NCBI GenBank assembly: GCA_903937035.1 | Contig: CAIZXS010000017.1 | Span: 660-64,659 of the forward strand | Reading direction: 5' to 3' | Source: an uncultured bacterium | Lineage (GTDB): Bacteria; Patescibacteriota; Minisyncoccia; Moranbacterales; UBA2206 | DNA length: 64,000 nt | In this document: positions 1 to 64,000 of the stretch, in pieces | Layout of the letters: the number at the start of each line of letters is the position of its first letter | How positions within the stretch are numbered: position 1 is the first letter of the stretch | Notes under the pieces: generated by a model | What the model saw: only the letters and a program-made list of their open reading frames with translations | What the model was told of the DNA's origin: nothing | Database searches by the model: none | Translations under genes and position numbers: made by a program

Positions 1-261
1 AGGACGTGATTTTCCCTCCGCCCAAATTTTCATCCCTTAATTTTGATGAGGATTTAGGCGGAGATAATTAAATAAAGTATTGTCTGAAATCAAAAGTTTA
101 TCTTGCTAAGTCGGGATGAAAACTTCAGATGATGCGTGAACGTTGTGGCGAAATAGATTTTTTATCTTGGTGGTAATTCCGAGTTTTGTGATTTGAATAG
201 GGGCAGGAAATTTGATTCTTAATTTATTTATAAAGGGATTTCGGGGTGTTTTTATATTATA

Positions 262-837
262 TTGCATATGAGAGGATTAATGACCCATGAAGACTATCAA
301 CTGCTTTTGAAGGGAGACTCGGGTAAATATTATGAAGGTCGTTGGGAATATTTTAAAGAAGCTATAGAAATCATTAAAAATAAAGAAGTTAAATCTGTCT
401 TGGAAATAGGTCCTGCTCAAAAACCAATTGTCAAAAATTGTGATGTTATGCTAAAGTCGGAAGATGATATGTGGGGCAGGCCGAAAAATGAATTATTGTA
501 AAAAGAATATTCACATGATGCGACAGAAAAACCTTGGCCGATAAAAGATAAACAATACGATTTACTTATTGCTCTTCAAGTATGGGAACATCTTGATAAT
601 AAACAAAGCAGAGCTTTCCGAGAGGTAATGCGGGTATCAAAAATGGCCATACTTAGTTTTCCATACAGGTGGGACTGTCCAAAAGACAGCAGAAACTTTC
701 CAGCTCATCATATGATAGACAAAGAACTTATTGGCGATTGGACTTTAAATGTTAAGCCAGAAAAGATTATCAAAATTCCAAGGTCTGGCCCAGAAGTTAG
801 CAAGGGGCCAAGAATAATATGTTTTTGGAAGTTTTGA
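262..837 (+). pseudogene. Class I SAM-dependent methyltransferase-like ORF interrupted by a single in-frame TAA at 499-501
   Basis: ORFs 262..501 and 628..837 are in the same frame; the stretch between them (502-627) is open and reads KEYSHDATEKPWPIKDKQYDLLIALQVWEHLDNK, a motif II/III-like methyltransferase sequence. LEIGPAQ upstream resembles motif I. Confidence 0.45.
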
Positions 838-914
838 AAAAATGGAATTCTTCGTCGGTTTAGTGTCTTCTGATCTGAACCACCTAGTTCTAATAAATTA
901 ATATATTATAAAAT

Positions 915-1961
915 ATGCTTATGCAAAACTTTTCAAAAGAAGACTTGGAGCGAGCAGTGGAGGCAAATATCTTCACCAAGGAGCAAGTCGAGATGTTTTT
1001 GAATTCTGCAGAGAAAGACTTGGCAAATCAATCAAGCTTTACTTTTATAAACGTAGCCTATTATTTTGGAGCGATGATTGTGATTTCTGCCATGGGCTGG
1101 TTTATGACCTTGGGCTGGGAAAGTCTTGGAGGATTGGGGATAACGCTAATTGCATTGACCTATGCGATTATTTTTGTGCTGCTTGGACGCTATTTGTGGT
1201 TTGGGAAGAATTTGAAAATTCCTGGCGGACTATTTTTTGTCATGGCAACTTGCATGACTCCACTTGCGGTTTATGGCATTCAAAAGTTTACTGGCATTTG
1301 GCCAGCAGATGCGCCGACAGATTTTCGGGGTTATAATATCTGGATACAGGGAAGCTGGATTATTATGGAACTTGCAACAGTTGCTGTGGGCTTGATAATG
1401 CTAAAATTCGTGAAATTCCCATTTCTCACTGCACCGATTGCTTTTTCACTTTGGTATCTTTCAATGGATAGTGTTCCTCTGCTACTCAGGTCAGCTGAAA
1501 TTGACAATAGATTGGTGTCTGTGTTTTTTGGCCTTGTCATGATAGTTGTTACCTATTTTATTGACAGAAAAACAAAGGATGATTATGCATTTTGGGGCTA
1601 TCTATTTGGCATGTTGACTTTTTGGGGTGGACTGACATTTCTTTTGGATAGTTCTAGCGAATTGAGTAAATTTTCATATTGTCTTTTGAATGTATTTCTT
1701 ATAATAATTTCTGTTTGGCTAGAGCGAAAAGTTTTTATTATCTTCGGGTCGCTGGGAGTTTTTGGATATCTTAGTTATTTGTCATTCACTATTTTTTCTG
1801 GATCGATTCTATTTCCTTTCGTGCTGAGTTTTCTGGGACTGGCAATTATTTTTCTAGCAATTAAGTATCAGAAAAATATGTTTGTGATTAATGAAAAAAT
1901 AAAAAAGCTGATTCCAGCTTCTTTGCTTCGATATCAGCCAAAAAATAGAATTTTAAATTAA
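915..1961 (+). CDS. Polytopic integral membrane protein, function unknown
   Basis: 348 aa ORF with a short soluble N-terminus followed by multiple long hydrophobic segments. Confidence 0.6.
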   Translation: MLMQNFSKEDLERAVEANIFTKEQVEMFLNSAEKDLANQSSFTFINVAYYFGAMIVISAMGWFMTLGWESLGGLGITLIALTYAIIFVLLGRYLWFGKNLKIPGGLFFVMATCMTPLAVYGIQKFTGIWPADAPTDFRGYNIWIQGSWIIMELATVAVGLIMLKFVKFPFLTAPIAFSLWYLSMDSVPLLLRSAEIDNRLVSVFFGLVMIVVTYFIDRKTKDDYAFWGYLFGMLTFWGGLTFLLDSSSELSKFSYCLLNVFLIIISVWLERKVFIIFGSLGVFGYLSYLSFTIFSGSILFPFVLSFLGLAIIFLAIKYQKNMFVINEKIKKLIPASLLRYQPKNRILN

Positions 1962-1980
1962 GCCTTTTAAGAATTTATCT

Positions 1981-2484
1981 ATGTCTGAGATGTCTGAATT
2001 AAAAAGGGAAATTCCTAAAAATAGGATAGAGATTGCTAGGATGAAAAATCGTCGTGGGCAGATTGGAAATCAGGGTTTTACGGCAGAAGGTGTGGAAAAA
2101 ACCCTGCGCGATATAAATGGGAATTTTATTTCTGAAGGTTCTTCGCTCAAGGAGATGCTTGATGTTGTGCGAGATTCTCCAGAAATGCTCCAAGCAACAA
2201 AAAACTATTTAGAAGAAAATCCAATAGAAATTTCCTTACTACCCGATGGCAGTATTCATCTTGGTGATGGTCATCATCGTTCTTTTATTGCTGATCAGAT
2301 TGGAATGACATCGCTTCCATATCAAGAAAGCGGACAAAAAAAAGAAGAGAAGGTGACTGACGCATCCGGAAAGAAGGAATTACCACGTTCGGGGGAAATG
2401 CTTGTTGATAAAGAATATATCCTCAAGAGTGAGGCAGAGACTAAAAAAAGAATAAAGGAGATTGGTATTCAGCTTGGGATTTAA
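1981..2484 (+). CDS. ParB/sulfiredoxin-fold (ParB-like nuclease domain) protein
   Basis: Motif LLPDGSIHLGDGHHRSFIADQIG matches the ParB N-terminal/Srx fold core (G-x-HR). Confidence 0.45.
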   Translation: MSEMSELKREIPKNRIEIARMKNRRGQIGNQGFTAEGVEKTLRDINGNFISEGSSLKEMLDVVRDSPEMLQATKNYLEENPIEISLLPDGSIHLGDGHHRSFIADQIGMTSLPYQESGQKKEEKVTDASGKKELPRSGEMLVDKEYILKSEAETKKRIKEIGIQLGI

Positions 2485-2512
2485 TGCAAAAAACAAGCAA
2501 TATTTTTGCTAT

Positions 2513-4009
2513 TTATAGTAGCCCTTCTTTTTTTAAATACTTCTTTATTTGGCTTTTAGCCAAAGATGTGCGAACAAACTTCAGCCAATCGCGGCTGGGG
2601 TTTTTATGATCCCTGGAAGTGAGGATTTCAATCACCTCGCCATTTTGAATCTTATGGTCCAGTGTGACCATTTTTCCGTTGGATTTAGCCCCGGTGGCAC
2701 GGTTGCCAACTTCTCCATGCACGTGATAGGCAAAGTCGATTGGAGTAGCATCTTCAGGCAGGTCAATGATATCGCCAAGTGGAGTAAAGGCAAAAATATG
2801 ATTTTTAAAAAAATCAATTTTAAGTCCCTCCATAAATTCAGCGTCATTTTTGCCCAATTCATTTTGCCATTCGCGCAATTGGTTGACCCAGACCAATTCT
2901 TTTTCAGGTACGGCATGCTTGCTTTTAAGAAAGAAATTTTTCAATTTTCTTTTATTTTCTGAATAGATCCAGTGTGAGGCGATGCCAAACTCTGCTTCGT
3001 CATCCATTTTTTTGGTGCGGATCTGCACTTCCAGAAAAATCCCTTCAGGACCAAAAATGGTTGTATGAATCGACTGGTAGCCATTTGGTTTTGGTAGTGA
3101 TATGTAGTCCTTGATACGCCCAACAAGCGGACGATATTGCTTATGTACGATGCCAAGCGTCTCATAGCAATTAGCAAGTTCTGGCACAATGATTCGGATA
3201 CCGATTAAATCATAAATCTTGCTGATATCCATATCATGCCGTTTCAGTTTTTGATATAAGCTGTGAATATGTTTGGTTCTGCCAAAGATATTCAAAACAT
3301 TAATTCCTTCTTTGGTTAGTTCTTTTTTGAGCTCACTCACCATTTTGTCAATGTATTTTTTTCGTTGTCCATATTGGTGGGCAACAAGTTTTTCTGTTGT
3401 GATGAAATTATCTCGGTCAAGATATTTGAAAGCCAGATCTTCAAGACGAACTTTAATCTCTCCAATCCCTAATCGATTAGCAATGGGAACAAAAACCTCC
3501 ATTGTTTCAAGAGCAATGCGCTGTTGTTTTTCAGGAGGGAGATATTCTAGTGTTTCCATGTTGTGCAGACGATCGGCAAGCTTGATGAGGACAACGCGAA
3601 TATCTGAAGCCATGGCGAGAAACATTTTGCGTAAATTTTCTAAATAGGTATCTTCCTTTGACCCGCGCAATTTAATTTTTCCCAACTTTGTCACACCATC
3701 AACCATTGTGGCAATTTCCTTGCCAAACTTGTGTTCAAGTTCTTTCAGTGTGACAGGTGTATCCTCGGGTACATCATGCAAAAGTCCTGCTGCAATTGTC
3801 TTGGATCCGAGTCCAATTTTTGCCAAAGTAAGTGCTGCATGCAATGGGTGCTGGATGTAGTCGTCTTTGCCTGACTTGCGTTTTTGTCCCAAGTGGGCTT
3901 TTTCCGCTACTGCATAGGCACCACGAATCAAAGCTTCTTTTTTGAATTCCAAGGTAAATTTGACGTTTCGCAGGACATCTTCAATGGTAATATTTTCTTC
4001 AATAGACAT
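2513..4009 (-). CDS. rel: Bifunctional (p)ppGpp synthetase/hydrolase Rel/SpoT homolog, short form
   Basis: HD hydrolase motif HPLHAALTLAKIGL...LLHDVPEDT; synthetase-domain YQSIHTTIF; TGS-like C-terminus. 498 aa with no ACT-domain tail. Confidence 0.85.
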   Translation of the reverse strand: MSIEENITIEDVLRNVKFTLEFKKEALIRGAYAVAEKAHLGQKRKSGKDDYIQHPLHAALTLAKIGLGSKTIAAGLLHDVPEDTPVTLKELEHKFGKEIATMVDGVTKLGKIKLRGSKEDTYLENLRKMFLAMASDIRVVLIKLADRLHNMETLEYLPPEKQQRIALETMEVFVPIANRLGIGEIKVRLEDLAFKYLDRDNFITTEKLVAHQYGQRKKYIDKMVSELKKELTKEGINVLNIFGRTKHIHSLYQKLKRHDMDISKIYDLIGIRIIVPELANCYETLGIVHKQYRPLVGRIKDYISLPKPNGYQSIHTTIFGPEGIFLEVQIRTKKMDDEAEFGIASHWIYSENKRKLKNFFLKSKHAVPEKELVWVNQLREWQNELGKNDAEFMEGLKIDFFKNHIFAFTPLGDIIDLPEDATPIDFAYHVHGEVGNRATGAKSNGKMVTLDHKIQNGEVIEILTSRDHKNPSRDWLKFVRTSLAKSQIKKYLKKEGLL

Positions 4010-4033
4010 AAATTTATTCCTAAGTATCAGTGA

Positions 4034-6292
4034 CTACTTCTCAAAATTACATTCTTTATTGGAACATTTTGCCTTACCTTTGGCGGCGAAAAGCATAAGA
4101 GAGTTACAGTTTGGGCAATTTTCACCGGTGGGCTTGTTCCAGGCAGAAAAATCACATGCCGGGTAAGCGCTGCAGCCGTAAAATACGCGGCCTTTCTTGG
4201 ATTTTCGTTCGACAATGTCACCTGTTTTGCATTTGGGACATTTGATTCCAGTTTTATTTTCAATGCGTTTGATGCCTTTGCATTCAGGATAGTTGGAGCA
4301 ACCCAAGAAAACTCCGAATTTACCTCTTTTGACTGCCATCTTGGCGCCGCATTTTTCGCAGATTTCTTCAGAAAACTCTTCTTCGATTTTCTTTTCTGCC
4401 CCAGTTTTTTCAGTGTAGCGACAGTTTGGATAATTGGAGCAGGCAATAAATTTTCCAAAGCGTCCAAATTTCATAATGAGATCGCCACCACAATCAGGAC
4501 AGCTTTTATCTAGTTTTTCTTGAAATTCTTCTTTTTTAACATCCTTTGTTTTAGTTTTAAGATTGGCATGAAAAGGTTCATAGAATTCTCTGATGACTGG
4601 TACCCATTTCTTTGCTCCTTCGGCAATTTCATCAAAATCTTTTTCTAGCGTTGCCGTAAAAGCCATGTCAACAATTTTTGGGAAATGAGAAACGAGTGTG
4701 TCGCTAACGAGTGTGCCAATTTCCAGTGGGAATAGGCGCTTTTCTTCATTTTTGTCAACATATTTTCTTTCAATGATTGTGGAAATCGTTGGGGCATAAG
4801 TAGAAGGACGACCAATGCCATTTTCTTCCAAAACTTTGACGAGCGTCGCTTCGTTGTAGCGCGGAGGTTGATTTGTTGTTTTTCCTTCGGTGTTGGCCGA
4901 AACAAGTTCAAGCGCGTCTCCAGCTTCCATTGGGGGAAGCAGTGTGTCAGTCGTCGCGGATTTTTTGTCAGAATAAACCTTCAAGTATCCTTCAAAAGTG
5001 AGGATTGATCCACTAGCGCTAAGCGCATAAATATTTTTGGTTGATTTTTCCGAAGTGGATATATCGACTTTTACAGAATTGAAAACAGCGCATTCCATTT
5101 GAGATGCGATCATTCTATTCCAAATCAATCTATAGAGTTTATATTGTCCCAATTCAAGCTTATCCTTCAACTCTTCGGGAGTTTTTTCTGGATAGGCGGG
5201 CCTGATTGCTTCATGGGCTTCTTGTGCGCCTTTGGATTTGTTCTTGAAATAACGTGGGCTTTTCAGCGCAAAATTAGCGCCATATAATTTTTGAATTGTT
5301 TTTTGCGCAGAAACAAGAGATTCTAGTGAGAGATTAAGACTGTCAGTTCTCATGTATGTGATAAATCCTTGTTCGTAAAGTTTTTGAGCTAGAACCATTG
5401 TCTGTTTTGAGCTGTAGCCCAAACTGCTGATAGCTGATTGTTGCAATGTGGAAGTTGTGAAGGGTGGTGGGGGAGTCTTGGTGGTTTCTCTTTTGGAGAT
5501 GTTTTCTACTTTATATTGGCATTTTTCCAGATCAGAAATTATTTCTAATGCGTCCTTTTCGTTCGATAGAATTGTTTTTTTGATCTTATAATCACCAGCA
5601 AAAAGGTCGAGGGTGATGACCGATTCAATTTTTTTGTCATTCTTCTTGATGAGATCAGCTGGAAACTCAGATTCTTTTTCTCCCGCTTTGGTTTTTAAAA
5701 CTAAATTTATTTTCCAATAATTTTCCGCCTTAAATTTTTCGATCTCTTTTTCTCTTTCGACGATGATGCGAAGAGCCATGGACTGAACGCGACCAGCACT
5801 TAATCCTCGGCGGATTTTTTTCCAGAGAAAGGGTGATAATTCATAACCGACCAAACGATCAAGAATGCGCCTTGCCTGTTGCGCATCGACTAAATTGAGA
5901 TCTAGCTCACGTGGCGTGGCGAGTGCTTTTTCAATCGCGGTCTTGGTGATTTCATGAAAGACGATGCGGGAAATTTTTTCACCTTTAAAGTTTTTATCAA
6001 GTTCAAGCGCTGTAGCAAGGTGCCATGAAATTGCCTCTCCTTCGCGGTCTTCGTCAGTTGCGAGAATCACTCCCGTGGCTTTTTTGGCTAGTTTTTTGAG
6101 TTCATCAACGCGGTCAGCTACTTTATTAGGGATGACATATTGCGGGGCGAAATCATGCTCGATATCAATTCCCATTTCTTTTTGAGGCAAATCGCGGATA
6201 TGACCATAACTAGATTTGACTAGATAGCTTTTATCGAGAAATTTAGTAATAGTCTTGGCTTTAGTTGGCGACTCAACAATAATCAGTTTCAT
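4034..6292 (-). CDS. topA: DNA topoisomerase I
   Basis: N-terminal Toprim MKLIIVESPTKAKTITKFL...YGHIRDLP; several C-terminal C4 zinc ribbons (CxxC...CxxC). Confidence 0.92.
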   Translation of the reverse strand: MKLIIVESPTKAKTITKFLDKSYLVKSSYGHIRDLPQKEMGIDIEHDFAPQYVIPNKVADRVDELKKLAKKATGVILATDEDREGEAISWHLATALELDKNFKGEKISRIVFHEITKTAIEKALATPRELDLNLVDAQQARRILDRLVGYELSPFLWKKIRRGLSAGRVQSMALRIIVEREKEIEKFKAENYWKINLVLKTKAGEKESEFPADLIKKNDKKIESVITLDLFAGDYKIKKTILSNEKDALEIISDLEKCQYKVENISKRETTKTPPPPFTTSTLQQSAISSLGYSSKQTMVLAQKLYEQGFITYMRTDSLNLSLESLVSAQKTIQKLYGANFALKSPRYFKNKSKGAQEAHEAIRPAYPEKTPEELKDKLELGQYKLYRLIWNRMIASQMECAVFNSVKVDISTSEKSTKNIYALSASGSILTFEGYLKVYSDKKSATTDTLLPPMEAGDALELVSANTEGKTTNQPPRYNEATLVKVLEENGIGRPSTYAPTISTIIERKYVDKNEEKRLFPLEIGTLVSDTLVSHFPKIVDMAFTATLEKDFDEIAEGAKKWVPVIREFYEPFHANLKTKTKDVKKEEFQEKLDKSCPDCGGDLIMKFGRFGKFIACSNYPNCRYTEKTGAEKKIEEEFSEEICEKCGAKMAVKRGKFGVFLGCSNYPECKGIKRIENKTGIKCPKCKTGDIVERKSKKGRVFYGCSAYPACDFSAWNKPTGENCPNCNSLMLFAAKGKAKCSNKECNFEK

Positions 6293-6507
6293 AAATTACG
6301 ACGAGGATAAGAATTATATGACTTACGCCTACCCCAAAAACAATCTTTAAAGCGCGTGGTTGCTTAGAGTTTGTTTTTTGCTTATATTAACCCCTAAAAC
6401 CCGGATCAACCTTGGCTATAGAAAAGTTTGTTTTTGGCAAACGTGTAAGTCCTGAATTAAATAACCATTATCTATCATAAACCAAAACTGAATTTTCTCC
6501 AAGTTTT

Positions 6508-6771
6508 TTAGATTGAACCAGCTGCTTTTAAGATGCCGACCACTCCAATGATAACCCAAAATACGTTTAGCAGAGTATAGGCTTTATCTTTTTTTAAAAC
6601 TGAGCACCAAGAGAGTAGGACCGCATCGGTTGTGTTAAATATCCAAACAAACATGAAAGGGCTGGCCGGTCCGAGCCAACTGACCAATGAAAAGCTAGAA
6701 ATACGCATTACGACGCCGACCAGTTCGAAAGTTTTGATGTTTTTACGAACAAATTGGTTGATTGGTTTCAT
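6508..6771 (-). CDS. Small membrane protein, hypothetical
   Basis: 87 aa ORF with two hydrophobic segments between dprA and topA. Confidence 0.35.
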   Translation of the reverse strand: MKPINQFVRKNIKTFELVGVVMRISSFSLVSWLGPASPFMFVWIFNTTDAVLLSWCSVLKKDKAYTLLNVFWVIIGVVGILKAAGSI

Positions 6772-6827
6772 AGGAGTTTAGTTTAATTATTTTTTTAGTA
6801 TGTATATGGTTGCAAAAAATAAATCCC

Positions 6828-7010
6828 AATTGTCATCCTGAGCGAAGCGGAGCGAAGTCGAAGGATCTGCTTTCCATTATCATAAGCCTTGCTATTGAGT
6901 AGAAAACTTTGGGCTGCGGTTGGTAGGTCCTTGTGCCACCGCTAAAGCTAAGGCGACATGCGGTCGGCTTCGTCCTAAATGCAGGACTCCGCTCAGGGCG
7001 ACACTCGTTC
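6828..7010. repeat. Composite hairpin repeat, copy 1 (GTCATCCTGAGCGAAG...GTCGAAGGATCT family); right arm decayed
   Basis: Left arm and loop (TTTCCATTATCATAAGCCTTG) match copy 2 at 21545-21700; right arm partially matches the reverse complement. Confidence 0.6.
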
Positions 7011-8093
7011 TTATTGCAAGAGAATATAGTTTTGTCCACCGAGATTTTTGACCCAGCCTTTAATCTCCATCATGATGAGGGTTGATGAAATTACATGTAC
7101 GGTTAGATTGGCACGTTTGGCGATATTGTCAATATGGAGTGGGACATCACTGAGGACCGAAAGGAGCAGTTCTTCTTCCTTGCTCTCTGGCAACTTGAGT
7201 TTTGTTTTCTTGAGTTCATTGACTTGCGAAAGATTGAATTCTTCCAAGATATCTTGGACGCAGGTGACAATTTTGGCTCCGGATTTAATCAGGTTGTTGG
7301 TGCCAATTGAGGTTGGGGAGAAAATCGATCCGGGAATGGAAAAAACCTCTCGGTTGCTTTCTAGTGCCATCTTCGCGGTAATCAAGGTGCCGCTTTTTTC
7401 ACTAGCTTCGATAATGAGTGTACCAAGAGACATCCCGGCAATAATTCTGTTTCTGGCTGGAAAAGTTATTGTAGTGGCTGGCGTTCCTGGCGTATAGTCG
7501 CTCAGAATCAGTCCGCCACTCGCGATAATTTCTTGGGCAAGTTGAAAATTAGTTCGTGGATAGATACTTTCATCATCAATGCCACTACCTAAAACTGCTA
7601 TGGTTTTTCCTTTAACTTCCAATGCTCCTCTATGCGAAATGGCGTCAATGCCTAGTGCTAGGCCACTAATGATTGCAAAGCCAGCTCTTGCTAGGTCGCG
7701 AGCAAAAGAATTGGCCAGTTGCTCGCCATAAGCAGAATATTTTCTTGATCCAACAATGGAGATGGTTGGAATATTGTTTAGGGCTAATTCTCCGCGAGTA
7801 TATATGATATAGGGTGGGTTGTGAATTTCTTTGAGGAGCTTTGGATAGTCGGGGCTTGTGAATTCAATCAGTTGGATGTTCGCCAGCTCTAGCTTTTCCC
7901 ATTCTTCATCTGGATTGATATCTTGTTTTTTGAAATAAATATTTTCAGGTAATTTGCTATCACCCAATGCTTGCTTGAGAGTTGAGATGTCTGCTTGCCA
8001 GACGTTTTGGGCTGAGCCAAGAGCGCCGAGAAGCGTTCTGATCTTTTGCGAGCCAACGCCTTGAATCTTGTTTAATGCATGAAGATATTTCAT
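7011..8093 (-). CDS. dprA: DNA processing protein DprA/Smf
   Basis: Rossmann-like core IVGSRKYSAYGEQ...GLALGIDAISHRGAL with SAM-like N-terminus and C-terminal winged-helix extension. Start placed at the MKYLHAL methionine (8093); the ORF extends to 8165. Confidence 0.88.
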   Translation of the reverse strand: MKYLHALNKIQGVGSQKIRTLLGALGSAQNVWQADISTLKQALGDSKLPENIYFKKQDINPDEEWEKLELANIQLIEFTSPDYPKLLKEIHNPPYIIYTRGELALNNIPTISIVGSRKYSAYGEQLANSFARDLARAGFAIISGLALGIDAISHRGALEVKGKTIAVLGSGIDDESIYPRTNFQLAQEIIASGGLILSDYTPGTPATTITFPARNRIIAGMSLGTLIIEASEKSGTLITAKMALESNREVFSIPGSIFSPTSIGTNNLIKSGAKIVTCVQDILEEFNLSQVNELKKTKLKLPESKEEELLLSVLSDVPLHIDNIAKRANLTVHVISSTLIMMEIKGWVKNLGGQNYILLQ

Positions 8094-8122
8094 TAGCTTA
8101 CAATAACACAGGGGCTTTGGGC

Positions 8123-8152
8123 TTGACAAATTTATTGAATGTGTGCTAGTAT
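8123..8152 (+). promoter_or_regulatory. Candidate sigma-70 promoter (TTGACA-18-TAGTAT) for the 8193 gene
   Basis: TTGACA at 8123-8128 and TAGTAT at 8147-8152, about 40 nt upstream of the ATG. Confidence 0.4.
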
Positions 8153-8192
8153 TTCTGGAAGTCAAAAATAACTTAATTTAAAGCTTAAAACG

Positions 8193-9254
8193 ATGAATAT
8201 AGACGCGAATTCCAAGAGTAAGTCAAAAGAGAGAGTAGAAAACTCTTTTTTCATTATGGCGGAAAAGATGCTATCTCAGTTGCCTCAGAGAGGGCAAGAT
8301 ATCCTAAAGAAGCGCTTTGGCCTTGTTGACGACTATACAGTTCAAACTCTGGAAAAGATTGGTTCAGATTACAATATTACCAGAGAACGTGTACGCCAAA
8401 TTATTTCTGATGCAAGAAAGAATATTAGCAGTAAAAGTGAGGAAGCGAATTTTCAGGAAGTGGAAAATAGCTTGTTTTTTGCGATTGAGAAAAAATGTGG
8501 TATAATCAAAGAGGAAGATGTCCTCGAAGAGCTTAGTTTGCGTGGATCGCGCCAAGAGGAGAATGCGGTACGGTTTTTAGTAGACTGTTCTCGAAAAATA
8601 TCTGTTATTGCAGAAAAAAATAGAATTGAAAGGTCTTGGGTGGCTTCTCCGGAAGTTTTGACAAAAGTGTCAAAAATATCAAAGGCAGCTCATGAGCTTT
8701 TGGAGAAAAATAAAAAGTTGCTCAGTGATGATGAAATTTCTCAGGAGTTGGTAATGATTTTGGGAGATTTTTCAAAGAAAGAAGTTTTGAGCTATTTGAG
8801 TGTTCTTTTTGGGATTAAGAAAAATAAATTTGGAAAATGGGGCATGCGACATTGGCCGGAAATTAGCCCAAAGGGTAGTCGAGAAAAGATTTATTTGATT
8901 TTAAAGGAAGAAAAGAAGCCTTTGCATTTCACTGGTATTGCGGCGTTGATTGAAAAGCACAAGCTGGGAACGAAAAAAGTGCACCCTCAAACAATTCATA
9001 ATGAATTGATTAAAGACGAAAGGTTCGTATTGATTGGACGAGGAATCTATGCGCTGAGTGAATGGGGCTATTCCGGTGGTGCGGTTAAAGATGTTCTTCG
9101 GACCATTTTGGAAAAAAGTGAAAATCCGCTTGATCGAGAGGAAATTATCAAGAAAGTTTTTCAGGTCAGAAAAGTGAAACGAACAACAATCATGATTAAT
9201 TTGAATAGTAAGCATTTTGAAAAAGTGGGAACTGGATATAGATTGAAGAAATAA
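8193..9254 (+). CDS. DNA-binding protein with sigma-70 region-4-like HTH and C-terminal winged-helix-like domain
   Basis: LPQRGQDILKKRFGLVDDYTVQTLEKIGSDYNITRERVRQIISDARKNI is a textbook sigma region 4.2 signature. No region 2 is present. Confidence 0.55.
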   Translation: MNIDANSKSKSKERVENSFFIMAEKMLSQLPQRGQDILKKRFGLVDDYTVQTLEKIGSDYNITRERVRQIISDARKNISSKSEEANFQEVENSLFFAIEKKCGIIKEEDVLEELSLRGSRQEENAVRFLVDCSRKISVIAEKNRIERSWVASPEVLTKVSKISKAAHELLEKNKKLLSDDEISQELVMILGDFSKKEVLSYLSVLFGIKKNKFGKWGMRHWPEISPKGSREKIYLILKEEKKPLHFTGIAALIEKHKLGTKKVHPQTIHNELIKDERFVLIGRGIYALSEWGYSGGAVKDVLRTILEKSENPLDREEIIKKVFQVRKVKRTTIMINLNSKHFEKVGTGYRLKK

Positions 9255-9317
9255 CATAGCGCTTCAACGTAGGCGGGTCATTGAAAGATTTTCTATATTT
9301 CTAAAATAAAAATTATA

Positions 9318-10595
9318 ATGAATGGTTCTGTTTCTATTTTTTATATTTTAAATAATTTTTGGGGCGTATTCGCGTCTTCTTGGTGGCTAATCTTGCCATG
9401 GCCTGTTTGGTATATCTTTAGGGAAGTTTGGTTTGATTACGTTTCGCATTATGGAGCTGATTGCTGGAACTCGAAATATAAGTGGGCGATGCTTGAGGTG
9501 GTTCCTCCGCGTGAAATTGAAAGAGGGCCCAAGCCAATGGAAGTTTTTTTCACCGGGCTATCAGGAGTCATCTCTACGCATAATAATTTTACTATCTGGC
9601 TGGATGGAGCATTCAGGCAGGATTATTTTGGCTTGGAGCTGGTGGGAGAGGAGGGCAAAGTGCACTATTATATTCGGCTTTTGAAGAAATATCGTAATTT
9701 GGTTGAAGCGCAAATTTATGCACAATATCCTGAAGCGCAGGTTATGGAAGTGGAGGATTACTATCCAAAATTTCCTAAGGTTATTCCGAATAAAAAATGG
9801 GATCTTTGGGGCGCTGACTTTGTTTTTGTAAAGCCCGATCCCTATTATCCTCTTAAAACTTATGATCAATTTGAAGAGAGTATAACGGGTGAAATGATTG
9901 ACCCAATGGCTGCTCTTGTGGAGGTTTTAGGAACATTGGGACCGGGACAGCATATTTGGTTGCAATACGTGATTGTGCCTGTGCAGGAAGGCGAATCAAT
10001 CAAGGGCGGGAAAGTTTTGGCTGATAAATTGAAATTTAGAGCGACGGAGTCGGCAGGTGGAAGATTAATCTCTGATGTTGTTGACGTTCTCTCTAATCTT
10101 TGGGCGGGGCTTTTTGGTCCACCGGAATTTAAAGTGGCTGCTGCCAAAAAAGACGAATTGCCATTGGAGATGCGACTCTCCACAGTGGAGAAAGATATCT
10201 TGAAAGCCGTTGAGGAAAATTTGGGCAAGAATTTTTTCAAAACCAAAATGCGTATGATATATTTGGGTAAGCGAGAAGGTTTTGACAAATCTCACGTGAG
10301 TGCTTTTGTTGGTGCAGTCAAGCAATTTAATGATTTAAATATGAATCAGATCAAGCCGGAGGATATCAGCAAGACCTATGGCCAAATTTTCTTTATAGAT
10401 AGGATTACCAATCTGCGAAAGCGCAAAATTTACGACCGTTATCGCCGAAGAAATATGGACGGAGTCAATCTTATGCTTTCTACGAAAGAACTGGCAACTA
10501 TGTTTCATTTTCCTGATTTGTCAGTTAAGTCTCATGCAATTACTCAGACCACCTCTAAGTTGGGAGCGGCACCTTCAAATTTGCCCATCGACTAA
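9318..10595 (+). CDS. Membrane-anchored protein (single N-terminal TM), hypothetical; likely partner of the downstream ATPase
   Basis: 425 aa ORF with W-rich N-terminal hydrophobic helix; the next gene starts 20 nt downstream. Confidence 0.55.
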   Translation: MNGSVSIFYILNNFWGVFASSWWLILPWPVWYIFREVWFDYVSHYGADCWNSKYKWAMLEVVPPREIERGPKPMEVFFTGLSGVISTHNNFTIWLDGAFRQDYFGLELVGEEGKVHYYIRLLKKYRNLVEAQIYAQYPEAQVMEVEDYYPKFPKVIPNKKWDLWGADFVFVKPDPYYPLKTYDQFEESITGEMIDPMAALVEVLGTLGPGQHIWLQYVIVPVQEGESIKGGKVLADKLKFRATESAGGRLISDVVDVLSNLWAGLFGPPEFKVAAAKKDELPLEMRLSTVEKDILKAVEENLGKNFFKTKMRMIYLGKREGFDKSHVSAFVGAVKQFNDLNMNQIKPEDISKTYGQIFFIDRITNLRKRKIYDRYRRRNMDGVNLMLSTKELATMFHFPDLSVKSHAITQTTSKLGAAPSNLPID

Positions 10596-10614
10596 TTAAT
10601 ACATATACACAAAA

Positions 10615-12525
10615 ATGCCAAATATAAATTTCTTCGCCAAAACCAATTATCGCAATCAAGAAAGAGTCTTTGGAATCAAGGAGGATGATCGCCGTCGTCA
10701 CATGTACATGATCGGAAAGACCGGTATGGGGAAGTCTAATTTATTGGAGAATATGGCAATTCAAGATATCCGCAATGGTAAGGGGGTTTGCGTAGTTGAT
10801 CCGCACGGTGAGTTTGCTGAAAAAATGCTTCGAGCTATTCCGGCCAATCGTATTAATGATGTGGTTTATTTTAATCCATCCGACATTGAGTTTCCGGTTG
10901 CTTTTAATATTTTGGAAGCGGTGGACGAAGACAAAAAAAACTTAGTGGCTTCCGGCATGATGGGTGTGTTCAAGAAAATTTGGCCAGACGTTTGGAGTTC
11001 GCGTATGGAGTATATTTTGAACAATGCAATTCTGGCTCTATTGGATTATCCTGGCTCGACACTTTTGGGAGTAAATCGGATGATGAGCGACAAGGATTAT
11101 CGTAAAAGAGTTTACACAAAAATAAAAGACCCGGTGGTGAAAGCCTTTTGGATCAATGAATTTGATAAGTGGGAGGATAAGTTTAGAAAAGAAGCAGTAG
11201 CCGCAATCCAAAACAAAGTGGGGCAATTCTTATCCTATACTCTTGTGCGCCATATCATTGGTCAACCAAAATCAACGATTGATATGCGTGAGATTATGGA
11301 TAATCAAAAAATCTTGATTGTCAATTTGTCGAAGGGGAGAATTGGAGAGGATGCGATGCGACTTTTGGGTGGAATGATAATCACAAAAATTCAGTTAGCT
11401 GCGATGAGTCGTGTGGATATTCCTGAAGAAGAAAGAAAAGACTTTTATCTCTATGTTGATGAATTCCAAAATTTTGCCACGGAATCTTTTTCTAATATTC
11501 TTTCTGAGGCTAGAAAGTATCGGCTATGCCTAATCCTGGCGCATCAATACATTAATCAGTTAGTTTTTGATGGAAATGCTACAGTGAAGGATGCGATTTT
11601 TGGTAATGTAGGAACATTAGTTTCTTTCCGCGTGGGAGCAGAAGACGCCGAGCATTTGGAAAAAGAATTTGACCCAGTGTTCCTCATGAATGACATTGTT
11701 AATCTTTCTAAGTATGATATATATCTCAAATTAATGATTGATGGTATCGCTGGCGATGCTTTTTCAGCGCGAACATTGCCGCCAGCGGACATCTCAGATA
11801 CGAATGATGGCCAAGAGAAGGTGATTGCTGTTTCGCGGGAGCGTTATGGAAAATCTCGGATTGAGGTGGCAGAGAAAATTGCCCGTTGGAGTGGGATGGA
11901 TGTGGGCATTGGATTTGATGAATTTGATTCAACTAGCAATCAACGAGAGAACACTGTCGTGAGAATGGAAAAGAAGCCAACTGTAGCTGAACAGAGAACT
12001 CCAAGATTGACCCAATCTGTGGTGGCAGAGAGAAGGACGTCGGTGATTGAGAGGCGTCCAGAAGCAGTGGCGCGACCAACAATAGCCAATGTGCTTCCTA
12101 ACAGCACGCCGGTCAAGGAAGCTTTGTCAGCTCAAGTTGTGGAGAAGTCTGTGGAATTATTTGAAGCCATTTGTTCTACTTGCGAAGAAACAATAACGGT
12201 GCCATTTCGTCCTGATCCAAATCGAAAAACTTTTTGCAAAGAGTGTCTGCGAGACTATCAACGTGCACGAGCAAAAATTCAACTTGACCAAATTAGTAAA
12301 AACAATGATAATATGGGTATGCGAAGTTATTCCAAGCCTGTCCCATCTGTTCAATCGCAAGTTGAAAATTCTCAATCGGCCGGACTTGTTGCCAGTGACA
12401 AGATAATTAGTCTTTCTCAAATATCTAATATCGCGCCAAAAAAATTCAAAGCCCCTCGAAAAGCTTTGAATATCGATACAGCAGAAATAAGAAATTTAAT
12501 CAATAAAACTAAAAATAATGGGTGA
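10615..12525 (+). CDS. FtsK/HerA/VirD4-superfamily P-loop ATPase (TraD/VirD4-like T4SS coupling-type protein) with C-terminal zinc ribbon
   Basis: Walker A GKTGMGKS; VVDPHGE; Walker B YLYVDEF followed by ARKYR...LAHQ; C-terminal CSTCEE...CKEC ribbon. Confidence 0.7.
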   Translation: MPNINFFAKTNYRNQERVFGIKEDDRRRHMYMIGKTGMGKSNLLENMAIQDIRNGKGVCVVDPHGEFAEKMLRAIPANRINDVVYFNPSDIEFPVAFNILEAVDEDKKNLVASGMMGVFKKIWPDVWSSRMEYILNNAILALLDYPGSTLLGVNRMMSDKDYRKRVYTKIKDPVVKAFWINEFDKWEDKFRKEAVAAIQNKVGQFLSYTLVRHIIGQPKSTIDMREIMDNQKILIVNLSKGRIGEDAMRLLGGMIITKIQLAAMSRVDIPEEERKDFYLYVDEFQNFATESFSNILSEARKYRLCLILAHQYINQLVFDGNATVKDAIFGNVGTLVSFRVGAEDAEHLEKEFDPVFLMNDIVNLSKYDIYLKLMIDGIAGDAFSARTLPPADISDTNDGQEKVIAVSRERYGKSRIEVAEKIARWSGMDVGIGFDEFDSTSNQRENTVVRMEKKPTVAEQRTPRLTQSVVAERRTSVIERRPEAVARPTIANVLPNSTPVKEALSAQVVEKSVELFEAICSTCEETITVPFRPDPNRKTFCKECLRDYQRARAKIQLDQISKNNDNMGMRSYSKPVPSVQSQVENSQSAGLVASDKIISLSQISNIAPKKFKAPRKALNIDTAEIRNLINKTKNNG

Positions 12526-12690
12526 GTTTAGCCTTCAAAAATTCATAGCGTTGCTATTTGTTTTGGTTATGGGTTTTCTTGTTGCATGGGCTTCTTTTTC
12601 TACTGGGACGGATATTGTTCATAATACGCCAAAATCAAAAATTTTTGATTCCGAAAGAAAGGCGCAGGTTGAGATGCAACGAAAATAACC

Positions 12691-13917
12691 ATGAGTCCAA
12701 AGAGTGTTCTCATTGGAATATCTGGTGGCGTTGATTCTTCTGTTTCTGCTGCGCTACTCAAGGACAAAGGCTATGCTGTCAGCGGAGCCTTTTTGCGTTT
12801 TTGGGAGCCCAAAGGGGCTGATAATAAATCTCTGGCGGATGCAAAAGCTGTTTGTCGTATTTTGGGTATCCCCTTGGAAATCATTGAAGCAAGAGGGGCA
12901 TTTGAGAAAACAGTCATTCAATATTTTCTTCGTGAATATGAGGGAGGCAGAACTCCTAATCCCTGCGTTTTTTGTAATGAAAAAATGAAGTTTAAATTAC
13001 TCTTCGAAACGGCTCAAAAATTAGGAATTGAAATGGTTGCCACTGGACATTATGCCCAGGTCCTGCCTACGTCGAGCCTTCCGCCTTCGTTAAAACTTCG
13101 GCAGGCAAGCATGAAACATGAAACATGTAGCATGAAACCTGCCTACGCCTCCTCCTGCGCTAACCTTCTACGTCAAAGTGGTGGTCAAGAAGCTACGGCG
13201 GATAGAGATGCTCCGGCAGGCAAGCATGGGACAGGCAATGCAGAACAGAAAATGTGTTATAAATTATTTCCCGCGAGTGATAAGAAAAAAGACCAATCAT
13301 ATTTTTTATACCGTTTAAAGCAAGAACAATTGGCGAAAATTATTTTTCCACTTGGCGGATATGAAAAAACTGAGGTGCGAAAATTGGCGGAAAAATTTCA
13401 GTTACCGGTTTTTGATAAAAGTGACTCGCAAGATGTGTGTTTTATGGCGAATGGGAATTTAGAGGGATTTTTAAAAAATAAGATTGTCTTGCAATTTGGG
13501 AAAATTGTTGATACTGGTGGGAATCTGATGGGAGAGCATCGCGGGCTTTCTCTCTATACGATCGGACAAAGAAAGGGGATTGAAATTGGCGGCACGGGAC
13601 CATACTTCGTTGTTTCCAAAAACGTGCAGGAAAATATTTTGGTGGTAACTAATGATATCAATCATCCATTAATAGCTCGAAAAAAAATTGAGTTGGATGA
13701 TGTGGTTTGGGCAAGCGCTTTGATGTCGAATTTTCCAGCCTCTGTTCGAGTGAGGACGCGCTATCATAATCCGCTAATACATGCTACAATAGGGAATATT
13801 AGTGATGGACATTGCCAGTTGGAATTTGATTTGGCGCAAAGAGCAATCGCGCCTGGGCAGTCAGTTGTTTTCTATGGAGAGAGCGAAGAGATCTTGGGTG
13901 GTGGAATAATAAAATAA
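12691..13917 (+). CDS. mnmA: tRNA-specific 2-thiouridylase MnmA carrying an in-frame ~180-nt insertion
   Basis: PP-loop SGGVDSS, ATGHY and KDQSYFLY present. About 59 extra residues separate ATGHY from KDQSYF compared with typical MnmA. Confidence 0.88.
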   Translation: MSPKSVLIGISGGVDSSVSAALLKDKGYAVSGAFLRFWEPKGADNKSLADAKAVCRILGIPLEIIEARGAFEKTVIQYFLREYEGGRTPNPCVFCNEKMKFKLLFETAQKLGIEMVATGHYAQVLPTSSLPPSLKLRQASMKHETCSMKPAYASSCANLLRQSGGQEATADRDAPAGKHGTGNAEQKMCYKLFPASDKKKDQSYFLYRLKQEQLAKIIFPLGGYEKTEVRKLAEKFQLPVFDKSDSQDVCFMANGNLEGFLKNKIVLQFGKIVDTGGNLMGEHRGLSLYTIGQRKGIEIGGTGPYFVVSKNVQENILVVTNDINHPLIARKKIELDDVVWASALMSNFPASVRVRTRYHNPLIHATIGNISDGHCQLEFDLAQRAIAPGQSVVFYGESEEILGGGIIK

Positions 13918-13931
13918 TTTTTTTCAAATTT

Positions 13932-14234
13932 ATGTACATGCAAAATTCTTCGAGAGGTGGTAATGCTGATGATGAGAATAGTGCCGATGTTGCTGCGAAG
14001 GAGAGTCAAAAGAGGCGAGTTCAGATGGAGCTATTAATTTTGGATTCAGATAAGCGAAAATTGGCGAATGAAAAAAGTGTCTTGGAGGCGGAGATTCGAA
14101 AATTAAGGCAAGATGGAGAGCGGATTACTCTAATTACGAATAGTAAAAAAGCGCGTTACGATGTTGTCGTGAGAGAGTCTTCGGAAAAAGAGGAGGAATT
14201 GAAGCGACTTAAAAAGAAATTAAATACACTATAA
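13932..14234 (+). CDS. Small coiled-coil protein, hypothetical
   Basis: 100 aa, charged heptad-like sequence. Confidence 0.4.
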   Translation: MYMQNSSRGGNADDENSADVAAKESQKRRVQMELLILDSDKRKLANEKSVLEAEIRKLRQDGERITLITNSKKARYDVVVRESSEKEEELKRLKKKLNTL

Positions 14235-14252
14235 TTATTAAAAATAAAAAAG

Positions 14253-14513
14253 ATGCTTGAATCAAAATTGAAAGATCTCGCCTTGGAAATTTTGGGCGAC
14301 AAAATTACGGATGAGGAGGAGAAAGTCAAAATCTCTGAAGAGTTGCGCTTGCTTGAGCGCGAGCTTAATGACGATATTTCGCGAGTTTTGCGTGAACTGA
14401 GGAGAGATTTGGACGCGAATGCGCTTAGAAATAAATTTAGTTCTGATGATAGAGATGATATTGTCAAAAAAGTCGGGGAAAACATCAAGCGGTCAGAGTA
14501 CGCAGGAGTTTAA
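14253..14513 (+). CDS. Small coiled-coil protein, hypothetical
   Basis: 86 aa, E/K/R-rich. Confidence 0.4.
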   Translation: MLESKLKDLALEILGDKITDEEEKVKISEELRLLERELNDDISRVLRELRRDLDANALRNKFSSDDRDDIVKKVGENIKRSEYAGV

Positions 14514-14548
14514 TGTTTGCAAGCATAAGTACTAAAAAATGAAAAAAT

Positions 14549-16471
14549 ATGTCAAACGAAAATAATTATTCTGAGGAAATAATCTCCAGCCTCAATGTGA
14601 TTAACAGCGCTATCTCAGATTTGAATCAAAAGATAGAGTTGCAAAATGAAAGAATTTTACGCCTAGAAGGTGTCCAGGAAAAAGTGGCAATTGTTCCGCC
14701 GACCTATGTCGCTCCACCAGCGCCAGCTCCAGTTTCTGTTTCTCAGCCGACCTACCAAAATATTGAATCACAACCGACTTTTCAACCTACCCCTAATCAG
14801 AATTTGCCAGTATCTGAAAAATCCAATCTAGAAGAGAATATTGGTGGTAAGTGGTTTGCGAGAATTGGAATGGCTGCGCTTGTTCTTGGGGTATCTTTTT
14901 TTCTTAAATATGCCTTTGATAATAATTGGATTGGAGAGGCTGGTCGGGTGATGATTGGAATTATTGCCGGAATAGCCTTGCTTGGTCTTGGGGAAAAATT
15001 TATTCGGAAATATTTTGTTTATGGTCAACTTATAAGTGGCGGTGGATTGGCCGTGCTGTATCTTTCTATTTTTGTCGCCTTTGATTCATATCATCTAATT
15101 AGTCAAATCCCGGCTTTTTTGATAATGACACTTATCACGGCTGTTGGAATAGTTTTGAGTATTAGATATGATGCTATTTCACTTGTGATTGTTTCGACTC
15201 TTGGTGGTTTTTTAACACCTTTTCTTGTTTCGACAGGAGAAAATAATGAAGTTGAATTATTTTCCTATATTTTAATCCTGGATTTGGCGATTCTCGCGAT
15301 CTCAATGTTTAAAAAATGGAGATGGTTGAATATCTTGGGTTTTTTTGGCACGGTTCTCGTTTTTCTTTCCTGGTCAGGTAGGTTTTACAATGAAGATGAG
15401 CTGTTTGTGACCATGCTATTTTTGACACTATTTTTTATAACCTATTCTATTTCTTCCTTGGTTTATAATCTTGTCAGAAACGAGAAATCTTCCGGAGTGG
15501 AGCAAACGCTTACGTTAATGGCTGGAGTGATATTCTTTGCTTCAAGCTATGCAATGCTTAACCCTAGCTACCATGTGTTTATGGGTTTTTTTGCTTTGAT
15601 TATGGCAATTTATTATTTTCTTTGGGCTTATCTGGTGCGTGCTATCACTCCAGATGATGAAAATTTGTATAGTTTCCTGGCTTTTTTAACGGTTGGTTTT
15701 ATTACTTTGGCGATTCCTTTGCAATTTGAAGGAAAAATAATTTCGATCGGATGGGCGATTGAAGCGGTGATTATGATTATCTTGGGGATTAAGACAGAAA
15801 AGGTTGCTTTCAAGGCATTTGGAACTTTTATGTTTGGATTGGCTACGATGCGCTTGCTTTTCGTTGATTCAGAGCATGGCAATAAGGATATGGTGCTTTT
15901 AAATGAAGTAATGTTTACCTATTTCATTGTAATCATCTTGGCCTATGCATCGGCATATATTTTTCGATTATTTTCCAGTGATACTGAAGAGAAAAATGAT
16001 TTCTTGGCCACAAAACAATTGATTGCACTATTTTTGATTGCAGCTAATTTCTTGACTGTTTTTTCGCTTAGTCGTGAGATAACCTATAAATATGATCAGG
16101 ACAAGCGTGCCTACCAGTTGCAGGAAGAAAAAAGGTATACTGAAAATGTTAGGACAGGCAAGACTCAAGATAGTTCATATATGTATGAAAAACTTGATAA
16201 GATTGACAGTAAGAGCAGTGTCTCTCTTTCTTTGTTTTGGCTTTTTTATGGAATAATTCTCGTGGTGGTTGGTTTTCTCGCTCGCATCAAAGGTGTGCGG
16301 ATTGGAGGACTCTTGCTTTTCACCTTGGCTATTCTTAAACTATTTTTCTATGATCTTTGGAGCATGGGAACGCTTTATCGCATCATATCTTCGATGAGCT
16401 TGGGTGTGGTACTTCTCACAATTTCATTTGCTTATCAGAAATATAAAGATAAGATTAAAGAAATAATCTAA
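14549..16471 (+). CDS. DUF2339-like multi-pass membrane protein
   Basis: N-terminal coiled-coil, a Pro-rich linker, then about 15 TM helices. Confidence 0.6.
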   Translation: MSNENNYSEEIISSLNVINSAISDLNQKIELQNERILRLEGVQEKVAIVPPTYVAPPAPAPVSVSQPTYQNIESQPTFQPTPNQNLPVSEKSNLEENIGGKWFARIGMAALVLGVSFFLKYAFDNNWIGEAGRVMIGIIAGIALLGLGEKFIRKYFVYGQLISGGGLAVLYLSIFVAFDSYHLISQIPAFLIMTLITAVGIVLSIRYDAISLVIVSTLGGFLTPFLVSTGENNEVELFSYILILDLAILAISMFKKWRWLNILGFFGTVLVFLSWSGRFYNEDELFVTMLFLTLFFITYSISSLVYNLVRNEKSSGVEQTLTLMAGVIFFASSYAMLNPSYHVFMGFFALIMAIYYFLWAYLVRAITPDDENLYSFLAFLTVGFITLAIPLQFEGKIISIGWAIEAVIMIILGIKTEKVAFKAFGTFMFGLATMRLLFVDSEHGNKDMVLLNEVMFTYFIVIILAYASAYIFRLFSSDTEEKNDFLATKQLIALFLIAANFLTVFSLSREITYKYDQDKRAYQLQEEKRYTENVRTGKTQDSSYMYEKLDKIDSKSSVSLSLFWLFYGIILVVVGFLARIKGVRIGGLLLFTLAILKLFFYDLWSMGTLYRIISSMSLGVVLLTISFAYQKYKDKIKEII

Positions 16472-16476
16472 ATAAA

Positions 16477-17730
16477 ATGAAAAAACTATTTATTATATTT
16501 GTAGCAATTTTTCTTTTTTCTGCAACTAGCTGCTTAGCAAATTTTGATATCTCCAAATGGAAATATTATAAAGATATTTCAAGCACCGGAGGAAATCTTT
16601 TGAGAGTAACCTTGGATGATAATGTCTTTTCCAGCTCTACGAAAGATTTATCTGATTTAAGAATTATTGATGGGGAAAATAGAGAAGTGCCATTTAAGCT
16701 TGTTTCAGGCAAAGAAAGTTTCAAAAGCGATCGCGTGCCTGTCAAAATGATTAATAACTCCTATATTCCAGGAGAAAATTCTCAGGTTATTTTGGACCTG
16801 GGAACTTCTGGTAGCCTAGTGAATAATCTGACGGTCAGTACGGTCAGCGAAAATTTTCAAAGAAACGTGAAGGTTTATGGCAGTAATGACATGAGCGCTT
16901 GGAATGTGCTTCGAGATAATGGGTATTTTTATGATTTCACTGACAAGAAGGCTAATTTTAAATCGCAAAACACACAAATTTCATTTCCTGACAGCGCCTA
17001 TCATTATATTAAAATTGAAATCGCAGATGATGGTGGAAAGCCTGTTAAAATCATTTCCGTAGAAACGAACAATACTATCGAAGAAAAAACTCGCGGACAT
17101 GAAAGGCATCCTCAGTTTAAATCAATTGAAAAAACGGATAAAAAAATAACTGAGATGGTTGCTGATTTAGGAGTGAGTGGAATCCCGACTGATAGAATGA
17201 ATATTGAATCAAAAAATGTAAATTTCAATAGAGCAATTTTGATTTACGCGAGCAATGATGAAAATGCAAAGGATTGGGATTATCTTGGCCAAGGCTATGT
17301 TTTTCGCTACAACACTCCAAAATTTACCGGAGAAAATGTCACATTGAGTTTTCCCGAGACCACGAAGCGTTATTTAAAGCTGGAGATAAACAATAAAGAT
17401 GATGTGCCGCTTTCTATTTCCGGACTTAGCTCTTTCTCTGTTTATCGTGAAGTAATTTTTCAGACGAATGTTTCGGAAAAATATCGGCTGTTTTATGGTA
17501 ACGCAAAAGCGGATTATCCTCAATATGACTTGGAAAAATATTTTGAGTATCTTGAGCCTGACAAGGCAATGGAGGCGAAAATAACCAACCAAAGAGATAA
17601 TCCTAGCTATATAGCGGAAAAAGAGCCCGAAAAGCCTTTGACCGAAAGAATTCCCTATCTGCTTTCTGGTATTTTGACACTAACCTCACTATTTTTAATT
17701 TTTCTTGTCTTTAAATTTTTGAAAAAATAA
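16477..17730 (+). CDS. Secreted protein with signal peptide and C-terminal TM anchor (DUF3999-like by context)
   Basis: Signal peptide MKKLFIIFVAIFLFSATSCLA and a C-terminal hydrophobic helix; immediately follows the DUF2339-like gene. The DUF assignment is inference. Confidence 0.5.
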   Translation: MKKLFIIFVAIFLFSATSCLANFDISKWKYYKDISSTGGNLLRVTLDDNVFSSSTKDLSDLRIIDGENREVPFKLVSGKESFKSDRVPVKMINNSYIPGENSQVILDLGTSGSLVNNLTVSTVSENFQRNVKVYGSNDMSAWNVLRDNGYFYDFTDKKANFKSQNTQISFPDSAYHYIKIEIADDGGKPVKIISVETNNTIEEKTRGHERHPQFKSIEKTDKKITEMVADLGVSGIPTDRMNIESKNVNFNRAILIYASNDENAKDWDYLGQGYVFRYNTPKFTGENVTLSFPETTKRYLKLEINNKDDVPLSISGLSSFSVYREVIFQTNVSEKYRLFYGNAKADYPQYDLEKYFEYLEPDKAMEAKITNQRDNPSYIAEKEPEKPLTERIPYLLSGILTLTSLFLIFLVFKFLKK

Positions 17731-17799
17731 TTCAGACCCCGGTTTGACTGCCTGTTTAAAGCATTATACAATTCAATGTAGATTGAATTTAAATTTGTA

Positions 17800-19662
17800 A
17801 TGTCAAAAATTATGTTAACTGCGAAAGAACTGCGCCAAAAATATCTCGATTTTTTCAAGAGCAAGGAGCACGCCATTATTCCTTCTGCGCCATTGGTGCC
17901 GGAAAATGATCCGACGACACTTTTCACTGGTTCCGGGATGCAGCCAATGATCACATATCTCATGGGAGAAAGTCATCCTCTTGGGAAGCGCATTGCTGAC
18001 AGTCAAAAGAGTTTCCGTTCAGGCGACATTGAGGATGTGGGCGACAATCGTCACACGACATTTTTTGAGATGCTTGGTAATTGGTCGCTGGGAGATTATT
18101 TCAAAAAGGATCAGATTACTTGGATGTTTGAGTTTCTTACAAAAGAGATTGGGCTCGATCAGAAGAATTTGTATGTGACAGTTTTCCGTGGTGATGAAAG
18201 TCTTAATATCCCACGTGATGACGAGTCAGTTGGAATTTGGAAAGAATTATTCAAGGGTGTCGGAATCGAAGCACAGGATGTCAATTTTGCCGAACGTGAT
18301 GGAATGCAAGATGGCAGAATTTTCTATTATCCAGTGGAAAAAAACTGGTGGAGTCGGGCAGGCGTGCCGGCTAATATGCCGATTGGTGAACCGGGCGGAC
18401 CGGACAGTGAAATGTTTTGGGATTTTGGAGTAGAGCGAGGGATTCATGAAGAATCAGCTTGGAAGGATGAGCCCTGCCATGTCAATTGCGATTGTGGGAG
18501 ATTTATGGAAATCGGCAATAATGTGTTTATGGAATATCTCAAGACCGAGAAAGGCTTTGAGTTTTTGAAACAAAAAAATGTTGACTTTGGTGGTGGGCTA
18601 GAAAGAATTCTTGCGGCATTGAACAATGACCCAGATATTTTTCTCACGGATATTTTTGAGAAAGCTAAGGCAGAAATTGAAAAATTGTCTGGCAAAAAAT
18701 ATGCGGACAACAAAGAAGCATATCGAGTTATTTTAGATCACTTGCGTGCAGCGACATTTCTTATTGGCGACGGTGTTTTGCCAAGCAATAAAGATCAGGG
18801 CTACTTTGTCCGGCGGCTTATCCGCCGCGCAGTGCGCTTCGCACATAAATTAGGAATTGAGAATAATTTCTGCGGAGATGTGGCGAAGATTTTTATTGAG
18901 GATTATAAAAGTGAATATGCTAATCTTGAAACAGATCAAGAAATGATTGTTGCGGAACTAGGAAAGGAAGAAAATAAATTTAGAGAGACACTGGAAAAGG
19001 GCCTTAAAGAATTTGAGAAGTATATACAGATAGATGGAAAGGTTATTTTCAATCTTTATACAACCTATGGGTTTCCCAAAGAATTGATTGCGGAAGAAGC
19101 AAAAGAACGTGGAGTAGAAGTTACAACAGAAAATTGGCAAGAATTTGAAGAACTATTTAAAAAGCATCAAGACCTTTCCCGTACTGCAGCCGAAGGAAAA
19201 TTCAAAGGAGGACTGGCTGATTATAGTGAAAAAACAACTCAGTTTCACACGATTGCTCATCTGATGCTTGCAGGACTGCGAAAAGTTTTAGGAGAAAATG
19301 TTCATCAAAAAGGCTCAAACATCAATGGCGAACGAATTCGTTTTGATTTTTCGCATCCGGACAAAATGACCGATGAACAGAAAAAAGCCGTAGAGGAGTT
19401 TGTGAATGAGGCAATTGAATCCAAGACAGAAGTGGCAATGGAAGAAATGACGCCGGAAGAAGCCAAAAATGCCGGCGCAGAAGGCGAGTTTGGGCATAAA
19501 TATGGCGATCGAGTGAAAGTCTATTCCGTCGGAGAGTATTCCCGCGAAATCTGTGGTGGACCGCACATCAAAAATACAGCTGAAATTCAAGGCAAATTTA
19601 GAATCCAAAAAGAAGAAAGTTCTTCGGCGGGAGTGCGCCGGATTAAGGCGGTGGTGGAATAG
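17800..19662 (+). CDS. alaS: Alanyl-tRNA synthetase, compact form (catalytic, tRNA-recognition and editing domains, no C-Ala)
   Basis: N-terminus ELRQKYLDFFKSKEHAIIPSAPLVPENDPTTLFTGSGMQP; editing motifs HTIAHLM and CGGPH. Confidence 0.85.
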   Translation: MSKIMLTAKELRQKYLDFFKSKEHAIIPSAPLVPENDPTTLFTGSGMQPMITYLMGESHPLGKRIADSQKSFRSGDIEDVGDNRHTTFFEMLGNWSLGDYFKKDQITWMFEFLTKEIGLDQKNLYVTVFRGDESLNIPRDDESVGIWKELFKGVGIEAQDVNFAERDGMQDGRIFYYPVEKNWWSRAGVPANMPIGEPGGPDSEMFWDFGVERGIHEESAWKDEPCHVNCDCGRFMEIGNNVFMEYLKTEKGFEFLKQKNVDFGGGLERILAALNNDPDIFLTDIFEKAKAEIEKLSGKKYADNKEAYRVILDHLRAATFLIGDGVLPSNKDQGYFVRRLIRRAVRFAHKLGIENNFCGDVAKIFIEDYKSEYANLETDQEMIVAELGKEENKFRETLEKGLKEFEKYIQIDGKVIFNLYTTYGFPKELIAEEAKERGVEVTTENWQEFEELFKKHQDLSRTAAEGKFKGGLADYSEKTTQFHTIAHLMLAGLRKVLGENVHQKGSNINGERIRFDFSHPDKMTDEQKKAVEEFVNEAIESKTEVAMEEMTPEEAKNAGAEGEFGHKYGDRVKVYSVGEYSREICGGPHIKNTAEIQGKFRIQKEESSSAGVRRIKAVVE

Positions 19663-19716
19663 AAACAGTGGACAGTAATCAGTGAGCAGGAGTCAGTAAG
19701 GGTGCAGGATGCCTTA

Positions 19717-19744
19717 TTGACAAAGTATTGCGATATGCTAATAT
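19717..19744 (+). promoter_or_regulatory. Candidate sigma-70 promoter (TTGACA-16-TAATAT) inside the alaS 3' spacer
   Basis: Consensus hexamers. Together with the terminator at 19909-19933 they delimit a ~170-nt unit. Confidence 0.3.
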
Positions 19745-19908
19745 TTTGGTATAAATAACACCTCAAGTTTTATGAGTCTAAATCGTCAAGTCAAAACTAA
19801 TAATTGGTCTTCATGCTCCGGATCCGGGTCCCGACTTTTTGTTGGCGAATTTTGGCTTGAAGCGAAGAGGAGAATAGTGCAATAAATTATCCTTCGAAAT
19901 AAACCAAA

Positions 19909-19933
19909 ACCCGCCAACGTGGCGGTTTTTTTA
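19909..19933 (+). terminator. Rho-independent terminator
   Basis: CCGCCAACGTGGCGG hairpin followed by T7. Confidence 0.7.
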
Positions 19934-19982
19934 TTTTGTTCTTTGATTTTTTTAATGAATCTTAAGCATAGGAGGTAGCAAA

Positions 19983-20213
19983 ATGATTATTATTCACATC
20001 ACGAGAGAAATTGGTTATGTTCTCGTCCATGGGGCGAATGGGAGTGAAGGGCTGATTAGAGAGCTTTTTCATCAGCAGGATGTTGAAGATGAAATTGTTC
20101 GAAAATCAATTGAAAGTGGATATCTTTCTCATGAGCGCTTGGAAGAATATCTGTCTGATATGATTCGAGATATTCTGTCAATCGAGGAAAAGGTAAAGGT
20201 AAATGTTTATTGA
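19983..20213 (+). CDS. Small hypothetical protein (76 aa)
   Basis: Strong RBS GGAGG 8 nt upstream; bracketed by terminators. Confidence 0.45.
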   Translation: MIIIHITREIGYVLVHGANGSEGLIRELFHQQDVEDEIVRKSIESGYLSHERLEEYLSDMIRDILSIEEKVKVNVY

Positions 20214-20226
20214 TTCATTGAGGAAT

Positions 20227-20267
20227 AGGGCTAGAACGTCAAAGACGCGCTAGCCCTGTCTTTTTTC
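20227..20267 (+). terminator. Rho-independent terminator
   Basis: AGGGCTAG...CTAGCCCT 8-bp stem followed by T6. Confidence 0.7.
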
Positions 20268-20330
20268 TTGCAATCAGCTTGTTTTAGTGCTAAATTTAGG
20301 TGGTAAGCTAATTTATATTAGAGCAATTTT

Positions 20331-21542
20331 ATGTCAAAAGTGCTGAAAGACAAAAAACTAATTGATGAATTTTTGGAGCGGGGGGTGGAGGCGATTTATC
20401 CTTCAAAGGAAGCGTTTCGCAAAAAATTAATGTCAGGTGAACGACTGAAAATTTATCAAGGTTTTGATCCAACCGGACCATATTTACATGTTGGGCATGC
20501 TATGGGTGTTCGGGCCTTGGGAATTCTCCAGAAGCTGGGGCACGAGGTGATTTTTTTAGTTGGCGACTACACGGCGAAAGTGGGGGACCCGGACAAAGAT
20601 ACAACCAGAAAAATGCTCACCGATGAGGAGATCGAGAGCAACATGTCAGGCTGGAAAAAACAAGCTTCACAGCTCATTGATTTTGGCGGAGAAAATCCAG
20701 TGCGATTTGAGCGAAATTATAAGTGGCTTTCGAAACTTAAATTGAATGACCTTATTAAACTTATGTCGAGCATTACGGTGCAACGGATGCTGGAACGTGA
20801 TATGTTCGAACGAAGGATTGCAGAAGGCGATCCGATCCGCCTACATGAATTTATCTATCCTTTGATGCAAGGCTATGACGGCGTAGCAATGGAAGTGGAT
20901 ATGGAGATTGGTGGAACGGACCAGACTTTTAACATGCTCGTCGGGCGCGATTTGATCAAAAGTTATCTTGGCAAAGAAAAATTTGTGCGTACGAACAAAA
21001 TGATGGACGCGCCGGATGGACGGACAATGAGCAAAACTAAAGGTAATGGAATCAATTTGGCGGACAGTCCGGAAGATATGTTTGGCAAAGCCATGTCTTA
21101 TTCTGACCAGCACATTTTGCCCGGTTTCGAGCTTTTGACATCAGTTTCTATGAAAGAAATTGAAAAAATGAAATTGGCAATGGAGACTGGCGAAAATCCA
21201 ATGATTTTCAAAAAGAAAATGGCCTATGAAATTGTAAAAACGATCAAGGGCGAAGAATCGGCACAAGCGGCACAGGAATATTTTCAGAAGATTCATTCAG
21301 AAAAAGGTACGCCTGATGAAGTTGCTGAAATCTTGATTTCAGCAGGTGAGTCGCTTATTGACGTGCTTGTTAAAAACGATTTAGCGACGAGTAAAACCGA
21401 TGCCAGAAGAAAAGTTGACCAAGGTGGGATAAAGGTGGATAATGACGTAATGCGCGATTGGCAGTTGAAATTGGACAAAAGCTTTAATGGAAAGATTTTG
21501 AAAGCGGGGAAGCGAGAGTTTAGGAAGATGAAAATTAGCTAA
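20331..21542 (+). CDS. tyrS: Tyrosyl-tRNA synthetase
   Basis: HIGH-type motif YLHVGHA; KMSKS-like TMSKT; C-terminal S4 domain. Confidence 0.85.
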   Translation: MSKVLKDKKLIDEFLERGVEAIYPSKEAFRKKLMSGERLKIYQGFDPTGPYLHVGHAMGVRALGILQKLGHEVIFLVGDYTAKVGDPDKDTTRKMLTDEEIESNMSGWKKQASQLIDFGGENPVRFERNYKWLSKLKLNDLIKLMSSITVQRMLERDMFERRIAEGDPIRLHEFIYPLMQGYDGVAMEVDMEIGGTDQTFNMLVGRDLIKSYLGKEKFVRTNKMMDAPDGRTMSKTKGNGINLADSPEDMFGKAMSYSDQHILPGFELLTSVSMKEIEKMKLAMETGENPMIFKKKMAYEIVKTIKGEESAQAAQEYFQKIHSEKGTPDEVAEILISAGESLIDVLVKNDLATSKTDARRKVDQGGIKVDNDVMRDWQLKLDKSFNGKILKAGKREFRKMKIS

Positions 21543-21544
21543 TT

Positions 21545-21700
21545 TTTTCGTGTCATCCTGAGCGAAGTCCGTACTCGGACGCAGTCGAAGGATCTATTTT
21601 CCATAATCCAAGGCTATGAATAATTCACAAAGTCTACGATAATAGTGAACAGATCCTTCGACTCCGATCCACTTCGCTCAGGATGACAATTGCGTTGGTT
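21545..21700. repeat. Composite hairpin repeat, copy 2 (most intact)
   Basis: 17-bp outer stem GTCATCCTGAGCGAAGT/ACTTCGCTCAGGATGAC; 12-bp inner stem GTCGAAGGATCT/AGATCCTTCGAC. Confidence 0.8.
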
Positions 21701-21890
21701 TTGCTGGGTTATTTTGAGAATAGCACTTGCGAAATGAGAGTGTAGCAAATCGGTCCAAAATTCCTGGGCCCAGCAATAGTTGGCAAGGAAGCAAGAGTTA
21801 GGGTCGGCCGAACTTACCCGTGCATTTCTCATTTCGCAACCCTATTTCTAAAAGATTAAAAATCAGCCTTATTAAAAAATAATATACCTT

Positions 21891-24527
21891 ATGTCAATCC
21901 TAAAAAAAATATTCGGTTCGAATGAAAGAGAGATTGGAAAGCTAAAGCCATTGGTGGAAAAAATCAATGCGCTAGAAGAGCAGATGGTCAAATTGTCTGA
22001 TGATCAGTTGCGCTCAAAAACAGTTGAGTTTAAAAAAAGAATCGCCGAAAAAGAGACGCTCGATGCGCTTTTGCCGGAAGCTTTCGCGGTTGTGCGGGAA
22101 ACGGTGAAGCGAGTAGATGGAAAGCGGCTGTTTGATGTGCAGATGATGGGTGGTATCGTTCTTCACAATGGAAAAATTGCTGAGATGAAAACTGGCGAAG
22201 GAAAAACTCACACTTCACTTCTTCCAATGTATCTCAATGCGCTCACTGGCAAAGGCGTTCATCTGGTGACCGTGAATGATTATTTGGCTAGACGTGACTG
22301 TAATTGGATGGGTGGGATTTTATATTTCTTGGGAATTTCGACGGCTTGTATCATTCATGATGCGTCATATATTTATCAACCAAAAGTGGAGGATGATGAT
22401 GAGGTGAGCGTAGAGATGGAAAACTTGGTGCCAATAGCACGCCGTGAAGCCTATGCCGCTGACATTACCTATGGTACGAACAATGAATTTGGTTTTGATT
22501 ATCTGCGCGACAATATGGTGCCGACCTTGGAGCACATGGCTCAGCGCGATTTGAATTATGTGATTGTGGATGAAGTGGACTCAATTTTGATTGACGAAGC
22601 TAGAACTCCGCTCATCATTTCTGCAGCGGACAGTGAATCGACAAAAATGTATGAGCAGTTTGCGACGCTTGTCCCGAGATTGAAGAGAGAAGATGATTAT
22701 ACTGTTGAAGAAAAAACTAAATCGGTAACTATCACAGAAAGCGGAATTGCAAAGATTGAATCGTGGCTCAATGTTGGAAACATCTATGAAGCAGGGAAAA
22801 TTACCTATGTGCATCACTTGGAACAAGCATTGAAAGCCCAGGTTATTTTTCAATTGGATCGGGACTATGTCGTGAAAGATGGTGAGGTGATTATTGTGGA
22901 TGACTTCACGGGGCGCCTCATGCCTGGACGACGTTATAGCGAAGGGTTGCATCAAGCGATTGAAGCGAAAGAGCATGTGCGGGTGCAAAAAGAATCGAAG
23001 ACTCTTGCGACCATTACGTTCCAGAATTATTTTCGGATGTATAATAAAATTTCTGGTATGACTGGAACTGCGTCGACTTCAGCAGAAGAATTTTTCAAAG
23101 TGTATAAGATGGATGTGACGGAAATTCCCACTAATCGTCCGGCTATTCGCAAGGATATTCCCGATGTTGTTTATAAGTCAGAAAAGGGGAAATTTAATGC
23201 GATTGTGGAAAAAATCAAAGAAGTGAATAAGCTTGGCCAGCCAATTTTAGTTGGAACAATTGCGGTGGAAAAATCTGAATATCTCAGTACTTTGCTTTTG
23301 AAATCTGGTGTTCCGCACGAGGTGCTTAATGCGAAAAATCATGAACGTGAAGCGCAGATTGTGGCTAAAGCGGGACATGTCGGTTCGGTGACGATTGCGA
23401 CTAATATGGCAGGTCGTGGAACTGACATCAAGCTTGGCGAAGGCGCGCGTGAGCTCGGAGGACTCTTTATTTTGGGAACAGAGCGGCATGAGGCGCGGCG
23501 CATTGACAATCAGCTCCGCGGTCGGGCGGGACGACAGGGGGACCCTGGTGCTTCGCAGTTTTTTGTTTCTTTGGAGGATGAGTTGATGCGTCGTTTTGGC
23601 GGAGATAATCTCATTAGTCTCATGACAAAACTTGGCCTTCCTGAAGATCAGCCGATTCAAAATCCGATCATATCGAGAACCATTGAAAATGCACAATCGA
23701 AAATTGAAGGTTTTAATTTCGATATCAGAAAGCATATTTTGGATTACGATGACGTGATGAATAAGCAACGTGAAATACTATACAAAAAAAGACGCGCCGT
23801 TCTCGAAGCAACCAATATCAAGCCTGAGATTATGGATAATATTCGCGATGAGATTGAAGGAGCAGTTTCTTCAAGCCTCACCGCCGAAGATGGCAATCTG
23901 GAGGTTGAAAAAATTGCGGAAAATATTCATGGTATGATGGTACTTTCTCCTGACGTGCAAGTTAAGCTCAAAGAAATAGTTGAAGATAGAAATAAAAATA
24001 CTGCAGAACTTATTGGCGCTGCGACGGAATATCTGGCTGGTTTTGCTAAAGAGGTTTATAATCGCAAGGAGAAGGAATTGGGGGAAGCAAATATGCGCTC
24101 GATTGAAAAAAGCATAGCACTTCAAACAATTGATGTGATGTGGATGAGTCATCTTGACGAAATTGATTATCTGCGCGAAGGCATCGGTCTTCGTGGCTAT
24201 GGCCAACGTGACCCATTAGTGGAATACAAACGAGAAGCGTTTTCGATGTTTTCCTATTTGATGGAAAATATCAAATCGACCATTACCCATACAATCTTTC
24301 GCGTTTCGGCTGCGCCAGTAGAAGTGGAAAGAACTATCCCAGAAAAAAATCTTAATTTTAGCGGAGCGGAGGAGTCGGAGTCATTTGCTTCGGCGCGAGA
24401 AATTCAAGATGGTGAGGTTCGTGAAGCACCAAAGCAAAAACCAATTATTAATGATGACAAGATTGGTCGAAATGATGCCTGCCCTTGCGGATCAGGGAAA
24501 AAATATAAGAAGTGTTGCGGCAAATAA
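21891..24527 (+). CDS. secA: Preprotein translocase ATPase SecA
   Basis: Length and DEAD-like motor motifs consistent with SecA; C-terminal zinc finger CPCGSGKKYKKCCG. Confidence 0.95.
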   Translation: MSILKKIFGSNEREIGKLKPLVEKINALEEQMVKLSDDQLRSKTVEFKKRIAEKETLDALLPEAFAVVRETVKRVDGKRLFDVQMMGGIVLHNGKIAEMKTGEGKTHTSLLPMYLNALTGKGVHLVTVNDYLARRDCNWMGGILYFLGISTACIIHDASYIYQPKVEDDDEVSVEMENLVPIARREAYAADITYGTNNEFGFDYLRDNMVPTLEHMAQRDLNYVIVDEVDSILIDEARTPLIISAADSESTKMYEQFATLVPRLKREDDYTVEEKTKSVTITESGIAKIESWLNVGNIYEAGKITYVHHLEQALKAQVIFQLDRDYVVKDGEVIIVDDFTGRLMPGRRYSEGLHQAIEAKEHVRVQKESKTLATITFQNYFRMYNKISGMTGTASTSAEEFFKVYKMDVTEIPTNRPAIRKDIPDVVYKSEKGKFNAIVEKIKEVNKLGQPILVGTIAVEKSEYLSTLLLKSGVPHEVLNAKNHEREAQIVAKAGHVGSVTIATNMAGRGTDIKLGEGARELGGLFILGTERHEARRIDNQLRGRAGRQGDPGASQFFVSLEDELMRRFGGDNLISLMTKLGLPEDQPIQNPIISRTIENAQSKIEGFNFDIRKHILDYDDVMNKQREILYKKRRAVLEATNIKPEIMDNIRDEIEGAVSSSLTAEDGNLEVEKIAENIHGMMVLSPDVQVKLKEIVEDRNKNTAELIGAATEYLAGFAKEVYNRKEKELGEANMRSIEKSIALQTIDVMWMSHLDEIDYLREGIGLRGYGQRDPLVEYKREAFSMFSYLMENIKSTITHTIFRVSAAPVEVERTIPEKNLNFSGAEESESFASAREIQDGEVREAPKQKPIINDDKIGRNDACPCGSGKKYKKCCGK

Positions 24528-24579
24528 GAAGTTGAGCGAAGCGAAATCCGCCTTGGGCGGATGTTGCGTAAAATAGTTC

Positions 24580-25047
24580 ATGAAACAACCAAAATTCAAA
24601 CCAAAGCCAGGTCAAGTTGATTTCACCAATGCGCGGTGGGCGCCGGTGATGAATTGCGTTTTGAAATATCAAGGAAAAATTCTGATCGTGCAAAGGAGTA
24701 AAGGGTTGAATTTCTATCCTGAATATTGGAACGGTATTTCTGGATTTTTGGATGATGCGAAAAGTTTAAAGCAGAAAATTCAGGAAGAGCTAAAGGAAGA
24801 GTTGGGAATAGCAAAAAGCAAAATTGCCAAGATTCAGTTGGGTGAGATATTCGACCAAGAAGAGTCGAAATATGGCAAAACTTGGATTGTTCATCCGGTC
24901 TTGGTGGAGGTGACGACAGACAAACTCAGACTTGACTGGGAGGCAAAGAATTATGAGTGGGTTAAATTATGCGAAATTAAAGGATTAAAGCTTTTGCCAG
25001 GATTTTTGGAGGTTTTGAAAAAGTTAGAAAAGTGGATTGCCAAATAA
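24580..25047 (+). CDS. NUDIX family hydrolase (divergent Nudix box)
   Basis: GFLDDAKSLKQKIQEELKEELGI is a degenerate Nudix box. Confidence 0.5.
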   Translation: MKQPKFKPKPGQVDFTNARWAPVMNCVLKYQGKILIVQRSKGLNFYPEYWNGISGFLDDAKSLKQKIQEELKEELGIAKSKIAKIQLGEIFDQEESKYGKTWIVHPVLVEVTTDKLRLDWEAKNYEWVKLCEIKGLKLLPGFLEVLKKLEKWIAK

Positions 25048-25058
25048 GAAATACTAAA

Positions 25059-25484
25059 ATGGAAAATAAGCGACAACTAATCGTGGTTATCGCCCTTATC
25101 AAAGACGAAAACGGGAATACTCTACTACAAAAACGGGTGGATGCTATGATTCCTAGTGCGGATGGAAAATGGGAATTTCCTGGTGGGAGAATTGATTATG
25201 GGGAATCGCCAGAAGATGCTATAAAAAGAGAGTGTGGGGAGGAAATTGGCTGTGAAATTGAAGTGGAGGGATTGCTTCCGTTGGTGCAATCGACGATATG
25301 GAAAAGAGCTGATGGAGATAGTCAACACGTTTTGGTTTTTTGTTATCGGGCGAGACTTAAAAAAGGAACGCCAAGTCCGCTAGATAAAAAGGTCTCTGAA
25401 GTTAGATGGTTTTCGAGTGAAGAGATTGTCGAGCTAAATACCTTAAGTGGAATCAAGGAGCTTATTGAATTATCAAATAAATAA
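25059..25484 (+). CDS. NUDIX hydrolase
   Basis: Canonical Nudix box GGRIDYGESPEDAIKRECGEEIG. Start set at the MENKRQ methionine; the ORF extends to 25032. Confidence 0.75.
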   Translation: MENKRQLIVVIALIKDENGNTLLQKRVDAMIPSADGKWEFPGGRIDYGESPEDAIKRECGEEIGCEIEVEGLLPLVQSTIWKRADGDSQHVLVFCYRARLKKGTPSPLDKKVSEVRWFSSEEIVELNTLSGIKELIELSNK

Positions 25485-25487
25485 CAA

Positions 25488-25958
25488 ATGTATAAAATTT
25501 TTAGTTTTGAAAAATCCATTGGAGCAGTAGTTTTCCGGCGAGAAGGCGAGAAAGTTAAATATTTGCTTTTGCGTTATCCCGGTGGTCATTGGGGATTCAT
25601 CAAGGGTCATGGTGAAAATGATGAAACTGACGAGGAAACATTGCGCCGAGAGGCAACCGAAGAAACGGGTTTGACTAACTTGATAATTAAGCCGGGTTTT
25701 TTGGGTCAAGAAAAATATTATTATACAGCGAAAAATGAGGAAAAAGAAAAAAGATTGAAGGCTGAGAGGGGCTGGATGATTTTCAAAAAAGTCTTATATT
25801 ATTTAGCTGAGACGGATCAGGCAAAAATCCTATTATCGCATGAGCACAGGGATTATATTTGGATGGAGTATCATCAGGCGATAAATCGCGTGAGCAATAG
25901 TAACTCGAAAAAAGTGCTCGAAAAAGCTAATAAATTTTTGATTGAAAATGGTGGGTAA
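25488..25958 (+). CDS. NUDIX hydrolase
   Basis: Nudix box GHGENDETDEETLRREATEETGL. Confidence 0.75.
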   Translation: MYKIFSFEKSIGAVVFRREGEKVKYLLLRYPGGHWGFIKGHGENDETDEETLRREATEETGLTNLIIKPGFLGQEKYYYTAKNEEKEKRLKAERGWMIFKKVLYYLAETDQAKILLSHEHRDYIWMEYHQAINRVSNSNSKKVLEKANKFLIENGG

Positions 25959-26003
25959 TAGGGTGCTATTGCCAAATTATCAGTTTCAGGTAGAATAGAA
26001 TTT

Positions 26004-27686
26004 ATGAATAGTCGACAAAAACTCAGATTGAAATTTTCCCTTGTGATTGTCCTTGCAATCCTAGCGGGACTCATAGCTTATCCTCAGGCGGTATCGAAAA
26101 TACCTCGTCTTTTTGGTATTTTGGATAAACCTAAGGTTAATCTGGGATTGGATTTGCAAGGCGGAATTCATCTGGAGTATAAGGCTGATACAAGCAAGGT
26201 GGACAGCGCTCAGGTGGGGGACGCTATGCAAGCCGTGCAAGATGTCATTGAGCGCCGTGTTAATGCTTTCGGAGTGGCGGAGCCTGTAGTCTATACGACA
26301 AAATCTGGAGGAGAACAGCGCTTAGTTGTGGAGCTCGCTGGCGTGAAGGATATTAATGAGGCCAAGAAAATGATTAGTGAAACTCCATTTTTGGAATTCA
26401 AGGAGGAGAAAATGACTGAGCCGGAAAAAATTCCCGAGGAAATCATCACTAGTGCTAATGAAAAAAGCAAAGCAAAAGCGGAAGATATTTTAAAAAAGGC
26501 TTTGGCGGGAGAAGATTTTGCCGTTCTAGCGAAAGATAATAGCCAGGATCCTGGATCGAAAGATAATGGGGGTGTTTATGATTTTCAAAAAAAAGGTTCA
26601 TTTGTGCCTGAATATGAAGCGGTGATTTTTGATGAAAATGTTAAAAATGACGAGGTGTATTCGAAATTAGTGGAAACTCAATTTGGTTGGCATATTATTA
26701 AAAAAATTGAAATCAAAGGAGATGGGGACGATCGTGAATTCAAGAGCGCACATATTTTAATTTCCAAAATGACGCAACCACAGCCACAGATGGATTTTGC
26801 CTCAACGGGACTTTCTGGCAAGAATCTGAAAAGTGCTAGCGTGCAGTTTAAAAGCCAGGGCCTTTCTGAGCCGGAAGTTTCTTTGAAATTCGACGACGAA
26901 GGCACAAAACTTTTTGCGGATATTACCAAAAAGAACATTGGGAAACGTGTAGCGATATATCTAGATGGAGAAATTATTACCGCGCCAACCGTGCAGAGTG
27001 AAATATTAAATGGTGAAGCCGTTGTTACGGGAAATTATACCGTCGAAGAGGCGAAGACTTTAGTTAAGAGACTAAACGAAGGTGCATTGCCAGTGCCTAT
27101 CAGCTTGGTGAGTCAGCAGTCAGTTGAAGCAACTCTTGGCCAGGTTTCGCTTGAAAAGAGTTTGAAGGCAGGAATGATTGGCTTGCTTCTTGTGATTATT
27201 TTCATGCTCATCTATTATCGCTTTTTGGGATTGATTGCTTCTGTGGCACTCCTTATTTATTCAGCTTTAATGATTAGCATCTTCAAGTTATCTGGTTTTA
27301 CACCATGGCAGATTACACTTACTCTTCCAGGAATCGCAGGGTTTGTGCTTTCGATTGGAATGGCGGTAGATGCGAATATTTTAATTTTCGAGCGGACCAA
27401 AGAAGAGGTGCGCAAAGGTCGCAATATTTTGAGTGCAATCGAGGAAGGTTTTAAGCGCGCTTGGACTTCGATTCTGGATGGCAATATGTCATCCATTATT
27501 ACGGCTTTAATTTTGGTAGAAATGGGAACAGGATTTGTGAAAGGTTTTGCAGTTACGCTTATCATTGGAGTGCTTGCCTCAATGTTCACGGCAGTTGTCA
27601 TCACAAGAACAATTTTGCGCTTTATTTTAGGGCCGTGGATTGAAAACAGAATGTGGTTAGTGGGCGCTAAGAAAAATGAATCATAA
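26004..27686 (+). CDS. secD: Protein translocase subunit SecD with a parvulin-type PPIase domain inserted in the periplasmic P1 domain
   Basis: SecD N-terminus LGLDLQGGIHLEY and C-terminal TM bundle. Between them, DFAVLAKDNSQDPGSKDNGGVYDF...FGWHIIK is a PpiC/parvulin signature. Confidence 0.8.
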   Translation: MNSRQKLRLKFSLVIVLAILAGLIAYPQAVSKIPRLFGILDKPKVNLGLDLQGGIHLEYKADTSKVDSAQVGDAMQAVQDVIERRVNAFGVAEPVVYTTKSGGEQRLVVELAGVKDINEAKKMISETPFLEFKEEKMTEPEKIPEEIITSANEKSKAKAEDILKKALAGEDFAVLAKDNSQDPGSKDNGGVYDFQKKGSFVPEYEAVIFDENVKNDEVYSKLVETQFGWHIIKKIEIKGDGDDREFKSAHILISKMTQPQPQMDFASTGLSGKNLKSASVQFKSQGLSEPEVSLKFDDEGTKLFADITKKNIGKRVAIYLDGEIITAPTVQSEILNGEAVVTGNYTVEEAKTLVKRLNEGALPVPISLVSQQSVEATLGQVSLEKSLKAGMIGLLLVIIFMLIYYRFLGLIASVALLIYSALMISIFKLSGFTPWQITLTLPGIAGFVLSIGMAVDANILIFERTKEEVRKGRNILSAIEEGFKRAWTSILDGNMSSIITALILVEMGTGFVKGFAVTLIIGVLASMFTAVVITRTILRFILGPWIENRMWLVGAKKNES

Positions 27687-28587
27687 AAAAATGCTTAATA
27701 TCATTTCCAAAACCAAATACGCCTATATTTTCTCTATCACGCTAACAGTGCTTTGCATTGGTGCGCTCTTTACTTGGGGATTAAAATACGGGATTGATTT
27801 TACGGGGGGAACTTTAATAGAGGTAAAATTTGAAAACAGTCTTCCAGCTAATCAGGAGCTAGAAGATGTTTTAAAAGATTTAAATCTCAAAAGTCTCACT
27901 TTGCAATCGACCGGGAATAATTCTGTACTCATTCGCTATGCTTCTGAAGATGATAAAATCAACCAAACTGTTCTGGAAGCTTTGTTGAAGAAATATCCAG
28001 AATCGAAAAATTTGCGAACAGATTATGCTAATGCCTCAGTTTCAAGCGAGCTGAAAACCAAATCCCTAATGGCGATTTTTTGGGCAGTGGCAGGCATTAT
28101 GGCCTATATCGCTTGGGCTTTCCGGCGTGTGTCGCACCCAGTGGCATCCTGGAAATATGGCGCAGGAGCTGTGGTCGCGCTCCTTCACGATATTCTCATT
28201 ACGGTGGGAGCTTTTTCGGTTTTAGGTCATTTTTGGGGTGTTGAGGTGGGCGTGCCATTCGTGGCGGCGCTTCTCACTATTTTAGGCTTCTCAGTTCATG
28301 ATACGATTGTGGTTTATGATCGCACGCGAGAAAATCTGCAAAGAAGTTCAGCTAAGGAGAAATTCCCTGAAATCGTCAATCGTAGTCTCAATGAAACTCT
28401 AGTTCGCTCAATCAACACCTCACTCACCGTGATTATAACGCTGCTTGCAATCTATATTTTCGGCGGAGAATCAATTAAACATTTTTCTTTGGCGCTACTG
28501 ATTGGAATAACTTTCGGAACCTATTCATCGATTTTTATTGCTTCAGCGCTACTTGTGACAAGTTATAATTTACAAATTAAAAAGTAA
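27676..28587 (+). CDS. secF: Protein translocase subunit SecF
   Basis: GIDFTGGTLIEVKF plus six TM helices. Confidence 0.88.
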   Translation: MNHKKMLNIISKTKYAYIFSITLTVLCIGALFTWGLKYGIDFTGGTLIEVKFENSLPANQELEDVLKDLNLKSLTLQSTGNNSVLIRYASEDDKINQTVLEALLKKYPESKNLRTDYANASVSSELKTKSLMAIFWAVAGIMAYIAWAFRRVSHPVASWKYGAGAVVALLHDILITVGAFSVLGHFWGVEVGVPFVAALLTILGFSVHDTIVVYDRTRENLQRSSAKEKFPEIVNRSLNETLVRSINTSLTVIITLLAIYIFGGESIKHFSLALLIGITFGTYSSIFIASALLVTSYNLQIKK

Positions 28588-28616
28588 CATCTCAAAATTA
28601 AAAACAATTTTGAGAT

Positions 28617-28940
28617 TTGCATTTTTCATTTACTATGTGGAACCCATTTAAAAAAAATACCGGAACAAACGATGATCAAAGCTCTGGCGTTGTAAAAGCT
28701 GCTTCTGCGAAAGTTGATGATAAGAAAAAGGAAGATGATTCGCCGAAAATGAATATGCTTCAGCGATTGGCAATGAAAAGAATGGAGCGGATGAGCCCGC
28801 AGGAAAAGGCCAAAATGATGCAGGAGGTATTGAAACCTGAGAATAAGGATAAATTGCTCGGTGCAATGGAGATGATGCGAAAGAGTGGACAGATAACACA
28901 GGAGCAATATGATATGGCAAAGCAAAAAATGGACATATAA
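28617..28940 (+). CDS. Hypothetical charged protein
   Basis: 107 aa, K/E/M-rich. Confidence 0.35.
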   Translation: MHFSFTMWNPFKKNTGTNDDQSSGVVKAASAKVDDKKKEDDSPKMNMLQRLAMKRMERMSPQEKAKMMQEVLKPENKDKLLGAMEMMRKSGQITQEQYDMAKQKMDI

Positions 28941-29234
28941 TTTTGATATATTTTGTCGCCCCTAGCTATTGGACCGGGGCGATAGTTCCTTTATTTCAAG
29001 TATCAACCTTTAACGATAGGAGTTTGCGCAATGAAATTAATTAGCGACACGCAGAGTTGTCTTTCAAGCGGGGGTAAGAAAGTGACTTGGTTGGGGATAT
29101 TCGGCTCTTTGGTAATTCCTTCTTACCATGTCAAGACAATTTGGGGCATCATTCTTATCGTCTCGGCATGCGTACTTCTCTTTCTTTTGCCGCCAGAGGA
29201 GTATCTCTGTGATAAATAACTTTGAACTTGAAAC

Positions 29235-29268
29235 AGGCGTTGGATTTTAAATCAACGCCTATTATTTT
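29235..29268 (+). terminator. Rho-independent terminator
   Basis: AGGCGTTG...CAACGCCT hairpin followed by ATTATTTT. Confidence 0.6.
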
Positions 29269-29301
29269 GACTTTTTTAGGCTTTGAAGCTAGAATAAGAC
29301 T

Positions 29302-30333
29302 ATGTTGAAAACGAAAATAGAAGAGATTAAAAAGCAGGTTTTGGAGGAAATTACGAAAGTCGGTAATAGTGACGCGCTTTTTGATTTGGAGAAAAAATAT
29401 TTGGGACGAAAAAGCGAGTTTGTGGGGTTTTTGAAAAATCTGAAAAACCTGGCACCGGAAGAACGAAAACAAATTGGCGAACTAGCCAATAAAACTAAGC
29501 TAGAAATCCTCGACATTATCAATGGAAAAAAAGCTGATTTGTCCAAAACCGGATCAAACGCAGAAAAAGAAAAAATTGACGTGACTATCTCCGGCAAGAA
29601 ACGTGGTGTGGGACACCTCAATCCGATTTCCATAGTACGCCGTGACATCGAAGATATTTTCACTGGCATGGGATTTGAAATTGCCGATGGACCGGAAATT
29701 GAAACTGAGTTCTATAATTTTGATGCATTGAATATGCCAGCTGATCATCCGGCACGTGACATTCAAGACACTTTTTGGTTGAAAAATAAAAAAGGCAAAG
29801 AAAGCCTAGCAATGCGTTCTCAGACCTCAGCCGTGCAAGCGAAGTATATGGAAAAGCACAAACCACCCTTGCGGATAATTGTTCCAGGGAAGTGTTTTCG
29901 TCGAGAAGCAACTGACACGACACACGATCATACATTTTATCAGTTTGAGGCATTGGTGGTGGGGGAAAATATTAATGTTGGACACCTGAAGCAAGTAGCA
30001 GAAGACTTTTTTTCACAATTTTTTGGGCAGGAAATAAAAGTACGTTTGCGACCGAGCTATTTTCCTTTCACGGAACCCAGCTTTGAATTTGATATTTCTT
30101 GCACTGTTTGTGGTGGGAAAGGATGCCGAGCTTGCAAATATAATAAATGGCTGGAACTTGGTGGCGCCGGAATGGTTAACCAAAATGTTTTTGAAGCGGT
30201 CGGCTATAAACGCAATCAATACACTGGCTTTGCTTGGGGCTTTGGATTGGAACGTCTCGCAATGATGAAATATAAGATTGATGATTGCCGGCTTTTTCAC
30301 TCGGGGGATTTGCGGTTTATTAGGCAATTTTAG
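29302..30333 (+). CDS. pheS: Phenylalanyl-tRNA synthetase alpha subunit
   Basis: Class II motifs FRLRPSYFPFTEPSFEFDI and GFAWGFGLERLAM. Confidence 0.92.
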   Translation: MLKTKIEEIKKQVLEEITKVGNSDALFDLEKKYLGRKSEFVGFLKNLKNLAPEERKQIGELANKTKLEILDIINGKKADLSKTGSNAEKEKIDVTISGKKRGVGHLNPISIVRRDIEDIFTGMGFEIADGPEIETEFYNFDALNMPADHPARDIQDTFWLKNKKGKESLAMRSQTSAVQAKYMEKHKPPLRIIVPGKCFRREATDTTHDHTFYQFEALVVGENINVGHLKQVAEDFFSQFFGQEIKVRLRPSYFPFTEPSFEFDISCTVCGGKGCRACKYNKWLELGGAGMVNQNVFEAVGYKRNQYTGFAWGFGLERLAMMKYKIDDCRLFHSGDLRFIRQF

Positions 30334-30349
30334 TGATCTCTACGAATTA

Positions 30350-30379
30350 CCTGCCTACTCTGCCTACCGGCAGGCGAAT
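30350..30379. repeat. GC-rich palindromic motif CCTGCCTAC-TCTGCCTACCGGCAGGCGAAT in the pheS-pheT spacer
   Basis: Same CTGCCTAC/GGCAGGC unit as in mnmA, the pseudo-tRNA-Tyr D-loop and repeat R6. Confidence 0.7.
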
Positions 30380-30411
30380 TAATACGAATGTGCGAATGAT
30401 TTTTTAATAAT

Positions 30412-32832
30412 ATGCGTTATTCATTTGGTTGGTTACAAGAATTAAGCGGAACAAAACTATCTCCTGAAAAAGCGGCGGAGCTTTTGACGATGCATTCGTT
30501 TGAGATTGAAGGTTTGGAGAAAAACAATAATAATTTTGATGGTGTGGTGGTGGGTGAAATATTGGAAATCACAAAGCATCCAAACGCTGATAAATTACAG
30601 ATCGCAATCGTAGAGACGCATTGCAACGCGTCTGTACAAAAATTGCAAATCGTCTGCGGCGCGCCAAATATTGCGGTTGGTCAAAAAGTGCCAGTAGCCT
30701 TAGTTGGGACGACATTGCCGGGGGATTTTACAATCAAAGAGGCTGAAATCCGCGGAGTGAAATCTTTTGGTATGCTTTGCGCGGAGGATGAGCTAGGCTT
30801 AGGCAAAGATCATGCGGGAATTTTAATCCTCGATAAAAAGGCGAAAGTGGGTGAGTTGGCGGCAAAATATTTAGGCGGAACAGATGATAGTGTTTTGGAA
30901 ATTAAAGTCTTGCCGGATCGCGCGCATGATATTTTGAGTCATGTTGGTGTGGCAAGAGAATTGGCTGTTTTGGAAAAAAGGAAGTTCTCCGCCCAAGGTG
31001 GATCCGCCTCAGGCGGAGCCTATGCTTTTGACGAGCTGATTTTACCAACAAAAAAAAACCAAAAACTGAAAGTGGAAATTAAAGATAAGGATTTGTGCAG
31101 GAGATACATTGGCGCGGTGATGGAAAATATTGTCATTAAAGAATCGCCACAATGGCTGAAAGACAGATTAGAAATTTGTGGTCTGCGGCCGATTAATAAT
31201 GTAGTAGATGCGACGAATTATGTAATGCTCGAGTTGGGACAGCCTCTGCATGCTTTTGATCGCGATTTAATTCAAGATGCTAATAAAAAATGTCAGATAG
31301 TGGTTCGCGGGGCTGTAAAAGATGAAAAAATGACACTTCTGGATGGTACTGAAATTGAACTATCGGAAAATAATCTTCTCATTACAAACGGCAAAACTCC
31401 TTTGGCACTTGCGGGGATTATGGGTGGAAAAGAGTCTGGAATAAATGAAAATACCAAAACGATTGTGCTTGAGGCGGCTAGCTTTGACGCGGTGAATATC
31501 AGAAGAACGCGAACGGCACTGGGACTGAACACTGATTCGTCTTATCGTTTTGAAAAAGATCTTGATCCTAATTTGACTGAAAAAGCGATGGTGCGCATTA
31601 TTGATATCTTGGAACATATTGCCGATGGAAATGTTGAGGGAATTGTGGATATTTATCCAAAGAAAATTAGTTCTTGGACAGTGAAGCTAGATTTGGAATA
31701 TGCTAATCAGCTCTTGGGGGAGAAAGTGCCGGAAAAAGAAATTTTAAATATTCTCAGTTTACTTGGAATTAAAGTGCAAAAGAAGAAGCTACTTGAGTGC
31801 CAAATTCCAACTTATCGCCTAGACTTGCGAACACAGGAAGATTTGATTGAAGATATCGGACGTGTTTGGGGTTATGAAAAAATTGCTCCGCGACCGATGG
31901 TGGCGGAAGTTTTGCCGGCAAAATTGAATGAGCAAGTTTTCTTTGAAAGAAAAATGCAAGATGTGCTCACAGGCCTCGGATTTGATGAAATGTATAATTA
32001 TTCTTTCTATAGTGCGGACGATTTGAGAAAAACCGGTCTTAGCGCGAGTGATCATTTGCAATTGGCCAATCCGATGAATCCCGATCAGGAATTTGTGCGG
32101 GCGTACATGGTGCCAAATATTTTGAAAAATGTGCGAGAAAATCTCAAGAATTTTTCATGCATTAGTATTTTTGAAATCGGCAAATGTTATCTGCTTAAAA
32201 ATAGTGAGCCTATCGAAGAGTGTAATTTGATTTTGGCAAAAGTGCTCGAGAAAGATTCTAATTTAGAAACATTTTATGGTTTGAAAGGCACGATGGAAGA
32301 TTTGCTTGAAGCGCTTAATATTAAAAATGTTCAATTTTTAGAAATTGAAAAACCTGGGACAATCTTAAATCCAGGAAGAACGGCGAAAATTAGTGTGGGC
32401 GGAAAAGTCGTCGGCTTTATTGGCGAAGTCAATCAAGCAGTGCTCGCGAGCTATAAAATCTCTAAGCGTCTAGCGGTGGCAGAAATAAACCTAGAAGTGT
32501 TGCGCCTCCTTCGCCAAGGCTCCGGCGGGCCGAAGAAAAATATTTTAGAGTATAAGCCAATCAATAAATTCCCAGTCGTTTCTCGTGATATTTCAATGAT
32601 TGTTCCGAAAGAAATTAAATATGCTGAGATTGTTGCATTGGCTAAGAAAAATGGCGGAGAATTAATCGATAATATTTTATTATTTGATCGTTTTGAAGCC
32701 AAAAATAGTATGGCGATCAGGATTGAAATGAGCGCGAAAGACCGAACATTGGAAGGTGCTGAGATTGATGCAGCGATGGAAAAAATCGTTTCCAGTTTGA
32801 AAGATGATTTAAGGGTTGAAGTGAGGAAGTGA
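30412..32832 (+). CDS. pheT: Phenylalanyl-tRNA synthetase beta subunit
   Basis: N-terminus MRYSFGWLQEL; tRNA-binding, B3/4, B5 and FDX-ACB architecture by length and similarity. Confidence 0.9.
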   Translation: MRYSFGWLQELSGTKLSPEKAAELLTMHSFEIEGLEKNNNNFDGVVVGEILEITKHPNADKLQIAIVETHCNASVQKLQIVCGAPNIAVGQKVPVALVGTTLPGDFTIKEAEIRGVKSFGMLCAEDELGLGKDHAGILILDKKAKVGELAAKYLGGTDDSVLEIKVLPDRAHDILSHVGVARELAVLEKRKFSAQGGSASGGAYAFDELILPTKKNQKLKVEIKDKDLCRRYIGAVMENIVIKESPQWLKDRLEICGLRPINNVVDATNYVMLELGQPLHAFDRDLIQDANKKCQIVVRGAVKDEKMTLLDGTEIELSENNLLITNGKTPLALAGIMGGKESGINENTKTIVLEAASFDAVNIRRTRTALGLNTDSSYRFEKDLDPNLTEKAMVRIIDILEHIADGNVEGIVDIYPKKISSWTVKLDLEYANQLLGEKVPEKEILNILSLLGIKVQKKKLLECQIPTYRLDLRTQEDLIEDIGRVWGYEKIAPRPMVAEVLPAKLNEQVFFERKMQDVLTGLGFDEMYNYSFYSADDLRKTGLSASDHLQLANPMNPDQEFVRAYMVPNILKNVRENLKNFSCISIFEIGKCYLLKNSEPIEECNLILAKVLEKDSNLETFYGLKGTMEDLLEALNIKNVQFLEIEKPGTILNPGRTAKISVGGKVVGFIGEVNQAVLASYKISKRLAVAEINLEVLRLLRQGSGGPKKNILEYKPINKFPVVSRDISMIVPKEIKYAEIVALAKKNGGELIDNILLFDRFEAKNSMAIRIEMSAKDRTLEGAEIDAAMEKIVSSLKDDLRVEVRK

Positions 32833-32864
32833 AAAAATAAACATCAAACGAGGGGAGGTATAAA

Positions 32865-33125
32865 ATGACGACTAGTTCTTTGGATGTACGTGGTTATTTG
32901 GATGAATCTATTGGCAAGTACACACCACTTCAGGGTAATATTTGTAAAAGCGAATGCTGTAATGGGAAAGTTGTCAAGGAAGTGCTGGGTATTTATCGGG
33001 GAGAATTTAAATATTCTATCCCAACTTGTCAAAATTGTGGAAGGCTATATTTTTTGGCAGAAAATGTTTCCACAAAAGGAAAAGAGGACTTTGTAGATAA
33101 AGTAAATCAACCTTTTACTGTTTAG
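32865..33125 (+). CDS. Small zinc-ribbon protein
   Basis: CKSECC...CQNCG; strong RBS AGGGGAGG. Confidence 0.45.
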   Translation: MTTSSLDVRGYLDESIGKYTPLQGNICKSECCNGKVVKEVLGIYRGEFKYSIPTCQNCGRLYFLAENVSTKGKEDFVDKVNQPFTV

Positions 33126-33198
33126 TCATGTTTGGAGTGATGCTTGAATCCGAGCTCACTCCAAAATTTATAAAAAAAGAATTTTTAAATATACATCA

Positions 33199-35829
33199 AT
33201 GCAAGAAATTCCAAAAACCTACGAACCCCAAAAATACGAAGACAAGATTTATTCGTTATGGGAAAAATCCGGAAAATTTAATCCGGATAATTTGAAGTTG
33301 CCAAAAAACGCTAAACCGTACACGATTATTCTTCCGCCACCGAACATTACGGACAAACTGCATCTTGGACACGCTTCGATTATTGCAATTGAAGATTTAT
33401 TGATTCGCTTTCATCGCATGAAAGGTTTTCGGGCGCTCTATTTGCCTGGAACTGACCATGCTTCAATTGCTACGCAAAATGTGGTGGAAAAAAAGCTGCT
33501 GAAAGATCAGGGGCTAACTCGCCATGATTTGGGACGGGAAAAATTTTTGGAAGAAGTTTGGAAATTTTTGCGTGTGACTCAAGCGACGATCTTGAAACAA
33601 GCACGCAAGATGGGCGGGTCTTTTGATTGGTCGCGCGAAGCTTTCACACTAGACGCCCAGAGGAAAAAAGCCGTGACCAAAATGTTTTTGGATATGCACG
33701 CGGAAGGTTTGGTTTATCGCGGGAAAAGAATTGTCAATTGGTGCCCACGTTGTAAATCAACTTTGGCGGATGACGAAGTGGAATATAATGAAGAAATCGG
33801 AAAACTGTATTGGATCAGATATGGACCATTTGTTTTGGCAACTTCACGACCAGAAACAAAACTTGGTGATACGGCCGTGGCAGTCTATCCCGGCGATAAG
33901 CGTTATGCGAAAATGGTCGGGAAGAAATATATGATTCCCGGAGTTTTGGGAGAATTTGAAATCACAGTTGTGGCTGACAAGGCGGTGGATCCAAAATTTG
34001 GCAGTGGCGCAATCAAAGTCACTCCGGCGCATGATTTTACAGACTATGCGATTTCTCAAAAACATAATATTGCCTTGAAACAAATCATTGATGAAGATGG
34101 AAAAATGATGTCAAATTGTGGCAAATATGCCGGAATGACCACGCTAGAGGCAAGAAAAGCGATCGTGGCTGATATGGAAAAGATGGGGTTTATTGATCAC
34201 GTTGAAGATGGCTACAAGCATAATTTAGCAACCTGCTATCGATGCGGAGCAACGATCGAACCAATCCCTTCCGAGCAATGGTTTTTGGCGGTGGACAAAA
34301 AACTCAAACGCCTAGGAGGAAAATCGCTCAAAGAAAAGGCGCTCGAAGTGGCAAAAAATGGAAAGATCAAATTTTACCCTTTTCGCTTTACGAAGCGCTA
34401 CATTGATTGGATGACAAATTTGCATGACTGGTGTATTTCTCGCCAAATTTGGTTTGGGCATGAGTTTCCAGTTTGGTACAGAGACAGTAATCAGAAATCA
34501 GTGAGCAGCGAACAGCAGAAGGAGATTTATGTTGGTGAAAAAGCGCCGAAAGGTAAGGGTTGGGTGAGGGACCCGGATACTTTTGATACTTGGTTTTCTT
34601 CGGGAATGTGGAGTTTTTCGACACTGGGCTGGCCCGATAATTATAAAAATAATAAAAAAACAGGGGATTTGGCGAAGTTTCATCCTACACAGGTATTGGA
34701 AACTGGTTATGAAATTTTGACTTTGTGGGTTTCGCGGATGATTATGATGTCACTTTTTGCGCTTGGTGAAATTCCCTTTGAGAATGTTTATTTGCACGGA
34801 ATGGTCTTGGATCAATTTGGCAAAAAGATGTCGAAATCAAAGGGCAATGGAATCGATCCGATGGATATGATCGAAAAATTTGGAACCGATGCAGTGAGAC
34901 TTTCACTGCTCATTGGCTCTGCTCCGGGAAATGATATGCGCTTGTCGGAAGAGAAAATTGCTAGTTACAGAAATTTTGTCACCAAACTTTGGAATATCTA
35001 TCGCTATTGCGTTCACGCTGATGGTAAGTTTTTATTGATTGAGAAAATAAGCCAGAAAGATTTGAAGTCACTTTCTGATAGGTGGATTGTCAGTGAGCTC
35101 AATAGGCTAATTGAAGCGGTTACCGATAATTTGAATGAATATAAATTCTCGTTAGCAGGAGAGATGCTTGAGAAATTTATTTGGAATGATTTTGCGTCGT
35201 GGTACCTTGAAATAAATAAGCTGGAAAATAATTCGAAAGTGCTTGGCTATGTTTTAGATAAAATCTTGAAGCTGTCGCATCCTTTTGCTCCTTTTATCAC
35301 CGAAAAGATTTGGCAGGATATGTATGAGGGTAAATGCATTTTAATGGTCGAAAAATGGCCAGTGGCGGACAAAAAACTGATTGACAAAAAAGCTCAGATG
35401 GAGTTTGATAGCCTCAGGCAGGTTGTGAGTAAGATTAGGAATACCCGCGCTAGCTATCACATTGATCCAGGCAAAACGATTCAAGTTTTTGCTAAAAAGG
35501 CAGAAAATAAAGAAGTATTGGAAAAGCTGGCGCGGATAAAAATTGACATTGTTTCGAAAATTGATACTAATGGAATTGTGGTCGCTGGAAAAAAAATCAA
35601 GCTGACTTTGGCGATTTCCGACCTGGTGGACATAGAAAAAGAGAAAGCAAGATTGGGAAAGGAGATTGCTAATCTGGAGGGATTAATCGTGAAGACCGGA
35701 GCGCTGCTCGGTAATAAGAATTTTGTAAAAAGTGCACCAAAAGAGATTATTTTGGTGAATCAAGCGAAATTGAAAGAATATGGCGATAAGCTGAAAATTC
35801 AGCAAGAGCTTTTTGAAAACTTGAGATAA
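33199..35829 (+). CDS. valS: Valyl-tRNA synthetase
   Basis: HIGH motif PPPNITDKLHLGHA; KMSKS motif KMSKSKGN; C-terminal coiled-coil. Confidence 0.93.
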   Translation: MQEIPKTYEPQKYEDKIYSLWEKSGKFNPDNLKLPKNAKPYTIILPPPNITDKLHLGHASIIAIEDLLIRFHRMKGFRALYLPGTDHASIATQNVVEKKLLKDQGLTRHDLGREKFLEEVWKFLRVTQATILKQARKMGGSFDWSREAFTLDAQRKKAVTKMFLDMHAEGLVYRGKRIVNWCPRCKSTLADDEVEYNEEIGKLYWIRYGPFVLATSRPETKLGDTAVAVYPGDKRYAKMVGKKYMIPGVLGEFEITVVADKAVDPKFGSGAIKVTPAHDFTDYAISQKHNIALKQIIDEDGKMMSNCGKYAGMTTLEARKAIVADMEKMGFIDHVEDGYKHNLATCYRCGATIEPIPSEQWFLAVDKKLKRLGGKSLKEKALEVAKNGKIKFYPFRFTKRYIDWMTNLHDWCISRQIWFGHEFPVWYRDSNQKSVSSEQQKEIYVGEKAPKGKGWVRDPDTFDTWFSSGMWSFSTLGWPDNYKNNKKTGDLAKFHPTQVLETGYEILTLWVSRMIMMSLFALGEIPFENVYLHGMVLDQFGKKMSKSKGNGIDPMDMIEKFGTDAVRLSLLIGSAPGNDMRLSEEKIASYRNFVTKLWNIYRYCVHADGKFLLIEKISQKDLKSLSDRWIVSELNRLIEAVTDNLNEYKFSLAGEMLEKFIWNDFASWYLEINKLENNSKVLGYVLDKILKLSHPFAPFITEKIWQDMYEGKCILMVEKWPVADKKLIDKKAQMEFDSLRQVVSKIRNTRASYHIDPGKTIQVFAKKAENKEVLEKLARIKIDIVSKIDTNGIVVAGKKIKLTLAISDLVDIEKEKARLGKEIANLEGLIVKTGALLGNKNFVKSAPKEIILVNQAKLKEYGDKLKIQQELFENLR

Positions 35830-35859
35830 ATGTTCTTTTGAGCGGAAGAGGGGTCGTGA

Positions 35860-36189
35860 ATGAGCAAAAATGGTAGCAAGAATAATAATAAGAAGCCGGA
35901 AAATGGGAGAAAAATGACTCGTCATCATTTGCTTCCAGCTAGTCGGGGAGGGCTAACGGACCAGTATAATATTGTGACTATCCCGAGAAGGTATCATGAG
36001 AGTTGGCACATTTTTTTCGGAAATCTTACTCCACAAGAGGCGATTCAGTTTTTGAATGCTATTTTTCTTGGAGAAGGAAGGAAACAGCGTAGAAAAAAAT
36101 GGACGATGGAGAGTTTGTATGAGTTGCAGCTGACAATTCAAAAGCAGACGATTAGTATCGAAAAAAAGCAAAAAAAGAAGAAACAATAG
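35860..36189 (+). CDS. Small basic HNH-nuclease-fold protein
   Basis: RHHLLPASRGG...YNIVTIPRRYHESWH fits the HNH betabeta-alpha core (HH...N...H) without Cys knuckles. Confidence 0.5.
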   Translation: MSKNGSKNNNKKPENGRKMTRHHLLPASRGGLTDQYNIVTIPRRYHESWHIFFGNLTPQEAIQFLNAIFLGEGRKQRRKKWTMESLYELQLTIQKQTISIEKKQKKKKQ

Positions 36190-36211
36190 ACTTGTCGAGT
36201 ATATGTGAAAT

Positions 36212-36245
36212 AGCGGTGAGGCCAATGCTGAATCGCTATTTTTTG
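36212..36245 (+). terminator. Candidate terminator
   Basis: ATAGCG...CGCTAT stem followed by TTTTTT. Confidence 0.4.
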
Positions 36246-36251
36246 TCCCTA

Positions 36252-36280
36252 TTGACAAGAAATCGAAAACTCGCTAATAT
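36252..36280 (+). promoter_or_regulatory. Candidate sigma-70 promoter (TTGACA-17-TAATAT) for the infA-rpmJ-rpsM-rpsK-rpsD-rpoA-rplQ operon, with a ~200-nt leader
   Basis: Consensus hexamers with 17-nt spacing. Confidence 0.5.
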
Positions 36281-36486
36281 AGTTAAAGACATTGAAAAAC
36301 TGAATACAAAGTCTGCTTAGGCAGATTTTAAGTCCAAATAGAGGGAAAACTCAGAACTCATGAACTTGGACCATCTCATTCTCTCGAAGGGTAATCACTA
36401 AAAGCTAAATAAGCTTTTGGTTTTGACGCTTTGAGAAATTCCGTCTATTTTTTTATTTCTGTTTTATTTAATGTCAAAATTATTTT

Positions 36487-36708
36487 ATGGCACAAGACAA
36501 AGAAATAGTTAAATTAGAGGGTGTGGTTGTTGAGCTTTTGCCCAGTGCAACGTTCAAAGTTAAGTTGCCCAATGGTCATGAGATTTTCGCCTATATTTCC
36601 GGAAAAATGCGCGTAAACTATATTCGCCTGATTCCCGGAGATCGAGTGCTGGTTGAAATGAGCCCATATGACCTAACTAAGGGGCGAGTAGTGCAGCGGC
36701 TTAAATAA
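36487..36708 (+). CDS. infA: Translation initiation factor IF-1
   Basis: S1-like sequence [16 protein letters not shown]...[12 protein letters not shown]. Confidence 0.95.
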
Positions 36709-36725
36709 AAATTTGTAAAAAATAT

Positions 36726-36839
36726 ATGAAAGTTAAGGCATCAGTTAGAAAAATTTGTGATAAGTGCAAGACCGTTAAAAGAAAGGGTGTGCTCTTTGTG
36801 ATTTGTTCTAATCCCAAGCACAAACAACGTCAAGGCTAG
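36726..36839 (+). CDS. rpmJ: 50S ribosomal protein L36
   Basis: [37 protein letters not shown]; below the 60-aa cutoff of the ORF track, found by eye. Confidence 0.9.
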
Positions 36840-36875
36840 TTGGAAACTTTTTAATTAGTAGCAAGAATTATCAAT

Positions 36876-37262
36876 ATGTTAAGAATCGCTGGAGTAAATA
36901 TTCCTGATAATAAAAGAATCGAGATTTCACTCACCTATATATACGGAGTAGGTAAAAATACTTCTTCGGATATTTTGGCTGAGCTTAAAATTGATAAAGA
37001 TAAGAGAACTAAGGATTTGACCGAAGAGGAACAAAACAGTATTCGTAGTTATGTGGAAAAGAAAATTAAGATCGAAGGAGATTTAAAGTTAGAAGTGCGA
37101 GACAATGTAAAGCGTCTAAAGGAAGTCGGCTGTTACCGTGGAACAAGACACCAAAGAGGTCTTCCCGTACGTGGACAGAGAACCAAGACCAATAATCGTA
37201 CTGTTCGAGGTAATGTTCGAAGAACAATGGGGTCTGGTAGAGTGAAGACGGAAAAGACCTAG
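36876..37262 (+). CDS. rpsM: 30S ribosomal protein S13
   Basis: [26 protein letters not shown]. Confidence 0.95.
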
Positions 37263-37310
37263 AGTTAGCGATTAAGCGAGTATTTAAAGATTAGCTATAA
37301 GTATATTTTT

Positions 37311-37796
37311 ATGACGAATGATACACAGCAAAAAAAGGCAGAAGAAGTAGTCGCTCCAAAGGCGGAGATTTCTGATGCAGCGATTCTTTCCACTCTTTCT
37401 GGTGAAGAAGTGAAATTGGAGCTTAAGAAAGTCAAGAAAGCCAAAAAACAAGTATTGAAAGGCCGAGCAACAGTAAAATGTTCTTATAATAATACGATTG
37501 TTAATATTTCTGATAGTGAAGGCGGAGTTCTTGGGTGGTGTTCATCAGGACTCTTAGGGTTCAAAGGTGCAAAAAAAGCCACTCCCTACGCTGCAACTCA
37601 AGTCGTGGCTAATGTTAGTGAAAAGGTTAGAAAATATGGCGTTAAAGAATTGGAAGTGTTTGTTCGTGGAGTAGGGTCTGGGCGAGAAGCTTCAATCCGC
37701 GCACTGGCAAACAATGGCTTTGAAATTACTATGATTAAAGATACAACGCCAATTCCTCATAATGGTTGTCGTGCCAAGAAACCTCGTCGAGTTTAA
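37311..37796 (+). CDS. rpsK: 30S ribosomal protein S11 with ~35-aa N-terminal extension
   Basis: SYNNTIVNISD...GFKGAKKATPYAAT...VRGVGSGRE. Confidence 0.93.
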   Translation: MTNDTQQKKAEEVVAPKAEISDAAILSTLSGEEVKLELKKVKKAKKQVLKGRATVKCSYNNTIVNISDSEGGVLGWCSSGLLGFKGAKKATPYAATQVVANVSEKVRKYGVKELEVFVRGVGSGREASIRALANNGFEITMIKDTTPIPHNGCRAKKPRRV

Positions 37797-37835
37797 TTTT
37801 AGTTTTTGTATAAATTATTTATTTAGAAAGAGCAT

Positions 37836-38471
37836 ATGGCTAGAGATACTCAAGCACAATGTCGAAAATGTCGAAGAGCAATGGAGAAACTTTTCCTAAA
37901 AGGTGACCGTTGTAACGGTCCAAAATGTGGAATGATTAAACGCGCCTATATTCCTGGAGTGCACGGCAAAAAAATGTCTCGTGGTAACCGCAGTGAATAT
38001 GGTATCCAGTTGGCTGCCAAACAAAAGATTAAGCGCATTTATGGAGTTTTGGAAAAGCAATTTAGAAAACACTTTAGTGATGTTAAGGGTAAAAAAGGTG
38101 TGACCGGAGATCTATTACTTATTCGTTTGGAGACAAGATTGGATAATGTTGTATATCGTCTCGGCTTTGGCGCTTCACGTGCTCAATCCCGTCAACTTGT
38201 TAATCATGGACTTATCGCAGTTAATGGTCGCAAGGTTTCCATTCCATCCTACGAGGTGAAAGTTGGACAGACAATTAGCATTAAAGCTGGGAAAGAGCAG
38301 AAAAATTATTTCAAAAATATTGACCAAGCACTAAAAAATAAGCAAGATTTCCCAAGCTGGATGATATTTGATTCAGCAAAAATTGAAGGGAAAATTGTTA
38401 GTCTTCCAACTCGTGAAGAGATTGGTACTAATGTTGATGCTCAGGTTGTGGTTGAGTATTACTCACGATAA
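37836..38471 (+). CDS. rpsD: 30S ribosomal protein S4
   Basis: CRKCRR...LETRLDNVVYRLGF...S4 domain. Confidence 0.93.
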   Translation: MARDTQAQCRKCRRAMEKLFLKGDRCNGPKCGMIKRAYIPGVHGKKMSRGNRSEYGIQLAAKQKIKRIYGVLEKQFRKHFSDVKGKKGVTGDLLLIRLETRLDNVVYRLGFGASRAQSRQLVNHGLIAVNGRKVSIPSYEVKVGQTISIKAGKEQKNYFKNIDQALKNKQDFPSWMIFDSAKIEGKIVSLPTREEIGTNVDAQVVVEYYSR

Positions 38472-38544
38472 TTAAAATATGGGAGAGCGTGTGTCTAAGA
38501 AACATACGTTATATTTCCCCTAATTATTAAAATTTTATAAACAA

Positions 38545-39513
38545 ATGCAAGCAATAACACTTCCTCAAAAACCTAAATACGTTCCAATCGATGAAAAGAC
38601 TGGTCTTTTTGAAATCGATGGTTGTTATCCTGGCTATGGAACGACCGTAGGTAATGCTCTTAGACGTGTGCTTCTTTCGTCTCTTCCAGGCTCTGCTATT
38701 ACTTCTGTTAAAATCAAGGGTGTAAAGCATGAGTTTTCTACTATTCCTAATGTTTTAGAGGATGTGATTCAGATCGTTTTAAACTTGAAGCAAGTTCGCT
38801 TGAAATCTCATAAGGATGAGCCAGTGACAGTCACACTGAGTGTTAGAGGGGAAAGGGTGATCACAGCTGGAATGATTAAGTGTCCAACTGATGTCGAAGT
38901 TATTACAAAAGATGCTCCAATCGCTACTATTACCAATGCTAAGGGTGAATTTGATATGGAAATGGAAGTGGAAAATGGGATTGGTTATGTTCCAGTTGAT
39001 CAGCAAATTAGAGACAAGAAAGAAGTGGGCATGATTGCTCTTGACGCAATTTATACTCCGATTCGTCGAGTGAACTATACCATTGAAAATATGCGCGTGG
39101 GGAAAAGAACTGATTTCGAAAAGATCAAATTGGAAGTGGCAACTGATGGTAGCATTTCTCCAAAAGAGGCTTTTTCGCAGGCAGTTAAAATTCTTAGTGA
39201 TCAATTTTCAGTTCTAACTTCAATTAAAGAAGTAGAAGAAGTAGTTGAGGAGGAAGTGGTTGAGGCTCCAATTGAAGCGGAGGTGACTGAGGTGGTTGCG
39301 GAGGATGTGACTAAGACAGAGGTTGCTGCGCTTAAGAATCTTTCTACCCGGACTTTGAATGTTTTGGAAAAGGCCAATATTGCAACTGTTGCTGATATCG
39401 TAAAACTTACTGAGGTGCAAGTTGGAGAATTAGAAGGTATGGGAGCAAAAGGAATCAAAGAGATCAAGAAAGCAATTGGAGACTTTGGAATTAATCTCAA
39501 AAAAGAAGACTAA
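38545..39513 (+). CDS. rpoA: DNA-directed RNA polymerase alpha subunit
   Basis: N-terminal domain GYGTTVGNALRRVLLSSLPG; C-terminal helix-hairpin-helix domain. Confidence 0.95.
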   Translation: MQAITLPQKPKYVPIDEKTGLFEIDGCYPGYGTTVGNALRRVLLSSLPGSAITSVKIKGVKHEFSTIPNVLEDVIQIVLNLKQVRLKSHKDEPVTVTLSVRGERVITAGMIKCPTDVEVITKDAPIATITNAKGEFDMEMEVENGIGYVPVDQQIRDKKEVGMIALDAIYTPIRRVNYTIENMRVGKRTDFEKIKLEVATDGSISPKEAFSQAVKILSDQFSVLTSIKEVEEVVEEEVVEAPIEAEVTEVVAEDVTKTEVAALKNLSTRTLNVLEKANIATVADIVKLTEVQVGELEGMGAKGIKEIKKAIGDFGINLKKED

Positions 39514-39539
39514 TATTTCCGTTTTTTAAGTAAAATATT

Positions 39540-39905
39540 ATGCGACATCAAAATAAGGGAAGAGAATTAGGCAGAGAGCGAAGTCAAAGAAAAGCGTTAT
39601 TCAGAACAATGCTTGGCAGTTTGATTATGCAAGAAAAGATTGAGACTACCGAGGCAAAGGCTAAGGAACTGAAAGGCAAAATTGATCGCTTGATTAACAA
39701 AGCTAAAAAGGGGAAAGACCCAGTGCGCAAATTAGCGATTATTCGAGATCTCAAAAAATATATCCCAGCTATGGCAATGAAAAAAGTGACTGGTGAGTTT
39801 TTGGATAAATTTGAAAAAAGAAGTAGCGGTTATACTAGAATAATTAAATTAGCGCCAAGAAAAAGCGATTCAGCAAGAATTGCGATTATCGAATTCGTAT
39901 ACTAA
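39540..39905 (+). CDS. rplQ: 50S ribosomal protein L17
   Basis: MRHQNKGRELGR...LFRTM. Confidence 0.93.
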   Translation: MRHQNKGRELGRERSQRKALFRTMLGSLIMQEKIETTEAKAKELKGKIDRLINKAKKGKDPVRKLAIIRDLKKYIPAMAMKKVTGEFLDKFEKRSSGYTRIIKLAPRKSDSARIAIIEFVY

Positions 39906-39909
39906 ATTT

Positions 39910-40302
39910 ATGATTACCAGAAAATATCATCTTTTTGATGCAACAGATAAAACGCCAGGAAGAATGTCAACTGAAATTGCCCGAATTTTACGTGGGAAAA
40001 ATAAGGTTGATTTTACACCACATATCGACGGAGGGGATTTCGTGGTTGTAATTAATTCTGACAATGTCAAGATTGCTTATGGCAAGGGAGACAAAAAAAT
40101 CTATTACCGCTTTTCCGGTTATCCTGGAGGAATCACTGCAACTAAACTGAAAGATCAAATTGAGAAGGATTCAAGAAAAGTTATCAAAGATGCTGTTTAT
40201 GGAATGCTTTGCAAGAACAAACTGCGAGACAAAATGATGAAGAGACTTCTCATCTACACTGACGCAACACACAAGCACACTATTGACGGAACAACTAACT
40301 AA
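39910..40302 (+). CDS. rplM: 50S ribosomal protein L13
   Basis: DATDKTPGRMSTEIARILRGKNKVDFTPH; start set at the MITRKY methionine. Confidence 0.9.
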   Translation: MITRKYHLFDATDKTPGRMSTEIARILRGKNKVDFTPHIDGGDFVVVINSDNVKIAYGKGDKKIYYRFSGYPGGITATKLKDQIEKDSRKVIKDAVYGMLCKNKLRDKMMKRLLIYTDATHKHTIDGTTN

Positions 40303-40318
40303 TACCTATTTTTAAACC

Positions 40319-40771
40319 ATGATGGACAAGAAAAAAGTTAAAATTGAAAAAGCAACGCCGGAAGTAAAGGCCGAAGCAGGCAGATATTTCTATGCAGTCG
40401 GAAAAAGAAAAACCGCCATTGCTCAGGTGCGCATCTATCCAACGGACACACCAGCTGACACGCTGGTCAATGATAAGAAATTGGAGCTCTATTTTTCTGT
40501 CCAACGTTTCGCTGATGTAGTGAAATCTGCCCTAACTTCTGTTGGACTTTCAGAGAAATTTAATATTACCGTGAAAGTGACTGGAGGCGGAATCAACGCC
40601 CAGGCCGAAGCAATTCGTTTGGGAATTTCGAGAGCGCTGATTAAGTTTGATGAGAGCTTGCGCAAGGTTTTGAAAGCAGAAGGCTTTTTGACTCGAGACG
40701 CGAGAGTGGTAGAAAGAAAGAAACCGGGACTCAAGAAAGCCCGCAAATCTCCACAGTGGGCTAAACGTTAG
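40319..40771 (+). CDS. rpsI: 30S ribosomal protein S9
   Basis: GKRKTAIAQVRIYP...GGGINAQAEAIRLGISRAL...KKPGLKKARK. Confidence 0.93.
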   Translation: MMDKKKVKIEKATPEVKAEAGRYFYAVGKRKTAIAQVRIYPTDTPADTLVNDKKLELYFSVQRFADVVKSALTSVGLSEKFNITVKVTGGGINAQAEAIRLGISRALIKFDESLRKVLKAEGFLTRDARVVERKKPGLKKARKSPQWAKR

Positions 40772-40839
40772 GCTTTTATATTATATTTTGTATTTATTCA
40801 GAAACGAGCTATATGCTCGTTTCTTTTTAATTATTTTTT

Positions 40840-40990
40840 TCTGTCATTCTGAGCGCAGCGCAGCGGAGTCGAAGAATCTGCTATAGGTTATTGTAAGTTT
40901 TATTATATTACAGAAAACTTGAGGTGATGGGTAGCAGATCCTTTGACTGCGTCCGAGTGTAGTTCTACTAAAACACGTTGAACGTACCGA
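40840..40990. repeat. Composite hairpin repeat, copy 3 (decayed)
   Basis: GTCATTCTGAGCGCAGC...GTCGAAGAATCTGCTA with partial reverse-complement right arm TAGCAGATCCTTTGAC...TGCGTCCGAG. Confidence 0.55.
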
Positions 40991-41141
40991 ATAATTTGCC
41001 AAGGCGGCCTAAGGAGGTAGGGAGCCATTGGCAAAAAGGGATTTCGAAATGTATCTACACAATACACTAGAAATCCCTTTTAATGTTGCAAAAAAAGCCC
41101 AAAGCATTCCTGCCCGAGCTTTTTTAAAAGTATTGTAAAAA

Positions 41142-41429
41142 CTATTTCTTCAATTTCTTCTTCGAAACCACTTTCTTGGTTTCGGCTTTTGGTTTTCGAA
41201 TTCTTTCCTTCTTTGTCTTTGGAGCAGCTTTTTTTTCGGCGATTTTCTTGAAACGGTCGACGCGACCAGCGGTGTCCATTGATTTCTTCTTGCCGGTGTA
41301 GAATGGGTGGCAAGCAGCGCAGATTTCTACCTTCATTTCTTTAACGGTAGACCCTGCCTCGATAATATTACCGCAAGCACAAATAATCTTGGCGTCTGGG
41401 AAATATTTAGGATGGATGTCTTTTTTCAT
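41142..41429 (-). CDS. rpmE: 50S ribosomal protein L31 with Lys-rich C-terminal tail
   Basis: MKKDIHPKY...CACGN...[11 protein letters not shown]. Confidence 0.9.
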
Positions 41430-41557
41430 AAATTTCGTTGATTTTGGTTTTCATGAGTTGGAAATAAGGCTTAAATAAGGCCTGATTATAAGTACCCTGA
41501 AAACGCTAAATTTAGACTATTAATAACGCTAGGTAAATTTAGCACGCTTTCTAGAAA

Positions 41558-41586
41558 TTGACAAGTGGAGCGAGAGCTGATATAGT
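41558..41586 (+). promoter_or_regulatory. Candidate sigma-70 promoter (TTGACA-17-TATAGT) giving a ~165-nt rpsB leader
   Basis: Consensus hexamers; a long 5' UTR precedes rpsB as in autoregulated rpsB-tsf operons. Confidence 0.5.
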
Positions 41587-41751
41587 AGCTAGGTACAAAA
41601 ACTCATATTTTCCGAGCATTGTCCTGCCCTAGGACGCATACGGACTGGGGATTAAGATGCTGGTTTTAAAAGCAATTTTGAAATCAACGGAAAATAGCGG
41701 AAGCGTTTCTCACTTTTCTGAGAAGCGTATAATAATTAAAGGAATAATAAT

Positions 41752-42579
41752 ATGGAAGAGAAAAATGTTTCAGTTCCGACCGGGACTGAAAATGAAAAAG
41801 CGGCGGAAACTGTAGCCGATTGTTTTTCGGATTTCGATTTTTCAAAAATGGAAATCAGTATAGAAGAGATGTTCAAAAATGGCGTACATTTTGGACATCA
41901 TAAATCAAGAAAAAATCCCAAGATGGACGATTTCATTTTTGGTGTAAAAAATGGTATCAACATTCTTGATTTGCAAAAGACAGCTCAGATGCTAAAAGAA
42001 GCTTTGACTTTTATTGAAAAAGTTATTGCGAGCGGACAGAAAATTCTTTTTGTAGGAACAAAGAAGCAAGCCAAGAAAATTGTTGAGGCTGCGGCGAAAA
42101 GATGTGACATGCCCTATGTGACGGAGCGTTGGCTTGGTGGAACATTCACAAATTATTCCGCTATTTCTGGACGGACAAGATATCTTCGTGACGGACAAGA
42201 CAAGATGGAAAAAGGAGAATACGGGAAATATACCAAGTTTGAACAAATGAAGTTTGCTGAAGAGTTGGAGCGCTTGGAGACGAAAATGGGTGGAATAAAG
42301 CATATGGACAGATTGCCTGGTGCTATATTTGTGACTGGTGTTGTTGAAGATAATTTAGCAATCAAGGAGGCTAGGATCAAGAACATTCCTGTGATTGCGC
42401 TGGCTGACTCCAACATTGATCCGCGCGATATTGATTACATCATACCCGCTAATGAAGACGCCGTTTCTTCGCTTAAGATCCTGATGGCCTATGTTATCAA
42501 AGCTGTGCTTTCTGCTAAACAAAAAGTAGTAGCAGACAAAGCAGCGTTAGATAAAGCTGCAGCTGAGGTGAAAAATTAG
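41752..42579 (+). CDS. rpsB: 30S ribosomal protein S2
   Basis: FKNGVHFGHHKSRKNPKM...; true start may be the internal M at 41848. Confidence 0.92.
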   Translation: MEEKNVSVPTGTENEKAAETVADCFSDFDFSKMEISIEEMFKNGVHFGHHKSRKNPKMDDFIFGVKNGINILDLQKTAQMLKEALTFIEKVIASGQKILFVGTKKQAKKIVEAAAKRCDMPYVTERWLGGTFTNYSAISGRTRYLRDGQDKMEKGEYGKYTKFEQMKFAEELERLETKMGGIKHMDRLPGAIFVTGVVEDNLAIKEARIKNIPVIALADSNIDPRDIDYIIPANEDAVSSLKILMAYVIKAVLSAKQKVVADKAALDKAAAEVKN

Positions 42580-42600
42580 TAAATATTTTCTAAAAAAAAT

Positions 42601-43185
42601 ATGTCAAATCTAGAACAAATAAAAAAAATTAGAGAAATGCTTGGTTCAGGTATCGTGGAAACAAAAAAAGCCTTGGATGAAGCGGGTGGAGATGAGGAAA
42701 AGGCGATTGAGATTATTCGTAAGCGTGGGCAATTGAAGGCAGCAAAGAAGTCTGACCGTGAGGCTGGCGAAGGTGTTGTAGTATCTTACATTCATCCGAA
42801 TAATAAATTGGGTGCAATCGTGAAGCTTTATTGCGAGAGTGATTTCGTTGCTAGAAATACTGAATTTTTGGAATTAGCTAAAGATATCGCAATGCACATT
42901 TGCGCGATGAATCCGCAATATGTGAAACCAGAAGATGTTCCAGTTGCAACGCTTGAGAAAGAGAAAGAAATTTGGCAAGAGCAATTGAAGGCTGAGAATA
43001 AGCCAGCTGAAATTATGGCAAAAATTCTTGAGGGCAAAGAAAAAAAGTTCCGTGAAGAATTAGCCTTACTTACTCAAAGCTACGTCAAAAATCCAGACCA
43101 AACTGTTGAGGCGCTGATTACAGAAAAGATTGCCAAGATTGGAGAGAATATTCGCGTGGGAGGATTTACTCGAATGGAGTTATAA
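42601..43185 (+). CDS. tsf: Elongation factor Ts (short form)
   Basis: UBA-like N-terminus IKKIREMLGSGIVETKKALDEAGGDEEKAIE; dimerisation core. Confidence 0.92.
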   Translation: MSNLEQIKKIREMLGSGIVETKKALDEAGGDEEKAIEIIRKRGQLKAAKKSDREAGEGVVVSYIHPNNKLGAIVKLYCESDFVARNTEFLELAKDIAMHICAMNPQYVKPEDVPVATLEKEKEIWQEQLKAENKPAEIMAKILEGKEKKFREELALLTQSYVKNPDQTVEALITEKIAKIGENIRVGGFTRMEL

Positions 43186-43205
43186 AATAATAGGCTCGAA
43201 ATACA

Positions 43206-43979
43206 ATGAATGTTTTAGTAAAGATATATTCCTGGGAGAGTCCACGATTGTGCGCGAGTGAGATTAGGCTCAAAGCCGGAGATCGCGTAGTTGTGAATTG
43301 TGAGCATTTCAATGAAATGGGAGTTGTTGAGGCTGATGGAAAAGAGAATTGTCCAAAGGAGAAAGAACAGATTTTAAGACTTGCAACTACTCGAGATAAG
43401 GAGGCGTATGCTGCAAAGGAAATTGAAAAAGAGGAAGCCTTGGATTTTTGCAAGAGCGAACTTAAAAAACTGGGATTGGCAATGAAAGCGATTGATGCAA
43501 GGATTAGTCTTGATGGAAAGCAAATAATTTTCATTTTCACGTCAGATGGTAGGGTTGATTTTCGTGAGTTAGTAAAGAATCTCTCTCTGAAATTCAAAAA
43601 GGTAATCAGAATGCAGCAGATCGGTTCTCGTGATGAAGCAAGAAAGTTAGGTGATTGTGGTGTGTGTGGAAGAGCGATGTGTTGCATTAAGGCGAAAAAT
43701 AACATTCCTAGTATTACGACAGATATGGCGAGAGTTCAACAAATAGCACACAGAGGGACTGAGCGAATTTCTGGAGCTTGTGGGAGACTGATGTGTTGTT
43801 TAGCATATGAAGCACAAAGTTACAGAGAGATGCTCGTGGGAATGCCAGAAGCCTATAGTGCGATTAGCACAGTTGAGGGTGAGGGCACGGTTATAGAGAT
43901 AAATGCGATTACGCAGGAAATTAAGGTTAAACTGAAGAGTGGAAAATATCTGACAATGAAGAAGGATCAGATCAAATAA
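43206..43979 (+). CDS. yaaT: PSP1 C-terminal domain protein (YaaT/RicT-like)
   Basis: Paired Cys motifs CGVCGRAMCC and CGRLMCC typical of the PSP1 domain. Confidence 0.8.
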   Translation: MNVLVKIYSWESPRLCASEIRLKAGDRVVVNCEHFNEMGVVEADGKENCPKEKEQILRLATTRDKEAYAAKEIEKEEALDFCKSELKKLGLAMKAIDARISLDGKQIIFIFTSDGRVDFRELVKNLSLKFKKVIRMQQIGSRDEARKLGDCGVCGRAMCCIKAKNNIPSITTDMARVQQIAHRGTERISGACGRLMCCLAYEAQSYREMLVGMPEAYSAISTVEGEGTVIEINAITQEIKVKLKSGKYLTMKKDQIK

Positions 43980-43997
43980 AATAAAATTATTCAATTT

Positions 43998-44780
43998 ATG
44001 TTATATTCAATTATTCCACCAATTTTAGTGATTTTGAGCGTTATTGGAATAATTATTTTTTTGGTCAAGAAGGCCCCGGAAATTAATCGTCTGGAGAGAG
44101 AAGAGAAGATGGAAAAGGAAAGGGAGTTTCGAGCAGCGTCAGGTGGCTCTGGTAATTTTTCCGATAGAGGTGTAGCTGAATCAAGAGTATCTTCAAAAAT
44201 AAAGCAAGGTTCATTGGTTTTTCTGGAAAAGTTGGTCAAGCGTTTTCGAATTATTTTTTTGAAGTTAGAGAATACGCTGAAAACTTGGGGTGAGGGAATC
44301 AGAAAAAAAAGGGATTCTAAGTCAGGCAGTGATGTCTTGAACGCAGAGCTCCAATCAAGGACTGATCAATTTGAAGAAGAAATGACTAAGCCAAAAGAGA
44401 ATGAAGCCTTGGATGGTATTGTTGATAAGACGGGACGGTACAATCCGGAAAAACGAAATATTCGTGAAAGATTAGGATTGAGGCAGGTGGCCAGACAAGA
44501 GGAGGTGGAGGAGAAGTTTTTTCGACCATTTGTCAGCGATCATGTTGTTGTTCCCAAAAGAAGGCGAGAGACAAAGAGTCGCCTAGAGGAATTGCTAATA
44601 GAGAGGATTGCTGCAAATCCAAAAGATATCGAGGCTTATGAAAGATTGGGAGAATATTATCTAGAAGTGAAAAACTTGGAACATTCCAAAGAATGCTTTA
44701 AGCAGGTACTGAGATTGAACCCGACAAATAAGAATGCAAGGTATAAAATAAGAAAACTGGAAAAAATCCTGGGAAGCTGA
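43998..44780 (+). CDS. Membrane-anchored TPR-repeat protein
   Basis: N-terminal TM helix; C-terminal TPR consensus AYERLGEYYLEVKNLEHSKECFKQVLRLNP. Confidence 0.55.
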   Translation: MLYSIIPPILVILSVIGIIIFLVKKAPEINRLEREEKMEKEREFRAASGGSGNFSDRGVAESRVSSKIKQGSLVFLEKLVKRFRIIFLKLENTLKTWGEGIRKKRDSKSGSDVLNAELQSRTDQFEEEMTKPKENEALDGIVDKTGRYNPEKRNIRERLGLRQVARQEEVEEKFFRPFVSDHVVVPKRRRETKSRLEELLIERIAANPKDIEAYERLGEYYLEVKNLEHSKECFKQVLRLNPTNKNARYKIRKLEKILGS

Positions 44781-44866
44781 TAGAATAGTATGGTATGAAA
44801 AATAGTGTCCGCCTGCAACGTTTTATCGACAATGCGGGCAAGCCAGAAGTGGCGCTATTGATGTGG

Positions 44867-45014
44867 TGTATTGCCGAAGTAGCGGAGTGGCAGAGCAACA
44901 GTTTGGTAAATAGTTGCGCTATCAAGGTTTGAAAACAAAATGTATTGCCGAAGTAGCGGAGTGGCAGAGCAACAGTTTGGTAAATAGTTGCGCTATCAAG
45001 GTTTGAAAACAAAA
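44867..45014 (+). repeat. Tandem direct repeat, 2 x 74 bp, each a degenerate copy of the 5' ~50 nt of tRNA-Thr(UGU) plus its leader
   Basis: The unit TGTATTGCCGAAGTAGCGGAGTGGCAGAGCAACAGTTTGGTAAATAGTTGCGCTATCAAGGTTTGAAAACAAAA occurs twice; a third copy runs into the real tRNA. Confidence 0.85.
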
Positions 45015-45020
45015 TGTATT

Positions 45021-45092
45021 GCCGAAGTAGCTCAATGGCAGAGCAACTGTTTTGTAAACAGTAGGTTATCGGTTCAACTCCGATCTTCGGCT
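45021..45092 (+). tRNA. tRNA-Thr (anticodon TGT)
   Basis: Acceptor GCCGAAG/CTTCGGC; anticodon loop TTTGTAA; T-loop TTCAACT; CCA not encoded. Confidence 0.85.
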
Positions 45093-45119
45093 CAAAAAAA
45101 TGAAAATAAAGGAAATAGT

Positions 45120-45203
45120 GGGTCTGTGGCGGAGCAGTCCCTGCCTACCGGCAGGCAGGAATCTCAGCTGAATGTAAATCAGCCGATCTCGTATCTACGC
45201 AGG
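45120..45203 (+). pseudogene. tRNA-Tyr pseudocopy: 5' two-thirds retained with a palindrome inserted in the D-loop; T-arm and acceptor 3' strand missing
   Basis: GGGTCTGTGGCGGAG...AATCTCAGCTGAATGTAAATCAGCCGATCTCGTATCTACGCAGG aligns to the intact tRNA-Tyr; CCTGCCTACCGGCAGGCAGG inserted at 45139-45159. Confidence 0.75.
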
Positions 45204-45257
45204 CGCGTCCCTCACCAATTTTGAACAATTAAAATATTTAGGGTAGAAGAAGCACAT

Positions 45258-45341
45258 GGGTCGGTGGCGGAGTGGTCAATCGCAGCTGACTGTAAATCAG
45301 CCGATCTCGTATCTACGCAGGTTCGAACCCTGCCCGGCCCA
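45258..45341 (+). tRNA. tRNA-Tyr (anticodon GTA), type II with long variable arm
   Basis: Acceptor GGGTCGG/CCGGCCC (one T.G pair); anticodon loop CTGTAAA; T-arm GCAGG-TTCGAAC-CCTGC. Confidence 0.85.
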
Positions 45342-45403
45342 CAAGGATACCCTAGTTCGAAATTGGTGAGGGATGAAAACCCTGCCCGGCCCATATCATT
45401 CAT

Positions 45404-45476
45404 GCCGTTGTAGCTCAGTCGGTAGAGCATTTCCATGGTAAGGAAAAGGTCTCCGGTCCGATTCCGGACAACGGCT
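45404..45476 (+). tRNA. tRNA-Thr (anticodon GGT)
   Basis: Acceptor GCCGTTG/CAACGGC; anticodon loop ATGGTAA; T-loop TCCGATT. Confidence 0.85.
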
Positions 45477-45531
45477 CACAGAATTATTGAAGAGAAAGTT
45501 TAATTAAGTTAAATTATTTTTTTATACCATT

Positions 45532-45687
45532 ATGTCACGAGAAAACTTAGCAAAGCTGAAATGCTTGGAATGCGCCAACATTAATTATTTCACAACCAGA
45601 AATAAGAAAAAACTGAAGGAAAAATTGGAAATGAAAAAACATTGTCCAAAATGCAAAAAACATACATTGCATAAGGAGATGAAGTAG
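45532..45687 (+). CDS. rpmG: 50S ribosomal protein L33
   Basis: [51 protein letters not shown]; below the ORF-track cutoff, found by eye. Confidence 0.85.
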
Positions 45688-45761
45688 GGTTTAGAGCAAA
45701 GTTCTCCGTCCTTGCGAACGATAGCGGGCTTGCCCGCCGAAGTCCGCTGTGGCGGACGCAG

Positions 45762-45832
45762 GCGGGATTCGTACAGTGGTAGTACGGGAGTCTCCAAAAC
45801 TTCTAACGTAGGTTCGATTCCTACATCCCGTG
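45762..45832 (+). tRNA. tRNA-Trp (anticodon CCA); G1.U72 wobble in acceptor stem
   Basis: Acceptor GCGGGAT/ATCCCGT; anticodon loop CTCCAAA; T-arm GTAGG-TTCGATT-CCTAC. Confidence 0.7.
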
Positions 45833-45855
45833 CACTTGAGAATAGAACCAACTTG

Positions 45856-45880
45856 AGGCTTGGATAAGGCCTCTTTTTGG
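45856..45880 (+). terminator. Hairpin plus T-run downstream of tRNA-Trp (prototype of the hairpin in the island repeats)
   Basis: GAGGCTTGGATAAGGCCTC followed by TTTTT. Confidence 0.55.
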
Positions 45881-45976
45881 TTCTAATTTTTTTAGAAAAA
45901 TATAAAACCCCGAATTTATGGGGTTTTGGTTTTGGTAGATATTCGCGAACGAACTCGCAAATATCTACCATTAAGG

Positions 45977-48451
45977 TTACCAGTCGTATAGTTCGAGGAA
46001 TTCCTCGAACGCTTTTTTAAAGGTTCTTTTTTCCACTTCTTTCCGTCCGACTTTACCCATGGTCTGGAGCATCTCTTTGTCCAGGGCGATAGCCGCGATG
46101 ATCTGGTCGCGCAGAGCATAGACACTCAATCCTTCGACGATAAAACCATCAAAGCCATGGCGGACATTTTCTTTTGGTCCGCCGATGTCAGTGACAATGA
46201 TTGGTAGGCCACAGGCATGGGATTCCAGGACGACATTGCCGAATGTATCTTTGGTCGAAGGAAAGACGAATAGGTCTGCTTTCTGGTAGCACTGAACCAA
46301 TTCTGCTCCCTCGAGATAGCCGGTAAATTCTACGGGGAAGCCACGGAGTTTTTTTTCCATTTTTTCCCGATAAGGACCATCGCCGACGACGATTAATTTG
46401 ATGTTGCTGCGGTTGAGTAGCTTAAATGCGTCAACTAAGATGGGCAGGTCTTTGTCTGAACTGATTCGGCCGACGTAGAGCAAGCGGAAGATTCCATCAT
46501 CTGGTTTTGGTCCTGGCTGGAAACGCTCCGTGTCGACACCTTTGGGGACGAGAACGATTTTTTCCGGTGGGACGGCGTTACGGATCAAGTCATCTCGGAA
46601 ATACAGTGACGGCACAAAAATCTTGTCACAATAACGATAAAACCAGCGGAGATATTTCCACATCGCATCTTCAGCCATCGGTTCTTCAGTGTAGGTACGG
46701 ATATATTGTGGCAGGGCGGTGTGATGGGTGATGTAGAGCGGAACCTTGAAGATAGTGGAGAGGCCGAGGCCGAACAGTCCCATACTGGCTGGCGTCGCTA
46801 CATGGATGTGAGTGAAATCTTGTTGGTAAAAATATTCCAGCATTTCAAGCATCGGTGGCCAGATCATCTTTACTTCCGGGTAAAATGGCAAGTCGCAGGA
46901 GGCGACAGGCGGGAAAACTTTTTCACCCCATTGACTTTCTTGGTTATCGCAGATAATTAGTTTATAATCGAGTGCCAGCTCTTCCGCTAGTATCTGCATT
47001 TGTTGTAGATTACGCGACACACCGTTCATTGCATGAAAGGTGTCAGTCAGATGAGCGACTCTCAATTTTTTCAATTCATACCCTGGTTTTTCCAATATTT
47101 CCGCGGCTAATTTTCTGGCGCCTAACCGAGTGTCATGAAAGATAAAATAGGCCAGATAAAATCCGATTGGAAAGACGCTGGCGAGGACGGCCAACGATAG
47201 GACACTTCGCATAATTTCAAAAATATCGCCTTTTTTGTTTGCTTCAACGATGTGATTGATGATATGCCGGATGCTTTCGTCCAGGACGCTAGAGAAAAGC
47301 TCGAACCATCCTTTGGAATGGTTCGGTTGCTTGCTATCTGATTTATCCTCGGCTACTTTTGTCAGGATGCTTATCAGCACTGATTGAAAATCGGAACTGT
47401 CTACTTGTTGGCTACCGAAAAAAGTTTTTGCTTTTACGAAAAGTGATTTCAGGAAGCGTTTATGACCGTTACTCTGGTCGAGAAAAGTATCAATTATTTG
47501 CAGTGCCTCGTTGTAGGGAATGATCTCTTCTAGAGCAGTTGAATGTTTGATCTTTTGATAGAGGATGCTGTAGAGATCCTGAGCCATATCCATCGGCACC
47601 GAACCTTGGCCGATAATCTCGATTTTTTCCGGTGAGGAAAAAATGTCAGCGATAGTTTTACCGGGGTGCCAAGTATAAACTTTCGCCCCTTTTAGTCCGG
47701 AGTGGTCATCACTGCCACCGATAAAAAACTTTTTCAGTGGATTGGTGAGTGCGTCTTTGATTCCAAACTTTTGGGCGATGGCTTCCAGTTGATCGCCTGA
47801 GACTTCTCTGACTACTTTCCGGACGAGCTGATTAAACTCTTCGCTTCGTGCGCCGTTAATCTCAAAAAAATCAAACAGTACCAAAAGTTGCCGAACATGG
47901 TCAGCGGTCAAAAGATTGTTGACCGAATAAAGCGGGTGTGCCAGTGCGTGATTGATCTTCTCAGTACGTAAATAGCGAACTAGGCCGTAGATGTTGAAGC
48001 GCAGTTCGATGGTCTTGTGGTACTGTGCGACAGTGATCTCGTAGACTAATACATGGACTTTGCAGCCATCGAGAAAGTGTCCGGTAATCTCAGCGCAGAG
48101 CGGACAAAATAGACCGGCTGCATTTAGATCCAGACAACCCTGAATCTCATTATGATCAGTCAGGGCAATTTCACTCATTCCTTTCTCTTTTAATTTTCTG
48201 TAGTAATCCTTTGGATCCACCAGTGATTCAGGATAAAATGGGAATTTGTGCCTGACCCAATTGGTTGGTTCTGTCGAATGTCGCGAATGTCCGTGCAGAT
48301 CAATCAGTATTCCTACTTGATCTGATCCTAACTCTTTTATCGTCATTCCTATCCTCCTTGTTTCGGGTTGTGATTTTGTTGGTAAGGGGCCGTTTCTCCT
48401 TATGCTTGAAGTGTAGCTAAGGGAAGCGGAATGGTCAAATTTATCAAGCAA
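45977..48451 (-). CDS. Fusion protein: N-terminal PHP phosphoesterase domain plus C-terminal family-1 (GT4-type) glycosyltransferase
   Basis: PHP motifs DLHGHSRHS...TDHN...GGSDDHS; GT-B C-terminal domain with E-x7-E-like region FPSTKDTFGNVVLESHACGLP. True start may be the internal M at ~48346. Confidence 0.75.
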   Translation of the reverse strand: MLDKFDHSASLSYTSSIRRNGPLPTKSQPETRRIGMTIKELGSDQVGILIDLHGHSRHSTEPTNWVRHKFPFYPESLVDPKDYYRKLKEKGMSEIALTDHNEIQGCLDLNAAGLFCPLCAEITGHFLDGCKVHVLVYEITVAQYHKTIELRFNIYGLVRYLRTEKINHALAHPLYSVNNLLTADHVRQLLVLFDFFEINGARSEEFNQLVRKVVREVSGDQLEAIAQKFGIKDALTNPLKKFFIGGSDDHSGLKGAKVYTWHPGKTIADIFSSPEKIEIIGQGSVPMDMAQDLYSILYQKIKHSTALEEIIPYNEALQIIDTFLDQSNGHKRFLKSLFVKAKTFFGSQQVDSSDFQSVLISILTKVAEDKSDSKQPNHSKGWFELFSSVLDESIRHIINHIVEANKKGDIFEIMRSVLSLAVLASVFPIGFYLAYFIFHDTRLGARKLAAEILEKPGYELKKLRVAHLTDTFHAMNGVSRNLQQMQILAEELALDYKLIICDNQESQWGEKVFPPVASCDLPFYPEVKMIWPPMLEMLEYFYQQDFTHIHVATPASMGLFGLGLSTIFKVPLYITHHTALPQYIRTYTEEPMAEDAMWKYLRWFYRYCDKIFVPSLYFRDDLIRNAVPPEKIVLVPKGVDTERFQPGPKPDDGIFRLLYVGRISSDKDLPILVDAFKLLNRSNIKLIVVGDGPYREKMEKKLRGFPVEFTGYLEGAELVQCYQKADLFVFPSTKDTFGNVVLESHACGLPIIVTDIGGPKENVRHGFDGFIVEGLSVYALRDQIIAAIALDKEMLQTMGKVGRKEVEKRTFKKAFEEFLELYDW

Positions 48452-48673
48452 TAAAAATAATTGCTTTGAATAAAAGCAAAATTAATAGTTTTATTATTTT
48501 TTTACGTCTTTTTCTTTTGGCTGTTCCAACTTATCTAGTATAGCAGATATTGATAATCAAGGCTCAACTTGAACAATCTTCACGTCTATGCTACGTTTAA
48601 GCAGTTCATTGACAAATAGGAGTGGTGAAAATAAGCCTGGAAACATCAGATCAACAATAAAAAGGAGGCTGGG

Positions 48674-49210
48674 ATGAAACAAGTCCGAAGAATTATGATC
48701 TTTTACGCTTTTTTGATCATGACCAATATTGGCATCTTCGGATATGAATATTGGATCGTCAGGATGTCTTTTGGTCAGACCATCCTGGCTAGGTGTGTCA
48801 CTTTGGTGACGGACGTGTTTGAGGCAATCTTTTTTATCGACTCACAATTTTTGAAAAGGATCTCATTGGCTATCATCAGGAAACTGCCCGTAAAGATTGT
48901 CTGGAGCTGGTTGGAAAGCGGTTTACGCTTAGCGCTCATTGGACCGACGGTCTATCTGGTCAAGATGATTATACTGAATATTTTTCTGTTATTTCGGAGT
49001 TTCAACATCAATCCAATCAAGACAGAAAAAGTTCTATTCGCCTATTGTATTTCATTGGTGCTTTCTTTCTGTTGGGGAGCAGCCTTTGATCTTTTTCTGG
49101 AAGATTGGGCCAATAAATTTCTTTGTTTTTTACGGACAAAACTGTCCAGAGAGAAGAAATCTCAATGTGGGAAGGGAAATGAACTATGTGCAAAAAAAGT
49201 GAATGGTTAG
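48674..49210 (+). CDS. Four-TM membrane protein, overlaps the sigma-factor gene start
   Basis: 178 aa hydrophobic ORF; 25-nt overlap with the downstream sigma gene suggests co-transcription. Confidence 0.45.
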   Translation: MKQVRRIMIFYAFLIMTNIGIFGYEYWIVRMSFGQTILARCVTLVTDVFEAIFFIDSQFLKRISLAIIRKLPVKIVWSWLESGLRLALIGPTVYLVKMIILNIFLLFRSFNINPIKTEKVLFAYCISLVLSFCWGAAFDLFLEDWANKFLCFLRTKLSREKKSQCGKGNELCAKKVNG

Positions 49211-50061
49211 AAAATGATATAACCCAGGCGTATCTTCGCGAGGTTAAAAGTAGCCCCTTGCTCTCCCGAGAAGAAGAAGTTGAATTGGCAAAAAGAATCG
49301 AACTAGGAGATGAGCAAGCGCTTAAGCTGTTTATCCAGTCGAATCTTCGGCTAGTTATTCGTTTCGCCAAAATCTATTCACGCTACAACAAGCATGTGCA
49401 ATTGCTTGATTGCATTCAAGAAGGCAATATTGGGCTGATGCAAGCAGTGAAAGGATTCGATTGGCGGCTAGGTTATAAATTTTCCACTTACGCTACTGAT
49501 TGGATTCGCCAAGGAATTATGAAAGCCACTATATCTGACAATGGGGCGATCCATCTTCCATCTGAAGTGGGAGAGGCCATAATAAAGCTTAGAAAGACGG
49601 AAAGTGAGCTGTTGAGAATCTTGGTTCGGCAGCCATCAATAGAAGAGATTGCGGAGCGAATGGGTATCTCGCAAGAGGAAGTTTTAATGTTAATTAGGAA
49701 GATGCGGAGAGCGAAATCTTTGAACGATCCAATGTCTGATGAAGATGATGCTGTGGAATTTGGGGATATGCAGCCAGACAAGGCGAGCTGTTCTGTTGAA
49801 GATCTTGTCATTAACAAGGAGCTTGGGGAAAAAATTTCACAGGCGATGGATGCTCTGACTGAAGAAGAAAGGCAAATTTTTTTGCTTATGGTAAGCGGAG
49901 ATCTCTTTATAAAAGAGATTGCAGAAAAGCTTTGCCTGAGGCCGGAAAAAATCAGGCAGATCTATAGTGTTGCTATTAGAAAGTTAAGGGAAGTAAAAGA
50001 ACTCAAACCATACCGAAATACTGTTTCCAAGATTAAAATGGATAAATGCCGTAAAAAATAG
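49186..50061 (+). CDS. Sigma-70 family RNA polymerase sigma factor (regions 1.2, 2, 3, 4; not ECF)
   Basis: Region 2 LVIRFAKIYS...LLDCIQEGNIGLMQAVKGFDWRLGYKFSTYATDWIRQGI; region 4 HTH EIAEKLCLRPEKIRQIYSVAIRKLRE. Confidence 0.85.
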   Translation: MCKKSEWLENDITQAYLREVKSSPLLSREEEVELAKRIELGDEQALKLFIQSNLRLVIRFAKIYSRYNKHVQLLDCIQEGNIGLMQAVKGFDWRLGYKFSTYATDWIRQGIMKATISDNGAIHLPSEVGEAIIKLRKTESELLRILVRQPSIEEIAERMGISQEEVLMLIRKMRRAKSLNDPMSDEDDAVEFGDMQPDKASCSVEDLVINKELGEKISQAMDALTEEERQIFLLMVSGDLFIKEIAEKLCLRPEKIRQIYSVAIRKLREVKELKPYRNTVSKIKMDKCRKK

Positions 50062-50104
50062 AAGAACTCTGGACGCAATGCGTTCAGGGTTCTTTTCTTT
50101 TTGC

Positions 50105-50279
50105 ATAGTGAGTGACACGGTGGGGTAATTTATATTTGCGGACTTAAATCAGGGATATGAATATATTCCTTTCTACTCATAAAAATAGTTCTAACGTCCT
50201 TCACTATCCCGTGCATGACACAAAAAGAGGCTTATTTAAGCCTGTTTTTTGATAGGGCAGTGGGAAGTTAGAACTTTTT
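50105..50279 (+). repeat. Island repeat R1: degenerate tRNA-Trp copy (50151-50215), hairpin (50222-50250), GGGCAGTGGGAAGTTAGAAC box
   Basis: Segment ATAAAAATAGTTCTAACGTCCTTCACTATCCCGTGCA against tRNA-Trp CAAAACTTCTAACGT...ATCCCGTGCA; about 175 bp shared with R3. Confidence 0.8.
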
Positions 50280-50290
50280 GAAAAGTTGTA

Positions 50291-50318
50291 TTGACTGTTT
50301 TTCTTAATATGGTATACT
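50291..50318 (+). promoter_or_regulatory. Sigma-70 promoter TTGACT-16-TGGTATACT for fic-1
   Basis: Near-consensus -35 and extended -10, 33 nt upstream of the ATG. Confidence 0.55.
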
Positions 50319-50351
50319 GCCAATAAAGAGCTAAACCATATTAAAAAACAT

Positions 50352-51296
50352 ATGCAATATTTAGATGAAAAAATTCAAAAGAGAATTGATGACAAATTAG
50401 CATTGTTAAATTCCTTTCGACCACTTCCGATCAGTTCTGTCAGAAAACTCAAAGAACAATTTAAGATAGAAATGACCTATAATTCGAATGCGATTGAAGG
50501 AAATAGTCTAACACTTAAGGAAACCTATCTTGTTATCAACGAAGGACTGACCATTAAAGGCAAGCCGTTAAAAGATCATCTTGAGGCTAAAAATCATCAA
50601 GAAGCCTTAGAATACCTGTATGATTTAGTGGAAAAGGATAAAAAGAATACTTTTTCAGAAAACTTGATTCGTTCACTTAATCAGATAGTGCAGCAAAATA
50701 TTGATAAAGAGTGGGCGGGAAGATATCGAAATAGTGGGGTGATTATCGGTGGTGCCGACCACAGACCACCGGAAGCATTGGAGATTCCAAAGCTTATGCG
50801 AGATCTTGTTGGGTGGGTTGGGAGTAATAATAAAAAAATGCATCCGGTGGACTTGGCAAGCATAGTTCATCACAAGCTTGTTTTTATTCATCCTTTTTTT
50901 GATGGCAATGGTAGAACATCAAGATTAGTTATGAATATTCTTTTAATGCAATCGGGTTTGCCGTTGGTAATTGTTTTGAAAAATGACCGAAAAAAATACT
51001 ATCAAACTTTATCATTTGCAGATAAGGGGGACTACGTGCCTTTTGTAAATTTCATTGCTCGTGCAGTTGAAAGAACATTGGATATCTATCTGAAAATACT
51101 TTCACCGAGCAAAAAAGGCAATGAAAAATATATTTCTCTTGCTGATTTGGCCAAAGAGTCGAAATTTACAGAAAAATATCTCAATCTTCTGGCGCGCAGT
51201 GGAAAATTGGAAGCCCACAAAGAAGGACGTAATTGGATTACGTCCAAAGATGCGCTTAAAAGATACATGGATAGTCGAGAAAGGGTGAGGAAATAA
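50352..51296 (+). CDS. Fic/DOC family protein, class II (intramolecular inhibitory motif) with C-terminal winged-helix
   Basis: Active site HPFFDGNGRTSR; N-terminal SNAIEGN matches (S/T)xxxE(G/N). Confidence 0.88.
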   Translation: MQYLDEKIQKRIDDKLALLNSFRPLPISSVRKLKEQFKIEMTYNSNAIEGNSLTLKETYLVINEGLTIKGKPLKDHLEAKNHQEALEYLYDLVEKDKKNTFSENLIRSLNQIVQQNIDKEWAGRYRNSGVIIGGADHRPPEALEIPKLMRDLVGWVGSNNKKMHPVDLASIVHHKLVFIHPFFDGNGRTSRLVMNILLMQSGLPLVIVLKNDRKKYYQTLSFADKGDYVPFVNFIARAVERTLDIYLKILSPSKKGNEKYISLADLAKESKFTEKYLNLLARSGKLEAHKEGRNWITSKDALKRYMDSRERVRK

Positions 51297-51358
51297 AAAC
51301 CAGCCCAGAAAAAGTTACCTACCGGCTAAAAAAGAATTGGCTCACCCCAAATTCAAGT

Positions 51359-51473
51359 CTGGAATATAAATATACTCTTTCCTTTTCATAAAAATAATTC
51401 TAACGTCCTTTACTACGGCGTGCACTTGAGAATATAACCAAAATTGAGGCTTATTTAAGCCTCAATTTTGGTT
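51359..51473 (+). repeat. Island repeat R2: degenerate tRNA-Trp copy (51359-51424) plus perfect 15-bp-stem hairpin (51436-51473); closest to the native tRNA-Trp 3' flank
   Basis: GTGCACTTGAGAATATAACCAAAATTGAGGCTTATTTAAGCCTC against the native flank GTGCACTTGAGAATAGAACCAACTTGAGGCTTGGATAAGGCCTC at 45825-45873. Confidence 0.85.
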
Positions 51474-51540
51474 ATAATAGTTAGTATTGCATATAAAAAG
51501 TGGTTAATTTATCTTATTTTATCACAATATTAACGATATA

Positions 51541-51581
51541 TTGACAATAATACGTTAATACTGTATACTTAATGTATAATA
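51541..51581 (+). promoter_or_regulatory. Sigma-70 promoter TTGACA-17-TATACT (plus downstream TATAAT) for fic-2
   Basis: Consensus hexamers. Confidence 0.55.
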
Positions 51582-51594
51582 TTAACTAAAAAAT

Positions 51595-52494
51595 ATGCCA
51601 ATTACAAATCCGATTAAAAAGCGCATTGGGGCACTAAAAAGTGAATATGACAAGCTTCGCAAAGGAAAAGAGTCCCTGCTGGTTTTACTTGATGAGGCTG
51701 AAATTCCAGAGAGTGTTTATAATTCTAATGCTATTGAAAATTCAACGCTGACATTAAAAGAAACTGAAAAAATTCTCTTGGAAATGGAGGTTTCTCGCGA
51801 TGTGAGTGTGCGGGAAGTTTATGAGGCAAAAAATTTATCTAGAGTTATTAATTATATCCGAGATAAATCCAAAGAAAAAGAGATTGATAAGGAATTAATT
51901 TTGTTACTTCATCAAATGCTAATTGGTGGAATCAATGATGAATTTGCTGGGAGATTTAGAAGTGCAGGTGAGTATGTGCGAGTTGGGACACACGTGGCTC
52001 CAGCTCCAGAAAAAGTTGCCGCGATGATTGAAGATCTATTAAACTATTATACCAATAATTTAGATAAATATTTTTTAGATAAAATTGCCAAATTTCATCT
52101 GGATTTCGAAACAATACATCCTTTTTGTGATGGTAATGGAAGAATTGGTAGAGTTCTTTTGAATTATCAATTTTTGAGACTTGGACTCCCAATGATAATT
52201 ATTCGTGATAAAGAAAAAGCGCAATACTATAAATCATTTGGCGATTATCGTTATCAAGAAAATTCAAAGACAATGGAAAAGGTTTTAGCACTTGCACTCA
52301 CGGAATCACTGCACAAAAGAATCGCATATCTAAAAGGTGAGGAAATTATTAAATTGTCTGAATATGCAAAAAAGAATGAGCAATCAGTGCATGCACTCCT
52401 GAATGCTGCTAGAAGACAAAATATTCCCGCTTTCAGAGAAAAAGGTGTTTGGAAAATTGGTGTGTTATTTGCATATAATAATAAACAGACGTAG
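51595..52494 (+). CDS. Fic/DOC family protein, class II, second tandem copy
   Basis: Active site HPFCDGNGRIGR; inhibitory motif SNAIENS. Confidence 0.88.
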   Translation: MPITNPIKKRIGALKSEYDKLRKGKESLLVLLDEAEIPESVYNSNAIENSTLTLKETEKILLEMEVSRDVSVREVYEAKNLSRVINYIRDKSKEKEIDKELILLLHQMLIGGINDEFAGRFRSAGEYVRVGTHVAPAPEKVAAMIEDLLNYYTNNLDKYFLDKIAKFHLDFETIHPFCDGNGRIGRVLLNYQFLRLGLPMIIIRDKEKAQYYKSFGDYRYQENSKTMEKVLALALTESLHKRIAYLKGEEIIKLSEYAKKNEQSVHALLNAARRQNIPAFREKGVWKIGVLFAYNNKQT

Positions 52495-52680
52495 CTGATG
52501 GGCATTACTCGGTAGTTTACGGACTGGATAATGAAAATATCTATCTTCAAAATCCAGAGACTGGTGGTTCGCGAAAGCTAGATAAAGAAGATTTTATGAC
52601 AGTTTGGTTTGATTTCACTGGAAAGTATATCAATGCCGATGAATTGATAATTAGCCAAATCATTGCAATTTATCGCTAAT
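52485..52680 (+). pseudogene. 3' remnant of a C39-like (papain-fold) peptidase gene, no start codon
   Basis: Open frame reads DGHYSVVYGLDNENIYLQNPETGGSRKLDKEDFMTVWFDFTG, typical of the C-terminus of Peptidase_C39-like domains. It abuts the upstream arm of repeat R3. Confidence 0.5.
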
Positions 52681-52684
52681 AATA

Positions 52685-52853
52685 TAGCGAGTGACACTCT
52701 GGGGTGGTTATGTTTTTAAACCAAAATCGGGAATATAAATATGTTCTTTCCTCTGCATAAAAATAGTTCTAACGTTTCGGACTATGACGTGCAGACATAA
52801 AAAAGAGGCTTTGATTGGTCTCTTTTTTGGTGGGGCAGTGGGAAGTTAGAACT
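52685..52853 (+). repeat. Island repeat R3: degenerate tRNA-Trp copy (52728-52793), hairpin, GGGCAGTGGGAAGTTAGAAC box
   Basis: Collinear with R1 over ~170 bp. Confidence 0.8.
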
Positions 52854-52854
52854 G

Positions 52855-52863
52855 TGCTATAAT
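52855..52863 (+). promoter_or_regulatory. Extended -10 element TGCTATAAT
   Basis: Consensus extended -10, 27 nt upstream of the ATG at 52890. Confidence 0.45.
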
Positions 52864-52889
52864 ATTGATATAAATTTATCTTTAAAAAT

Positions 52890-53687
52890 ATGAGCAAAAA
52901 AATCGCCTTTGGCGTAATTGGTGTTCTTGGTTTTTTAAAAATCATCTTGTTAATTATTACGGGCAGTATTTTCGGTATTGTTTATTGTTCAACATGGCTG
53001 GCTTGGTTTTTGCTAATCATATTTGCAATATTTATTTGGTTTTTTTATGGTTTCGCTTTTAAAACTCTTTATTCTTGGAAATTTATAATAATTTTCTTGG
53101 TAACAATTACAGCTATCATCTGTGTAATCGGTTTTTTTACTCATGCGATAAGATTTGGAAGTGATACAGGCGTACCAAATAATTTATCCAGCTCTGATGC
53201 TAAATTAAAAAAAGTTAACAGCGCTAATGATGTGGTATTAGTTGATTGCACTGCCACTAAAGATGCTAAAATTGAAAAAGTAGCAGGTTGGAATACTTAT
53301 CTATATCCAGCAAAAAAAACTAGTCCCATGCCGGATCCTGATAAGAAGATGGATCTGCAGGAATCATATTCATTAGCTAAATTGTTAAACAAAACAGAAG
53401 AAGGTAATGTTTATTATAAGGTTGAGCTAATAAATAGGGGTTATATACCCAGAGAAACCAAGAAGATTCTTGAGATTTGTAATGAAGATAATAAAACGAC
53501 AGAATATAACACTACCGTTACCACTAAGGATGGCGGTGCTTCGGAAAATGTTGTTGCCTCTGTCGGAAGCATCTTTTCATATTTTGTTCCTAGTAAAACT
53601 GGAAAATATCGTATTGATGCTTGGCTTTTTGCTAATGGGAAATGGATACTCACTGATAGGATTGAGCAGATAAATATTGTTGATTAG
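52890..53687 (+). CDS. Membrane protein with three N-terminal TM helices and a soluble C-terminal domain, hypothetical
   Basis: 265 aa; hydrophobic N-terminal third. Confidence 0.55.
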   Translation: MSKKIAFGVIGVLGFLKIILLIITGSIFGIVYCSTWLAWFLLIIFAIFIWFFYGFAFKTLYSWKFIIIFLVTITAIICVIGFFTHAIRFGSDTGVPNNLSSSDAKLKKVNSANDVVLVDCTATKDAKIEKVAGWNTYLYPAKKTSPMPDPDKKMDLQESYSLAKLLNKTEEGNVYYKVELINRGYIPRETKKILEICNEDNKTTEYNTTVTTKDGGASENVVASVGSIFSYFVPSKTGKYRIDAWLFANGKWILTDRIEQINIVD

Positions 53688-53745
53688 GAGTACATAGAAA
53701 AATAGTTTATTAATGTGAAAATGTATATAGCTAAATATTTAAAGA

Positions 53746-55104
53746 TTGAATCCAGATATTATGCGTAAAATTATAATTATTCTCATAATACTATTATTGA
53801 ATTTGAGTTTAATTTTACCAGCATTGGCCGAGGAAAAAATTTTTCCACAATCGGATTTTTTTCTCTATCTGGGAATTAGAAATGCGGCAGCTGGAATAGG
53901 TCCTGGTAAAATTGAAAAGATTTTATTTAGTTCGTCTCATGTAGACATGCGGGCTGGTAAAATAACTGCTGATCGGAATATTCCAATTAATTTTACACAA
54001 GGAGTTGAGGATGTCAGTGGCAATGCTCACTTAAGAATGGATGGGGATTATGACAAGAGTGATGGCAGGCTCTCTGGTTATTTTTCTATTGTCTCCAATG
54101 TGAAAGTTGTCTGGCACGGGGCTTTTGACAGCAATACGGATTGGGTGGAAACGATTAACGGATCGTTTAGTGGCCAGGTTGTCGATGAAAAGGTGATTAT
54201 ACGCTACAATGGAAAATCCAGCACAGAATCACATGAAGGAATGGCAGACGGCAAAGTAAGGAATAGATCTGAAGTCAATGACTATACTTCAGTTGTTGCT
54301 TGGCGTATGAATGACTACAAAGCACCAGAAGTACCAGTAGTGTCAGAAATTGATAAGGAATTTTTAGACAAAGACGGAAAGCCAGTTGATTCGCGGGCAC
54401 GCTTTGGATCACGAGATGGGCAGGTGGAAATTCATATTCCAGGTGAGCCGGAGGACGTATGGCACATTGCTACTCCAATAACAGTCATACCATATGGCGC
54501 TAGAATCAAGACAGATGACGATAGCGAGGCGATTATTTCCTTTCCTGATCATACGATATTTAAAATGAAACCAGAATCGACGATAATAATATCTAAGCCA
54601 CCAACAGATAATGATAGTAAATGGAAATTAGTAGCCGGAAATATTTGGGTTAATGTAAAAAAAGTGTTGAAAGATGGAACTATGGAGATTGATGTAAATC
54701 AGGCAGTGGCTGGAAAGAAGGGCACGACATTTGTTGCCTCGCAAATAGGAGACAACTCAGTATTCAAGGTTATTGAAGGCGAGATGTTTATCAAGGCCAA
54801 AAATAGTGACGAAACTGCCGATATTGTTGGTGGTCAACAAGCGACGATTGATAGCACTGGTAGGATAGTAAAAGAAAACTTTGATATTATTGCCGAGCAA
54901 GATACTTGGGATAAATCGGAAAAAGTTGATTTTGCAATGTTGGAAAAAGCCTTGCCGGCAGAAAGCACAGCGGAATTAGTGATTCAAGGTTCTCGTGATG
55001 ATAAACCTAAAAATAAAAACATTTTCTATATAATTGGCGGGTTGATTTTGATTGGCGGAATTTTTGTAGGTTTTTTTAAAAGAAAAAAAGTAAATATAAG
55101 TTAA
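53746..55104 (+). CDS. Secreted/anchored FecR-domain protein (signal peptide and C-terminal TM)
   Basis: FecR-like beta-rich segment ISFPDHTIFKMKPESTIII...VAGNIWVNVKK...AVAGKKGTTFVASQ...VIEGEMFI. Confidence 0.6.
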   Translation: MNPDIMRKIIIILIILLLNLSLILPALAEEKIFPQSDFFLYLGIRNAAAGIGPGKIEKILFSSSHVDMRAGKITADRNIPINFTQGVEDVSGNAHLRMDGDYDKSDGRLSGYFSIVSNVKVVWHGAFDSNTDWVETINGSFSGQVVDEKVIIRYNGKSSTESHEGMADGKVRNRSEVNDYTSVVAWRMNDYKAPEVPVVSEIDKEFLDKDGKPVDSRARFGSRDGQVEIHIPGEPEDVWHIATPITVIPYGARIKTDDDSEAIISFPDHTIFKMKPESTIIISKPPTDNDSKWKLVAGNIWVNVKKVLKDGTMEIDVNQAVAGKKGTTFVASQIGDNSVFKVIEGEMFIKAKNSDETADIVGGQQATIDSTGRIVKENFDIIAEQDTWDKSEKVDFAMLEKALPAESTAELVIQGSRDDKPKNKNIFYIIGGLILIGGIFVGFFKRKKVNIS

Positions 55105-55201
55105 TTAACCAAATCTACCATCGTAGCAGAAAGGCTTGGAATATAAACATCTTGGCTATTTTCTTGAAATAAATTTTTAACGTCCCTTATTATCCCGTGC
55201 A
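55105..55201 (+). repeat. Island repeat R4: TAATTAACCAAAT box at the stop codon plus degenerate tRNA-Trp copy (55138-55201)
   Basis: GGAATATAAACAT...TTTTTAACGTCCCTTATTATCCCGTGCA. Confidence 0.75.
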
Positions 55202-55253
55202 GATTAGAAAATTCAAAAATTCAAAAGCCAGCTGATACGAGGATGGTTTTTTG

Positions 55254-55262
55254 TGGTATAAT
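55254..55262 (+). promoter_or_regulatory. Extended -10 element TGGTATAAT
   Basis: 44 nt upstream of the ATG at 55306. Confidence 0.4.
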
Positions 55263-55305
55263 GAAATAGTAAAAATTCTTTTTTAAAAAGTAAAATAGAA
55301 AAATA

Positions 55306-56805
55306 ATGAAAAATAAGACATCGATAGTTGCCGCTCTTTTTTTAGCGGTAATGATTTTTATGGGCCTGAAAATTGATATGGCACGGGCAGGCGATCCTTT
55401 TGCTGCTTCTTTCGTAACTCCTCCAACTCCAGTAGACCTCTCTACTATTGATGGCACATCTGCAGAAATATCAGTTTCAACGAACAAGTCCGCTCAACAC
55501 TATGTTTTGAATAATTTTGATAATTCACTGATTGGCTGGTGGAGAGGGGAAGGTGACGCATTGGATGCTTCAGGGAATGGAAATGATGGGACGTTAATCG
55601 GGGGCGCGACTTATGCCACCGGAAAGTTTGGGCAAGCTTTCAGTTTGGATGGCGAGGATGACTATATTGATATGGAAAGTTCTTCAAGTTTGAATTTGCA
55701 ACATAGCTTTACAATGTCTGCTTGGGTTAAAACCGATACTATTTTTATAGGGACTCAAAGAATTCTTGGAAGAGTAGGGGCGCCCATTGGCGAAGACTTA
55801 GGTGGTGATGGATATGGCTGGGGGATAGTGGGGAATCAACTTAGATTTACAACATTTAACAAGCAGGATTACGACAGTACACTTGCAGATATCAATCCTG
55901 ATACGTGGTATCACTTGGCGATTGTTTTCGATTCAAATAATGCTGTTAGTTTCTATGTGGATGGCGAATATCTTGAAACTATTGCCGGATATGAGTCTGG
56001 GGATGATGTTTCGGAGGCAAATTTTACAATAGGTAATACTACATATTTCCAAGAACCGTGGAGTGGCTCTATTGACGATGTCGCTATTTTTGACAGAGTT
56101 TTATCGGAAGGCGAGATTAGTTCGCTATATAATGCTTTTGCAACTCAATACGATAACACTTTTACTGGTTTGGCTCGTGGTGAGCACACAACTCAAGCGC
56201 ACGCCGTTGATTTAGATGGAAATAAAGCTTCAACTGAAGAAAGGACGTTTACTGTTGGAGAGGAATCCGAAGCTGTCGAAGAAGAAGCGCAAAAAGCCCA
56301 CATTGATTCCTGGGAGTATTCTTTATTTACTGACCAAAGTTCATGTCCAGAAAAACTAAAACTTGAAATCAAGGGCAAACATTTCAAAGCGAATGCTAAA
56401 GTTAAGATTGGTAACAAAAAAGCCGCAGTGGTAGACAAAAAATCCAGCAAAAAACTAGTTGCCAGTTTTTGTATCGACAAGCTTCTTGATAATAAGCCAG
56501 GAACAAAACGCACAGTGAGTGTCAAAAATCCTGATACTGACACCGAAAAAGCGGACAAAAAGATTGATCTTTCTGTCCTCACCGGATTCAGTAATAACAA
56601 TATTCCACAAGGCAATTCTGAATGGGTCAAAAACATTCAAAGCGCTCTAGTGAAGCTGGGTTATCTTGATAGCCAATATGTAACCGGAGTTTATGGACCA
56701 ATCACTACCAAAGCTGTCAAAAAATTTCAAGCAGACAATGGCATAGAACAAACAGGTACGGTGGGACCGATCACGAAAGCTAAGCTCGTAGAGAAGGTGA
56801 AATAG
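55306..56805 (+). CDS. Secreted LamG/concanavalin-A-like lectin domain protein with C-terminal peptidoglycan-binding domain
   Basis: Signal peptide; LamG-type motifs FTMSAWVKTD...WYHLAIVFD...FYVDGEY...GSIDDVAIFDRVLSEGEI; PG_binding_1-like VKNIQSALVKLGYL...GVYGPITTKAVKKFQADNGIEQTG. Confidence 0.75.
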   Translation: MKNKTSIVAALFLAVMIFMGLKIDMARAGDPFAASFVTPPTPVDLSTIDGTSAEISVSTNKSAQHYVLNNFDNSLIGWWRGEGDALDASGNGNDGTLIGGATYATGKFGQAFSLDGEDDYIDMESSSSLNLQHSFTMSAWVKTDTIFIGTQRILGRVGAPIGEDLGGDGYGWGIVGNQLRFTTFNKQDYDSTLADINPDTWYHLAIVFDSNNAVSFYVDGEYLETIAGYESGDDVSEANFTIGNTTYFQEPWSGSIDDVAIFDRVLSEGEISSLYNAFATQYDNTFTGLARGEHTTQAHAVDLDGNKASTEERTFTVGEESEAVEEEAQKAHIDSWEYSLFTDQSSCPEKLKLEIKGKHFKANAKVKIGNKKAAVVDKKSSKKLVASFCIDKLLDNKPGTKRTVSVKNPDTDTEKADKKIDLSVLTGFSNNNIPQGNSEWVKNIQSALVKLGYLDSQYVTGVYGPITTKAVKKFQADNGIEQTGTVGPITKAKLVEKVK

Positions 56806-56925
56806 GACTAATTAACCAAATTCACCGCTGTGGGAAAGAGATCTGGAATATAAACATGCTTCTTTTTGTTCGTCTTAGCTACCCGTGCAATCAAAAAACA
56901 AGGCTTATATAGAGCCTTATTTGAG
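56806..56925 (+). repeat. Island repeat R5: TAATTAACCAAAT box, shortened tRNA-Trp-like copy (56845-56889), hairpin (56900-56918)
   Basis: GGAATATAAACAT...CTTAGCTACCCGTGCA. Confidence 0.7.
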
Positions 56926-56980
56926 TGTCAGCGGTATTGACAAAATAGTAAATGAAGTATATGCTAATTAGTTAATGATA

Positions 56981-57008
56981 GGTCTTTGACAATTTACGAA
57001 GAAATGCA
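56981..57008 (+). promoter_or_regulatory. Shared 26-28-nt box GGTCTTTGACAATTTAYGARAAATG upstream of histidine-kinase gene 1 (second copy at 60712-60737)
   Basis: Near-identical sequence containing TTGACA precedes both hybrid kinase genes. Confidence 0.5.
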
Positions 57009-57317
57009 AGTAAAAAGGAGGTGAGAAGCTTGAAGGTTGATTTTATTCGGTTGTTTCTGAGACTTTGTTGTCTGGGATTCATCTTGGGCAGATTCAAAAA
57101 AAGAGAATTAAGGAATGGGCGGGAACGAGGTTTCGTGACCGCGGTTTGTCCTCGGCCAGCAGGCCGCTGGATCATGGGAAATGATTTTCTTTATGAATCT
57201 GAACGGGCCATCTCGAAAGAAATTAAAAAAGGAGACTGGGTTGTCTACTTTGGTTATCGTTCGTCTTCTGGATGGAAGGCGAGGTTGGTTGCAAAAATAT
57301 TTTGAAAGGAGGAAGTT

Positions 57318-60077
57318 ATGAACAAGAAAGAGATGCTTGGAAATATTGAAGCACGGTTTGCGTTTAGTATTCAGATGAGAGAAAGTCAGGAGAGATGCAG
57401 TGCAATTTTTGACCAGTCTCCGATAGCGATAGAGTTTTACGATGCCGCTGGCGGTTTGGTTGCAGTAAATAGGGCCTGTCTTGATTTGTTCGGTGTGGTG
57501 AATGAGGCCGAGGTCCTTGGATTCAAGATGTTTGAAGACCCTAACATTACTGATGAGGTAAAAACAAGACTGTTGAATAAGGAAATAGTAAGGTTTGCGG
57601 TTGACTTCAGCTTTGATAAAGTGAAACAACTGAAGCTTTATGAAACCACCCATTCAGGGATAAAGACACTGGATTGGTGTATTTCACCGCTCATAGAAGA
57701 AAGTTTGTTAATAGGGTATGTTATGCACATACAGGATATCACCGAACGTAAGCTGGCAGAGGAAGCAGTTCGAAAAAGCGAAGAAAACTATCGACTTATC
57801 GCCGACAATACCGGTGACGTTATTACGGTACTGAATATGGACTTGCAATTCACCTATATCAGTCCGTCAGTTTTTCAGCTGAGCGGATTTACGGTTGAAG
57901 AAGTTTTAAATAAGTCCGTTGATCAGATAGTAACAGCCGGTTCATTGTCGGTATTTGTTAAGAATTTCGAAGAGGAGCTGGTATTGGAAGCTTCTGGAAA
58001 TGCGAACCCTCAAAGAATTCGTACAATTGAAGTGGAGGAGTATCGAAAAGACGGTTCCTTATTCTGGATGGAGATAAATTTGTCATTCATACGCAATCAG
58101 GAAGGGATGCCCTTGGGGGTAATTGCAGTTATCCGTGATGTTTCTAGCCGCAAGAAAACAGAAATAGCATTACATAGGAGTGAAGAAATGTATCGGTTGA
58201 TAGCCGATAATATGGCTGATGTCATCTCAATCATAGATTTGAATTTAAGGTTCACGTATGTCAGTCCTTCTATTTCTCGCCTTTACGGAATTCCAGCTGA
58301 AGAGCTGATGAATCAGCCTATTGATAAACTAATAACTCCTAAATCCATGAAGCATGTGCTATCAATTTTCGAGAAAGAAATAGCATTGGAGGCGCTAGGA
58401 ACGGCAGATCCTCAAAGGATCACCACGTTGGAGTTAGAGCATTATTGGAAAGATGCTACCCCTTTGTTTTGGATGGAAGTCAGTTCGTCCTTTTTACGTG
58501 ACCAGGACAAGAAAGTTATGGGAATGATTGCGGTGAGCCGTGACATCACAGAGCGCAAGCAGACGGATGAAACTCTGCTGAAAGAGCGCGAACGTCTCAA
58601 GGGTGTCATAGAAGGTACTAATGTCGGGATCTGGGAATGGAATGTCCAGACCGGGGAAGTAGTTTTTAATGATCGTTGGGCTGAAATCATTGGGTACAGC
58701 TTGGATGAAATTTCTCCAGTATCGATTGAGACTTGGACGAAATACGCTCATCCTGACGATGTGGAGAGCAGTGGTGCGTTGCTTGAAAAGCATTTCCGTG
58801 GCGAGATTGGCTATTATGAGTTCGATTCTCGTATGAAACATAAAGACGGAAATTGGATCTGGGTTCTGGATAGAGGAAAGGTGGCATCCTGGACAGAAGA
58901 TGGGAAGCCACTGATGATGATGGGGACGCATCAAGACATCACTGAACGCAAAAGGATGCGAAAGGCATTGATTGAGGCGGAACGCCTTAGCGCCATTGGA
59001 GAGCTTTCATCGGGCGTGGCGCATGACTTCAATAATGCCCTGGAGGTGATAAATGGAAATTTGGAAATGGCATTGTTTGTTCCAAATATTCCTCAGGAAG
59101 TCACAGAGTTGATCAAGCGTTCCAGAAAAAGTGCGAATGATGCGGCAGCTCGTATTCGACAACTGCAACGTTTCACGAAAAAAGAGCAGCATAGCGAATA
59201 TCAACCGCTTGATCTCAATGTGGTTCTGGATGAAGCAATTCTTCAGACCAGACCGCTCTGGAAGGATATGGCGGAAAAAAAGGGACTGCAAATTTCTTTC
59301 CAAAGAACCCATGGAAAGATAAGACATGTCGATGGAGACTTGGGAGAGATCGGTAGTGCTTTCCATAATCTCATCAAAAATGCTATTGAAGCTATGCCTA
59401 TTGGCGGTGTGATTAATATTGAAACAGGAATGATTGGTGAAAAAGTCTTTGTCAGGATTGGAGATGCCGGGATAGGGATGGATGATGAAATTAAAAAAAG
59501 AATTTTTCAACCATTTTTTTCAACCAAAGGGCTCGAGCCAGGACGAGGACTCGGAATGAGTGCCGTTGCCTCTATTGTCAGCGATCATGGCGGAGTGGTT
59601 TATGTCAAAGAAACGATTGTCGGAAAAGGCACAACGATTGAAATGTTGCTTCCCGTTGGAACGTTAAGAGCGATAGAGGTAAAAATCATCGAACCGAGTG
59701 TTCAAAAAGACCTTATCCGCGTGCTCTGGGTGGATGATGAAGAAGCCATTAGGACATTGGGACGGATGTATATGGAAAAATTAGGTTATTTTTCCGACAT
59801 AGCCAATGGAGGACTGGAAGCGCTAGAGCTCTTGCGGAATAATCATTATGATCTGGTCATCAGTGACATTGGAATGCCAGGGATGGATGGCTGGCAGTTA
59901 GCGGAGGCGATAAAAAATACGCACCCTGAAGTGAAGGTTGTGATTGTCTCTGGCTGGGGATCAGAGGCTGGCACTGATAAGAAGATCAGATATGGCGTCA
60001 GTCATATCTTAGGAAAGCCCACAAGCATGAATAAACTAAAAGAGATGATTGGAGCGGTGTTTCAATCAAAAATGTAA
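57318..60077 (+). CDS. Hybrid sensor histidine kinase (multiple PAS, HisKA, HATPase_c, C-terminal receiver)
   Basis: HisKA H-box LSSGVAHDFNNAL; ATPase G-boxes; receiver VLWVDDEEAI...DLVISDIGMPGMDG. RBS GGAGG before the ATG. Confidence 0.88.
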   Translation: MNKKEMLGNIEARFAFSIQMRESQERCSAIFDQSPIAIEFYDAAGGLVAVNRACLDLFGVVNEAEVLGFKMFEDPNITDEVKTRLLNKEIVRFAVDFSFDKVKQLKLYETTHSGIKTLDWCISPLIEESLLIGYVMHIQDITERKLAEEAVRKSEENYRLIADNTGDVITVLNMDLQFTYISPSVFQLSGFTVEEVLNKSVDQIVTAGSLSVFVKNFEEELVLEASGNANPQRIRTIEVEEYRKDGSLFWMEINLSFIRNQEGMPLGVIAVIRDVSSRKKTEIALHRSEEMYRLIADNMADVISIIDLNLRFTYVSPSISRLYGIPAEELMNQPIDKLITPKSMKHVLSIFEKEIALEALGTADPQRITTLELEHYWKDATPLFWMEVSSSFLRDQDKKVMGMIAVSRDITERKQTDETLLKERERLKGVIEGTNVGIWEWNVQTGEVVFNDRWAEIIGYSLDEISPVSIETWTKYAHPDDVESSGALLEKHFRGEIGYYEFDSRMKHKDGNWIWVLDRGKVASWTEDGKPLMMMGTHQDITERKRMRKALIEAERLSAIGELSSGVAHDFNNALEVINGNLEMALFVPNIPQEVTELIKRSRKSANDAAARIRQLQRFTKKEQHSEYQPLDLNVVLDEAILQTRPLWKDMAEKKGLQISFQRTHGKIRHVDGDLGEIGSAFHNLIKNAIEAMPIGGVINIETGMIGEKVFVRIGDAGIGMDDEIKKRIFQPFFSTKGLEPGRGLGMSAVASIVSDHGGVVYVKETIVGKGTTIEMLLPVGTLRAIEVKIIEPSVQKDLIRVLWVDDEEAIRTLGRMYMEKLGYFSDIANGGLEALELLRNNHYDLVISDIGMPGMDGWQLAEAIKNTHPEVKVVIVSGWGSEAGTDKKIRYGVSHILGKPTSMNKLKEMIGAVFQSKM

Positions 60078-60092
60078 CTGTTTTTCAAACAC

Positions 60093-60124
60093 CCTGGTGT
60101 CATAATTGATGCCAGGGTTTTTTA
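60093..60124 (+). terminator. Rho-independent terminator
   Basis: CCCTGG...CCAGGG hairpin followed by T7. Confidence 0.7.
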
Positions 60125-60158
60125 TTCGCGAATAATGATGAGAGGGGGCGTTTTTCTA

Positions 60159-60197
60159 TATAAAAATAGTTCTAACCTGCCTACTGGCAGACAGGCG
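60159..60197 (+). repeat. Island repeat R6 (partial): tRNA-Trp-like ATAAAAATAGTTCTAAC fused to the palindromic motif CCTGCCTACTGGCAGACAGGCG
   Basis: The two repeat families are joined at one site. Confidence 0.7.
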
Positions 60198-60233
60198 TTC
60201 CTTTCTAAAAAAACGTTAACCTATTTTACTACG

Positions 60234-60533
60234 ATGCGCATTGATGACGATGCTAAACTGGTTAAATTTTCAGAAATGTTGATTGAGAAAGGATCTGGTT
60301 TTACTTCCGGTGGAAATGATTTTGATGGTGGAATGTTAACCGGTTTTGGCTTTAAAACCGAAAGTTACAATATGATGAGTGGTGCTCGCGAAGGCAATAT
60401 TGAAGAGCAATCTAATTTGTTCGGAAAAAAGTTTGAGTATAAGTTTGATTGCAAGGAAATTCGGGCAAAAATTGAAGAAATAGCCAAGGCATCCGGGTAT
60501 GAGTTTGAATATCAGATTTTGCCAGTAAAATAA
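60234..60533 (+). CDS. Small hypothetical protein; start placed at the internal Met because the upstream ORF part is translated repeat
   Basis: The ORF track starts at 60135, but residues 9-22 are encoded by repeat R6. Confidence 0.4.
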   Translation: MRIDDDAKLVKFSEMLIEKGSGFTSGGNDFDGGMLTGFGFKTESYNMMSGAREGNIEEQSNLFGKKFEYKFDCKEIRAKIEEIAKASGYEFEYQILPVK

Positions 60534-60588
60534 CCGAGTTAAGTCGGTGGGCGTAAATCGCTTTATTTCTGTGGCATGTATCAAAGCT

Positions 60589-60614
60589 AAAGGCTCATTC
60601 GAGCCTTTTTTTGA
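60589..60614 (+). terminator. Rho-independent terminator
   Basis: AGGCTC-ATTC-GAGCCT hairpin followed by T7. Confidence 0.65.
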
Positions 60615-60711
60615 TAGTGGATATAAATTTAAATCGGTGCTATGATTCACCAAATAGCAGGGATTGACGATGGTTATAAATAACTAGCAACCCATTAAGT
60701 AAGCTATTTAT

Positions 60712-60737
60712 GGTCTTTGACAATTTATGAGAAATGA
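60712..60737 (+). promoter_or_regulatory. Second copy of the GGTCTTTGACAATTTATGAGAAATG box, upstream of histidine-kinase gene 2
   Basis: See feature at 56981. Confidence 0.5.
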
Positions 60738-60834
60738 ACTTAAGAAGTGAATTGATAAAAACATCTAAAAACGTTGTAACTAAAATGGCCGCAAGTTCCA
60801 AAGGAATGAAGCGGTGAAAAACGGAGGTAGTAGC

Positions 60835-62763
60835 ATGCCAGTGAATATTGCAGATTATTTGAGTGGGATTATTGAAAGCATAGGGATTCCGTTATTTGTT
60901 TTTGATCTTGACGGAACATTTCAGTTTATCAACGAATCATTTAGTGACATTTTCGGTAAAACATGTGGGGAGGTGATTGGGAGAAAATCTCACGATATTT
61001 TTCCCGAAGCAGAGGCGAAGAAAATTAAGAAGGCGGTTTGTGCAGTTTTTGCAACTGGCCAGAGATGTGTCGTTGAGATTGATATGGAAGTTGGTCAAAA
61101 AAAGACAACCTTTTACAGAATAATCATCAGCCCCATTGAGAATATGAGAGGGTCGGTTGTTTTTGTCAGCTGCGTTGCAGTTGAAGATACGGAGCATAGG
61201 CAAGTCTTGGAGGCGCTACGGGAGAGCGAGAAGCGGTTTATGGATGTGGTTTATGCATCGGGCGATGCTATTCTGCTTATCTGCGATAACGAGTTTGTAG
61301 ATTGTAATGAGGCGGCTGTTCGGATGTTGAGGTATACAACGAAAGGGGAATTTTTACGAACTCATCCTTCGGAATTGTCGCCACTAGTACAGTCCGATGG
61401 GAGACCTTCCCATGAGAAAGCCGATCAGTTGATGAAATGTGCTTTTGAGAAAGGTTTTAAACGTTTTGAGTGGACACATCTGCGCGCTAACGGAGAAGAA
61501 TTTCCGGTCGAAGTTTCACTAACGCCGATTGTCAGAGATGGGAAGCGAATGCTTTATTGGGTCTGGCGTGACATAACTGAAAGTAAAAAAGCGGAGGAGA
61601 GAAGTGCGTGCCTTCAACGTCAATTGGTGCAAGCTCAAAAAATGGAAGCGATTGGAACGTTGGCCAGTGGTATTGCTCATGATTTCAATAACATGCTATA
61701 TCCCATTTCTGGCCATGCCGAAATGCTTCTGGATGATTTAATGCTGGGAGATTCCAATAGAGAAGGTGTGGAAGTGATATATAAAAGCGCATTAAGAGCG
61801 ACAGAATTGATTAAGCAGATATTGGCTTTTTCGCGCCAAGAGAAAAGTGAGCTGAAAATGATGAGGCTGCAACCCATAATAAAGGAATCAATGAAATTGA
61901 TTCGAGCGACTATCCCAACGACCATTTCCATAACACAACAGATAGATTCTGATTGCGGCACAATAAACGCAGACCCAACGCAGATTCATCAGATCATTAT
62001 GAATCTCGCAACAAACGCTTTTCATGCTATGGAAGAGCAGCAAGAGGGGGAGCTTAATGTAGGTCTTAAGGAAATAGAACTGGACACGGATGATTTAAAC
62101 TATCCCAATATGTTGCCTGGCCCTTATGTTTGTTTGACCGTTGCTGATAATGGCATGGGAATGGCAAAGGATATTGTAGATAGAATCTTCGATCCCTTTT
62201 TTACAACGAAAGAAAAGGGCAAGGGGACTGGAATGGGTTTATCTGTTGTTCATGGGATCGTGAAAAGTATGAATGGCGAAATTCAGGTATATAGCGAATT
62301 GGTAGGGGGAACTGAATTTCGTGTTTATTTGCCTATCGTCGAAGATGTTTCAGGGGAGAAGGGTCTCGATTTAAAAGAAGATTTGCCCTATGGAGGTGAG
62401 AGAATTCTTCTTGTTGATGATGAGGAGGCTATTATTAATATGGGGAAACAAATGCTCAGGCGTCTTGGGTATTCTGTTTCCACGCGTTCCAGTGGAATTG
62501 AGGCTCTTGAAGCATTCAGGGCTGATCCGGATAGGTTTGATTTGGTCGTAACAGATATGGCAATGCCAAAAATGGCTGGGACTAGACTGGCTCTTGAATT
62601 GATTAAAATTCGGCCGAATATTCCTGTTTTGCTTTGTACCGGTTTTAGCGAAGGTATTACAGATGATATGATCGAATCATTGGGAATTAAGGGTCTTCTG
62701 AACAAGCCGATATTAAAAAAAGACCTGGCTCGAAAGATCCGAGAGGTGTTGGACGGAAAGTAA
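60835..62763 (+). CDS. Hybrid sensor histidine kinase (2 PAS, HisKA, HATPase_c, receiver)
   Basis: H-box [13 protein letters not shown]; receiver [10 protein letters not shown]...[13 protein letters not shown] at 60835 follows GGAGG; the ORF track begins at GTG 60814. Confidence 0.88.
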
Positions 62764-63011
62764 TTACTTTTTTCAGACTTTCCTGGATAAAGAAAGCGCG
62801 GGTATCGGCATAACTGTTGATACCCGTTTTATTTTGCCGAATTTGTCGTGGGGTTAATTCATATTTTGTTGTATATTGAATGTTGATTGGTTAAATTGAC
62901 ATTTCAGCCAGAAGGTGAAATGATAGGCACATAATAGCAGCTTTTTGACAATCTGAAATTATAGACTGAAGAATTTCTAGCATTTTACAAAGAAAGGGAG
63001 AAAACTGAATC

Positions 63012-64000
63012 ATGGACGAAAAAAAACTGGAAGGCGTGTTATTTTTCAAGGGGCTTGGAAATTCGTTGCTTGCAACTGAGACGATGGATGTGCTGAAGGA
63101 ATATCTTGGGCATAGGCCGTTCGTTAGTCACGTCAATTATGGGCGTTTTGGGGATGGGGAGCTTGATGACAGCTTCTCTGATTACGCTGCAATTAAGGGA
63201 AAGAACATTGTTTTTTTTGAATGCTTGAAGGACGAAAGTGTTATGTTGCGTTTCTTGCAATTGTGCTGGGCGGCGAAGCATCAGTATGGAGCAGCGCGGA
63301 TTATTGCCGTGCTCAGCTTTATGCATTACCGTCGTCAGGACAGGGAGGAACACATTCACGAGATTTGGCGCAATAAGTGGCTTGCAAAGCAGATGGCTTT
63401 CAGCGGGGTGAGTCATGTCATACTGGCTACGCCACACTCAGAGCAAACCGGATTGAATTTTGAGCAGGAGGGGGTGGTATTTCGAGCAGTAGACTTGTCC
63501 GATTTATTTGCCAGTAGGCTCAGACCACTTCTTCACCCTAAGTTAAAAAGTGGGAAAAAGGTTTGGATTTATGCTCCTGATGAAGGCTCGATTATACGAG
63601 CTATTGGGTTGGCGAGGCGCCTTGAATTGAAGGTACTGTTCAGCCTTAAGAATCGGGGATTTAATAATCAGATTGAATTGGCTGAAATGGATCTCCAAAA
63701 GATCGAAGGAATTAAGGAGCAATTTTCCTTTTTTTCTGATTTGGAATATGCCACGGCAGAGCTTGTGGACGAATCTGTCATCGTTATGGTTGAAGATGAA
63801 CTTGATTCTGGCACAACAGCGCACAAGCAAGCCGAACAACTCAGACGGTATGGTGCGGAAGAAATTCATATGGTTTTTACGCATGCAGTTTGTACGGATC
63901 CATGGAGACGGCGATTGTTTGATGTTAATAATCCTTTCTCACAGGTAATTGTGTGCAATACTGTTCCACGTGGGGAAGAGAAGCGCACTGGCGGTAAGGT
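63012..64000 (+). CDS. prs: Ribose-phosphate pyrophosphokinase-like protein (PRPP synthetase family), 3' end outside window
   Basis: N-terminal domain pattern GRFGDGE...ARIIAVLSFMHYRRQDR; PRPP-binding loop VIVMVEDELDSGTTA. Frame stays open to the window end. Confidence 0.7.
   Translation, partial: MDEKKLEGVLFFKGLGNSLLATETMDVLKEYLGHRPFVSHVNYGRFGDGELDDSFSDYAAIKGKNIVFFECLKDESVMLRFLQLCWAAKHQYGAARIIAVLSFMHYRRQDREEHIHEIWRNKWLAKQMAFSGVSHVILATPHSEQTGLNFEQEGVVFRAVDLSDLFASRLRPLLHPKLKSGKKVWIYAPDEGSIIRAIGLARRLELKVLFSLKNRGFNNQIELAEMDLQKIEGIKEQFSFFSDLEYATAELVDESVIVMVEDELDSGTTAHKQAEQLRRYGAEEIHMVFTHAVCTDPWRRRLFDVNNPFSQVIVCNTVPRGEEKRTGGK

Follow-up and report, generated by a model that had tools for sequence, protein, structure and literature searches.

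Short GC-rich hairpin repeats have entered the coding sequence of mnmA, the gene for tRNA 2-thiouridine(34) synthase, in an uncultured CPR bacterium (Patescibacteriota; Moranbacterales). Here, we describe the resulting in-frame insert, its source, and the site at which it lies, all from a 64,000-nt stretch of contig CAIZXS010000017.1 (GenBank assembly GCA_903937035.1; positions 660 to 64,659), the whole of which is referred to below as the window. The explanation that best covers the findings as a whole, with a probability of roughly 0.75, is that dispersed hairpin repeats landed repeatedly beside an older word and were tolerated in a permissive loop of MnmA. Most notable is where the insert comes from, namely, hairpin words of 20 to 31 nt that are identical base for base in many phyla and on phage contigs, nest in each other's loops, and lie in frame in aminoacyl-tRNA synthetases and in repair and replication proteins.

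Host gene and product

The mnmA gene (12691..13917, + strand) encodes a protein of 408 aa with matches in Pfam and the PDB, and the names of its homologues put the host among the Moranbacteria (CPR). The tRNA_Me_trans HUP domain was recovered by Pfam (E = 2.7e-65) split in two stretches, and the M domain (PRC-barrel) and the C-terminal domain were matched as well. MnmA chains from the PDB (e.g., 2DER) aligned in two blocks, covering query residues 3-123 and 191-407, so that ~67 residues were left without a PDB alignment. The spacing between the TGHY and KDQ motifs is 78 residues, as a preliminary description of this DNA had noted, against 26 in the nearest relative (P0002/P0125), 23 in most Moranbacteria-like homologues, and 19 in Escherichia coli. 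The protein retains its PP-loop, SGGVDSS, along with the conserved cysteines, and outside the insert the comparison with the insert-free relative L001 gave a dN/dS of 0.13 (dS, 0.33), which indicates, at the sequence level, a functional gene under purifying selection.

The 408-aa form (P0121) is recorded on 15 contigs (ENA, JGI, NCBI, and Logan). Six contigs fetched from separate ENA and Logan assemblies were the same as the window over all 1,227 nt, bar a single SNP at 12984, outside the insert; the insert, identical in all six, is therefore not a misassembly.

In an AlphaFold2 model of the protein (mean pLDDT, 72.7), beta-strands were placed at residues 122-126 and 190-194, and pLDDT was below 50 over residues 134-186. 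The model thus places the insert at a beta-hairpin tip and predicts it to be disordered, in agreement with the earlier suggestion of a tolerated loop. As a predicted translation product, the 52-residue segment would be a low-complexity, disordered surface loop.

Anatomy of the insert

The preliminary description had placed an insertion of ~180 nt at 13062-13245. Extra DNA is indeed present, but measured against the nearest relative (L001/P0125; 356 aa) it amounts to 156 nt at 13063..13218 (+ strand). This extent comes from a codon-level comparison: at the site, L001 reads ATC ATG AAA CAT AGA ACA AGC AAT GCA GAA CAG, and homology of the window to L001 resumes at AAG CAT GGG ACA GGC AAT GCA GAA CAG, a difference of 52 codons. 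L001 is syntenic (the gene order around mnmA is kept in L001-L009), and its DNA identity to the window is 89-92% over the compared mnmA stretches outside the insert. The extra DNA is in frame, free of stops, and G+C rich, all as described earlier (G+C of 0.54 for 13063-13221, versus 0.40 for the rest of mnmA and 0.40 for the window). In the protein, its junctions fall between V and LPT and between AG and KH, and predicted peptides of the region include LRQASMK and HETCSMKPAYASSCANLLR.

Two direct copies of one stem pair, CCTGCC...GGCAGG-CAAGC, flank an MKHETCSMK word. The left arm (CCTGCCTAC; stem, CCTGCC) is repeated exactly at 13062..13070 and 13138..13146, and the right arm, the 15-mer CGGCAGGCAAGCATG, is exact at 13099..13113 and 13214..13228 (all + strand). 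Allowing up to two mismatches, the 15-mer has these two sites only in the window (0.07 expected), and none of 100 shuffles gave two. In right arm 1, the stem GGCAGG is followed by the tail CAAGC, from the repeat, and by ATG, from the older core.

Both repeated ends of the two palindrome units proposed earlier are thus exact, but they are complementary over 6 nt only (CCTGCC/GGCAGG), and the units fold like shuffles: neither they nor the whole insert, folded as DNA and RNA, rose above shuffled sequence (z = -0.7, -0.1, -0.5, and -1.0), and the reading as one long palindromic element was therefore dropped. The sole significantly structured part of the insert, relative to shuffles, is 13100..13143 (+ strand; -19.0 kcal/mol; z = -6.2), made up of GGCAGG, a core hairpin, and CCTGCC. 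The pairing partners here are right arm 1 and left arm 2, which are also paired in other minimum-free-energy folds. The core is a 27-nt hairpin word, ATGAAACATGAAACATGTAGCATGAAA (MKHETCSMK; 13111..13137, + strand; z = -6.3), which is common to more distant relatives and is called the older word below.

Upstream of it lies block A (13063..13110, + strand), which corresponds to the first of the two proposed units and consists of 48 nt between GTC and ATGAAACAT, with an empty site in L004/L005. This block contains a copy of the ~31-nt "FAKATADK/SLKLRRTS" hairpin word (CTTCCGCCTTCGTTAAAACTTCGGCAGGCAAGC; 13078..13110, + strand), read here as LPPSLKLRQAS. A distant CPR mnmA (P0119/L136) carries, at this site, an insert in the same frame that matches the copy at 27/33 nt. 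The copy also fits the pattern of the ~31-nt word, which is found in at least 120 metagenome stretches.

Downstream, block B (13138..13221, + strand; ~84 nt after ATGAAA), the second proposed unit, is composite. Part of it (GCTACGGCGGATAGAG; 13192..13207, + strand) was identified, by comparison with the family consensus and with L136, as the right half of another copy of the ~31-nt word, one that is interrupted; the first 11 nt of this half are the same as the consensus GCTACGGCGGA. The left half of this copy would be the weak match at 13147-13164, with 27 nt between the halves (13165-13191). Block B also contains CAAGAAGC, which matches the bases directly 3' of ATGAAA in L004, so that the block may represent a pair of insertions with older bases between them. 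The window is again homologous to the insert-free relative at AAGCATGGGACAGGCAAT, from 13222 onward. The repeat origin of the extra DNA stands, but in place of a single small palindromic element there is a mosaic of at least two to three insertions around an older hairpin word.

The two blocks have in common not only their arms but also bases 3' of the right arm (ATGAAACA/ATGGGACA), and local duplication may thus explain part of the structure. Together with a one-sided duplication of an arm at 30350 (see below), these shared bases suggest that local duplication probably also shaped the insert. In a fuzzy search of ~1 Mb of compared loci, the block interiors had no close copy apart from the core word, and whole blocks may accordingly be unique local constructs.

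Relatives at the same site

The preliminary description had suggested comparison with orthologs as a check on whether the insert is strain specific. The closest relative does lack it, but "strain-specific" is too narrow a term at a dS of 0.33, and the state of this one relative would fit either a gain in the window lineage or a loss in the relative. No conserved insert was found in close relatives, the closest having none and distant ones having different short inserts.

The older word has counterparts in several lineages: ATGAAACATGAAACATGYARCATGAAACAR (MKHETCNMKQ; 27-30 nt) is common to L004, L008, and L009, the window copy at 13111-13137 differs by 2-4 substitutions from those of L004, L005, L008, and L009, and the peptide MKHETC(N/S)MKQ is found in many homologues. 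Filled and empty sites can be compared directly. The uninterrupted GTC^ATGAAACAT of L004/L005 and the insertion of block A at GTC^ATG in the window differ without a target-site duplication. L007 and L006 have 21 nt (CCATGCCTGYCGGCAGGCAGG) 3' of the ATG; an empty site in L007 (AAACATGAAG^CATATAAC) and the exact 21-mer CCTGCCTACCGGACAGACAGG in L006 again differ without target duplication. L002 carries CCTTGCCTAC-CCTGCCTACCGGACAGGCAGG-CGGCAGGCAGG within an AT-rich "FPISNFQ" word, and other, more distant relatives carry different short inserts in the same place.

In 120 CPR homologues, as few as 15 and as many as 78 residues separate TGHY from KDQ. Peptides of repeat words in this segment include MKHETC(N/S)MKQ, REFPISNFQFPNK, PPSLKLRRTS, and VIARSEATWQSR...LLRSARNDK, together with a 7-residue LAYRQAG or LACRQAG within FPISNFQ-type words. 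The tip of the MnmA beta-hairpin is a recurrent hot spot for insertion across the CPR.

Dispersed hairpin families

The arms of the insert belong to hairpin repeats that are dispersed in the window (five hairpin copies in its 64 kb, including those at 30350, 45140, and 60176) and in many phyla. Family 1 is a 20/21-mer, CCTGCCTACCGG(N)CAGGCAGG, of which the 20-mer has a 6-7 bp stem (folding z = -3.4). When one-genome-per-species contigs were searched with the pattern CCTGCCTACYGG(N)CAGRCAGG, at least 120 stretches were obtained (chance estimate, ~9), the flanks of which were unrelated between loci. The hosts comprise Bacteroidota, many CPR lineages, Nitrospirota, Planctomycetota, Omnitrophota, delta-proteobacterial lineages, Ignavibacteria, Chloroflexi, and a few isolates. 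The family was also found in 28 viral stretches, and one P22-like phage contig has at least eight of its hairpins.

Three of the window copies illustrate the range of contexts. A compact hairpin with its left arm doubled (CCTGCCTAC TCTGCCTAC CGGCAGGCG; 30350..30376, + strand) lies upstream of pheT, in the spacer between this gene and an ORF ending at 30333. A degenerate tRNA-Tyr copy (45120-45216), which gave no tRNA call, has an exact 20-mer (CCTGCCTACCGGCAGGCAGG; 45140..45159, + strand) in its D-loop; aligned with the intact tRNA-Tyr (45258-45342), this copy differs at the site by one clean 20-nt gap, without target duplication. A variant of the compact hairpin (CCTGCCTACTGGCAGACAGGCG; 60176..60197, + strand) was identified by sequence match.

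Family 1 is mostly noncoding: with an open frame defined as one in which 60 or more codons to either side are free of stops, 18% of the 104 evaluable copies lie in open frames, versus 55.5% of random positions, and 82% are outside long open frames. Copies within genes have passed a frame filter. The 21-nt form, which preserves the frame, is enriched within ORFs, as translation predicts (12/19 within open frames, versus 15/85 otherwise; p = 1.6e-4), and where it is in frame it mostly reads LPTGQAG. In TrpRS, the copy is an exact 7-residue insertion relative to PDB 2a4m, and in GlyRS a copy occupies a variable linker, as confirmed against PDB chains; further hosts, recognized by sequence motif, are UxaC, ArgRS, ProRS, a MurC-like ligase, a histidine kinase, and an alpha-2-macroglobulin.

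Complementary flanks (at least 9/12) of family 1 copies were seen at 12% of loci, versus 2% of controls, and a direct 7-mer is shared by the flanks at 19%, versus 3.9% of controls. Copies are also nested inside the loop of their own kind, at several loop positions. The orientation bias of the repeats relative to neighboring genes is modest (50:29 and 46:24).

Family 2 has the full unit YCCGCCT-TCGCTAAAGCTWC-GGCGGR-CAAGC and was found in at least 120 metagenome stretches when metagenome contigs were searched with the pattern TCGYTAAARCTWCGGCRGRCAAGC. This ~31-nt word has a 6-bp stem that is maintained by covariation, its outer pair being C..G in 66 copies, T..A in 42, C..A in 3, and T..G in 2 (p = 6.6e-25). 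Family 2 lies in open frames with about the frequency of random positions (41/88 cases, or 47%, versus 53%) and is read there as FAKATADK, SLKLRRAS, LARRSFSEGG, or LPAEALAKAG. Its hosts, assigned by motif, include a UvrD-like helicase, a DnaG-like primase, a methionine aminopeptidase, and a P-type ATPase; a motif-based identification also places it in another MnmA, in a different loop. A variant of family 2 (L210) carries CCTGCC...GGCAGG stems, so that families 1 and 2 share stems and differ in loops. By their sequences, both would be members of one superfamily with the conserved stems CCYGCC(T) and GGCRGG, the latter followed by CAAGC or CAGG, and with variable loops.

Matches of the repeats to cultured plasmids and phages in BLAST were at chance level (E = 0.2-0.7), and the repeats seem to be rare in these collections. 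String searches of a library of papers with the DNA words and the encoded peptides gave nothing relevant, and thematic searches returned only general papers on REPs, MITEs, and RPEs. In Pfam scans, no transposase domain was detected in the 20 ORFs scanned of the ~50 in the window or in 20 ORFs of the P22-like, hairpin-rich phage contig.

Interpretation

Under the favored explanation, a 27-nt hairpin word would already have occupied a beta-hairpin tip of the MnmA catalytic domain, and short GC-rich hairpin repeats would have landed next to it on at least two to three separate occasions. Copies would insert without target-site duplication, often in or beside other palindromes, their own loop included. 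Selection would then clear them except from spacers and from permissive, frame-preserving positions, and intragenic copies would persist only if in frame, free of stops, and within a permissive loop. In mnmA, the insert would be translated as a disordered, low-complexity surface loop of 52 residues while purifying selection on the protein continues; the loop is presumably neutral. The copies may have been moved in trans by an enzyme that acts on single-stranded hairpins. Lack of target duplication and an affinity for hairpin loops are compatible with a single-strand mechanism of the HUH/Y1 type, and an HUH/Y1 transposase (RAYT or IS200-like) is our leading guess, and only a guess, for the mobilizing agent.

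A much broader proposal can be put forward only tentatively, and we would not bet on it at even odds: both families might be undescribed, pan-bacterial mobile hairpins of 20-33 nt, with conserved stems and variable loops, that spread between phyla by trans-acting machinery, phage, or environmental DNA, insert into single-stranded hairpin loops (those of one another among them) without target duplication, and continuously seed disordered loops in essential proteins of uncultivated bacteria, with the MnmA tip as a recurrent landing pad.

Of the other accounts of the insert, the one with most in its favor, although we consider it unlikely, is a local origin without any mobile element, in which a palindromic hot spot underwent replication slippage or template switching, whereby arms around the older word were duplicated and lengthened. 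It draws on the blocks being direct repeats with common ends and common bases 3' of the right arm, on the copy at 30350 in which the left arm alone is duplicated, on the appearance of 13100-13143 as an older hairpin with its stem lengthened by 6 bp, and on the block interiors being without a close copy in the ~1 Mb of compared loci. These features are outweighed by the occurrence of the identical 20/21-mer and of the 24-31-nt word in unrelated contexts in many phyla, by the same words at the same MnmA site in other CPR lineages, and by clean pairs of filled and empty sites; slippage may have remodeled the insert but, given identical words in unrelated contexts, cannot account for the source of its sequence. 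Less probable still is an old, lineage-specific functional loop of MnmA that contacts, for example, a partner or tRNA and is repetitive in appearance only. The kept frame, the purifying selection on mnmA, and the fixation of the 408-aa form in the sampled assemblies (15 contigs) would all suit such a loop, but the nearest relative lacks it, homologues differ greatly from one another in the length and sequence of the segment, which is modeled with low confidence, and the DNA of the insert matches repeats of which the 20/21-mer family is mostly noncoding.

An intervening sequence that is removed or skipped, whether a self-splicing intron, an intein, or a translational bypass element, has very little to recommend it, although the insert does interrupt a conserved domain and GC-rich mobile inserts that are bypassed by ribosomes are known from yeast mitochondria. 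The frame is preserved without stops, and the frame-preserving 21-nt form is enriched within ORFs across genomes. Rfam, run on the insert in both gathering and E-value modes, gave nothing at the gathering score (best, 12-17 bits versus 36-90) and no family near threshold (best, 17 bits versus a gathering score of 81), and a group I or II intron or other known RNA was dropped on this ground. Inteins have at least ~130 residues, Cys or Ser at the N-terminal junction, and His-Asn followed by Cys, Ser, or Thr at the C-terminal junction; an intein was rejected because 52 residues are too few and the required junction residues are absent. Finally, a misassembled or chimeric contig is effectively refuted: it was prompted only by the general tendency of repeats to mislead assemblers and found no supporting evidence, and it is contradicted by the six separately assembled loci and by the 15 contigs on which the protein is recorded.

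If the hairpin words are truly mobile, they would be among the smallest mobile DNAs known and a general source of disordered loops in proteins of uncultivated bacteria, as well as a nuisance for the annotation, alignment, and structure prediction of CPR proteins. The one MnmA site, with many different words across lineages, offers a natural system for the study of insertion and loss.

Comparison with known systems

GC-rich hairpins in an AT-rich genome, coding regions included, are familiar from fungal mitochondria as GC clusters, double-hairpin elements, and "byp" elements; ribosomes skip the last of these, for which staying in frame is not required. Those elements are organellar, unlike the repeats described here, in which preservation of the frame is enriched (21-nt form).

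The closest parallels are the intragenic REPs discussed below and the RPEs of Rickettsia (Ogata et al. 2000, as outlined in PMC10969869), palindromes that lie in frame in many unrelated housekeeping genes and are translated and tolerated. By that outline, RPEs measure ~100-150 bp, occur in Rickettsia only, and have a conserved peptide in each family. The repeats reported here resemble them in being in frame in MnmA, TrpRS, GlyRS, ArgRS, ProRS, UxaC, UvrD-like and DnaG-like proteins, a P-type ATPase, and others; in contrast to RPEs as so outlined, the units are of 20-33 nt, are nested, are read in several frames, and extend over many phyla and phage contigs, with a CPR host in the present case.

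REPs are GC-rich stem-loops of 20-40 bp that are mostly extragenic, often downstream of genes, and they form GTAG/CGTC-tagged superfamilies, in which one stem end carries the tetranucleotide in unpaired form (Di Nocera et al. 2013, PMC3733652). Intragenic REPs occur occasionally, including at the same gene site in related species, and some families span multiple species (PMC3733652). Our repeats share the GC-rich 20-40 bp stem-loop and the lack of target duplication. They have no unpaired GTAG/CGTC end tag: the sole GTAG, which is CTAC read on the other strand, straddles the boundary between stem and loop instead of lying at an end, and membership in the GTAG-tagged REPs was rejected for this reason. 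REPs go with a RAYT gene in the genome; among the 20 window ORFs and 20 phage-contig ORFs scanned here, none was seen. Identical units reach far more distant lineages than do single REP families in PMC3733652.

With MITEs (PMC10969869) the repeats have in common that they are small and nonautonomous, have inverted ends, and can form in-frame fusions. MITEs have a target-site duplication, of which there was none in three comparisons of filled and empty sites; moreover, the inverted ends are of 6-7 nt only, and the compact form is far below MITE size.

Taken together, the data support the view that REP/RPE-like repeats were inserted in frame into a permissive loop, where they are tolerated. Since RPEs and intragenic REPs are already known, mnmA taken by itself adds a new instance to a known phenomenon, and the hairpin families that cross phyla are the more interesting lead.

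In the tRNA cluster of the window, a degenerate copy of tRNA-Tyr (45120-45216) lies just 5' of the intact tRNA-Tyr gene (45258-45342), to which its anticodon and variable arms are mostly identical. Its D-loop is split by the exact 20-nt hairpin of the dispersed GC-rich repeat (family 1) and its 3' end is decayed; neither ARAGORN nor Rfam gave a call for it. A partial tRNA-Thr-like sequence of 74 nt is present twice in tandem, with no difference between the copies (44867-45014), directly 5' of the intact tRNA-Thr (45021-45093); together with the tRNA-Tyr copy, this arrangement suggests repeated local duplication within the cluster.

The 21-mer form of the family-1 hairpin was found at 2768-3774 of a P22-like phage contig (L261; IMGVR_UViG_3300038551_000082) with genes for portal, terminase, coat, and D5-like primase. 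At least eight copies are present on this contig, some nested within the loops of one another, and three are, by position, inside the N-terminal half of a glucosaminidase ORF.

Spacers of the window hold two further sets of repeats. A 70-nt sequence (66 to 80% identity among copies) occurs four times in successive spacers (50146-50215, 51355-51424, 52724-52793, and 55132-55201). Each copy contains ATAAAAATAGTTCTAAC, which is also found immediately before the hairpin at 60176, and each could correspond, on the minus strand, to the 5' end of one of a set of small paralogous ORFs. The second set, TGTCATCCTGAGCGAAG...GTCGAAGGATCT, was located at 6827-6891, 21551-21692, and 40842-40958; at 21551-21692, two inverted copies flank approximately 50 nt in an arrangement resembling a MITE. 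A copy of this repeat in an unrelated genome (L050) has the 20-mer hairpin within it.

The family-2 word, an approximately 31-nt hairpin repeat with a related copy in the mnmA insert of the window, was identified in another MnmA, on metagenome contig Ga0265296_1000285 (L150, approximately 3665-3688). There, it (WGGLARRSFSEGG) follows YTIGQRHG, in a loop other than the one carrying the insert in the window, at a position corresponding to a low-confidence stretch (residues 296-302) of the AlphaFold2 model of the window's MnmA. At a further locus (L220, approximately 759-895), the word recurs in tandem every 45 nt within a long open frame, and this array translates to repeated SSLARRSFSEGGDFG.

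Elsewhere in the window, residues ~144-236 of a SecD homologue (26004-27686) form a Rotamase domain (peptidyl-prolyl isomerase of the PPIC type), which is preceded by SecD_1st and followed by the P1 head domain. Two GC-rich in-frame segments of pheT (30412-32832), encoding SAQGGSASGGA (30987-31021) and LRLLRQGSGGPKK (32501-32537), are possible additional repeat insertions. The second resembles both the family-2 word, in another reading frame, and LLRQSGG within the mnmA insert; in the alignment with E. coli PheT (3pco_B), both segments correspond to gaps or variable stretches.

Follow-up and report, generated by a model that had tools for sequence, protein, structure and literature searches.

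A GC-rich hairpin recurs across bacterial phyla and is linked to small GIY-YIG nuclease genes and tRNA decoys

We analysed a 64,000-nucleotide stretch of DNA (hereafter the window) from an uncultured bacterium of the Moranbacterales (candidate phyla radiation, CPR), and found that a short GC-rich palindrome within it is an inserted mini-element, neither a coding nor a compositional motif. This palindrome, here named H, whose minimal form is the 20-mer CCTGCCTACCGGCAGGCAGG, is identical across phyla and is tightly linked to a family of small GIY-YIG nucleases and to tRNA decoys. H matches the hairpin that is the signature of a very large family, the ~80-aa single-domain GIY-YIG proteins found at tRNA genes in many phyla. 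With moderate confidence, we interpret H as a cis-acting part, the hairpin, of a selfish element that spreads horizontally and has such a nuclease at its core. Within the ~80 kb of this genome that was read, only orphan copies of H are present.

Copies of H in the window

The sequence CTGCCTAC has six matches in the window, all on the + strand (13063, 13139, 30351, 30360, 45141, and 60177). Dinucleotide-preserving shuffles gave 0.59 matches on average, and not one of 100 reached six. GGCAGGC occurs 10 times, compared with 3.83 expected. The full 20-mer, of which none is expected by chance, is exact at 45140–45159 and has two mismatches at 60176–60195. These matches correspond to five copies of H at four loci: two in mnmA and one each in the pheS-pheT spacer, a tRNA-Tyr pseudo-copy, and the 60176 region. 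A first-pass annotation of this DNA had described a motif at five unrelated loci that was unlikely by chance in an AT-rich genome. The recurrence and its non-random nature were confirmed, while the number of loci is four and the G+C content of the window is ~40%. A "weaker trace" noted at 51321–51330 proved to be only a 9-mer, CCTACCGGC, that is not above chance. Two further candidates with one mismatch, at 16106 and 27164, also look like chance.

The internal length of H varies in the window (20, 25, 48, and ~88 nt), and a diagnostic A (TAC) is common to all window copies and to the copy at another locus, L007. None of the five window copies, two of which lie inside coding sequence, is followed by a T-run, so a reading as intrinsic terminators was discarded. 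A strand bias, which the uniform + orientation might suggest, was not borne out: this orientation is based on only four independent loci, 57 of the 111 copies listed in the genome scan lie on the G-rich strand, and no bias with respect to GC skew or coding strand was detected across genomes.

Both long copies are located in mnmA, an essential tRNA-modification gene. Copy 1 (13063–13110, + strand) has the structure CTGCCTAC-G-(28 nt)-C-GGCAGGC-AAGC, spans 48 nt or 16 codons in frame, and translates as LPTSSLPPSLKLRQAS. The closest mnmA orthologue, L006, lacks this copy and has GGATC directly followed by ATGAAACAT. Copy 2 (13138–13225, + strand), with the structure CCTGCCTACG-(~67 nt)-CGGCAGGCAAGC, belongs to a 108-nt (36-codon) in-frame extra segment at 13120–13227 that L006 also lacks. 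Between the two copies lies a heptamer array, (CATGAAA) x4, at 13110–13138 (+ strand; period 7 and 4.1 copies in Tandem Repeats Finder). Each long form has CCTGCCTACG as its left end and CGGCAGGCAAGC(ATG) as its right end, and the right end CTYCGGCAGGCAAGCATG is common to both. The extra segments total 156 nt, or 52 codons, in frame, and because L006 has neither of them, both copies are insertions. A conserved coding motif does not explain H, as only these two of the five copies are coding, and there H is a non-conserved insertion. The identical mnmA insert was found on 15 contigs, and the ones displayed include several independent samples. The two copies are adjacent and may have arisen by duplication.

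The long mnmA copies fold no better than shuffled sequence. A permissive Rfam scan of the insert gave chance-level matches only, with nothing tRNA-like in its internal "cargo". When this cargo was searched against all fetched loci with blastn-short, the one meaningful match was the L007 copy downstream of alaS, where an H-like copy sits inside a heptamer array; here, conversely, it is the window that has the array alone. An AlphaFold model of MnmA, with low confidence over residues 114–226, hints that the insert may be disordered, a weak hint because the model is poor overall (mean pLDDT 58.5).

The copy in the pheS-pheT spacer (30350–30374, + strand), with ORF ends at 30333 and 30412, has a duplicated left half, read directly as CCTGCCTAC TCTGCCTAC CGGCAGG. 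On each side the 7-nt direct repeat CGAATTA abuts this copy, at 30343–30349 and at 30375–30381. The degenerate solo copy on the + strand at 60176–60195, CCTGCCTACTGGCAGACAGG, lies 3' of a PAS kinase gene and its terminator and inside the first 20 codons of a called 132-aa ORF.

At the tRNA-Tyr locus, a 5' pseudo-copy of the tRNA (45120–45203, + strand) covers positions 1 to ~64 with five substitutions, according to a by-eye alignment with the intact tRNA-Tyr. It carries the exact 20-mer (45140–45159, + strand) after position 20, in the D-loop, with a single-stranded DNA fold of −6.1 kcal/mol. There is no target duplication: the pseudo-copy reads GTC-hairpin-AATC and the intact copy GTCAATC. 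The remainder of this rearranged locus (45204–45394, + strand), in which no ORF was found, consists of a 54-nt spacer, the intact tRNA-Tyr (45258–45342, + strand), ~35-nt inverted repeats on either side of it (45208–45243 and 45345–45376), and a duplicated tRNA 3' end, ACCCTGCCCGGCCCA (45380–45394). The inverted repeat is unique to this locus. In the window, Rfam at gathering thresholds detected only the four tRNAs. A relative with ~92% nucleotide identity, L221, has a plain tRNA-Tyr gene with neither the pseudo-copy nor the hairpin, and both are therefore insertions. Across the window, insertion signatures are mixed, with a 7-nt duplication at pheS-pheT and none at tRNA-Tyr or mnmA.

Linkage of H to GIY-YIG genes and tRNA decoys across phyla

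An exact-pattern genome scan for the 20-mer yielded at least 111 exact copies in more than 10 phyla, against ~1 expected by chance; the figures below hold among the matches listed. The hosts include Bacteroidota, Ignavibacteria, Nitrospirae, Chloroflexi, Planctomycetota, Omnitrophota, Deltaproteobacteria-type lineages, Acidobacteria, and many CPR lineages, and 12 viral contig stretches also carry the 20-mer. Two MAGs, one from Moranbacteria and the other labelled Bacteroidia, share the same 42-nt compound variant amid unrelated flanks. Other hairpin loci from Moranbacteria (L069, L075, and L084) show no orthology to the window sites. A full-text literature search returned nothing for the 20-mer or its reverse complement.

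At 120 genome and 12 viral loci, we clustered all ORFs that were 90 aa or longer and no more than 2.5 kb away from H. This gave no recurrent family and no transposase or recombinase, the top groups being kinases, ABC ATPases, and dehydrogenases. The clustering missed GIY-YIG genes because of its 90-aa minimum, and these were then found by a targeted phmmer search. It detected six GIY-YIG ORFs at the 120 hairpin loci, every one of them closer than 100 nt to H. The six encode PF01541-only single-domain proteins of 77–96 aa, and the nearest solved structures to the GIY-YIG proteins are UPF0213 proteins (1ywl and 1zg2) and SLX1. The earlier suggestion of a recombinase target was not supported: no recombinase or transposase partner was found, and the recurrent neighbours are housekeeping genes and GIY-YIG genes only.

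The linkage also holds among 80 metagenomic loci picked by protein only. H was present in 37 of them (up to three mismatches), for which the chance expectation is estimated at less than 0.01 (178 kb). It usually lies 30–80 nt upstream of the GIY-YIG start codon; most loci have H upstream only, and ~6 of the 80 have it on both sides of the gene (L143, L153, L159, L161, L162, and L184). The dominant form beside nuclease genes is a perfect palindrome without GTAG/CTAC. An intact tRNA on the same strand directly follows the ORF in 47 of the 80 loci, and the region upstream of the ORF aligns with that tRNA, starting at its position 1. A 20-nt insertion commonly interrupts the alignment after position ~20–22, and sites at positions 8–15 and 39 are seen as well. 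The hairpin in the window, after tRNA position 20, is within this usual range, and the pseudo-tRNA-Tyr has the anatomy of the decoy tRNA copies upstream of GIY-YIG ORFs. The segment 45120–45203 is a decoy-plus-hairpin module minus its nuclease ORF, and the other window copies are solo. A Moranbacteria genome carries the full module at tRNA-Leu. Of the proposal that the motif lands in tRNA(-like) sequences and coding DNA, the tRNA link was upheld in a much more specific form, namely the D-loop of decoy tRNAs beside GIY-YIG genes. Literature searches found no description of this tRNA-decoy architecture and none of GIY-YIG enzymes with tRNA homing in Bacteroidetes.

No GIY-YIG gene was found in the window plus 16 kb of extra flank (~80 kb of genome read), and a trans-acting nuclease in this genome is therefore putative; all copies here could be relics. 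For TAC-type copies of H, 95% have no nuclease gene within 8 kb and 85% have no tRNA within 600 nt, so that the link holds for the nuclease family and not for each copy of H. The TAC form is found in the window and L007, and the perfect palindrome dominates near nuclease genes, which suggests that H was propagated within the lineage.

Heptamer arrays and hairpin loops (those of tRNAs, of other palindromes, and of H itself) are preferred sites of H. Inverted repeats of at least 7 nt flanked 18% of H sites and 3% of controls, and symmetric self-nested forms occur in at least eight loci. Lag-7 periodicity in the flanks was 0.317 versus 0.262, and strong lag-7 periodicity was detected at 7.5% of H sites versus 0.05% of controls. 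Abutting 7-nt repeats were present at eight of the 111 listed sites versus 0.46 expected, with enrichment at this length alone.

Proposed element and related systems

In our proposal, the full element at a tRNA gene would comprise the tRNA promoter, a decoy 5' tRNA copy with H in its D-loop, the nuclease ORF, and the intact tRNA. This genome would hold non-autonomous derivatives: the decoy-plus-hairpin without an ORF at tRNA-Tyr, together with the mnmA, pheS-pheT, and 60176 copies, which are solo or extended. By analogy with SsnA/NTS, we infer how copies may spread. H would be bound by the nuclease in its single-stranded state, for instance while DNA is being replicated or taken up, and a nick would be made close by. 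Through repair or template switching, H would next be copied into the single-stranded loops of other hairpins. Such copying would knock out the resident tRNA copy, and the host would therefore rely on the element's own tRNA. Solo copies would scatter through the same process, and in coding DNA they would be kept only where they preserve the reading frame and a surface loop tolerates them, MnmA being an example.

A broader reading is more tentative, and we would not yet bet on it: H and its ~80-aa GIY-YIG partner might form a class of selfish element not described before, one that has colonised tRNA genes in most bacterial phyla. Such an element would insert between promoter and tRNA or bring a tRNA copy, disable the resident tRNA through a universal hairpin placed in one of its loops and thereby make the host dependent, and seed 20-nt hairpins in loops and arrays, including in frame in essential genes.

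If true, few of the mobile DNA units known from more than one phylum would be as small as H. One such mechanism would explain the identical GC-rich palindromes in unrelated environmental bacteria that are translated as odd peptides (PAYRQAG and CLPAGR), the partial tRNA duplicates in many genomes, and the thousands of tiny "GIY-YIG nuclease family protein" genes beside tRNA genes. It would also add to the Ssn discovery of 2025 a second class of hairpins, whose place in genomes is defined, and might provide more sequence-specific single-strand nucleases for technology. For annotation, H would flag decoy tRNAs and inserted, probably disordered, segments in CPR proteins.

The closest known system is SsnA/NTS (SRM; Chenal et al. 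2025, PMC11893778), followed by REP/RAYT. SsnA-type small GIY-YIG enzymes bind hairpin repeats as single-stranded DNA and cut upstream, and their genes are repeat-flanked in many phyla (PMC11893778). H resembles this system in that a single-domain GIY-YIG gene (~80–95 aa) is accompanied by a 20–50-nt hairpin repeat in an arrangement resembling an insertion sequence, orphan hairpins far outnumber genes, and the same hairpin type occurs in several phyla. However, the sequence of H is unrelated and lies outside the published SRM consensus (HGTCWY N0-2 YYVSBRH N0-5 WNVSBRG N0-2 RNCYNB), which matched none of the 111 listed H sites with 15 nt on either side and had no match in the window; the 80 nuclease loci gave two matches, compared with one in shuffled sequence. 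H also differs in lying mainly upstream of the gene, inside a decoy tRNA, with the gene abutting an intact tRNA, and in having copies in frame in coding DNA. In the published account, 2% of NTS repeats are genic, and tRNA and Bacteroidota are not mentioned (PMC11893778). Ssn proteins form CDD clade cd10448 and cleave only single-stranded DNA, next to the hairpin; by analogy, the H-linked nucleases would be akin to SsnA, with single-strand cleavage predicted. A literature search found no follow-up work on Ssn systems.

Among other palindromic repeats, Elhai et al. in 2008, cited in PMC3116915 and PMC5861425, reportedly described small dispersed repeats (SDRs; 21–27 nt; SDR1–8) and STRR heptamer arrays in heterocystous cyanobacteria. 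Compared by description only, H resembles SDRs in its ~20-nt hairpin units, insertion-like distribution, nesting, near-identity in distant relatives, and accompanying heptamers. It differs in occurring in many phyla and in having an identified partner gene family, whereas SDRs are said to be confined to Nostocaceae and to have no known partner enzyme. Rickettsia palindromic elements (RPEs), reportedly described by Ogata et al. in 2000, lie in frame in protein genes. Like them, H is a palindromic repeat in frame in a housekeeping gene, translated as an extra surface segment (here in MnmA). RPEs are said to be ~100–150 bp long and restricted to Rickettsia, and we know of no tRNA or nuclease module described for them.

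GIY-YIG enzymes and tRNA genes also meet in phages: T4 SegB is a free-standing GIY-YIG homing endonuclease in a phage tRNA gene cluster, and Seg enzymes have at least 200 aa and DNA-binding domains. tRNA-targeting integrative elements use integrases, rebuild the tRNA, and duplicate its 3' part. The H modules share with these systems a GIY-YIG gene among tRNA genes, a functional tRNA that is kept, and a partial duplicate that is left behind. Unlike in tRNA-targeting elements, the 5' part or the whole gene is duplicated, and the duplicate is marked by a universal hairpin.

Alternative explanations

H might instead be a host-beneficial motif under selection, such as an RNA stem-loop acting in stability or termination, a site bound by a protein, or a signal for or against DNA uptake in natural transformation. 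Its fixed place in the nuclease mRNA leader would fit such a role; the window encodes DprA, and CPR bacteria are thought to depend on DNA uptake. In addition, NTS hairpins modulate transformation in Neisseria (PMC11893778). However, copies lie in a coding loop, in a pseudo-tRNA, and nested in other palindromes and in themselves, their presence differs among close relatives, their density is low (five copies per ~80 kb), and those in the window lack a T-run. Selection on a host motif would not account for cross-phylum identity amid unrelated flanks either, and we consider this explanation unlikely.

A MITE with terminal repeats CCTGCCTRCC, mobilised by a DDE transposase with a 7-bp staggered cut and leaving heptamer arrays as insertion or excision footprints, seems rather unlikely. 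The variable internal length and the heptamer periodicity of the flanks are in its favour, as are the enriched abutting 7-nt repeats (at least 6/7 matches) described above, which occur at pheS-pheT, L007, and L033 among other sites. Nevertheless, more than 90% of the listed copies have no such repeat, no general rule for target-site duplication was found among them at any length, and the two clean empty-site comparisons (mnmA and tRNA-Tyr) show no duplication. Neighbour clustering revealed no associated transposase, and 10-nt termini with nothing between them are, to our knowledge, below any known transposase substrate.

Movement by a domesticated IS200/IS605-like tyrosine (HUH) transposase (RAYT), with one gene per genome as for REP/REPIN sequences, appears very unlikely. 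Like REP/REPIN, H is a short GC-rich palindrome that is mostly intergenic (26% of listed copies in ORFs of at least 150 codons versus 79% of controls) and non-autonomous, and for REPs, movement in trans by a single small nuclease-type gene that acts on single-stranded hairpins has been proposed (PMC3116915). H also contains a CTAC/GTAG tetranucleotide, inserted without duplication at two sites, and prefers hairpin or single-stranded contexts. However, GTAG is in the loop and not 5' of the stem, doublet organisation is replaced by nesting in loops, and REP families are lineage-specific and vertical, whereas the 20-mer is identical across phyla. The 120 genome and 12 viral loci showed no recurrent ORF family near H (indirect evidence, from ORF clustering), and the only recurrent neighbour is a GIY-YIG gene in place of a HUH transposase; GIY-YIG enzymes form no covalent intermediate. 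From the initial label of a REP/MITE-like mini-element, the inserted mini-element was retained (L006 and L221 lack the copies), and the lineage-specific REP (more than 10 phyla) and the MITE-like target-site duplication (an abutting 7-nt repeat at only ~7% of copies) were not supported.

Finally, chance, composition, a conserved coding motif, or an assembly or adapter artefact is already refuted: GC-rich short words may be locally enriched and the two adjacent copies may be a duplication, but the shuffles, the non-conserved coding insertions, and the 15 contigs described above all speak against it, and hundreds of assemblies made independently carry the 20-mer amid flanks specific to their hosts, as do cultured isolates.

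Copies of the hairpin in the window

We counted six matches to CTGCCTAC in the window, all of them on the + strand, where dinucleotide-preserving shuffles gave an expectation of 0.59; for GGCAGGC the count was 10, with 3.8 expected. The claim of the first-pass annotation that a short GC-rich palindrome is scattered through this DNA was thus borne out. Direct reading gave five copies of this hairpin (H) at four loci, not the five unrelated loci proposed earlier; two of the copies lie in mnmA. A weaker trace proposed at 51321-51330 was at chance level, as were two one-mismatch candidates in the window, and with a G+C content of ~40% the window is not strongly AT-rich. The host belongs to Candidatus Moranbacteria (Moraniibacteriota) and is represented by metagenome contigs.

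Both mnmA copies are long forms on the + strand (13063-13110 and 13138-13225) with the same ends, CCTGCCTACG on the left and CGGCAGGCAAGC on the right, and a heptamer array, (CATGAAA)x4, was identified between them by direct reading and Tandem Repeats Finder. The copy in the pheS-pheT spacer (30350-30374, +) has a doubled left half and an abutting 7-nt repeat, CGAATTA. The minimal perfect 20-mer, CCTGCCTACCGGCAGGCAGG, lies in a tRNA-Tyr pseudo-copy (45140-45159, +), and a copy with two mismatches was found at 60176-60195 (+).

Judged from sequence comparison, the window copies of H are insertions. MnmA of the window has 408 aa and its closest orthologue (P0002) 349 aa, the latter lacking ~52 residues between ATGHYA.. 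and ..NAEQKMCYKLF. At this site, the DNA of the closest orthologue locus (L006) reads, in direct succession, ...GGATC, ATGAAACAT, AGAACAAGC and AATGCAG; compared with it, the window gains 48 nt ahead of ATGAAACAT and 108 nt behind, a total of 156 nt or 52 codons, by which the frame is kept. The same MnmA, insert included, is encoded by 15 contigs, and the contigs listed come from several independent samples. In other Moranbacteria orthologues, the same loop contains different palindrome-derived peptides (CLPAGR, CLPDRQA and MKHEACSMKQEA), and in a Moranbacteria MAG (L007) a doubled hairpin lies there between TTTCCAA heptamers. The AlphaFold model of MnmA was poor as a whole, with the lowest predicted confidence across the insert.

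Distribution and landing sites

A pattern scan for CCTGCCTAC-N(0-14)-GGCAGGCAGG, using one genome per species, returned at least 120 loci. The exact 20-mer was present in at least 111 of the matches listed, against ~1 expected by chance. Hosts among the matches listed were Bacteroidota (including cultured Olivibacter and Flavobacteriaceae), Ignavibacteria, Nitrospirae, Chloroflexi, Planctomycetota, Omnitrophota, Deltaproteobacteria-type lineages, Acidobacteria and many CPR lineages; the 20-mer also occurred on 12 viral contig stretches. Within the matches listed, its flanks differed entirely from genome to genome, and 26% of H copies fell in ORFs of at least 150 codons, compared with 79% of control positions. 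H is therefore mostly intergenic, yet a real minority of copies lies inside long ORFs. The base at -1 was C in 57% and that at +1 was C or T in 93% of the matches listed. The strand bias of the window was not repeated across genomes, as H orientation in the matches listed showed no bias relative to GC skew or coding strand. A tRNA was located within 600 nt of H in only 15% of copies (5% of in-locus controls; genomes of the matches listed), indicating that most copies are solo.

Inverted repeats of at least 7 nt surrounded H at 18% of the matches listed (3% of controls), and direct repeats were present in the flanks at 18% (4% of controls). H often lies in or beside the loop of other GC-rich palindromes (CCCTCTCC..GGAGAGGG, ATTCCCGC..GCGGGAAT, GTCATCCTGAG..GGATC), and at no fewer than eight loci it is nested in its own loop, for example as CCTGCCTAC, 20-mer, CGGCAGGCAGG. 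The flanks also show a specific 7-nt periodicity (lag-7 self-match of 0.317 vs 0.262), which was strong at 7.5% of H sites and 0.05% of controls. No universal target-site duplication was found among the sites listed; abutting repeats were in excess at length 7 only (8 of 111 sites listed vs 0.46 expected). The reverse case was observed downstream of alaS, where the window has a degenerate array alone ((NNNCAGT)x5, 19663-19700). In L007, the (NNNCAGT)n array (17210-17280) is split by a sequence resembling H, CCTACC-13 nt-CGGCAGGCAAGC, whose right end is lineage-specific.

A 42-nt compound variant, CCTTGCCTAC CCTGCCTACCGGACAGGCAGG CGGCAGGCAGG, is identical in L007 (10403-10444) and in L033, a groundwater MAG labelled Bacteroidia (6187-6228), and is flanked by different perfect 7-nt direct repeats, TTTCCAA and TGTTGAA, respectively. 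L033, whose bin comes from a 0.1-um filter fraction and has 39% G+C, might in fact be a CPR contig placed in the wrong bin.

Small GIY-YIG nucleases and tRNA decoys

Clustering of the ORFs next to H that were 90 aa or longer yielded only housekeeping families. Using phmmer, we detected small GIY-YIG ORFs in 6 of the 120 hairpin loci listed, each separated from the 20-mer by less than 100 nt and encoding a protein of 77-96 aa with PF01541 only. At all six loci, the ORF lies between an intact tRNA gene and a partial copy of the same tRNA, and the hairpin sits in the D-, anticodon- or T-loop of this partial copy.

For an unbiased set, 80 metagenomic loci were picked solely by similarity to the six proteins. 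The hairpin was present with up to three mismatches at 37 of them; the perfect palindrome CCTGCCTGCCGGCAGGCAGG was its main form, and the start codon usually lay 30-80 nt downstream of the hairpin. At 47 of the 80 loci, an intact tRNA gene on the strand of the ORF (for Arg, Leu, Asn, Gly, Thr, Lys or Phe) started ~0-90 nt, occasionally up to ~210 nt, past the ORF. The region upstream of the ORF could be aligned with the downstream tRNA; the alignment started at tRNA position 1, and its end varied but usually abutted the ORF. A 20-nt insertion in this decoy was common after position ~20-22 and also occurred at positions 8-15 and 39. With at least 7,940 matches, the family is very large, and members of 65-77% identity are common to CPR and Bacteroidota. 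A complete module is located at tRNA-Leu(tag) in Moranbacteria GW2011_GWC2_37_73, and further ORF-less decoy-plus-hairpin units adjoin tRNA at three other loci (L143, L159 and L184). The arrangement at the window tRNA-Tyr exactly matches these ORF-less units, and no nuclease gene of the family was found in ~80 kb of this genome (window plus flank).

L221 (GCA_049303595.1), a relative of ~92% nucleotide identity, has a simple Thr-Tyr-Thr tRNA cluster. Unlike L221, the window contains an extra 5' copy of tRNA-Tyr (45120-45203, +) with five substitutions, in which the 20-mer follows position 20 without target duplication; a 54-nt spacer behind this copy; inverted repeats of ~35 nt around the intact tRNA-Tyr; and a duplicated tRNA 3' end past it. 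In this stretch (45204-45394), the intact gene lies in a cassette bounded by these repeats, TCCCTCACCAATTT...TAGGGTA, which are unique to the locus. The cassette splits an older tRNA-Tyr at the T-loop, so that the hairpin is in the 5' part and ACCCTGCCCGGCCCA makes up the 3' part.

Immediately 5' of the intact tRNA-Thr(tgt) (45021-45093) are two tandem 74-nt units (44867-45020), each consisting of a 5' pseudo-copy of this tRNA, in which a 6-nt leader is followed by positions 1 to ~43 with substitutions, and a 26-nt spacer. These units (Tandem Repeats Finder: period 74, 2.6 copies, 95% matches) are absent from L221 and contain neither hairpin nor ORF. At 45716-45760, right upstream of tRNA-Trp, the window has a pair of small hairpins rich in G+C, GCGGGCTTGCCCGC and GTCCGCTGTGGCGGAC; the L221 sequence differs there.

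At metagenomic loci L147, L155, L163, L177, L187, L205 and L208, the hairpins in the decoy tRNA were different GC-rich ones, 19-40 nt long and in many cases at the same site in the D-loop (CCTGCCTGCCGCAGGCAGG, CCCGCCTGCCGACGGCGGGCAGG and CCAGCCTCGCCGGCTAGGCGGG are examples), indicating that the GIY-YIG family draws on a set of related hairpins. A second group within this family (metagenomic loci L194-L196, L200, L207, L210, L211, L213 and L219) has neither tRNA nor CCTGCC hairpin; an inverted repeat, CCCCGTTAGAGAT ... ATCTCTAACGGGG, encloses its ORF, an arrangement that places the gene itself within a hairpin loop.

Relation to known systems and genome setting

The window motif is probably the cis hairpin of a GIY-YIG/tRNA element family. 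At tRNA-Tyr it takes the form of a decoy module lacking the ORF, and elsewhere that of solo or extended copies. The earlier reading stands in part: the mini-element is mobile and its link to tRNA is real, but its likely partner is a nuclease rather than a recombinase or transposase. The closest system is Ssn/SRM: Ssn proteins are small GIY-YIG nucleases of a single domain that recognise hairpin repeats (NTS/SRM) in single-stranded form and cleave upstream of them, and their genes have NTS/SRM repeats on the flanks in several phyla (Chenal et al. 2025, PMC11893778). A small GIY-YIG gene, a hairpin repeat and many orphan hairpins are common to both; unlike Ssn/SRM hairpins, H matched the published SRM consensus at none of 111 sites, and neither tRNAs nor Bacteroidota are mentioned for Ssn (PMC11893778). 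H with its GIY-YIG gene is best filed with such hairpin-plus-small-GIY-YIG systems. Two aspects look new, namely a 20-nt unit identical across phyla and the tRNA-decoy architecture; full-text searches returned no description of the 20-mer or of this architecture.

REP/RAYT elements are likewise short GC-rich palindromes and mostly intergenic, but no HUH transposase was found among the clustered neighbours of H, and H is spread beyond one lineage. MITEs resemble H in their inverted termini and in the 7-nt repeat at a minority of copies, whereas H has no regular duplication, and its clustered neighbours included no transposase. A terminator would share the G+C-rich stem, but the window copies lack a T-run and two are coding. 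Functionally, H also resembles the SDR/STRR of cyanobacteria and the RPEs of Rickettsia.

All window copies and L007 have the TAC variant, whereas the perfect palindrome predominates beside nuclease genes, which argues that H has propagated in this lineage from a single variant. On the model of SsnA, the nuclease would target the hairpin in single-stranded DNA and nick close to it, and repair or template switching may copy it into further single-stranded hairpin loops. The resident tRNA copy would be inactivated, with the element supplying or preserving a functional tRNA, and coding copies would survive only if in frame within a tolerant loop.

From ~45.9 to 64 kb (to ~64.2 kb in the flanking sequence L226), the window has ~18 kb where L221 has ~2 kb with the order tRNA-Trp, Band_7 gene, Lnb_N gene. 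This stretch, which is an island or replacement adjoining tRNA-Trp, encodes a GT4 glycosyltransferase with a PHP domain, a sigma-70 factor, two Fic proteins, a FecR-like protein, PAS sensor kinases and PRPP synthase. At the other end, parA and parB (6373-8313 of the flanking sequence L224) precede the window start by ~3-4 kb, the GC skew of the window is positive over its whole length and the + strand holds nearly all genes; the window therefore probably starts close to the replication origin.

What the first reader, a model, noticed from the sequence alone, without database searches (positions are those of the whole stretch)
26004..27686. SecD carries an embedded parvulin-type peptidyl-prolyl isomerase domain
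A ~100-residue segment matching PpiC/parvulin (DFAVLAKDNSQDPGSKDNGGVYDF...VGEVYSKLVETQFGWHIIKKIE) lies between the SecD N-terminal TM/P1 start and the rest of the periplasmic domain (..VAIYLDGEIITAPTVQSEI..). This would place a foldase directly on the periplasmic head of the translocon accessory complex. That is plausible for an organism lacking separate PrsA/SurA, but it is not the canonical SecD architecture.
Basis: partly seen in the sequence, partly recalled or inferred. Interest (0 to 1): 0.6.

Follow-up and report, generated by a model that had tools for sequence, protein, structure and literature searches.

The report
SecD with built-in, circularly permuted parvulin foldase
The protein-export helper SecD of this Moranbacteria (candidate phyla radiation) genome carries a complete prolyl-isomerase (parvulin) domain spliced into its outward-facing arm. 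The domain is wired in an order not described before, with its first strand moved to the end, so a protein-folding catalyst is fixed next to the secretion channel's exit.

Summary
ORF 26004-27686 (+) is a genuine SecD (TIGR01129, 390 bits). It carries a significant parvulin domain (Pfam Rotamase_3, E=2.6e-21, aa 150-236) between the P1-base element SecD_1st (aa 75-135) and the P1 head (aa 267-364).

- Nothing precedes helix alpha1.
- The canonical first strand, with its catalytic His ("EFKSAHILIS", aa 245-254), follows the last strand ("GWHIIKKIEIK") as a hairpin.

Support for the permutation:
- The whole catalytic tetrad is conserved (D182, T225, H230, H250).
- An in-silico de-permutation test with controls is positive.
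- The isolated insert gives a high-confidence AlphaFold2 model (pLDDT 95, pTM 0.88) that matches solved parvulins.
- The two histidines are kept or lost together (124 both, 4 neither, 3 core only, 0 strand only).
- The strand co-evolves with beta2, beta4 and alpha4.

The architecture is widespread, but only in Patescibacteria-type genomes. Relatives carry tandem or SecDF-fused versions in which a canonical parvulin sits beside a degenerate first core, and close SecDs lack any insert. I found no literature on a SecD-parvulin fusion or a permuted parvulin. Databases call these proteins just "SecD".

Best reading: a translocon-tethered PrsA/SurA-like foldase. Enzymatic activity, and whether the genome lacks a separate PrsA, remain untested.

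The parts
26004..27686 (+). secD gene (560 aa) with embedded parvulin domain
   Evidence: ORF list. TIGR01129 secD 390 bits. Pfam domain series. AF2 full-length model has mean pLDDT 81.9, and its best structural matches are SecDF 5yhf/5xan/3aqp.
26004..26225 (+). N-terminal TM helix 1 and Sec_GG motif (aa 1-74)
   Evidence: Pfam Sec_GG 44-64. AF2 helix 3-25.
26226..26417 (+). SecD_1st, the N-terminal part of the P1 base (aa 75-138). Its last strand, LEFKEEKMT, leads into the insert.
   Evidence: Pfam PF21760 75-135, E=4e-17. Aligns to T. thermophilus SecDF 29-120. AF2 strand 129-138.
26418..26435 (+). Linker 1 into the parvulin (aa 139-144, EPEKIP). There is no beta1-like strand here.
   Evidence: Coil in both AF2 models. 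The Pfam Rotamase_3 match starts only at profile position 31 of 116.
26436..26717 (+). Parvulin core, alpha1 to beta4 (aa 145-238). It carries D182 (26547-26549), T225 (26676-26678) and H230 (26691-26693).
   Evidence: Pfam Rotamase_3 E=2.6e-21. PDB sequence hits to PrsA, SurA P2 and PpiC. pLDDT 87-92 in the full model and 96-99 in the isolated model. D182 is nearly invariant, H230 is invariant and T225 is Thr or Ser across homologs.
26718..26735 (+). beta4-beta1' hairpin loop (aa 239-244, GDGDDR). It is an insertion hot-spot in relatives.
   Evidence: Relatives carry 20-40 aa insertions here. The distance from core end to the trailing His has median 13 aa, maximum 137, and exceeds 20 aa in 19 sequences.
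26736..26765 (+). Displaced beta1 strand (beta1', aa 245-254, EFKSAHILIS) with catalytic His250 (26751-26753)
   Evidence: A249-H250-I251-L252 is invariant in 21 Moranbacteria sequences, and H250, I251 and L252 are >=90% conserved in 94. It is a DSSP strand at pLDDT ~88 (full model) and ~95 (isolated model). The de-permutation test gives +7.5 to +11.6 bits with the profile start moving from ~31-34 to 15, against <=+1.4 bits for 9 controls. His-His co-variation. MI couplings to beta2, beta4 and alpha4.
26766..26786 (+). Linker 2 back to the P1 head (aa 255-261, KMTQPQP)
   Evidence: Coil with lower pLDDT.
26787..27095 (+). SecDF P1 head subdomain (aa 262-364)
   Evidence: Pfam PF22599 267-364, E=2.4e-30. 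Aligns to T. thermophilus SecDF from residue 158.
27099..27638 (+). SecD transmembrane domain, TM2-6 (aa 366-545)
   Evidence: Pfam SecD_SecF_C and MMPL. AF2 long helices 380-542.
27676..28587 (+). secF (303 aa), overlapping the end of secD by 11 nt. It is the partner subunit.
   Evidence: TIGR00966 SecF 290 bits. Pfam SecD_SecF_C E=8e-56.
21891..24527 (+). Long ORF (878 aa) upstream on the same strand, read as secA from its sequence. It gives genomic context only and is not part of the fusion.
   Evidence: ORF and translation. The SecA assignment rests on my reading of the sequence (DEAD-type motor motifs and the C-terminal CPCGSGKKYKKCC zinc-finger tail). It was not run through a profile search.

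Best explanation
This is a SecD subunit of the SecDF proton-driven export motor. A complete but circularly permuted parvulin-type peptidyl-prolyl isomerase domain (order alpha1...beta4-beta1') has been inserted at the junction between the P1 base and the mobile P1 head.

Shown:
- The two-family domain composition and the insertion site.
- The permuted order of the parvulin segments.
- Conservation of the parvulin catalytic tetrad (His250 on the displaced strand, Asp182, Thr225, His230).
- A confident prediction that the insert folds as one compact four-stranded parvulin lobe, held by two adjacent short linkers.
- Wide conservation of this form in Moranbacteria and other Patescibacteria.

Inferred:
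- The lobe sits outside the membrane next to the SecYEG exit and the substrate-binding P1 head. There it would act as a tethered PrsA/SurA-like foldase or holdase, binding emerging unfolded chains and catalysing Xaa-Pro isomerisation as SecDF pulls them out.
- It would therefore do in cis what membrane-anchored or recruited parvulin chaperones (PrsA, PpiD, SurA) do in trans in other bacteria.
- The permuted form is related to the tandem and canonical forms by gain or loss of a whole canonical parvulin in the beta4-beta1' hairpin loop, or by duplication followed by truncation of a SurA-like tandem.
For: - Domain calls and boundaries.
- Same architecture in homologs: all 120 closest 90%-identity clusters (70-100% identity, named Moranbacteria, Moraniibacteriota or Parcubacteria) have Rotamase plus SecD domains, as do a further 120 from a profile search.
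- Distribution among relatives: of the 150 best 50%-identity representatives, 83 have a parvulin core between SecD_1st and the P1 head (or, for fragments, beside one of them). The other 67 have none, with the two SecD elements joined by as few as 7 aa.
- Permutation, profile evidence: the Pfam and PDB alignments never cover beta1 at the N-terminus (profile start 31; Par10 aligned from residue 13). Moving the trailing strand in front of the core raises Rotamase_3 from 80.8 to 88.3 bits (window), 98.4 to 108.7 (P0124) and 94.3 to 105.9 (P0140), and extends the match to profile position 15. Nine control strands or shuffles give <=+1.4 bits and a profile start of 28-31.
- Contrast with canonical forms: tandem and SecDF-fused relatives match the profiles from position 1-4.
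- Structure prediction: the full model has pLDDT 87-92 over the insert and a beta4 (228-238) / beta1' (245-254) hairpin. The isolated insert has pLDDT 95.2 and pTM 0.88, with the trailing strand at ~95.
- Structural matches: Foldseek finds B. fragilis PPIase 8hm4 (TM 0.71, rmsd 2.1 A, 36% identity), then PrsA, SurA and CsPin.
- His co-variation in 131 non-redundant single-core inserts: 124 keep both, 4 keep neither, 3 keep only the core His, 0 keep only the strand His; Fisher p=3e-6.
- Co-evolution: the top MI/APC couplings of the trailing strand are to beta2 (V191, Y192), beta4 (I235, I237) and alpha4 (Y204).
- Functional context: AlphaFold models dock SurA's parvulin domains on the SecDF P1 head (PMC9987972). 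A Mycoplasma parvulin lipoprotein cross-links to SecD (bioRxiv 10.1101/2024.09.05.611430). The P1 head binds preproteins and rotates between F and I forms (PMC8082313).
Against: - No biochemical data exist, and several parvulin domains of chaperones (SurA P1, PpiD) are catalytically inactive despite the fold.
- The substrate-pocket motif is 'GGVYDF' here rather than the usual 'GGDLGF'.
Pairing of beta1' between beta2 and beta4 is therefore inferred from DSSP, pLDDT, the absence of any other candidate strand, and co-variation, not read from contacts.
- The His-His and MI statistics are not corrected for phylogeny, and part of the MI signal is one coordinated subfamily switch.
- The full-length pTM is only 0.56, so the position of the lobe relative to the P1 head and SecYEG is unknown.
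- Whether the genome lacks a separate PrsA-like protein is untested.
Confidence: 0.62

Rival explanations
1. The insert is a non-catalytic chaperone or docking module. It keeps the parvulin fold but works only as a holdase or binding surface (like PpiD's parvulin or SurA P1), or as a structural spacer that modulates P1-head movement, with no prolyl isomerase activity.
For: Inactive parvulin domains are common in translocon-associated chaperones (PpiD; PMC8082313). Some SecD relatives clearly have dead cores yet retain the domain: P0126, P0142, P0189 and core #1 of the tandem forms. So the fold has value without the tetrad. The pocket motif here is GGVYDF instead of GGDLGF.
Against: In the Moranbacteria lineage all four tetrad residues are conserved: H230 is invariant, D182 and H250 are >=90% conserved, and T225 is Thr or Ser in the 21 sequences inspected. 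The two histidines are lost only together. This is the pattern expected for selection on an active site, not just a fold.
Confidence: 0.25
2. The 'AHILIS' strand is only a vestige of a lost second parvulin domain, or simply part of the linker or P1 head. The parvulin is then a truncated, beta1-less domain and not a true circular permutant.
For: Tandem parvulins (SurA-like, Bacteroidota loci and 8hm4) naturally have 'beta4 - ~17 aa - beta1 of the next domain'. SecD relatives with two cores exist. All SecD-parvulin forms have a homologous trailing strand, even where the preceding core has its own canonical beta1.
Against: A parvulin core without its central strand would have a hole between beta2 and beta4. 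The isolated insert is predicted as one compact domain (pTM 0.88) with the strand at pLDDT ~95. The strand's His is conserved and co-varies with the core His. The strand couples with beta2, beta4 and alpha4. No alternative strand exists upstream of alpha1. The vestige origin and present-day function as beta1' are compatible: this is the classic duplication-truncation route to permutation.
Confidence: 0.08
3. Assembly or gene-calling artefact: a parvulin gene wrongly fused to secD by mis-assembly or a frameshift.
For: None found. This is a metagenome-type genome, so the possibility has to be considered.
Against: The identical protein is on 10 contigs from four sources. More than 200 distinct clusters and 21 GTDB species genomes have the same in-frame architecture. 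The insert is flanked on both sides by SecD P1 segments within one ORF.
Confidence: 0.01

Closest known systems
SecD/SecDF of Thermus thermophilus and Deinococcus radiodurans (PDB 3AQP, 5YHF, 5XAN)
   Same: TM1, Sec_GG, P1 base, P1 head and TM2-6 all align (E=2e-79). The full model's best structural matches are these entries. A separate secF gene follows.
   Different: About 132 aa (a parvulin domain) replace the ~37-aa segment Tt 121-157 at the start of the P1 head. No solved or described SecD has a PPIase domain.
PrsA (Bacillus, Listeria, Streptococcus) lipoprotein foldases
   Same: Extracytoplasmic, membrane-tethered parvulin acting on proteins leaving SecYEG in single-membrane bacteria. 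The closest NCBIfam and PDB sequence matches include PrsA.
   Different: PrsA is a separate lipoprotein whose canonical-order parvulin is inserted in an NC chaperone domain and which dimerises. Here there is no NC domain, the tether is SecD itself, and the strand order is permuted.
SurA / Bacteroides fragilis periplasmic PPIase (PDB 1M5Y, 8HM3/8HM4) and PpiD
   Same: Parvulin chaperones that associate with the Sec holotranslocon. SurA's parvulin domains are modelled on the SecDF P1 head (PMC9987972). 8hm4 is the best structural match to the insert (TM 0.71, 36% identity), and its sequence aligns through 'GFHIIQLIEKRGDR-INTRHILLK'.
   Different: Those are separate proteins with canonical-order tandem parvulins: P1 has its own upstream beta1, and the His strand after P1 belongs to P2. 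In SecD, nothing precedes alpha1 and the following strand completes the same domain.
Minimal parvulins (E. coli Par10/PpiC 1JNS, CsPin 2RQS, human Pin1/Par14 catalytic domain)
   Same: Same fold elements and the His/Asp(Cys)/Thr(Ser)/His tetrad. Foldseek aligns 85 columns to CsPin.
   Different: The order is beta1-alpha1...beta4 in all of these, and alpha1...beta4-beta1 here. Sequential aligners therefore cover only alpha1-beta4.
Mycoplasma pneumoniae Mpn444/Mpn436 parvulin lipoproteins
   Same: In another wall-less or reduced-genome lineage, a surface parvulin foldase is physically associated with SecD by cross-links.
   Different: A non-covalent partner within a large trimeric lipoprotein, not a domain of SecD.

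Membership tests
SecD (TIGR01129 / Pfam SecD_1st + SecDF_P1_head + SecD_SecF_C) | Whole-protein profile score above the curated cutoff | tested here: met
   TIGR01129 scores 390 bits against a cutoff of 244.4, and all Pfam SecD modules are above their gathering scores.
SecD (TIGR01129 / Pfam SecD_1st + SecDF_P1_head + SecD_SecF_C) | Six-TM RND-like topology with a large P1 loop between TM1 and TM2, plus an adjacent SecF partner | tested here: met
   The AF2 model has helix 3-25, then the P1 domain, then long helices 380-542. Its best structural matches are SecDF structures. secF overlaps the 3' end of secD.
SecD (TIGR01129 / Pfam SecD_1st + SecDF_P1_head + SecD_SecF_C) | PMF-driven enhancement of protein export | not testable with these tools
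   Needs genetics or biochemistry.
Parvulin / PpiC-type PPIase (Pfam PF00639, PF13616) | Significant profile match above the gathering score | tested here: met
   Rotamase_3 scores 76.8 bits (cutoff 22.5) and Rotamase 62.4 bits (cutoff 21.7).
Parvulin / PpiC-type PPIase (Pfam PF00639, PF13616) | Four-stranded antiparallel sheet with four helices (parvulin fold) | tested here: met
   The isolated-insert AF2 model (pLDDT 95.2) has four strands plus helices. Foldseek matches PPIase 8hm4 at TM 0.71 and rmsd 2.1 A, then PrsA, SurA and CsPin. This is a prediction, not an experimental structure.
Parvulin / PpiC-type PPIase (Pfam PF00639, PF13616) | Canonical segment order beta1-alpha1-alpha2-alpha3-beta2-alpha4-beta3-beta4 | tested here: not met
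   beta1 lies after beta4. Profile matches start at position 31 of 116, and the de-permutation test restores positions 15-30. It is therefore a permuted variant of the family, not a canonical member.
Parvulin / PpiC-type PPIase (Pfam PF00639, PF13616) | Catalytic tetrad His-Asp/Cys-Thr/Ser-His (Pin1 H59/C113/T152/H157; the residue mapping is from my knowledge of Pin1 and Par14) | tested here: met
   H250, D182, T225 and H230 are present and conserved across homologs.
Parvulin / PpiC-type PPIase (Pfam PF00639, PF13616) | Measured cis-trans prolyl isomerase activity | not testable with these tools
   Needs an enzyme assay.
PrsA-type foldase (NCBIfam PRK03095 and related models) | Lipoprotein with an N/C chaperone domain flanking the parvulin, and a whole-protein score above the cutoff | tested here: not met
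   PrsA models score 39-45 bits against cutoffs of 303-361, and only over the parvulin. There is no lipobox or NC domain, and the flanks are SecD P1. It may work like PrsA but is not a PrsA family member.

The most novel reading that the evidence does not exclude
SecD-parvulin proteins are the first natural circular permutants of the parvulin fold, and the Patescibacteria preserve the whole evolutionary series. In the tandem and SecDF-fused forms, a complete canonical parvulin would be nested inside the beta4-beta1' hairpin of a (now degenerate) permuted parvulin, which is itself nested inside the SecD P1 domain: a three-level domain-in-domain architecture. Functionally, the covalent fusion would be 'Rosetta-stone' evidence that parvulin chaperones act at the SecDF P1 head in bacteria generally. 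It would mean that PMF-driven head movement is mechanically coupled to a foldase, which hands exported chains from motor to chaperone in cis.
Probability: 0.35. Interest if true: 0.8.

Novelty: new variant of a known kind. Interest (0 to 1): 0.66.

Why it matters
Three reasons.

1. It bears on how chains leaving SecYEG are passed to extracytoplasmic folding factors, which is still debated. The current evidence for a SecDF P1-head / parvulin-chaperone contact is low-resolution EM, AlphaFold docking and cross-links. A conserved covalent fusion at that site in a large bacterial radiation is independent evolutionary support. It also offers a simple single-polypeptide system for studying the coupling structurally.

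2. It adds a new topology to a heavily studied enzyme fold (Pin1, Par14, PrsA, SurA), apparently with the intermediates of the rearrangement still present in related genomes. That makes it useful for protein-evolution and protein-engineering work.

3. It shows how genome-reduced Patescibacteria economise by welding an accessory foldase onto the export machinery. It also flags that current annotation ('SecD') hides the extra function.

Tried and rejected
- A reversed-strand control for the de-permutation test was uninformative because 'HILIS' is nearly palindromic. I replaced it with other SecD strands and shuffles.
- The search for related loci with the very diverse alignment A4 failed because it had no conserved stretch. 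I re-ran it with A5.
- The listing of cluster members gave almost no taxon names for the divergent representatives.
- I considered that PDB 8hm4 might itself be a permuted parvulin, because it aligns through the trailing His strand. I rejected this after reading Bacteroidota homologs, which have an upstream beta1 for P1 and a full P2 after the His strand.
- The full-length model against the PDB returned only SecDF and RND pumps, with no parvulin hits.
- Tsukazaki 2011 (PMC3697915) is not held, so I do not quote exact head/base residue boundaries of T. thermophilus SecDF.
- Literature searches for parvulin + 'circular permutation' or 'circularly permuted', SecDF + rotamase, and SecD + 'PPIase domain' + Patescibacteria found nothing relevant. 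Absence from this open-access library is not proof of absence.
- The claim that the organism lacks PrsA or SurA could not be tested beyond the window.
Full report

Yes. The window has an ORF at 26004..27686 on the + strand encoding 560 aa. Pfam places these domains on it in this order:
- Sec_GG, aa 44-64
- SecD_1st, aa 75-135 (E=4e-17)
- Rotamase_3, aa 150-236 (E=2.6e-21, 76.8 bits against a gathering score of 22.5); Rotamase PF00639, aa 144-235 (E=8e-17)
- SecDF_P1_head, aa 267-364 (E=2.4e-30)
- SecD_SecF_C, aa 366-541

NCBIfam's SecD equivalog-domain model TIGR01129 scores 390 bits (cutoff 244). PrsA and PpiC models hit only aa ~131-287 and stay far below their whole-protein cutoffs. secF follows and overlaps secD by 11 nt. 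A long ORF that I read as secA lies about 1.5 kb upstream, with three NUDIX genes in between.

Against T. thermophilus SecDF (3AQP), aa 41-135 align to Tt 29-120 and aa 268-556 to Tt 158-441. About 132 residues therefore replace about 37 at the start of the P1 head.

**2.

All profile and PDB alignments start after the first strand of the fold. Rotamase_3 is matched from profile position 31 of 116. E. coli Par10 is aligned only from its residue 13, so its His8 strand has no counterpart N-terminal of helix alpha1.

Directly after the last strand, however, the sequence reads '...FGWHIIKKIEIK-GDGDDR-EFKSAHILISK...'. The second part is a textbook parvulin beta1 motif. Six lines of evidence support a permutation:

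- *Conservation.* A249-H250-I251-L252 is invariant in 21 Moranbacteria SecDs at 70-100% identity, along with G228-W229-H230-I231 and D182, and T225 is always Thr or Ser. In a 94-sequence alignment going down to 48% identity, H230 stays invariant and D182, H250, I251 and L252 are >=90% conserved. These residues correspond to the Pin1 H59/C113/T152/H157 hydrogen-bond tetrad (the mapping is from my knowledge of Pin1 and Par14).
- *De-permutation test.* Pasting the trailing strand in front of the core raises Rotamase_3 and pulls the match back to profile position 15, and Rotamase PF00639 back to position 1. The scores go from 80.8 to 88.3 bits (window), 98.4 to 108.7 (P0124) and 94.3 to 105.9 (P0140). 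Nine controls (other SecD beta-strands, shuffles of the same strand) add at most 1.4 bits and leave the start at 28-31.
- *Structure prediction.* In the full-length AF2 model (mean pLDDT 81.9) the insert is the most confident extramembrane part (87-92). Its elements are helix 145-167, helix 172-179, strand 191-196, helix 202-209, short strands at 217-218 and 223-224, strand 228-238 and strand 245-254. The last two are joined by a six-residue turn. Folded alone, aa 139-262 gives pLDDT 95.2 and pTM 0.88, and the trailing strand is a DSSP strand at ~95. No other strand is available to fill the central beta1 position.
- *Fold comparison.* Foldseek matches the isolated model to B. fragilis PPIase 8hm4 (TM 0.71, rmsd 2.1 A, 36% identity), then to PrsA, SurA and the minimal archaeal parvulin CsPin. 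CsPin aligns over 85 columns, which is the alpha1-beta4 part that a sequential aligner can cover.
- *Co-variation of the two histidines.* Among 131 non-redundant single-core inserts, 124 have both His, 4 have neither, 3 have only the core His (the trailing residue is Gln) and none has only the trailing His. Fisher p=3e-6, not corrected for phylogeny.
- *Co-evolution.* The strongest MI/APC couplings of the trailing strand are to beta2 (V191, Y192 with F246, K247), beta4 (I235-A249, I237-F246) and alpha4 (Y204-F246). That is the neighbourhood expected for a central beta1. Part of this signal is one coordinated subfamily switch, so it is supportive and not decisive.

**3. How widespread is it, and in what forms?**

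- The exact protein occurs on 10 contigs from four sources. All 120 nearest 90%-identity clusters (70-100% identity) carry Rotamase plus SecD Pfam domains. They are named only 'SecD' and come from Candidatus Moranbacteria, Moraniibacteriota or Parcubacteria. A profile search from divergent members gave 120 more with the same architecture.
- An exhaustive HMMER search of 1.84 billion 50%-identity representatives with the P1 region found 314 proteins at E<=1e-30.
- I mapped the best 150 with HMMs built from the alignment. Of these, 83 carry a parvulin core between SecD_1st and the P1 head (or, for fragments, next to one of them). The other 67 have none, and in those the two SecD elements are joined by as few as 7 residues.
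- The inserts fall into three groups:
  - *Single permuted core*, like the window (about 530-640 aa).
  - *Two-core forms* (650-710 aa SecD, or 1000-1100 aa SecDF fusions). A first core without upstream beta1 and without the catalytic His is followed by a conserved 'SHIL' strand. Then comes an intact second core that matches the Pfam profiles from position 1-4 (canonical order), and then a trailing strand homologous to ours but without a conserved His.
  - *Still longer versions* (780-940 aa).
- The beta4-beta1' loop is an insertion hot-spot even within Moranbacteria: median 13 aa, up to 137.
Twenty are single-core, and one Magasanikiibacteriota genome is tandem.
- All 21 are Patescibacteria-type. 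A few bins are labelled Lysobacteraceae, Gammaproteobacteria or Bdellovibrionales, but their contigs have 30-44% GC in most cases, so I regard the labels as unreliable.
- Every hit in other phyla was a stand-alone PrsA-, SurA- or PpiD-like protein.

**4. Where did the permuted form come from?**

This section is inference.

Canonical tandem parvulins such as the Bacteroidota SurA-like proteins (and 8hm4) already contain the slice 'alpha1...beta4 - short linker - beta1 of the next domain', with about 17 residues between the two His positions. There, however, P1 has its own upstream beta1. So duplication followed by truncation is a plausible route.

Within SecD, the His pattern points to a nested topology for the two-core forms. 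The dead first core goes with a His-less trailing strand, and the active second core goes with the conserved upstream SHIL. That suggests a complete canonical parvulin sitting in the beta4-beta1' hairpin of the outer permuted one. The single and tandem forms would then differ by one whole-domain insertion or deletion.

**5. How it most likely works.**

The established model comes from the literature (PMC8082313; PMC6028853). SecDF uses the proton-motive force to swing the P1 head between F and I forms. The head has an amphiphilic cavity that binds emerging preproteins and pulls them from SecYEG.

Separately, parvulin chaperones are found at the translocon:
- PpiD/YfgM associates with SecYEG.
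- SurA binds the holotranslocon, and AlphaFold consistently docks its P1/P2 parvulin domains on the SecDF P1 head (PMC9987972).
- In Mycoplasma, a parvulin lipoprotein cross-links to SecD.

The Moranbacteria protein makes this association covalent. The lobe hangs from two adjacent short linkers (aa 139-144 and 255-261) exactly where the chain passes from base to head.

My best reading, at about 0.6 confidence, is a cis-acting, translocon-tethered foldase or holdase with a functional prolyl-isomerase site. The main rival, at about 0.25, is a catalytically silent chaperone or docking module. A 'vestigial strand only' reading and an assembly artefact are both unlikely.

The orientation of the lobe relative to the head is not predicted reliably (full-length pTM 0.56).

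**6. Comparison with known families, and novelty.**

The protein is a bona fide SecD, since the defining profile, topology and SecF partner are all met. Its insert belongs to the parvulin superfamily: profile, predicted fold and tetrad are met. It fails the canonical segment order, so it is a permuted variant. It is not a PrsA family member, because it has no NC domain or lipobox and its scores are far below cutoff, although it probably works like one.

I found no paper describing a SecD-PPIase fusion or a permuted parvulin. The library is open-access only, and domain databases already record Rotamase hits on these proteins, so the bare domain co-occurrence is implicitly 'known' to databases.

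I rate it a new variant of a known kind, with interest 0.66. It is not a new principle. It is a clean, widespread and previously undescribed architecture that bears on an open mechanistic question (the handover from SecDF to parvulin chaperones), and it adds a new topology to a classic enzyme fold.

**7. Caveats.**

- There is no experimental evidence.
- Strand pairing is inferred, not observed.
- The statistics are not phylogeny-aware.
- The census is incomplete.
I can only say that no second parvulin is encoded in this 64-kb window.

Noticed in passing
window 24580-25958 (+): Three consecutive NUDIX hydrolase genes (155, 150 and 156 aa; Pfam PF00293 E=1e-9, 4e-23 and 4e-15) lie between the upstream secA-like ORF and secD. 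The first two overlap by 16 nt. A triple NUDIX array inside a sec gene cluster is unusual.
   Followed up: partly
window 28617-28940 (+): A 107-aa Lys/Met/Gln/Glu-rich ORF sits directly after secF and has no Pfam match. I did not test whether it is a real gene or a small Sec-associated partner.
   Followed up: partly
L022 2356-3777, L024 2329-3804, L048 2368-3762, L063 2389-3753 (Bacteroidota SurA-like genes); PDB 8hm3/8hm4: In these tandem parvulins the histidines are split between domains. P1 has the beta4 His (GFHLIQ) but no beta1 His (EVEVGQIVM). P2 has the beta1 His (TRHILLK, ~17 aa after P1's beta4) but no beta4 His (VRILWLK). Foldseek aligned our permuted model to 8hm3/8hm4 over 108-119 columns, longer than the alpha1-beta4 core. 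It may be worth checking in the crystal structure whether P2's first strand contacts P1.
   Followed up: partly
L015 (JAACEG010000012.1), L013, L002, L006, L010: Contigs carrying Patescibacteria-type SecD-parvulin genes are labelled Lysobacteraceae (29.8% GC), Gammaproteobacteria (38% GC) or Bdellovibrionales in their records. These are probably mis-binned or mislabelled MAGs.
   Followed up: partly
P0128, P0139, P0148, P0272, L033 (650-710 aa); P0143, P0151, P0161, P0170 (1000-1100 aa SecDF); P0185, P0218, P0253 (780-940 aa): These SecD/SecDF relatives have larger inserts. A degenerate first parvulin core lacks an upstream beta1. It is followed by a conserved SHIL strand, an intact canonical core and a trailing strand. 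Some have further parvulin-like repeats, which suggests nested domain insertion.
   Followed up: partly
window 26418-26435 and 26766-26786 (aa 139-144 and 255-261): MI/APC shows couplings between the two linkers (P140, I143 and P144 with Q258, P259 and Q260). This would fit the linkers running side by side as a stalk, but it may be an alignment artefact in variable regions.
   Followed up: no
whole window: GC skew is positive in every 2-kb bin (cumulative skew rises monotonically). All the genes examined around the locus (the secA-like ORF, the three NUDIX genes, secD, secF, pheS) are on the + strand. This is consistent with one replichore with strong gene-strand bias.
   Followed up: no
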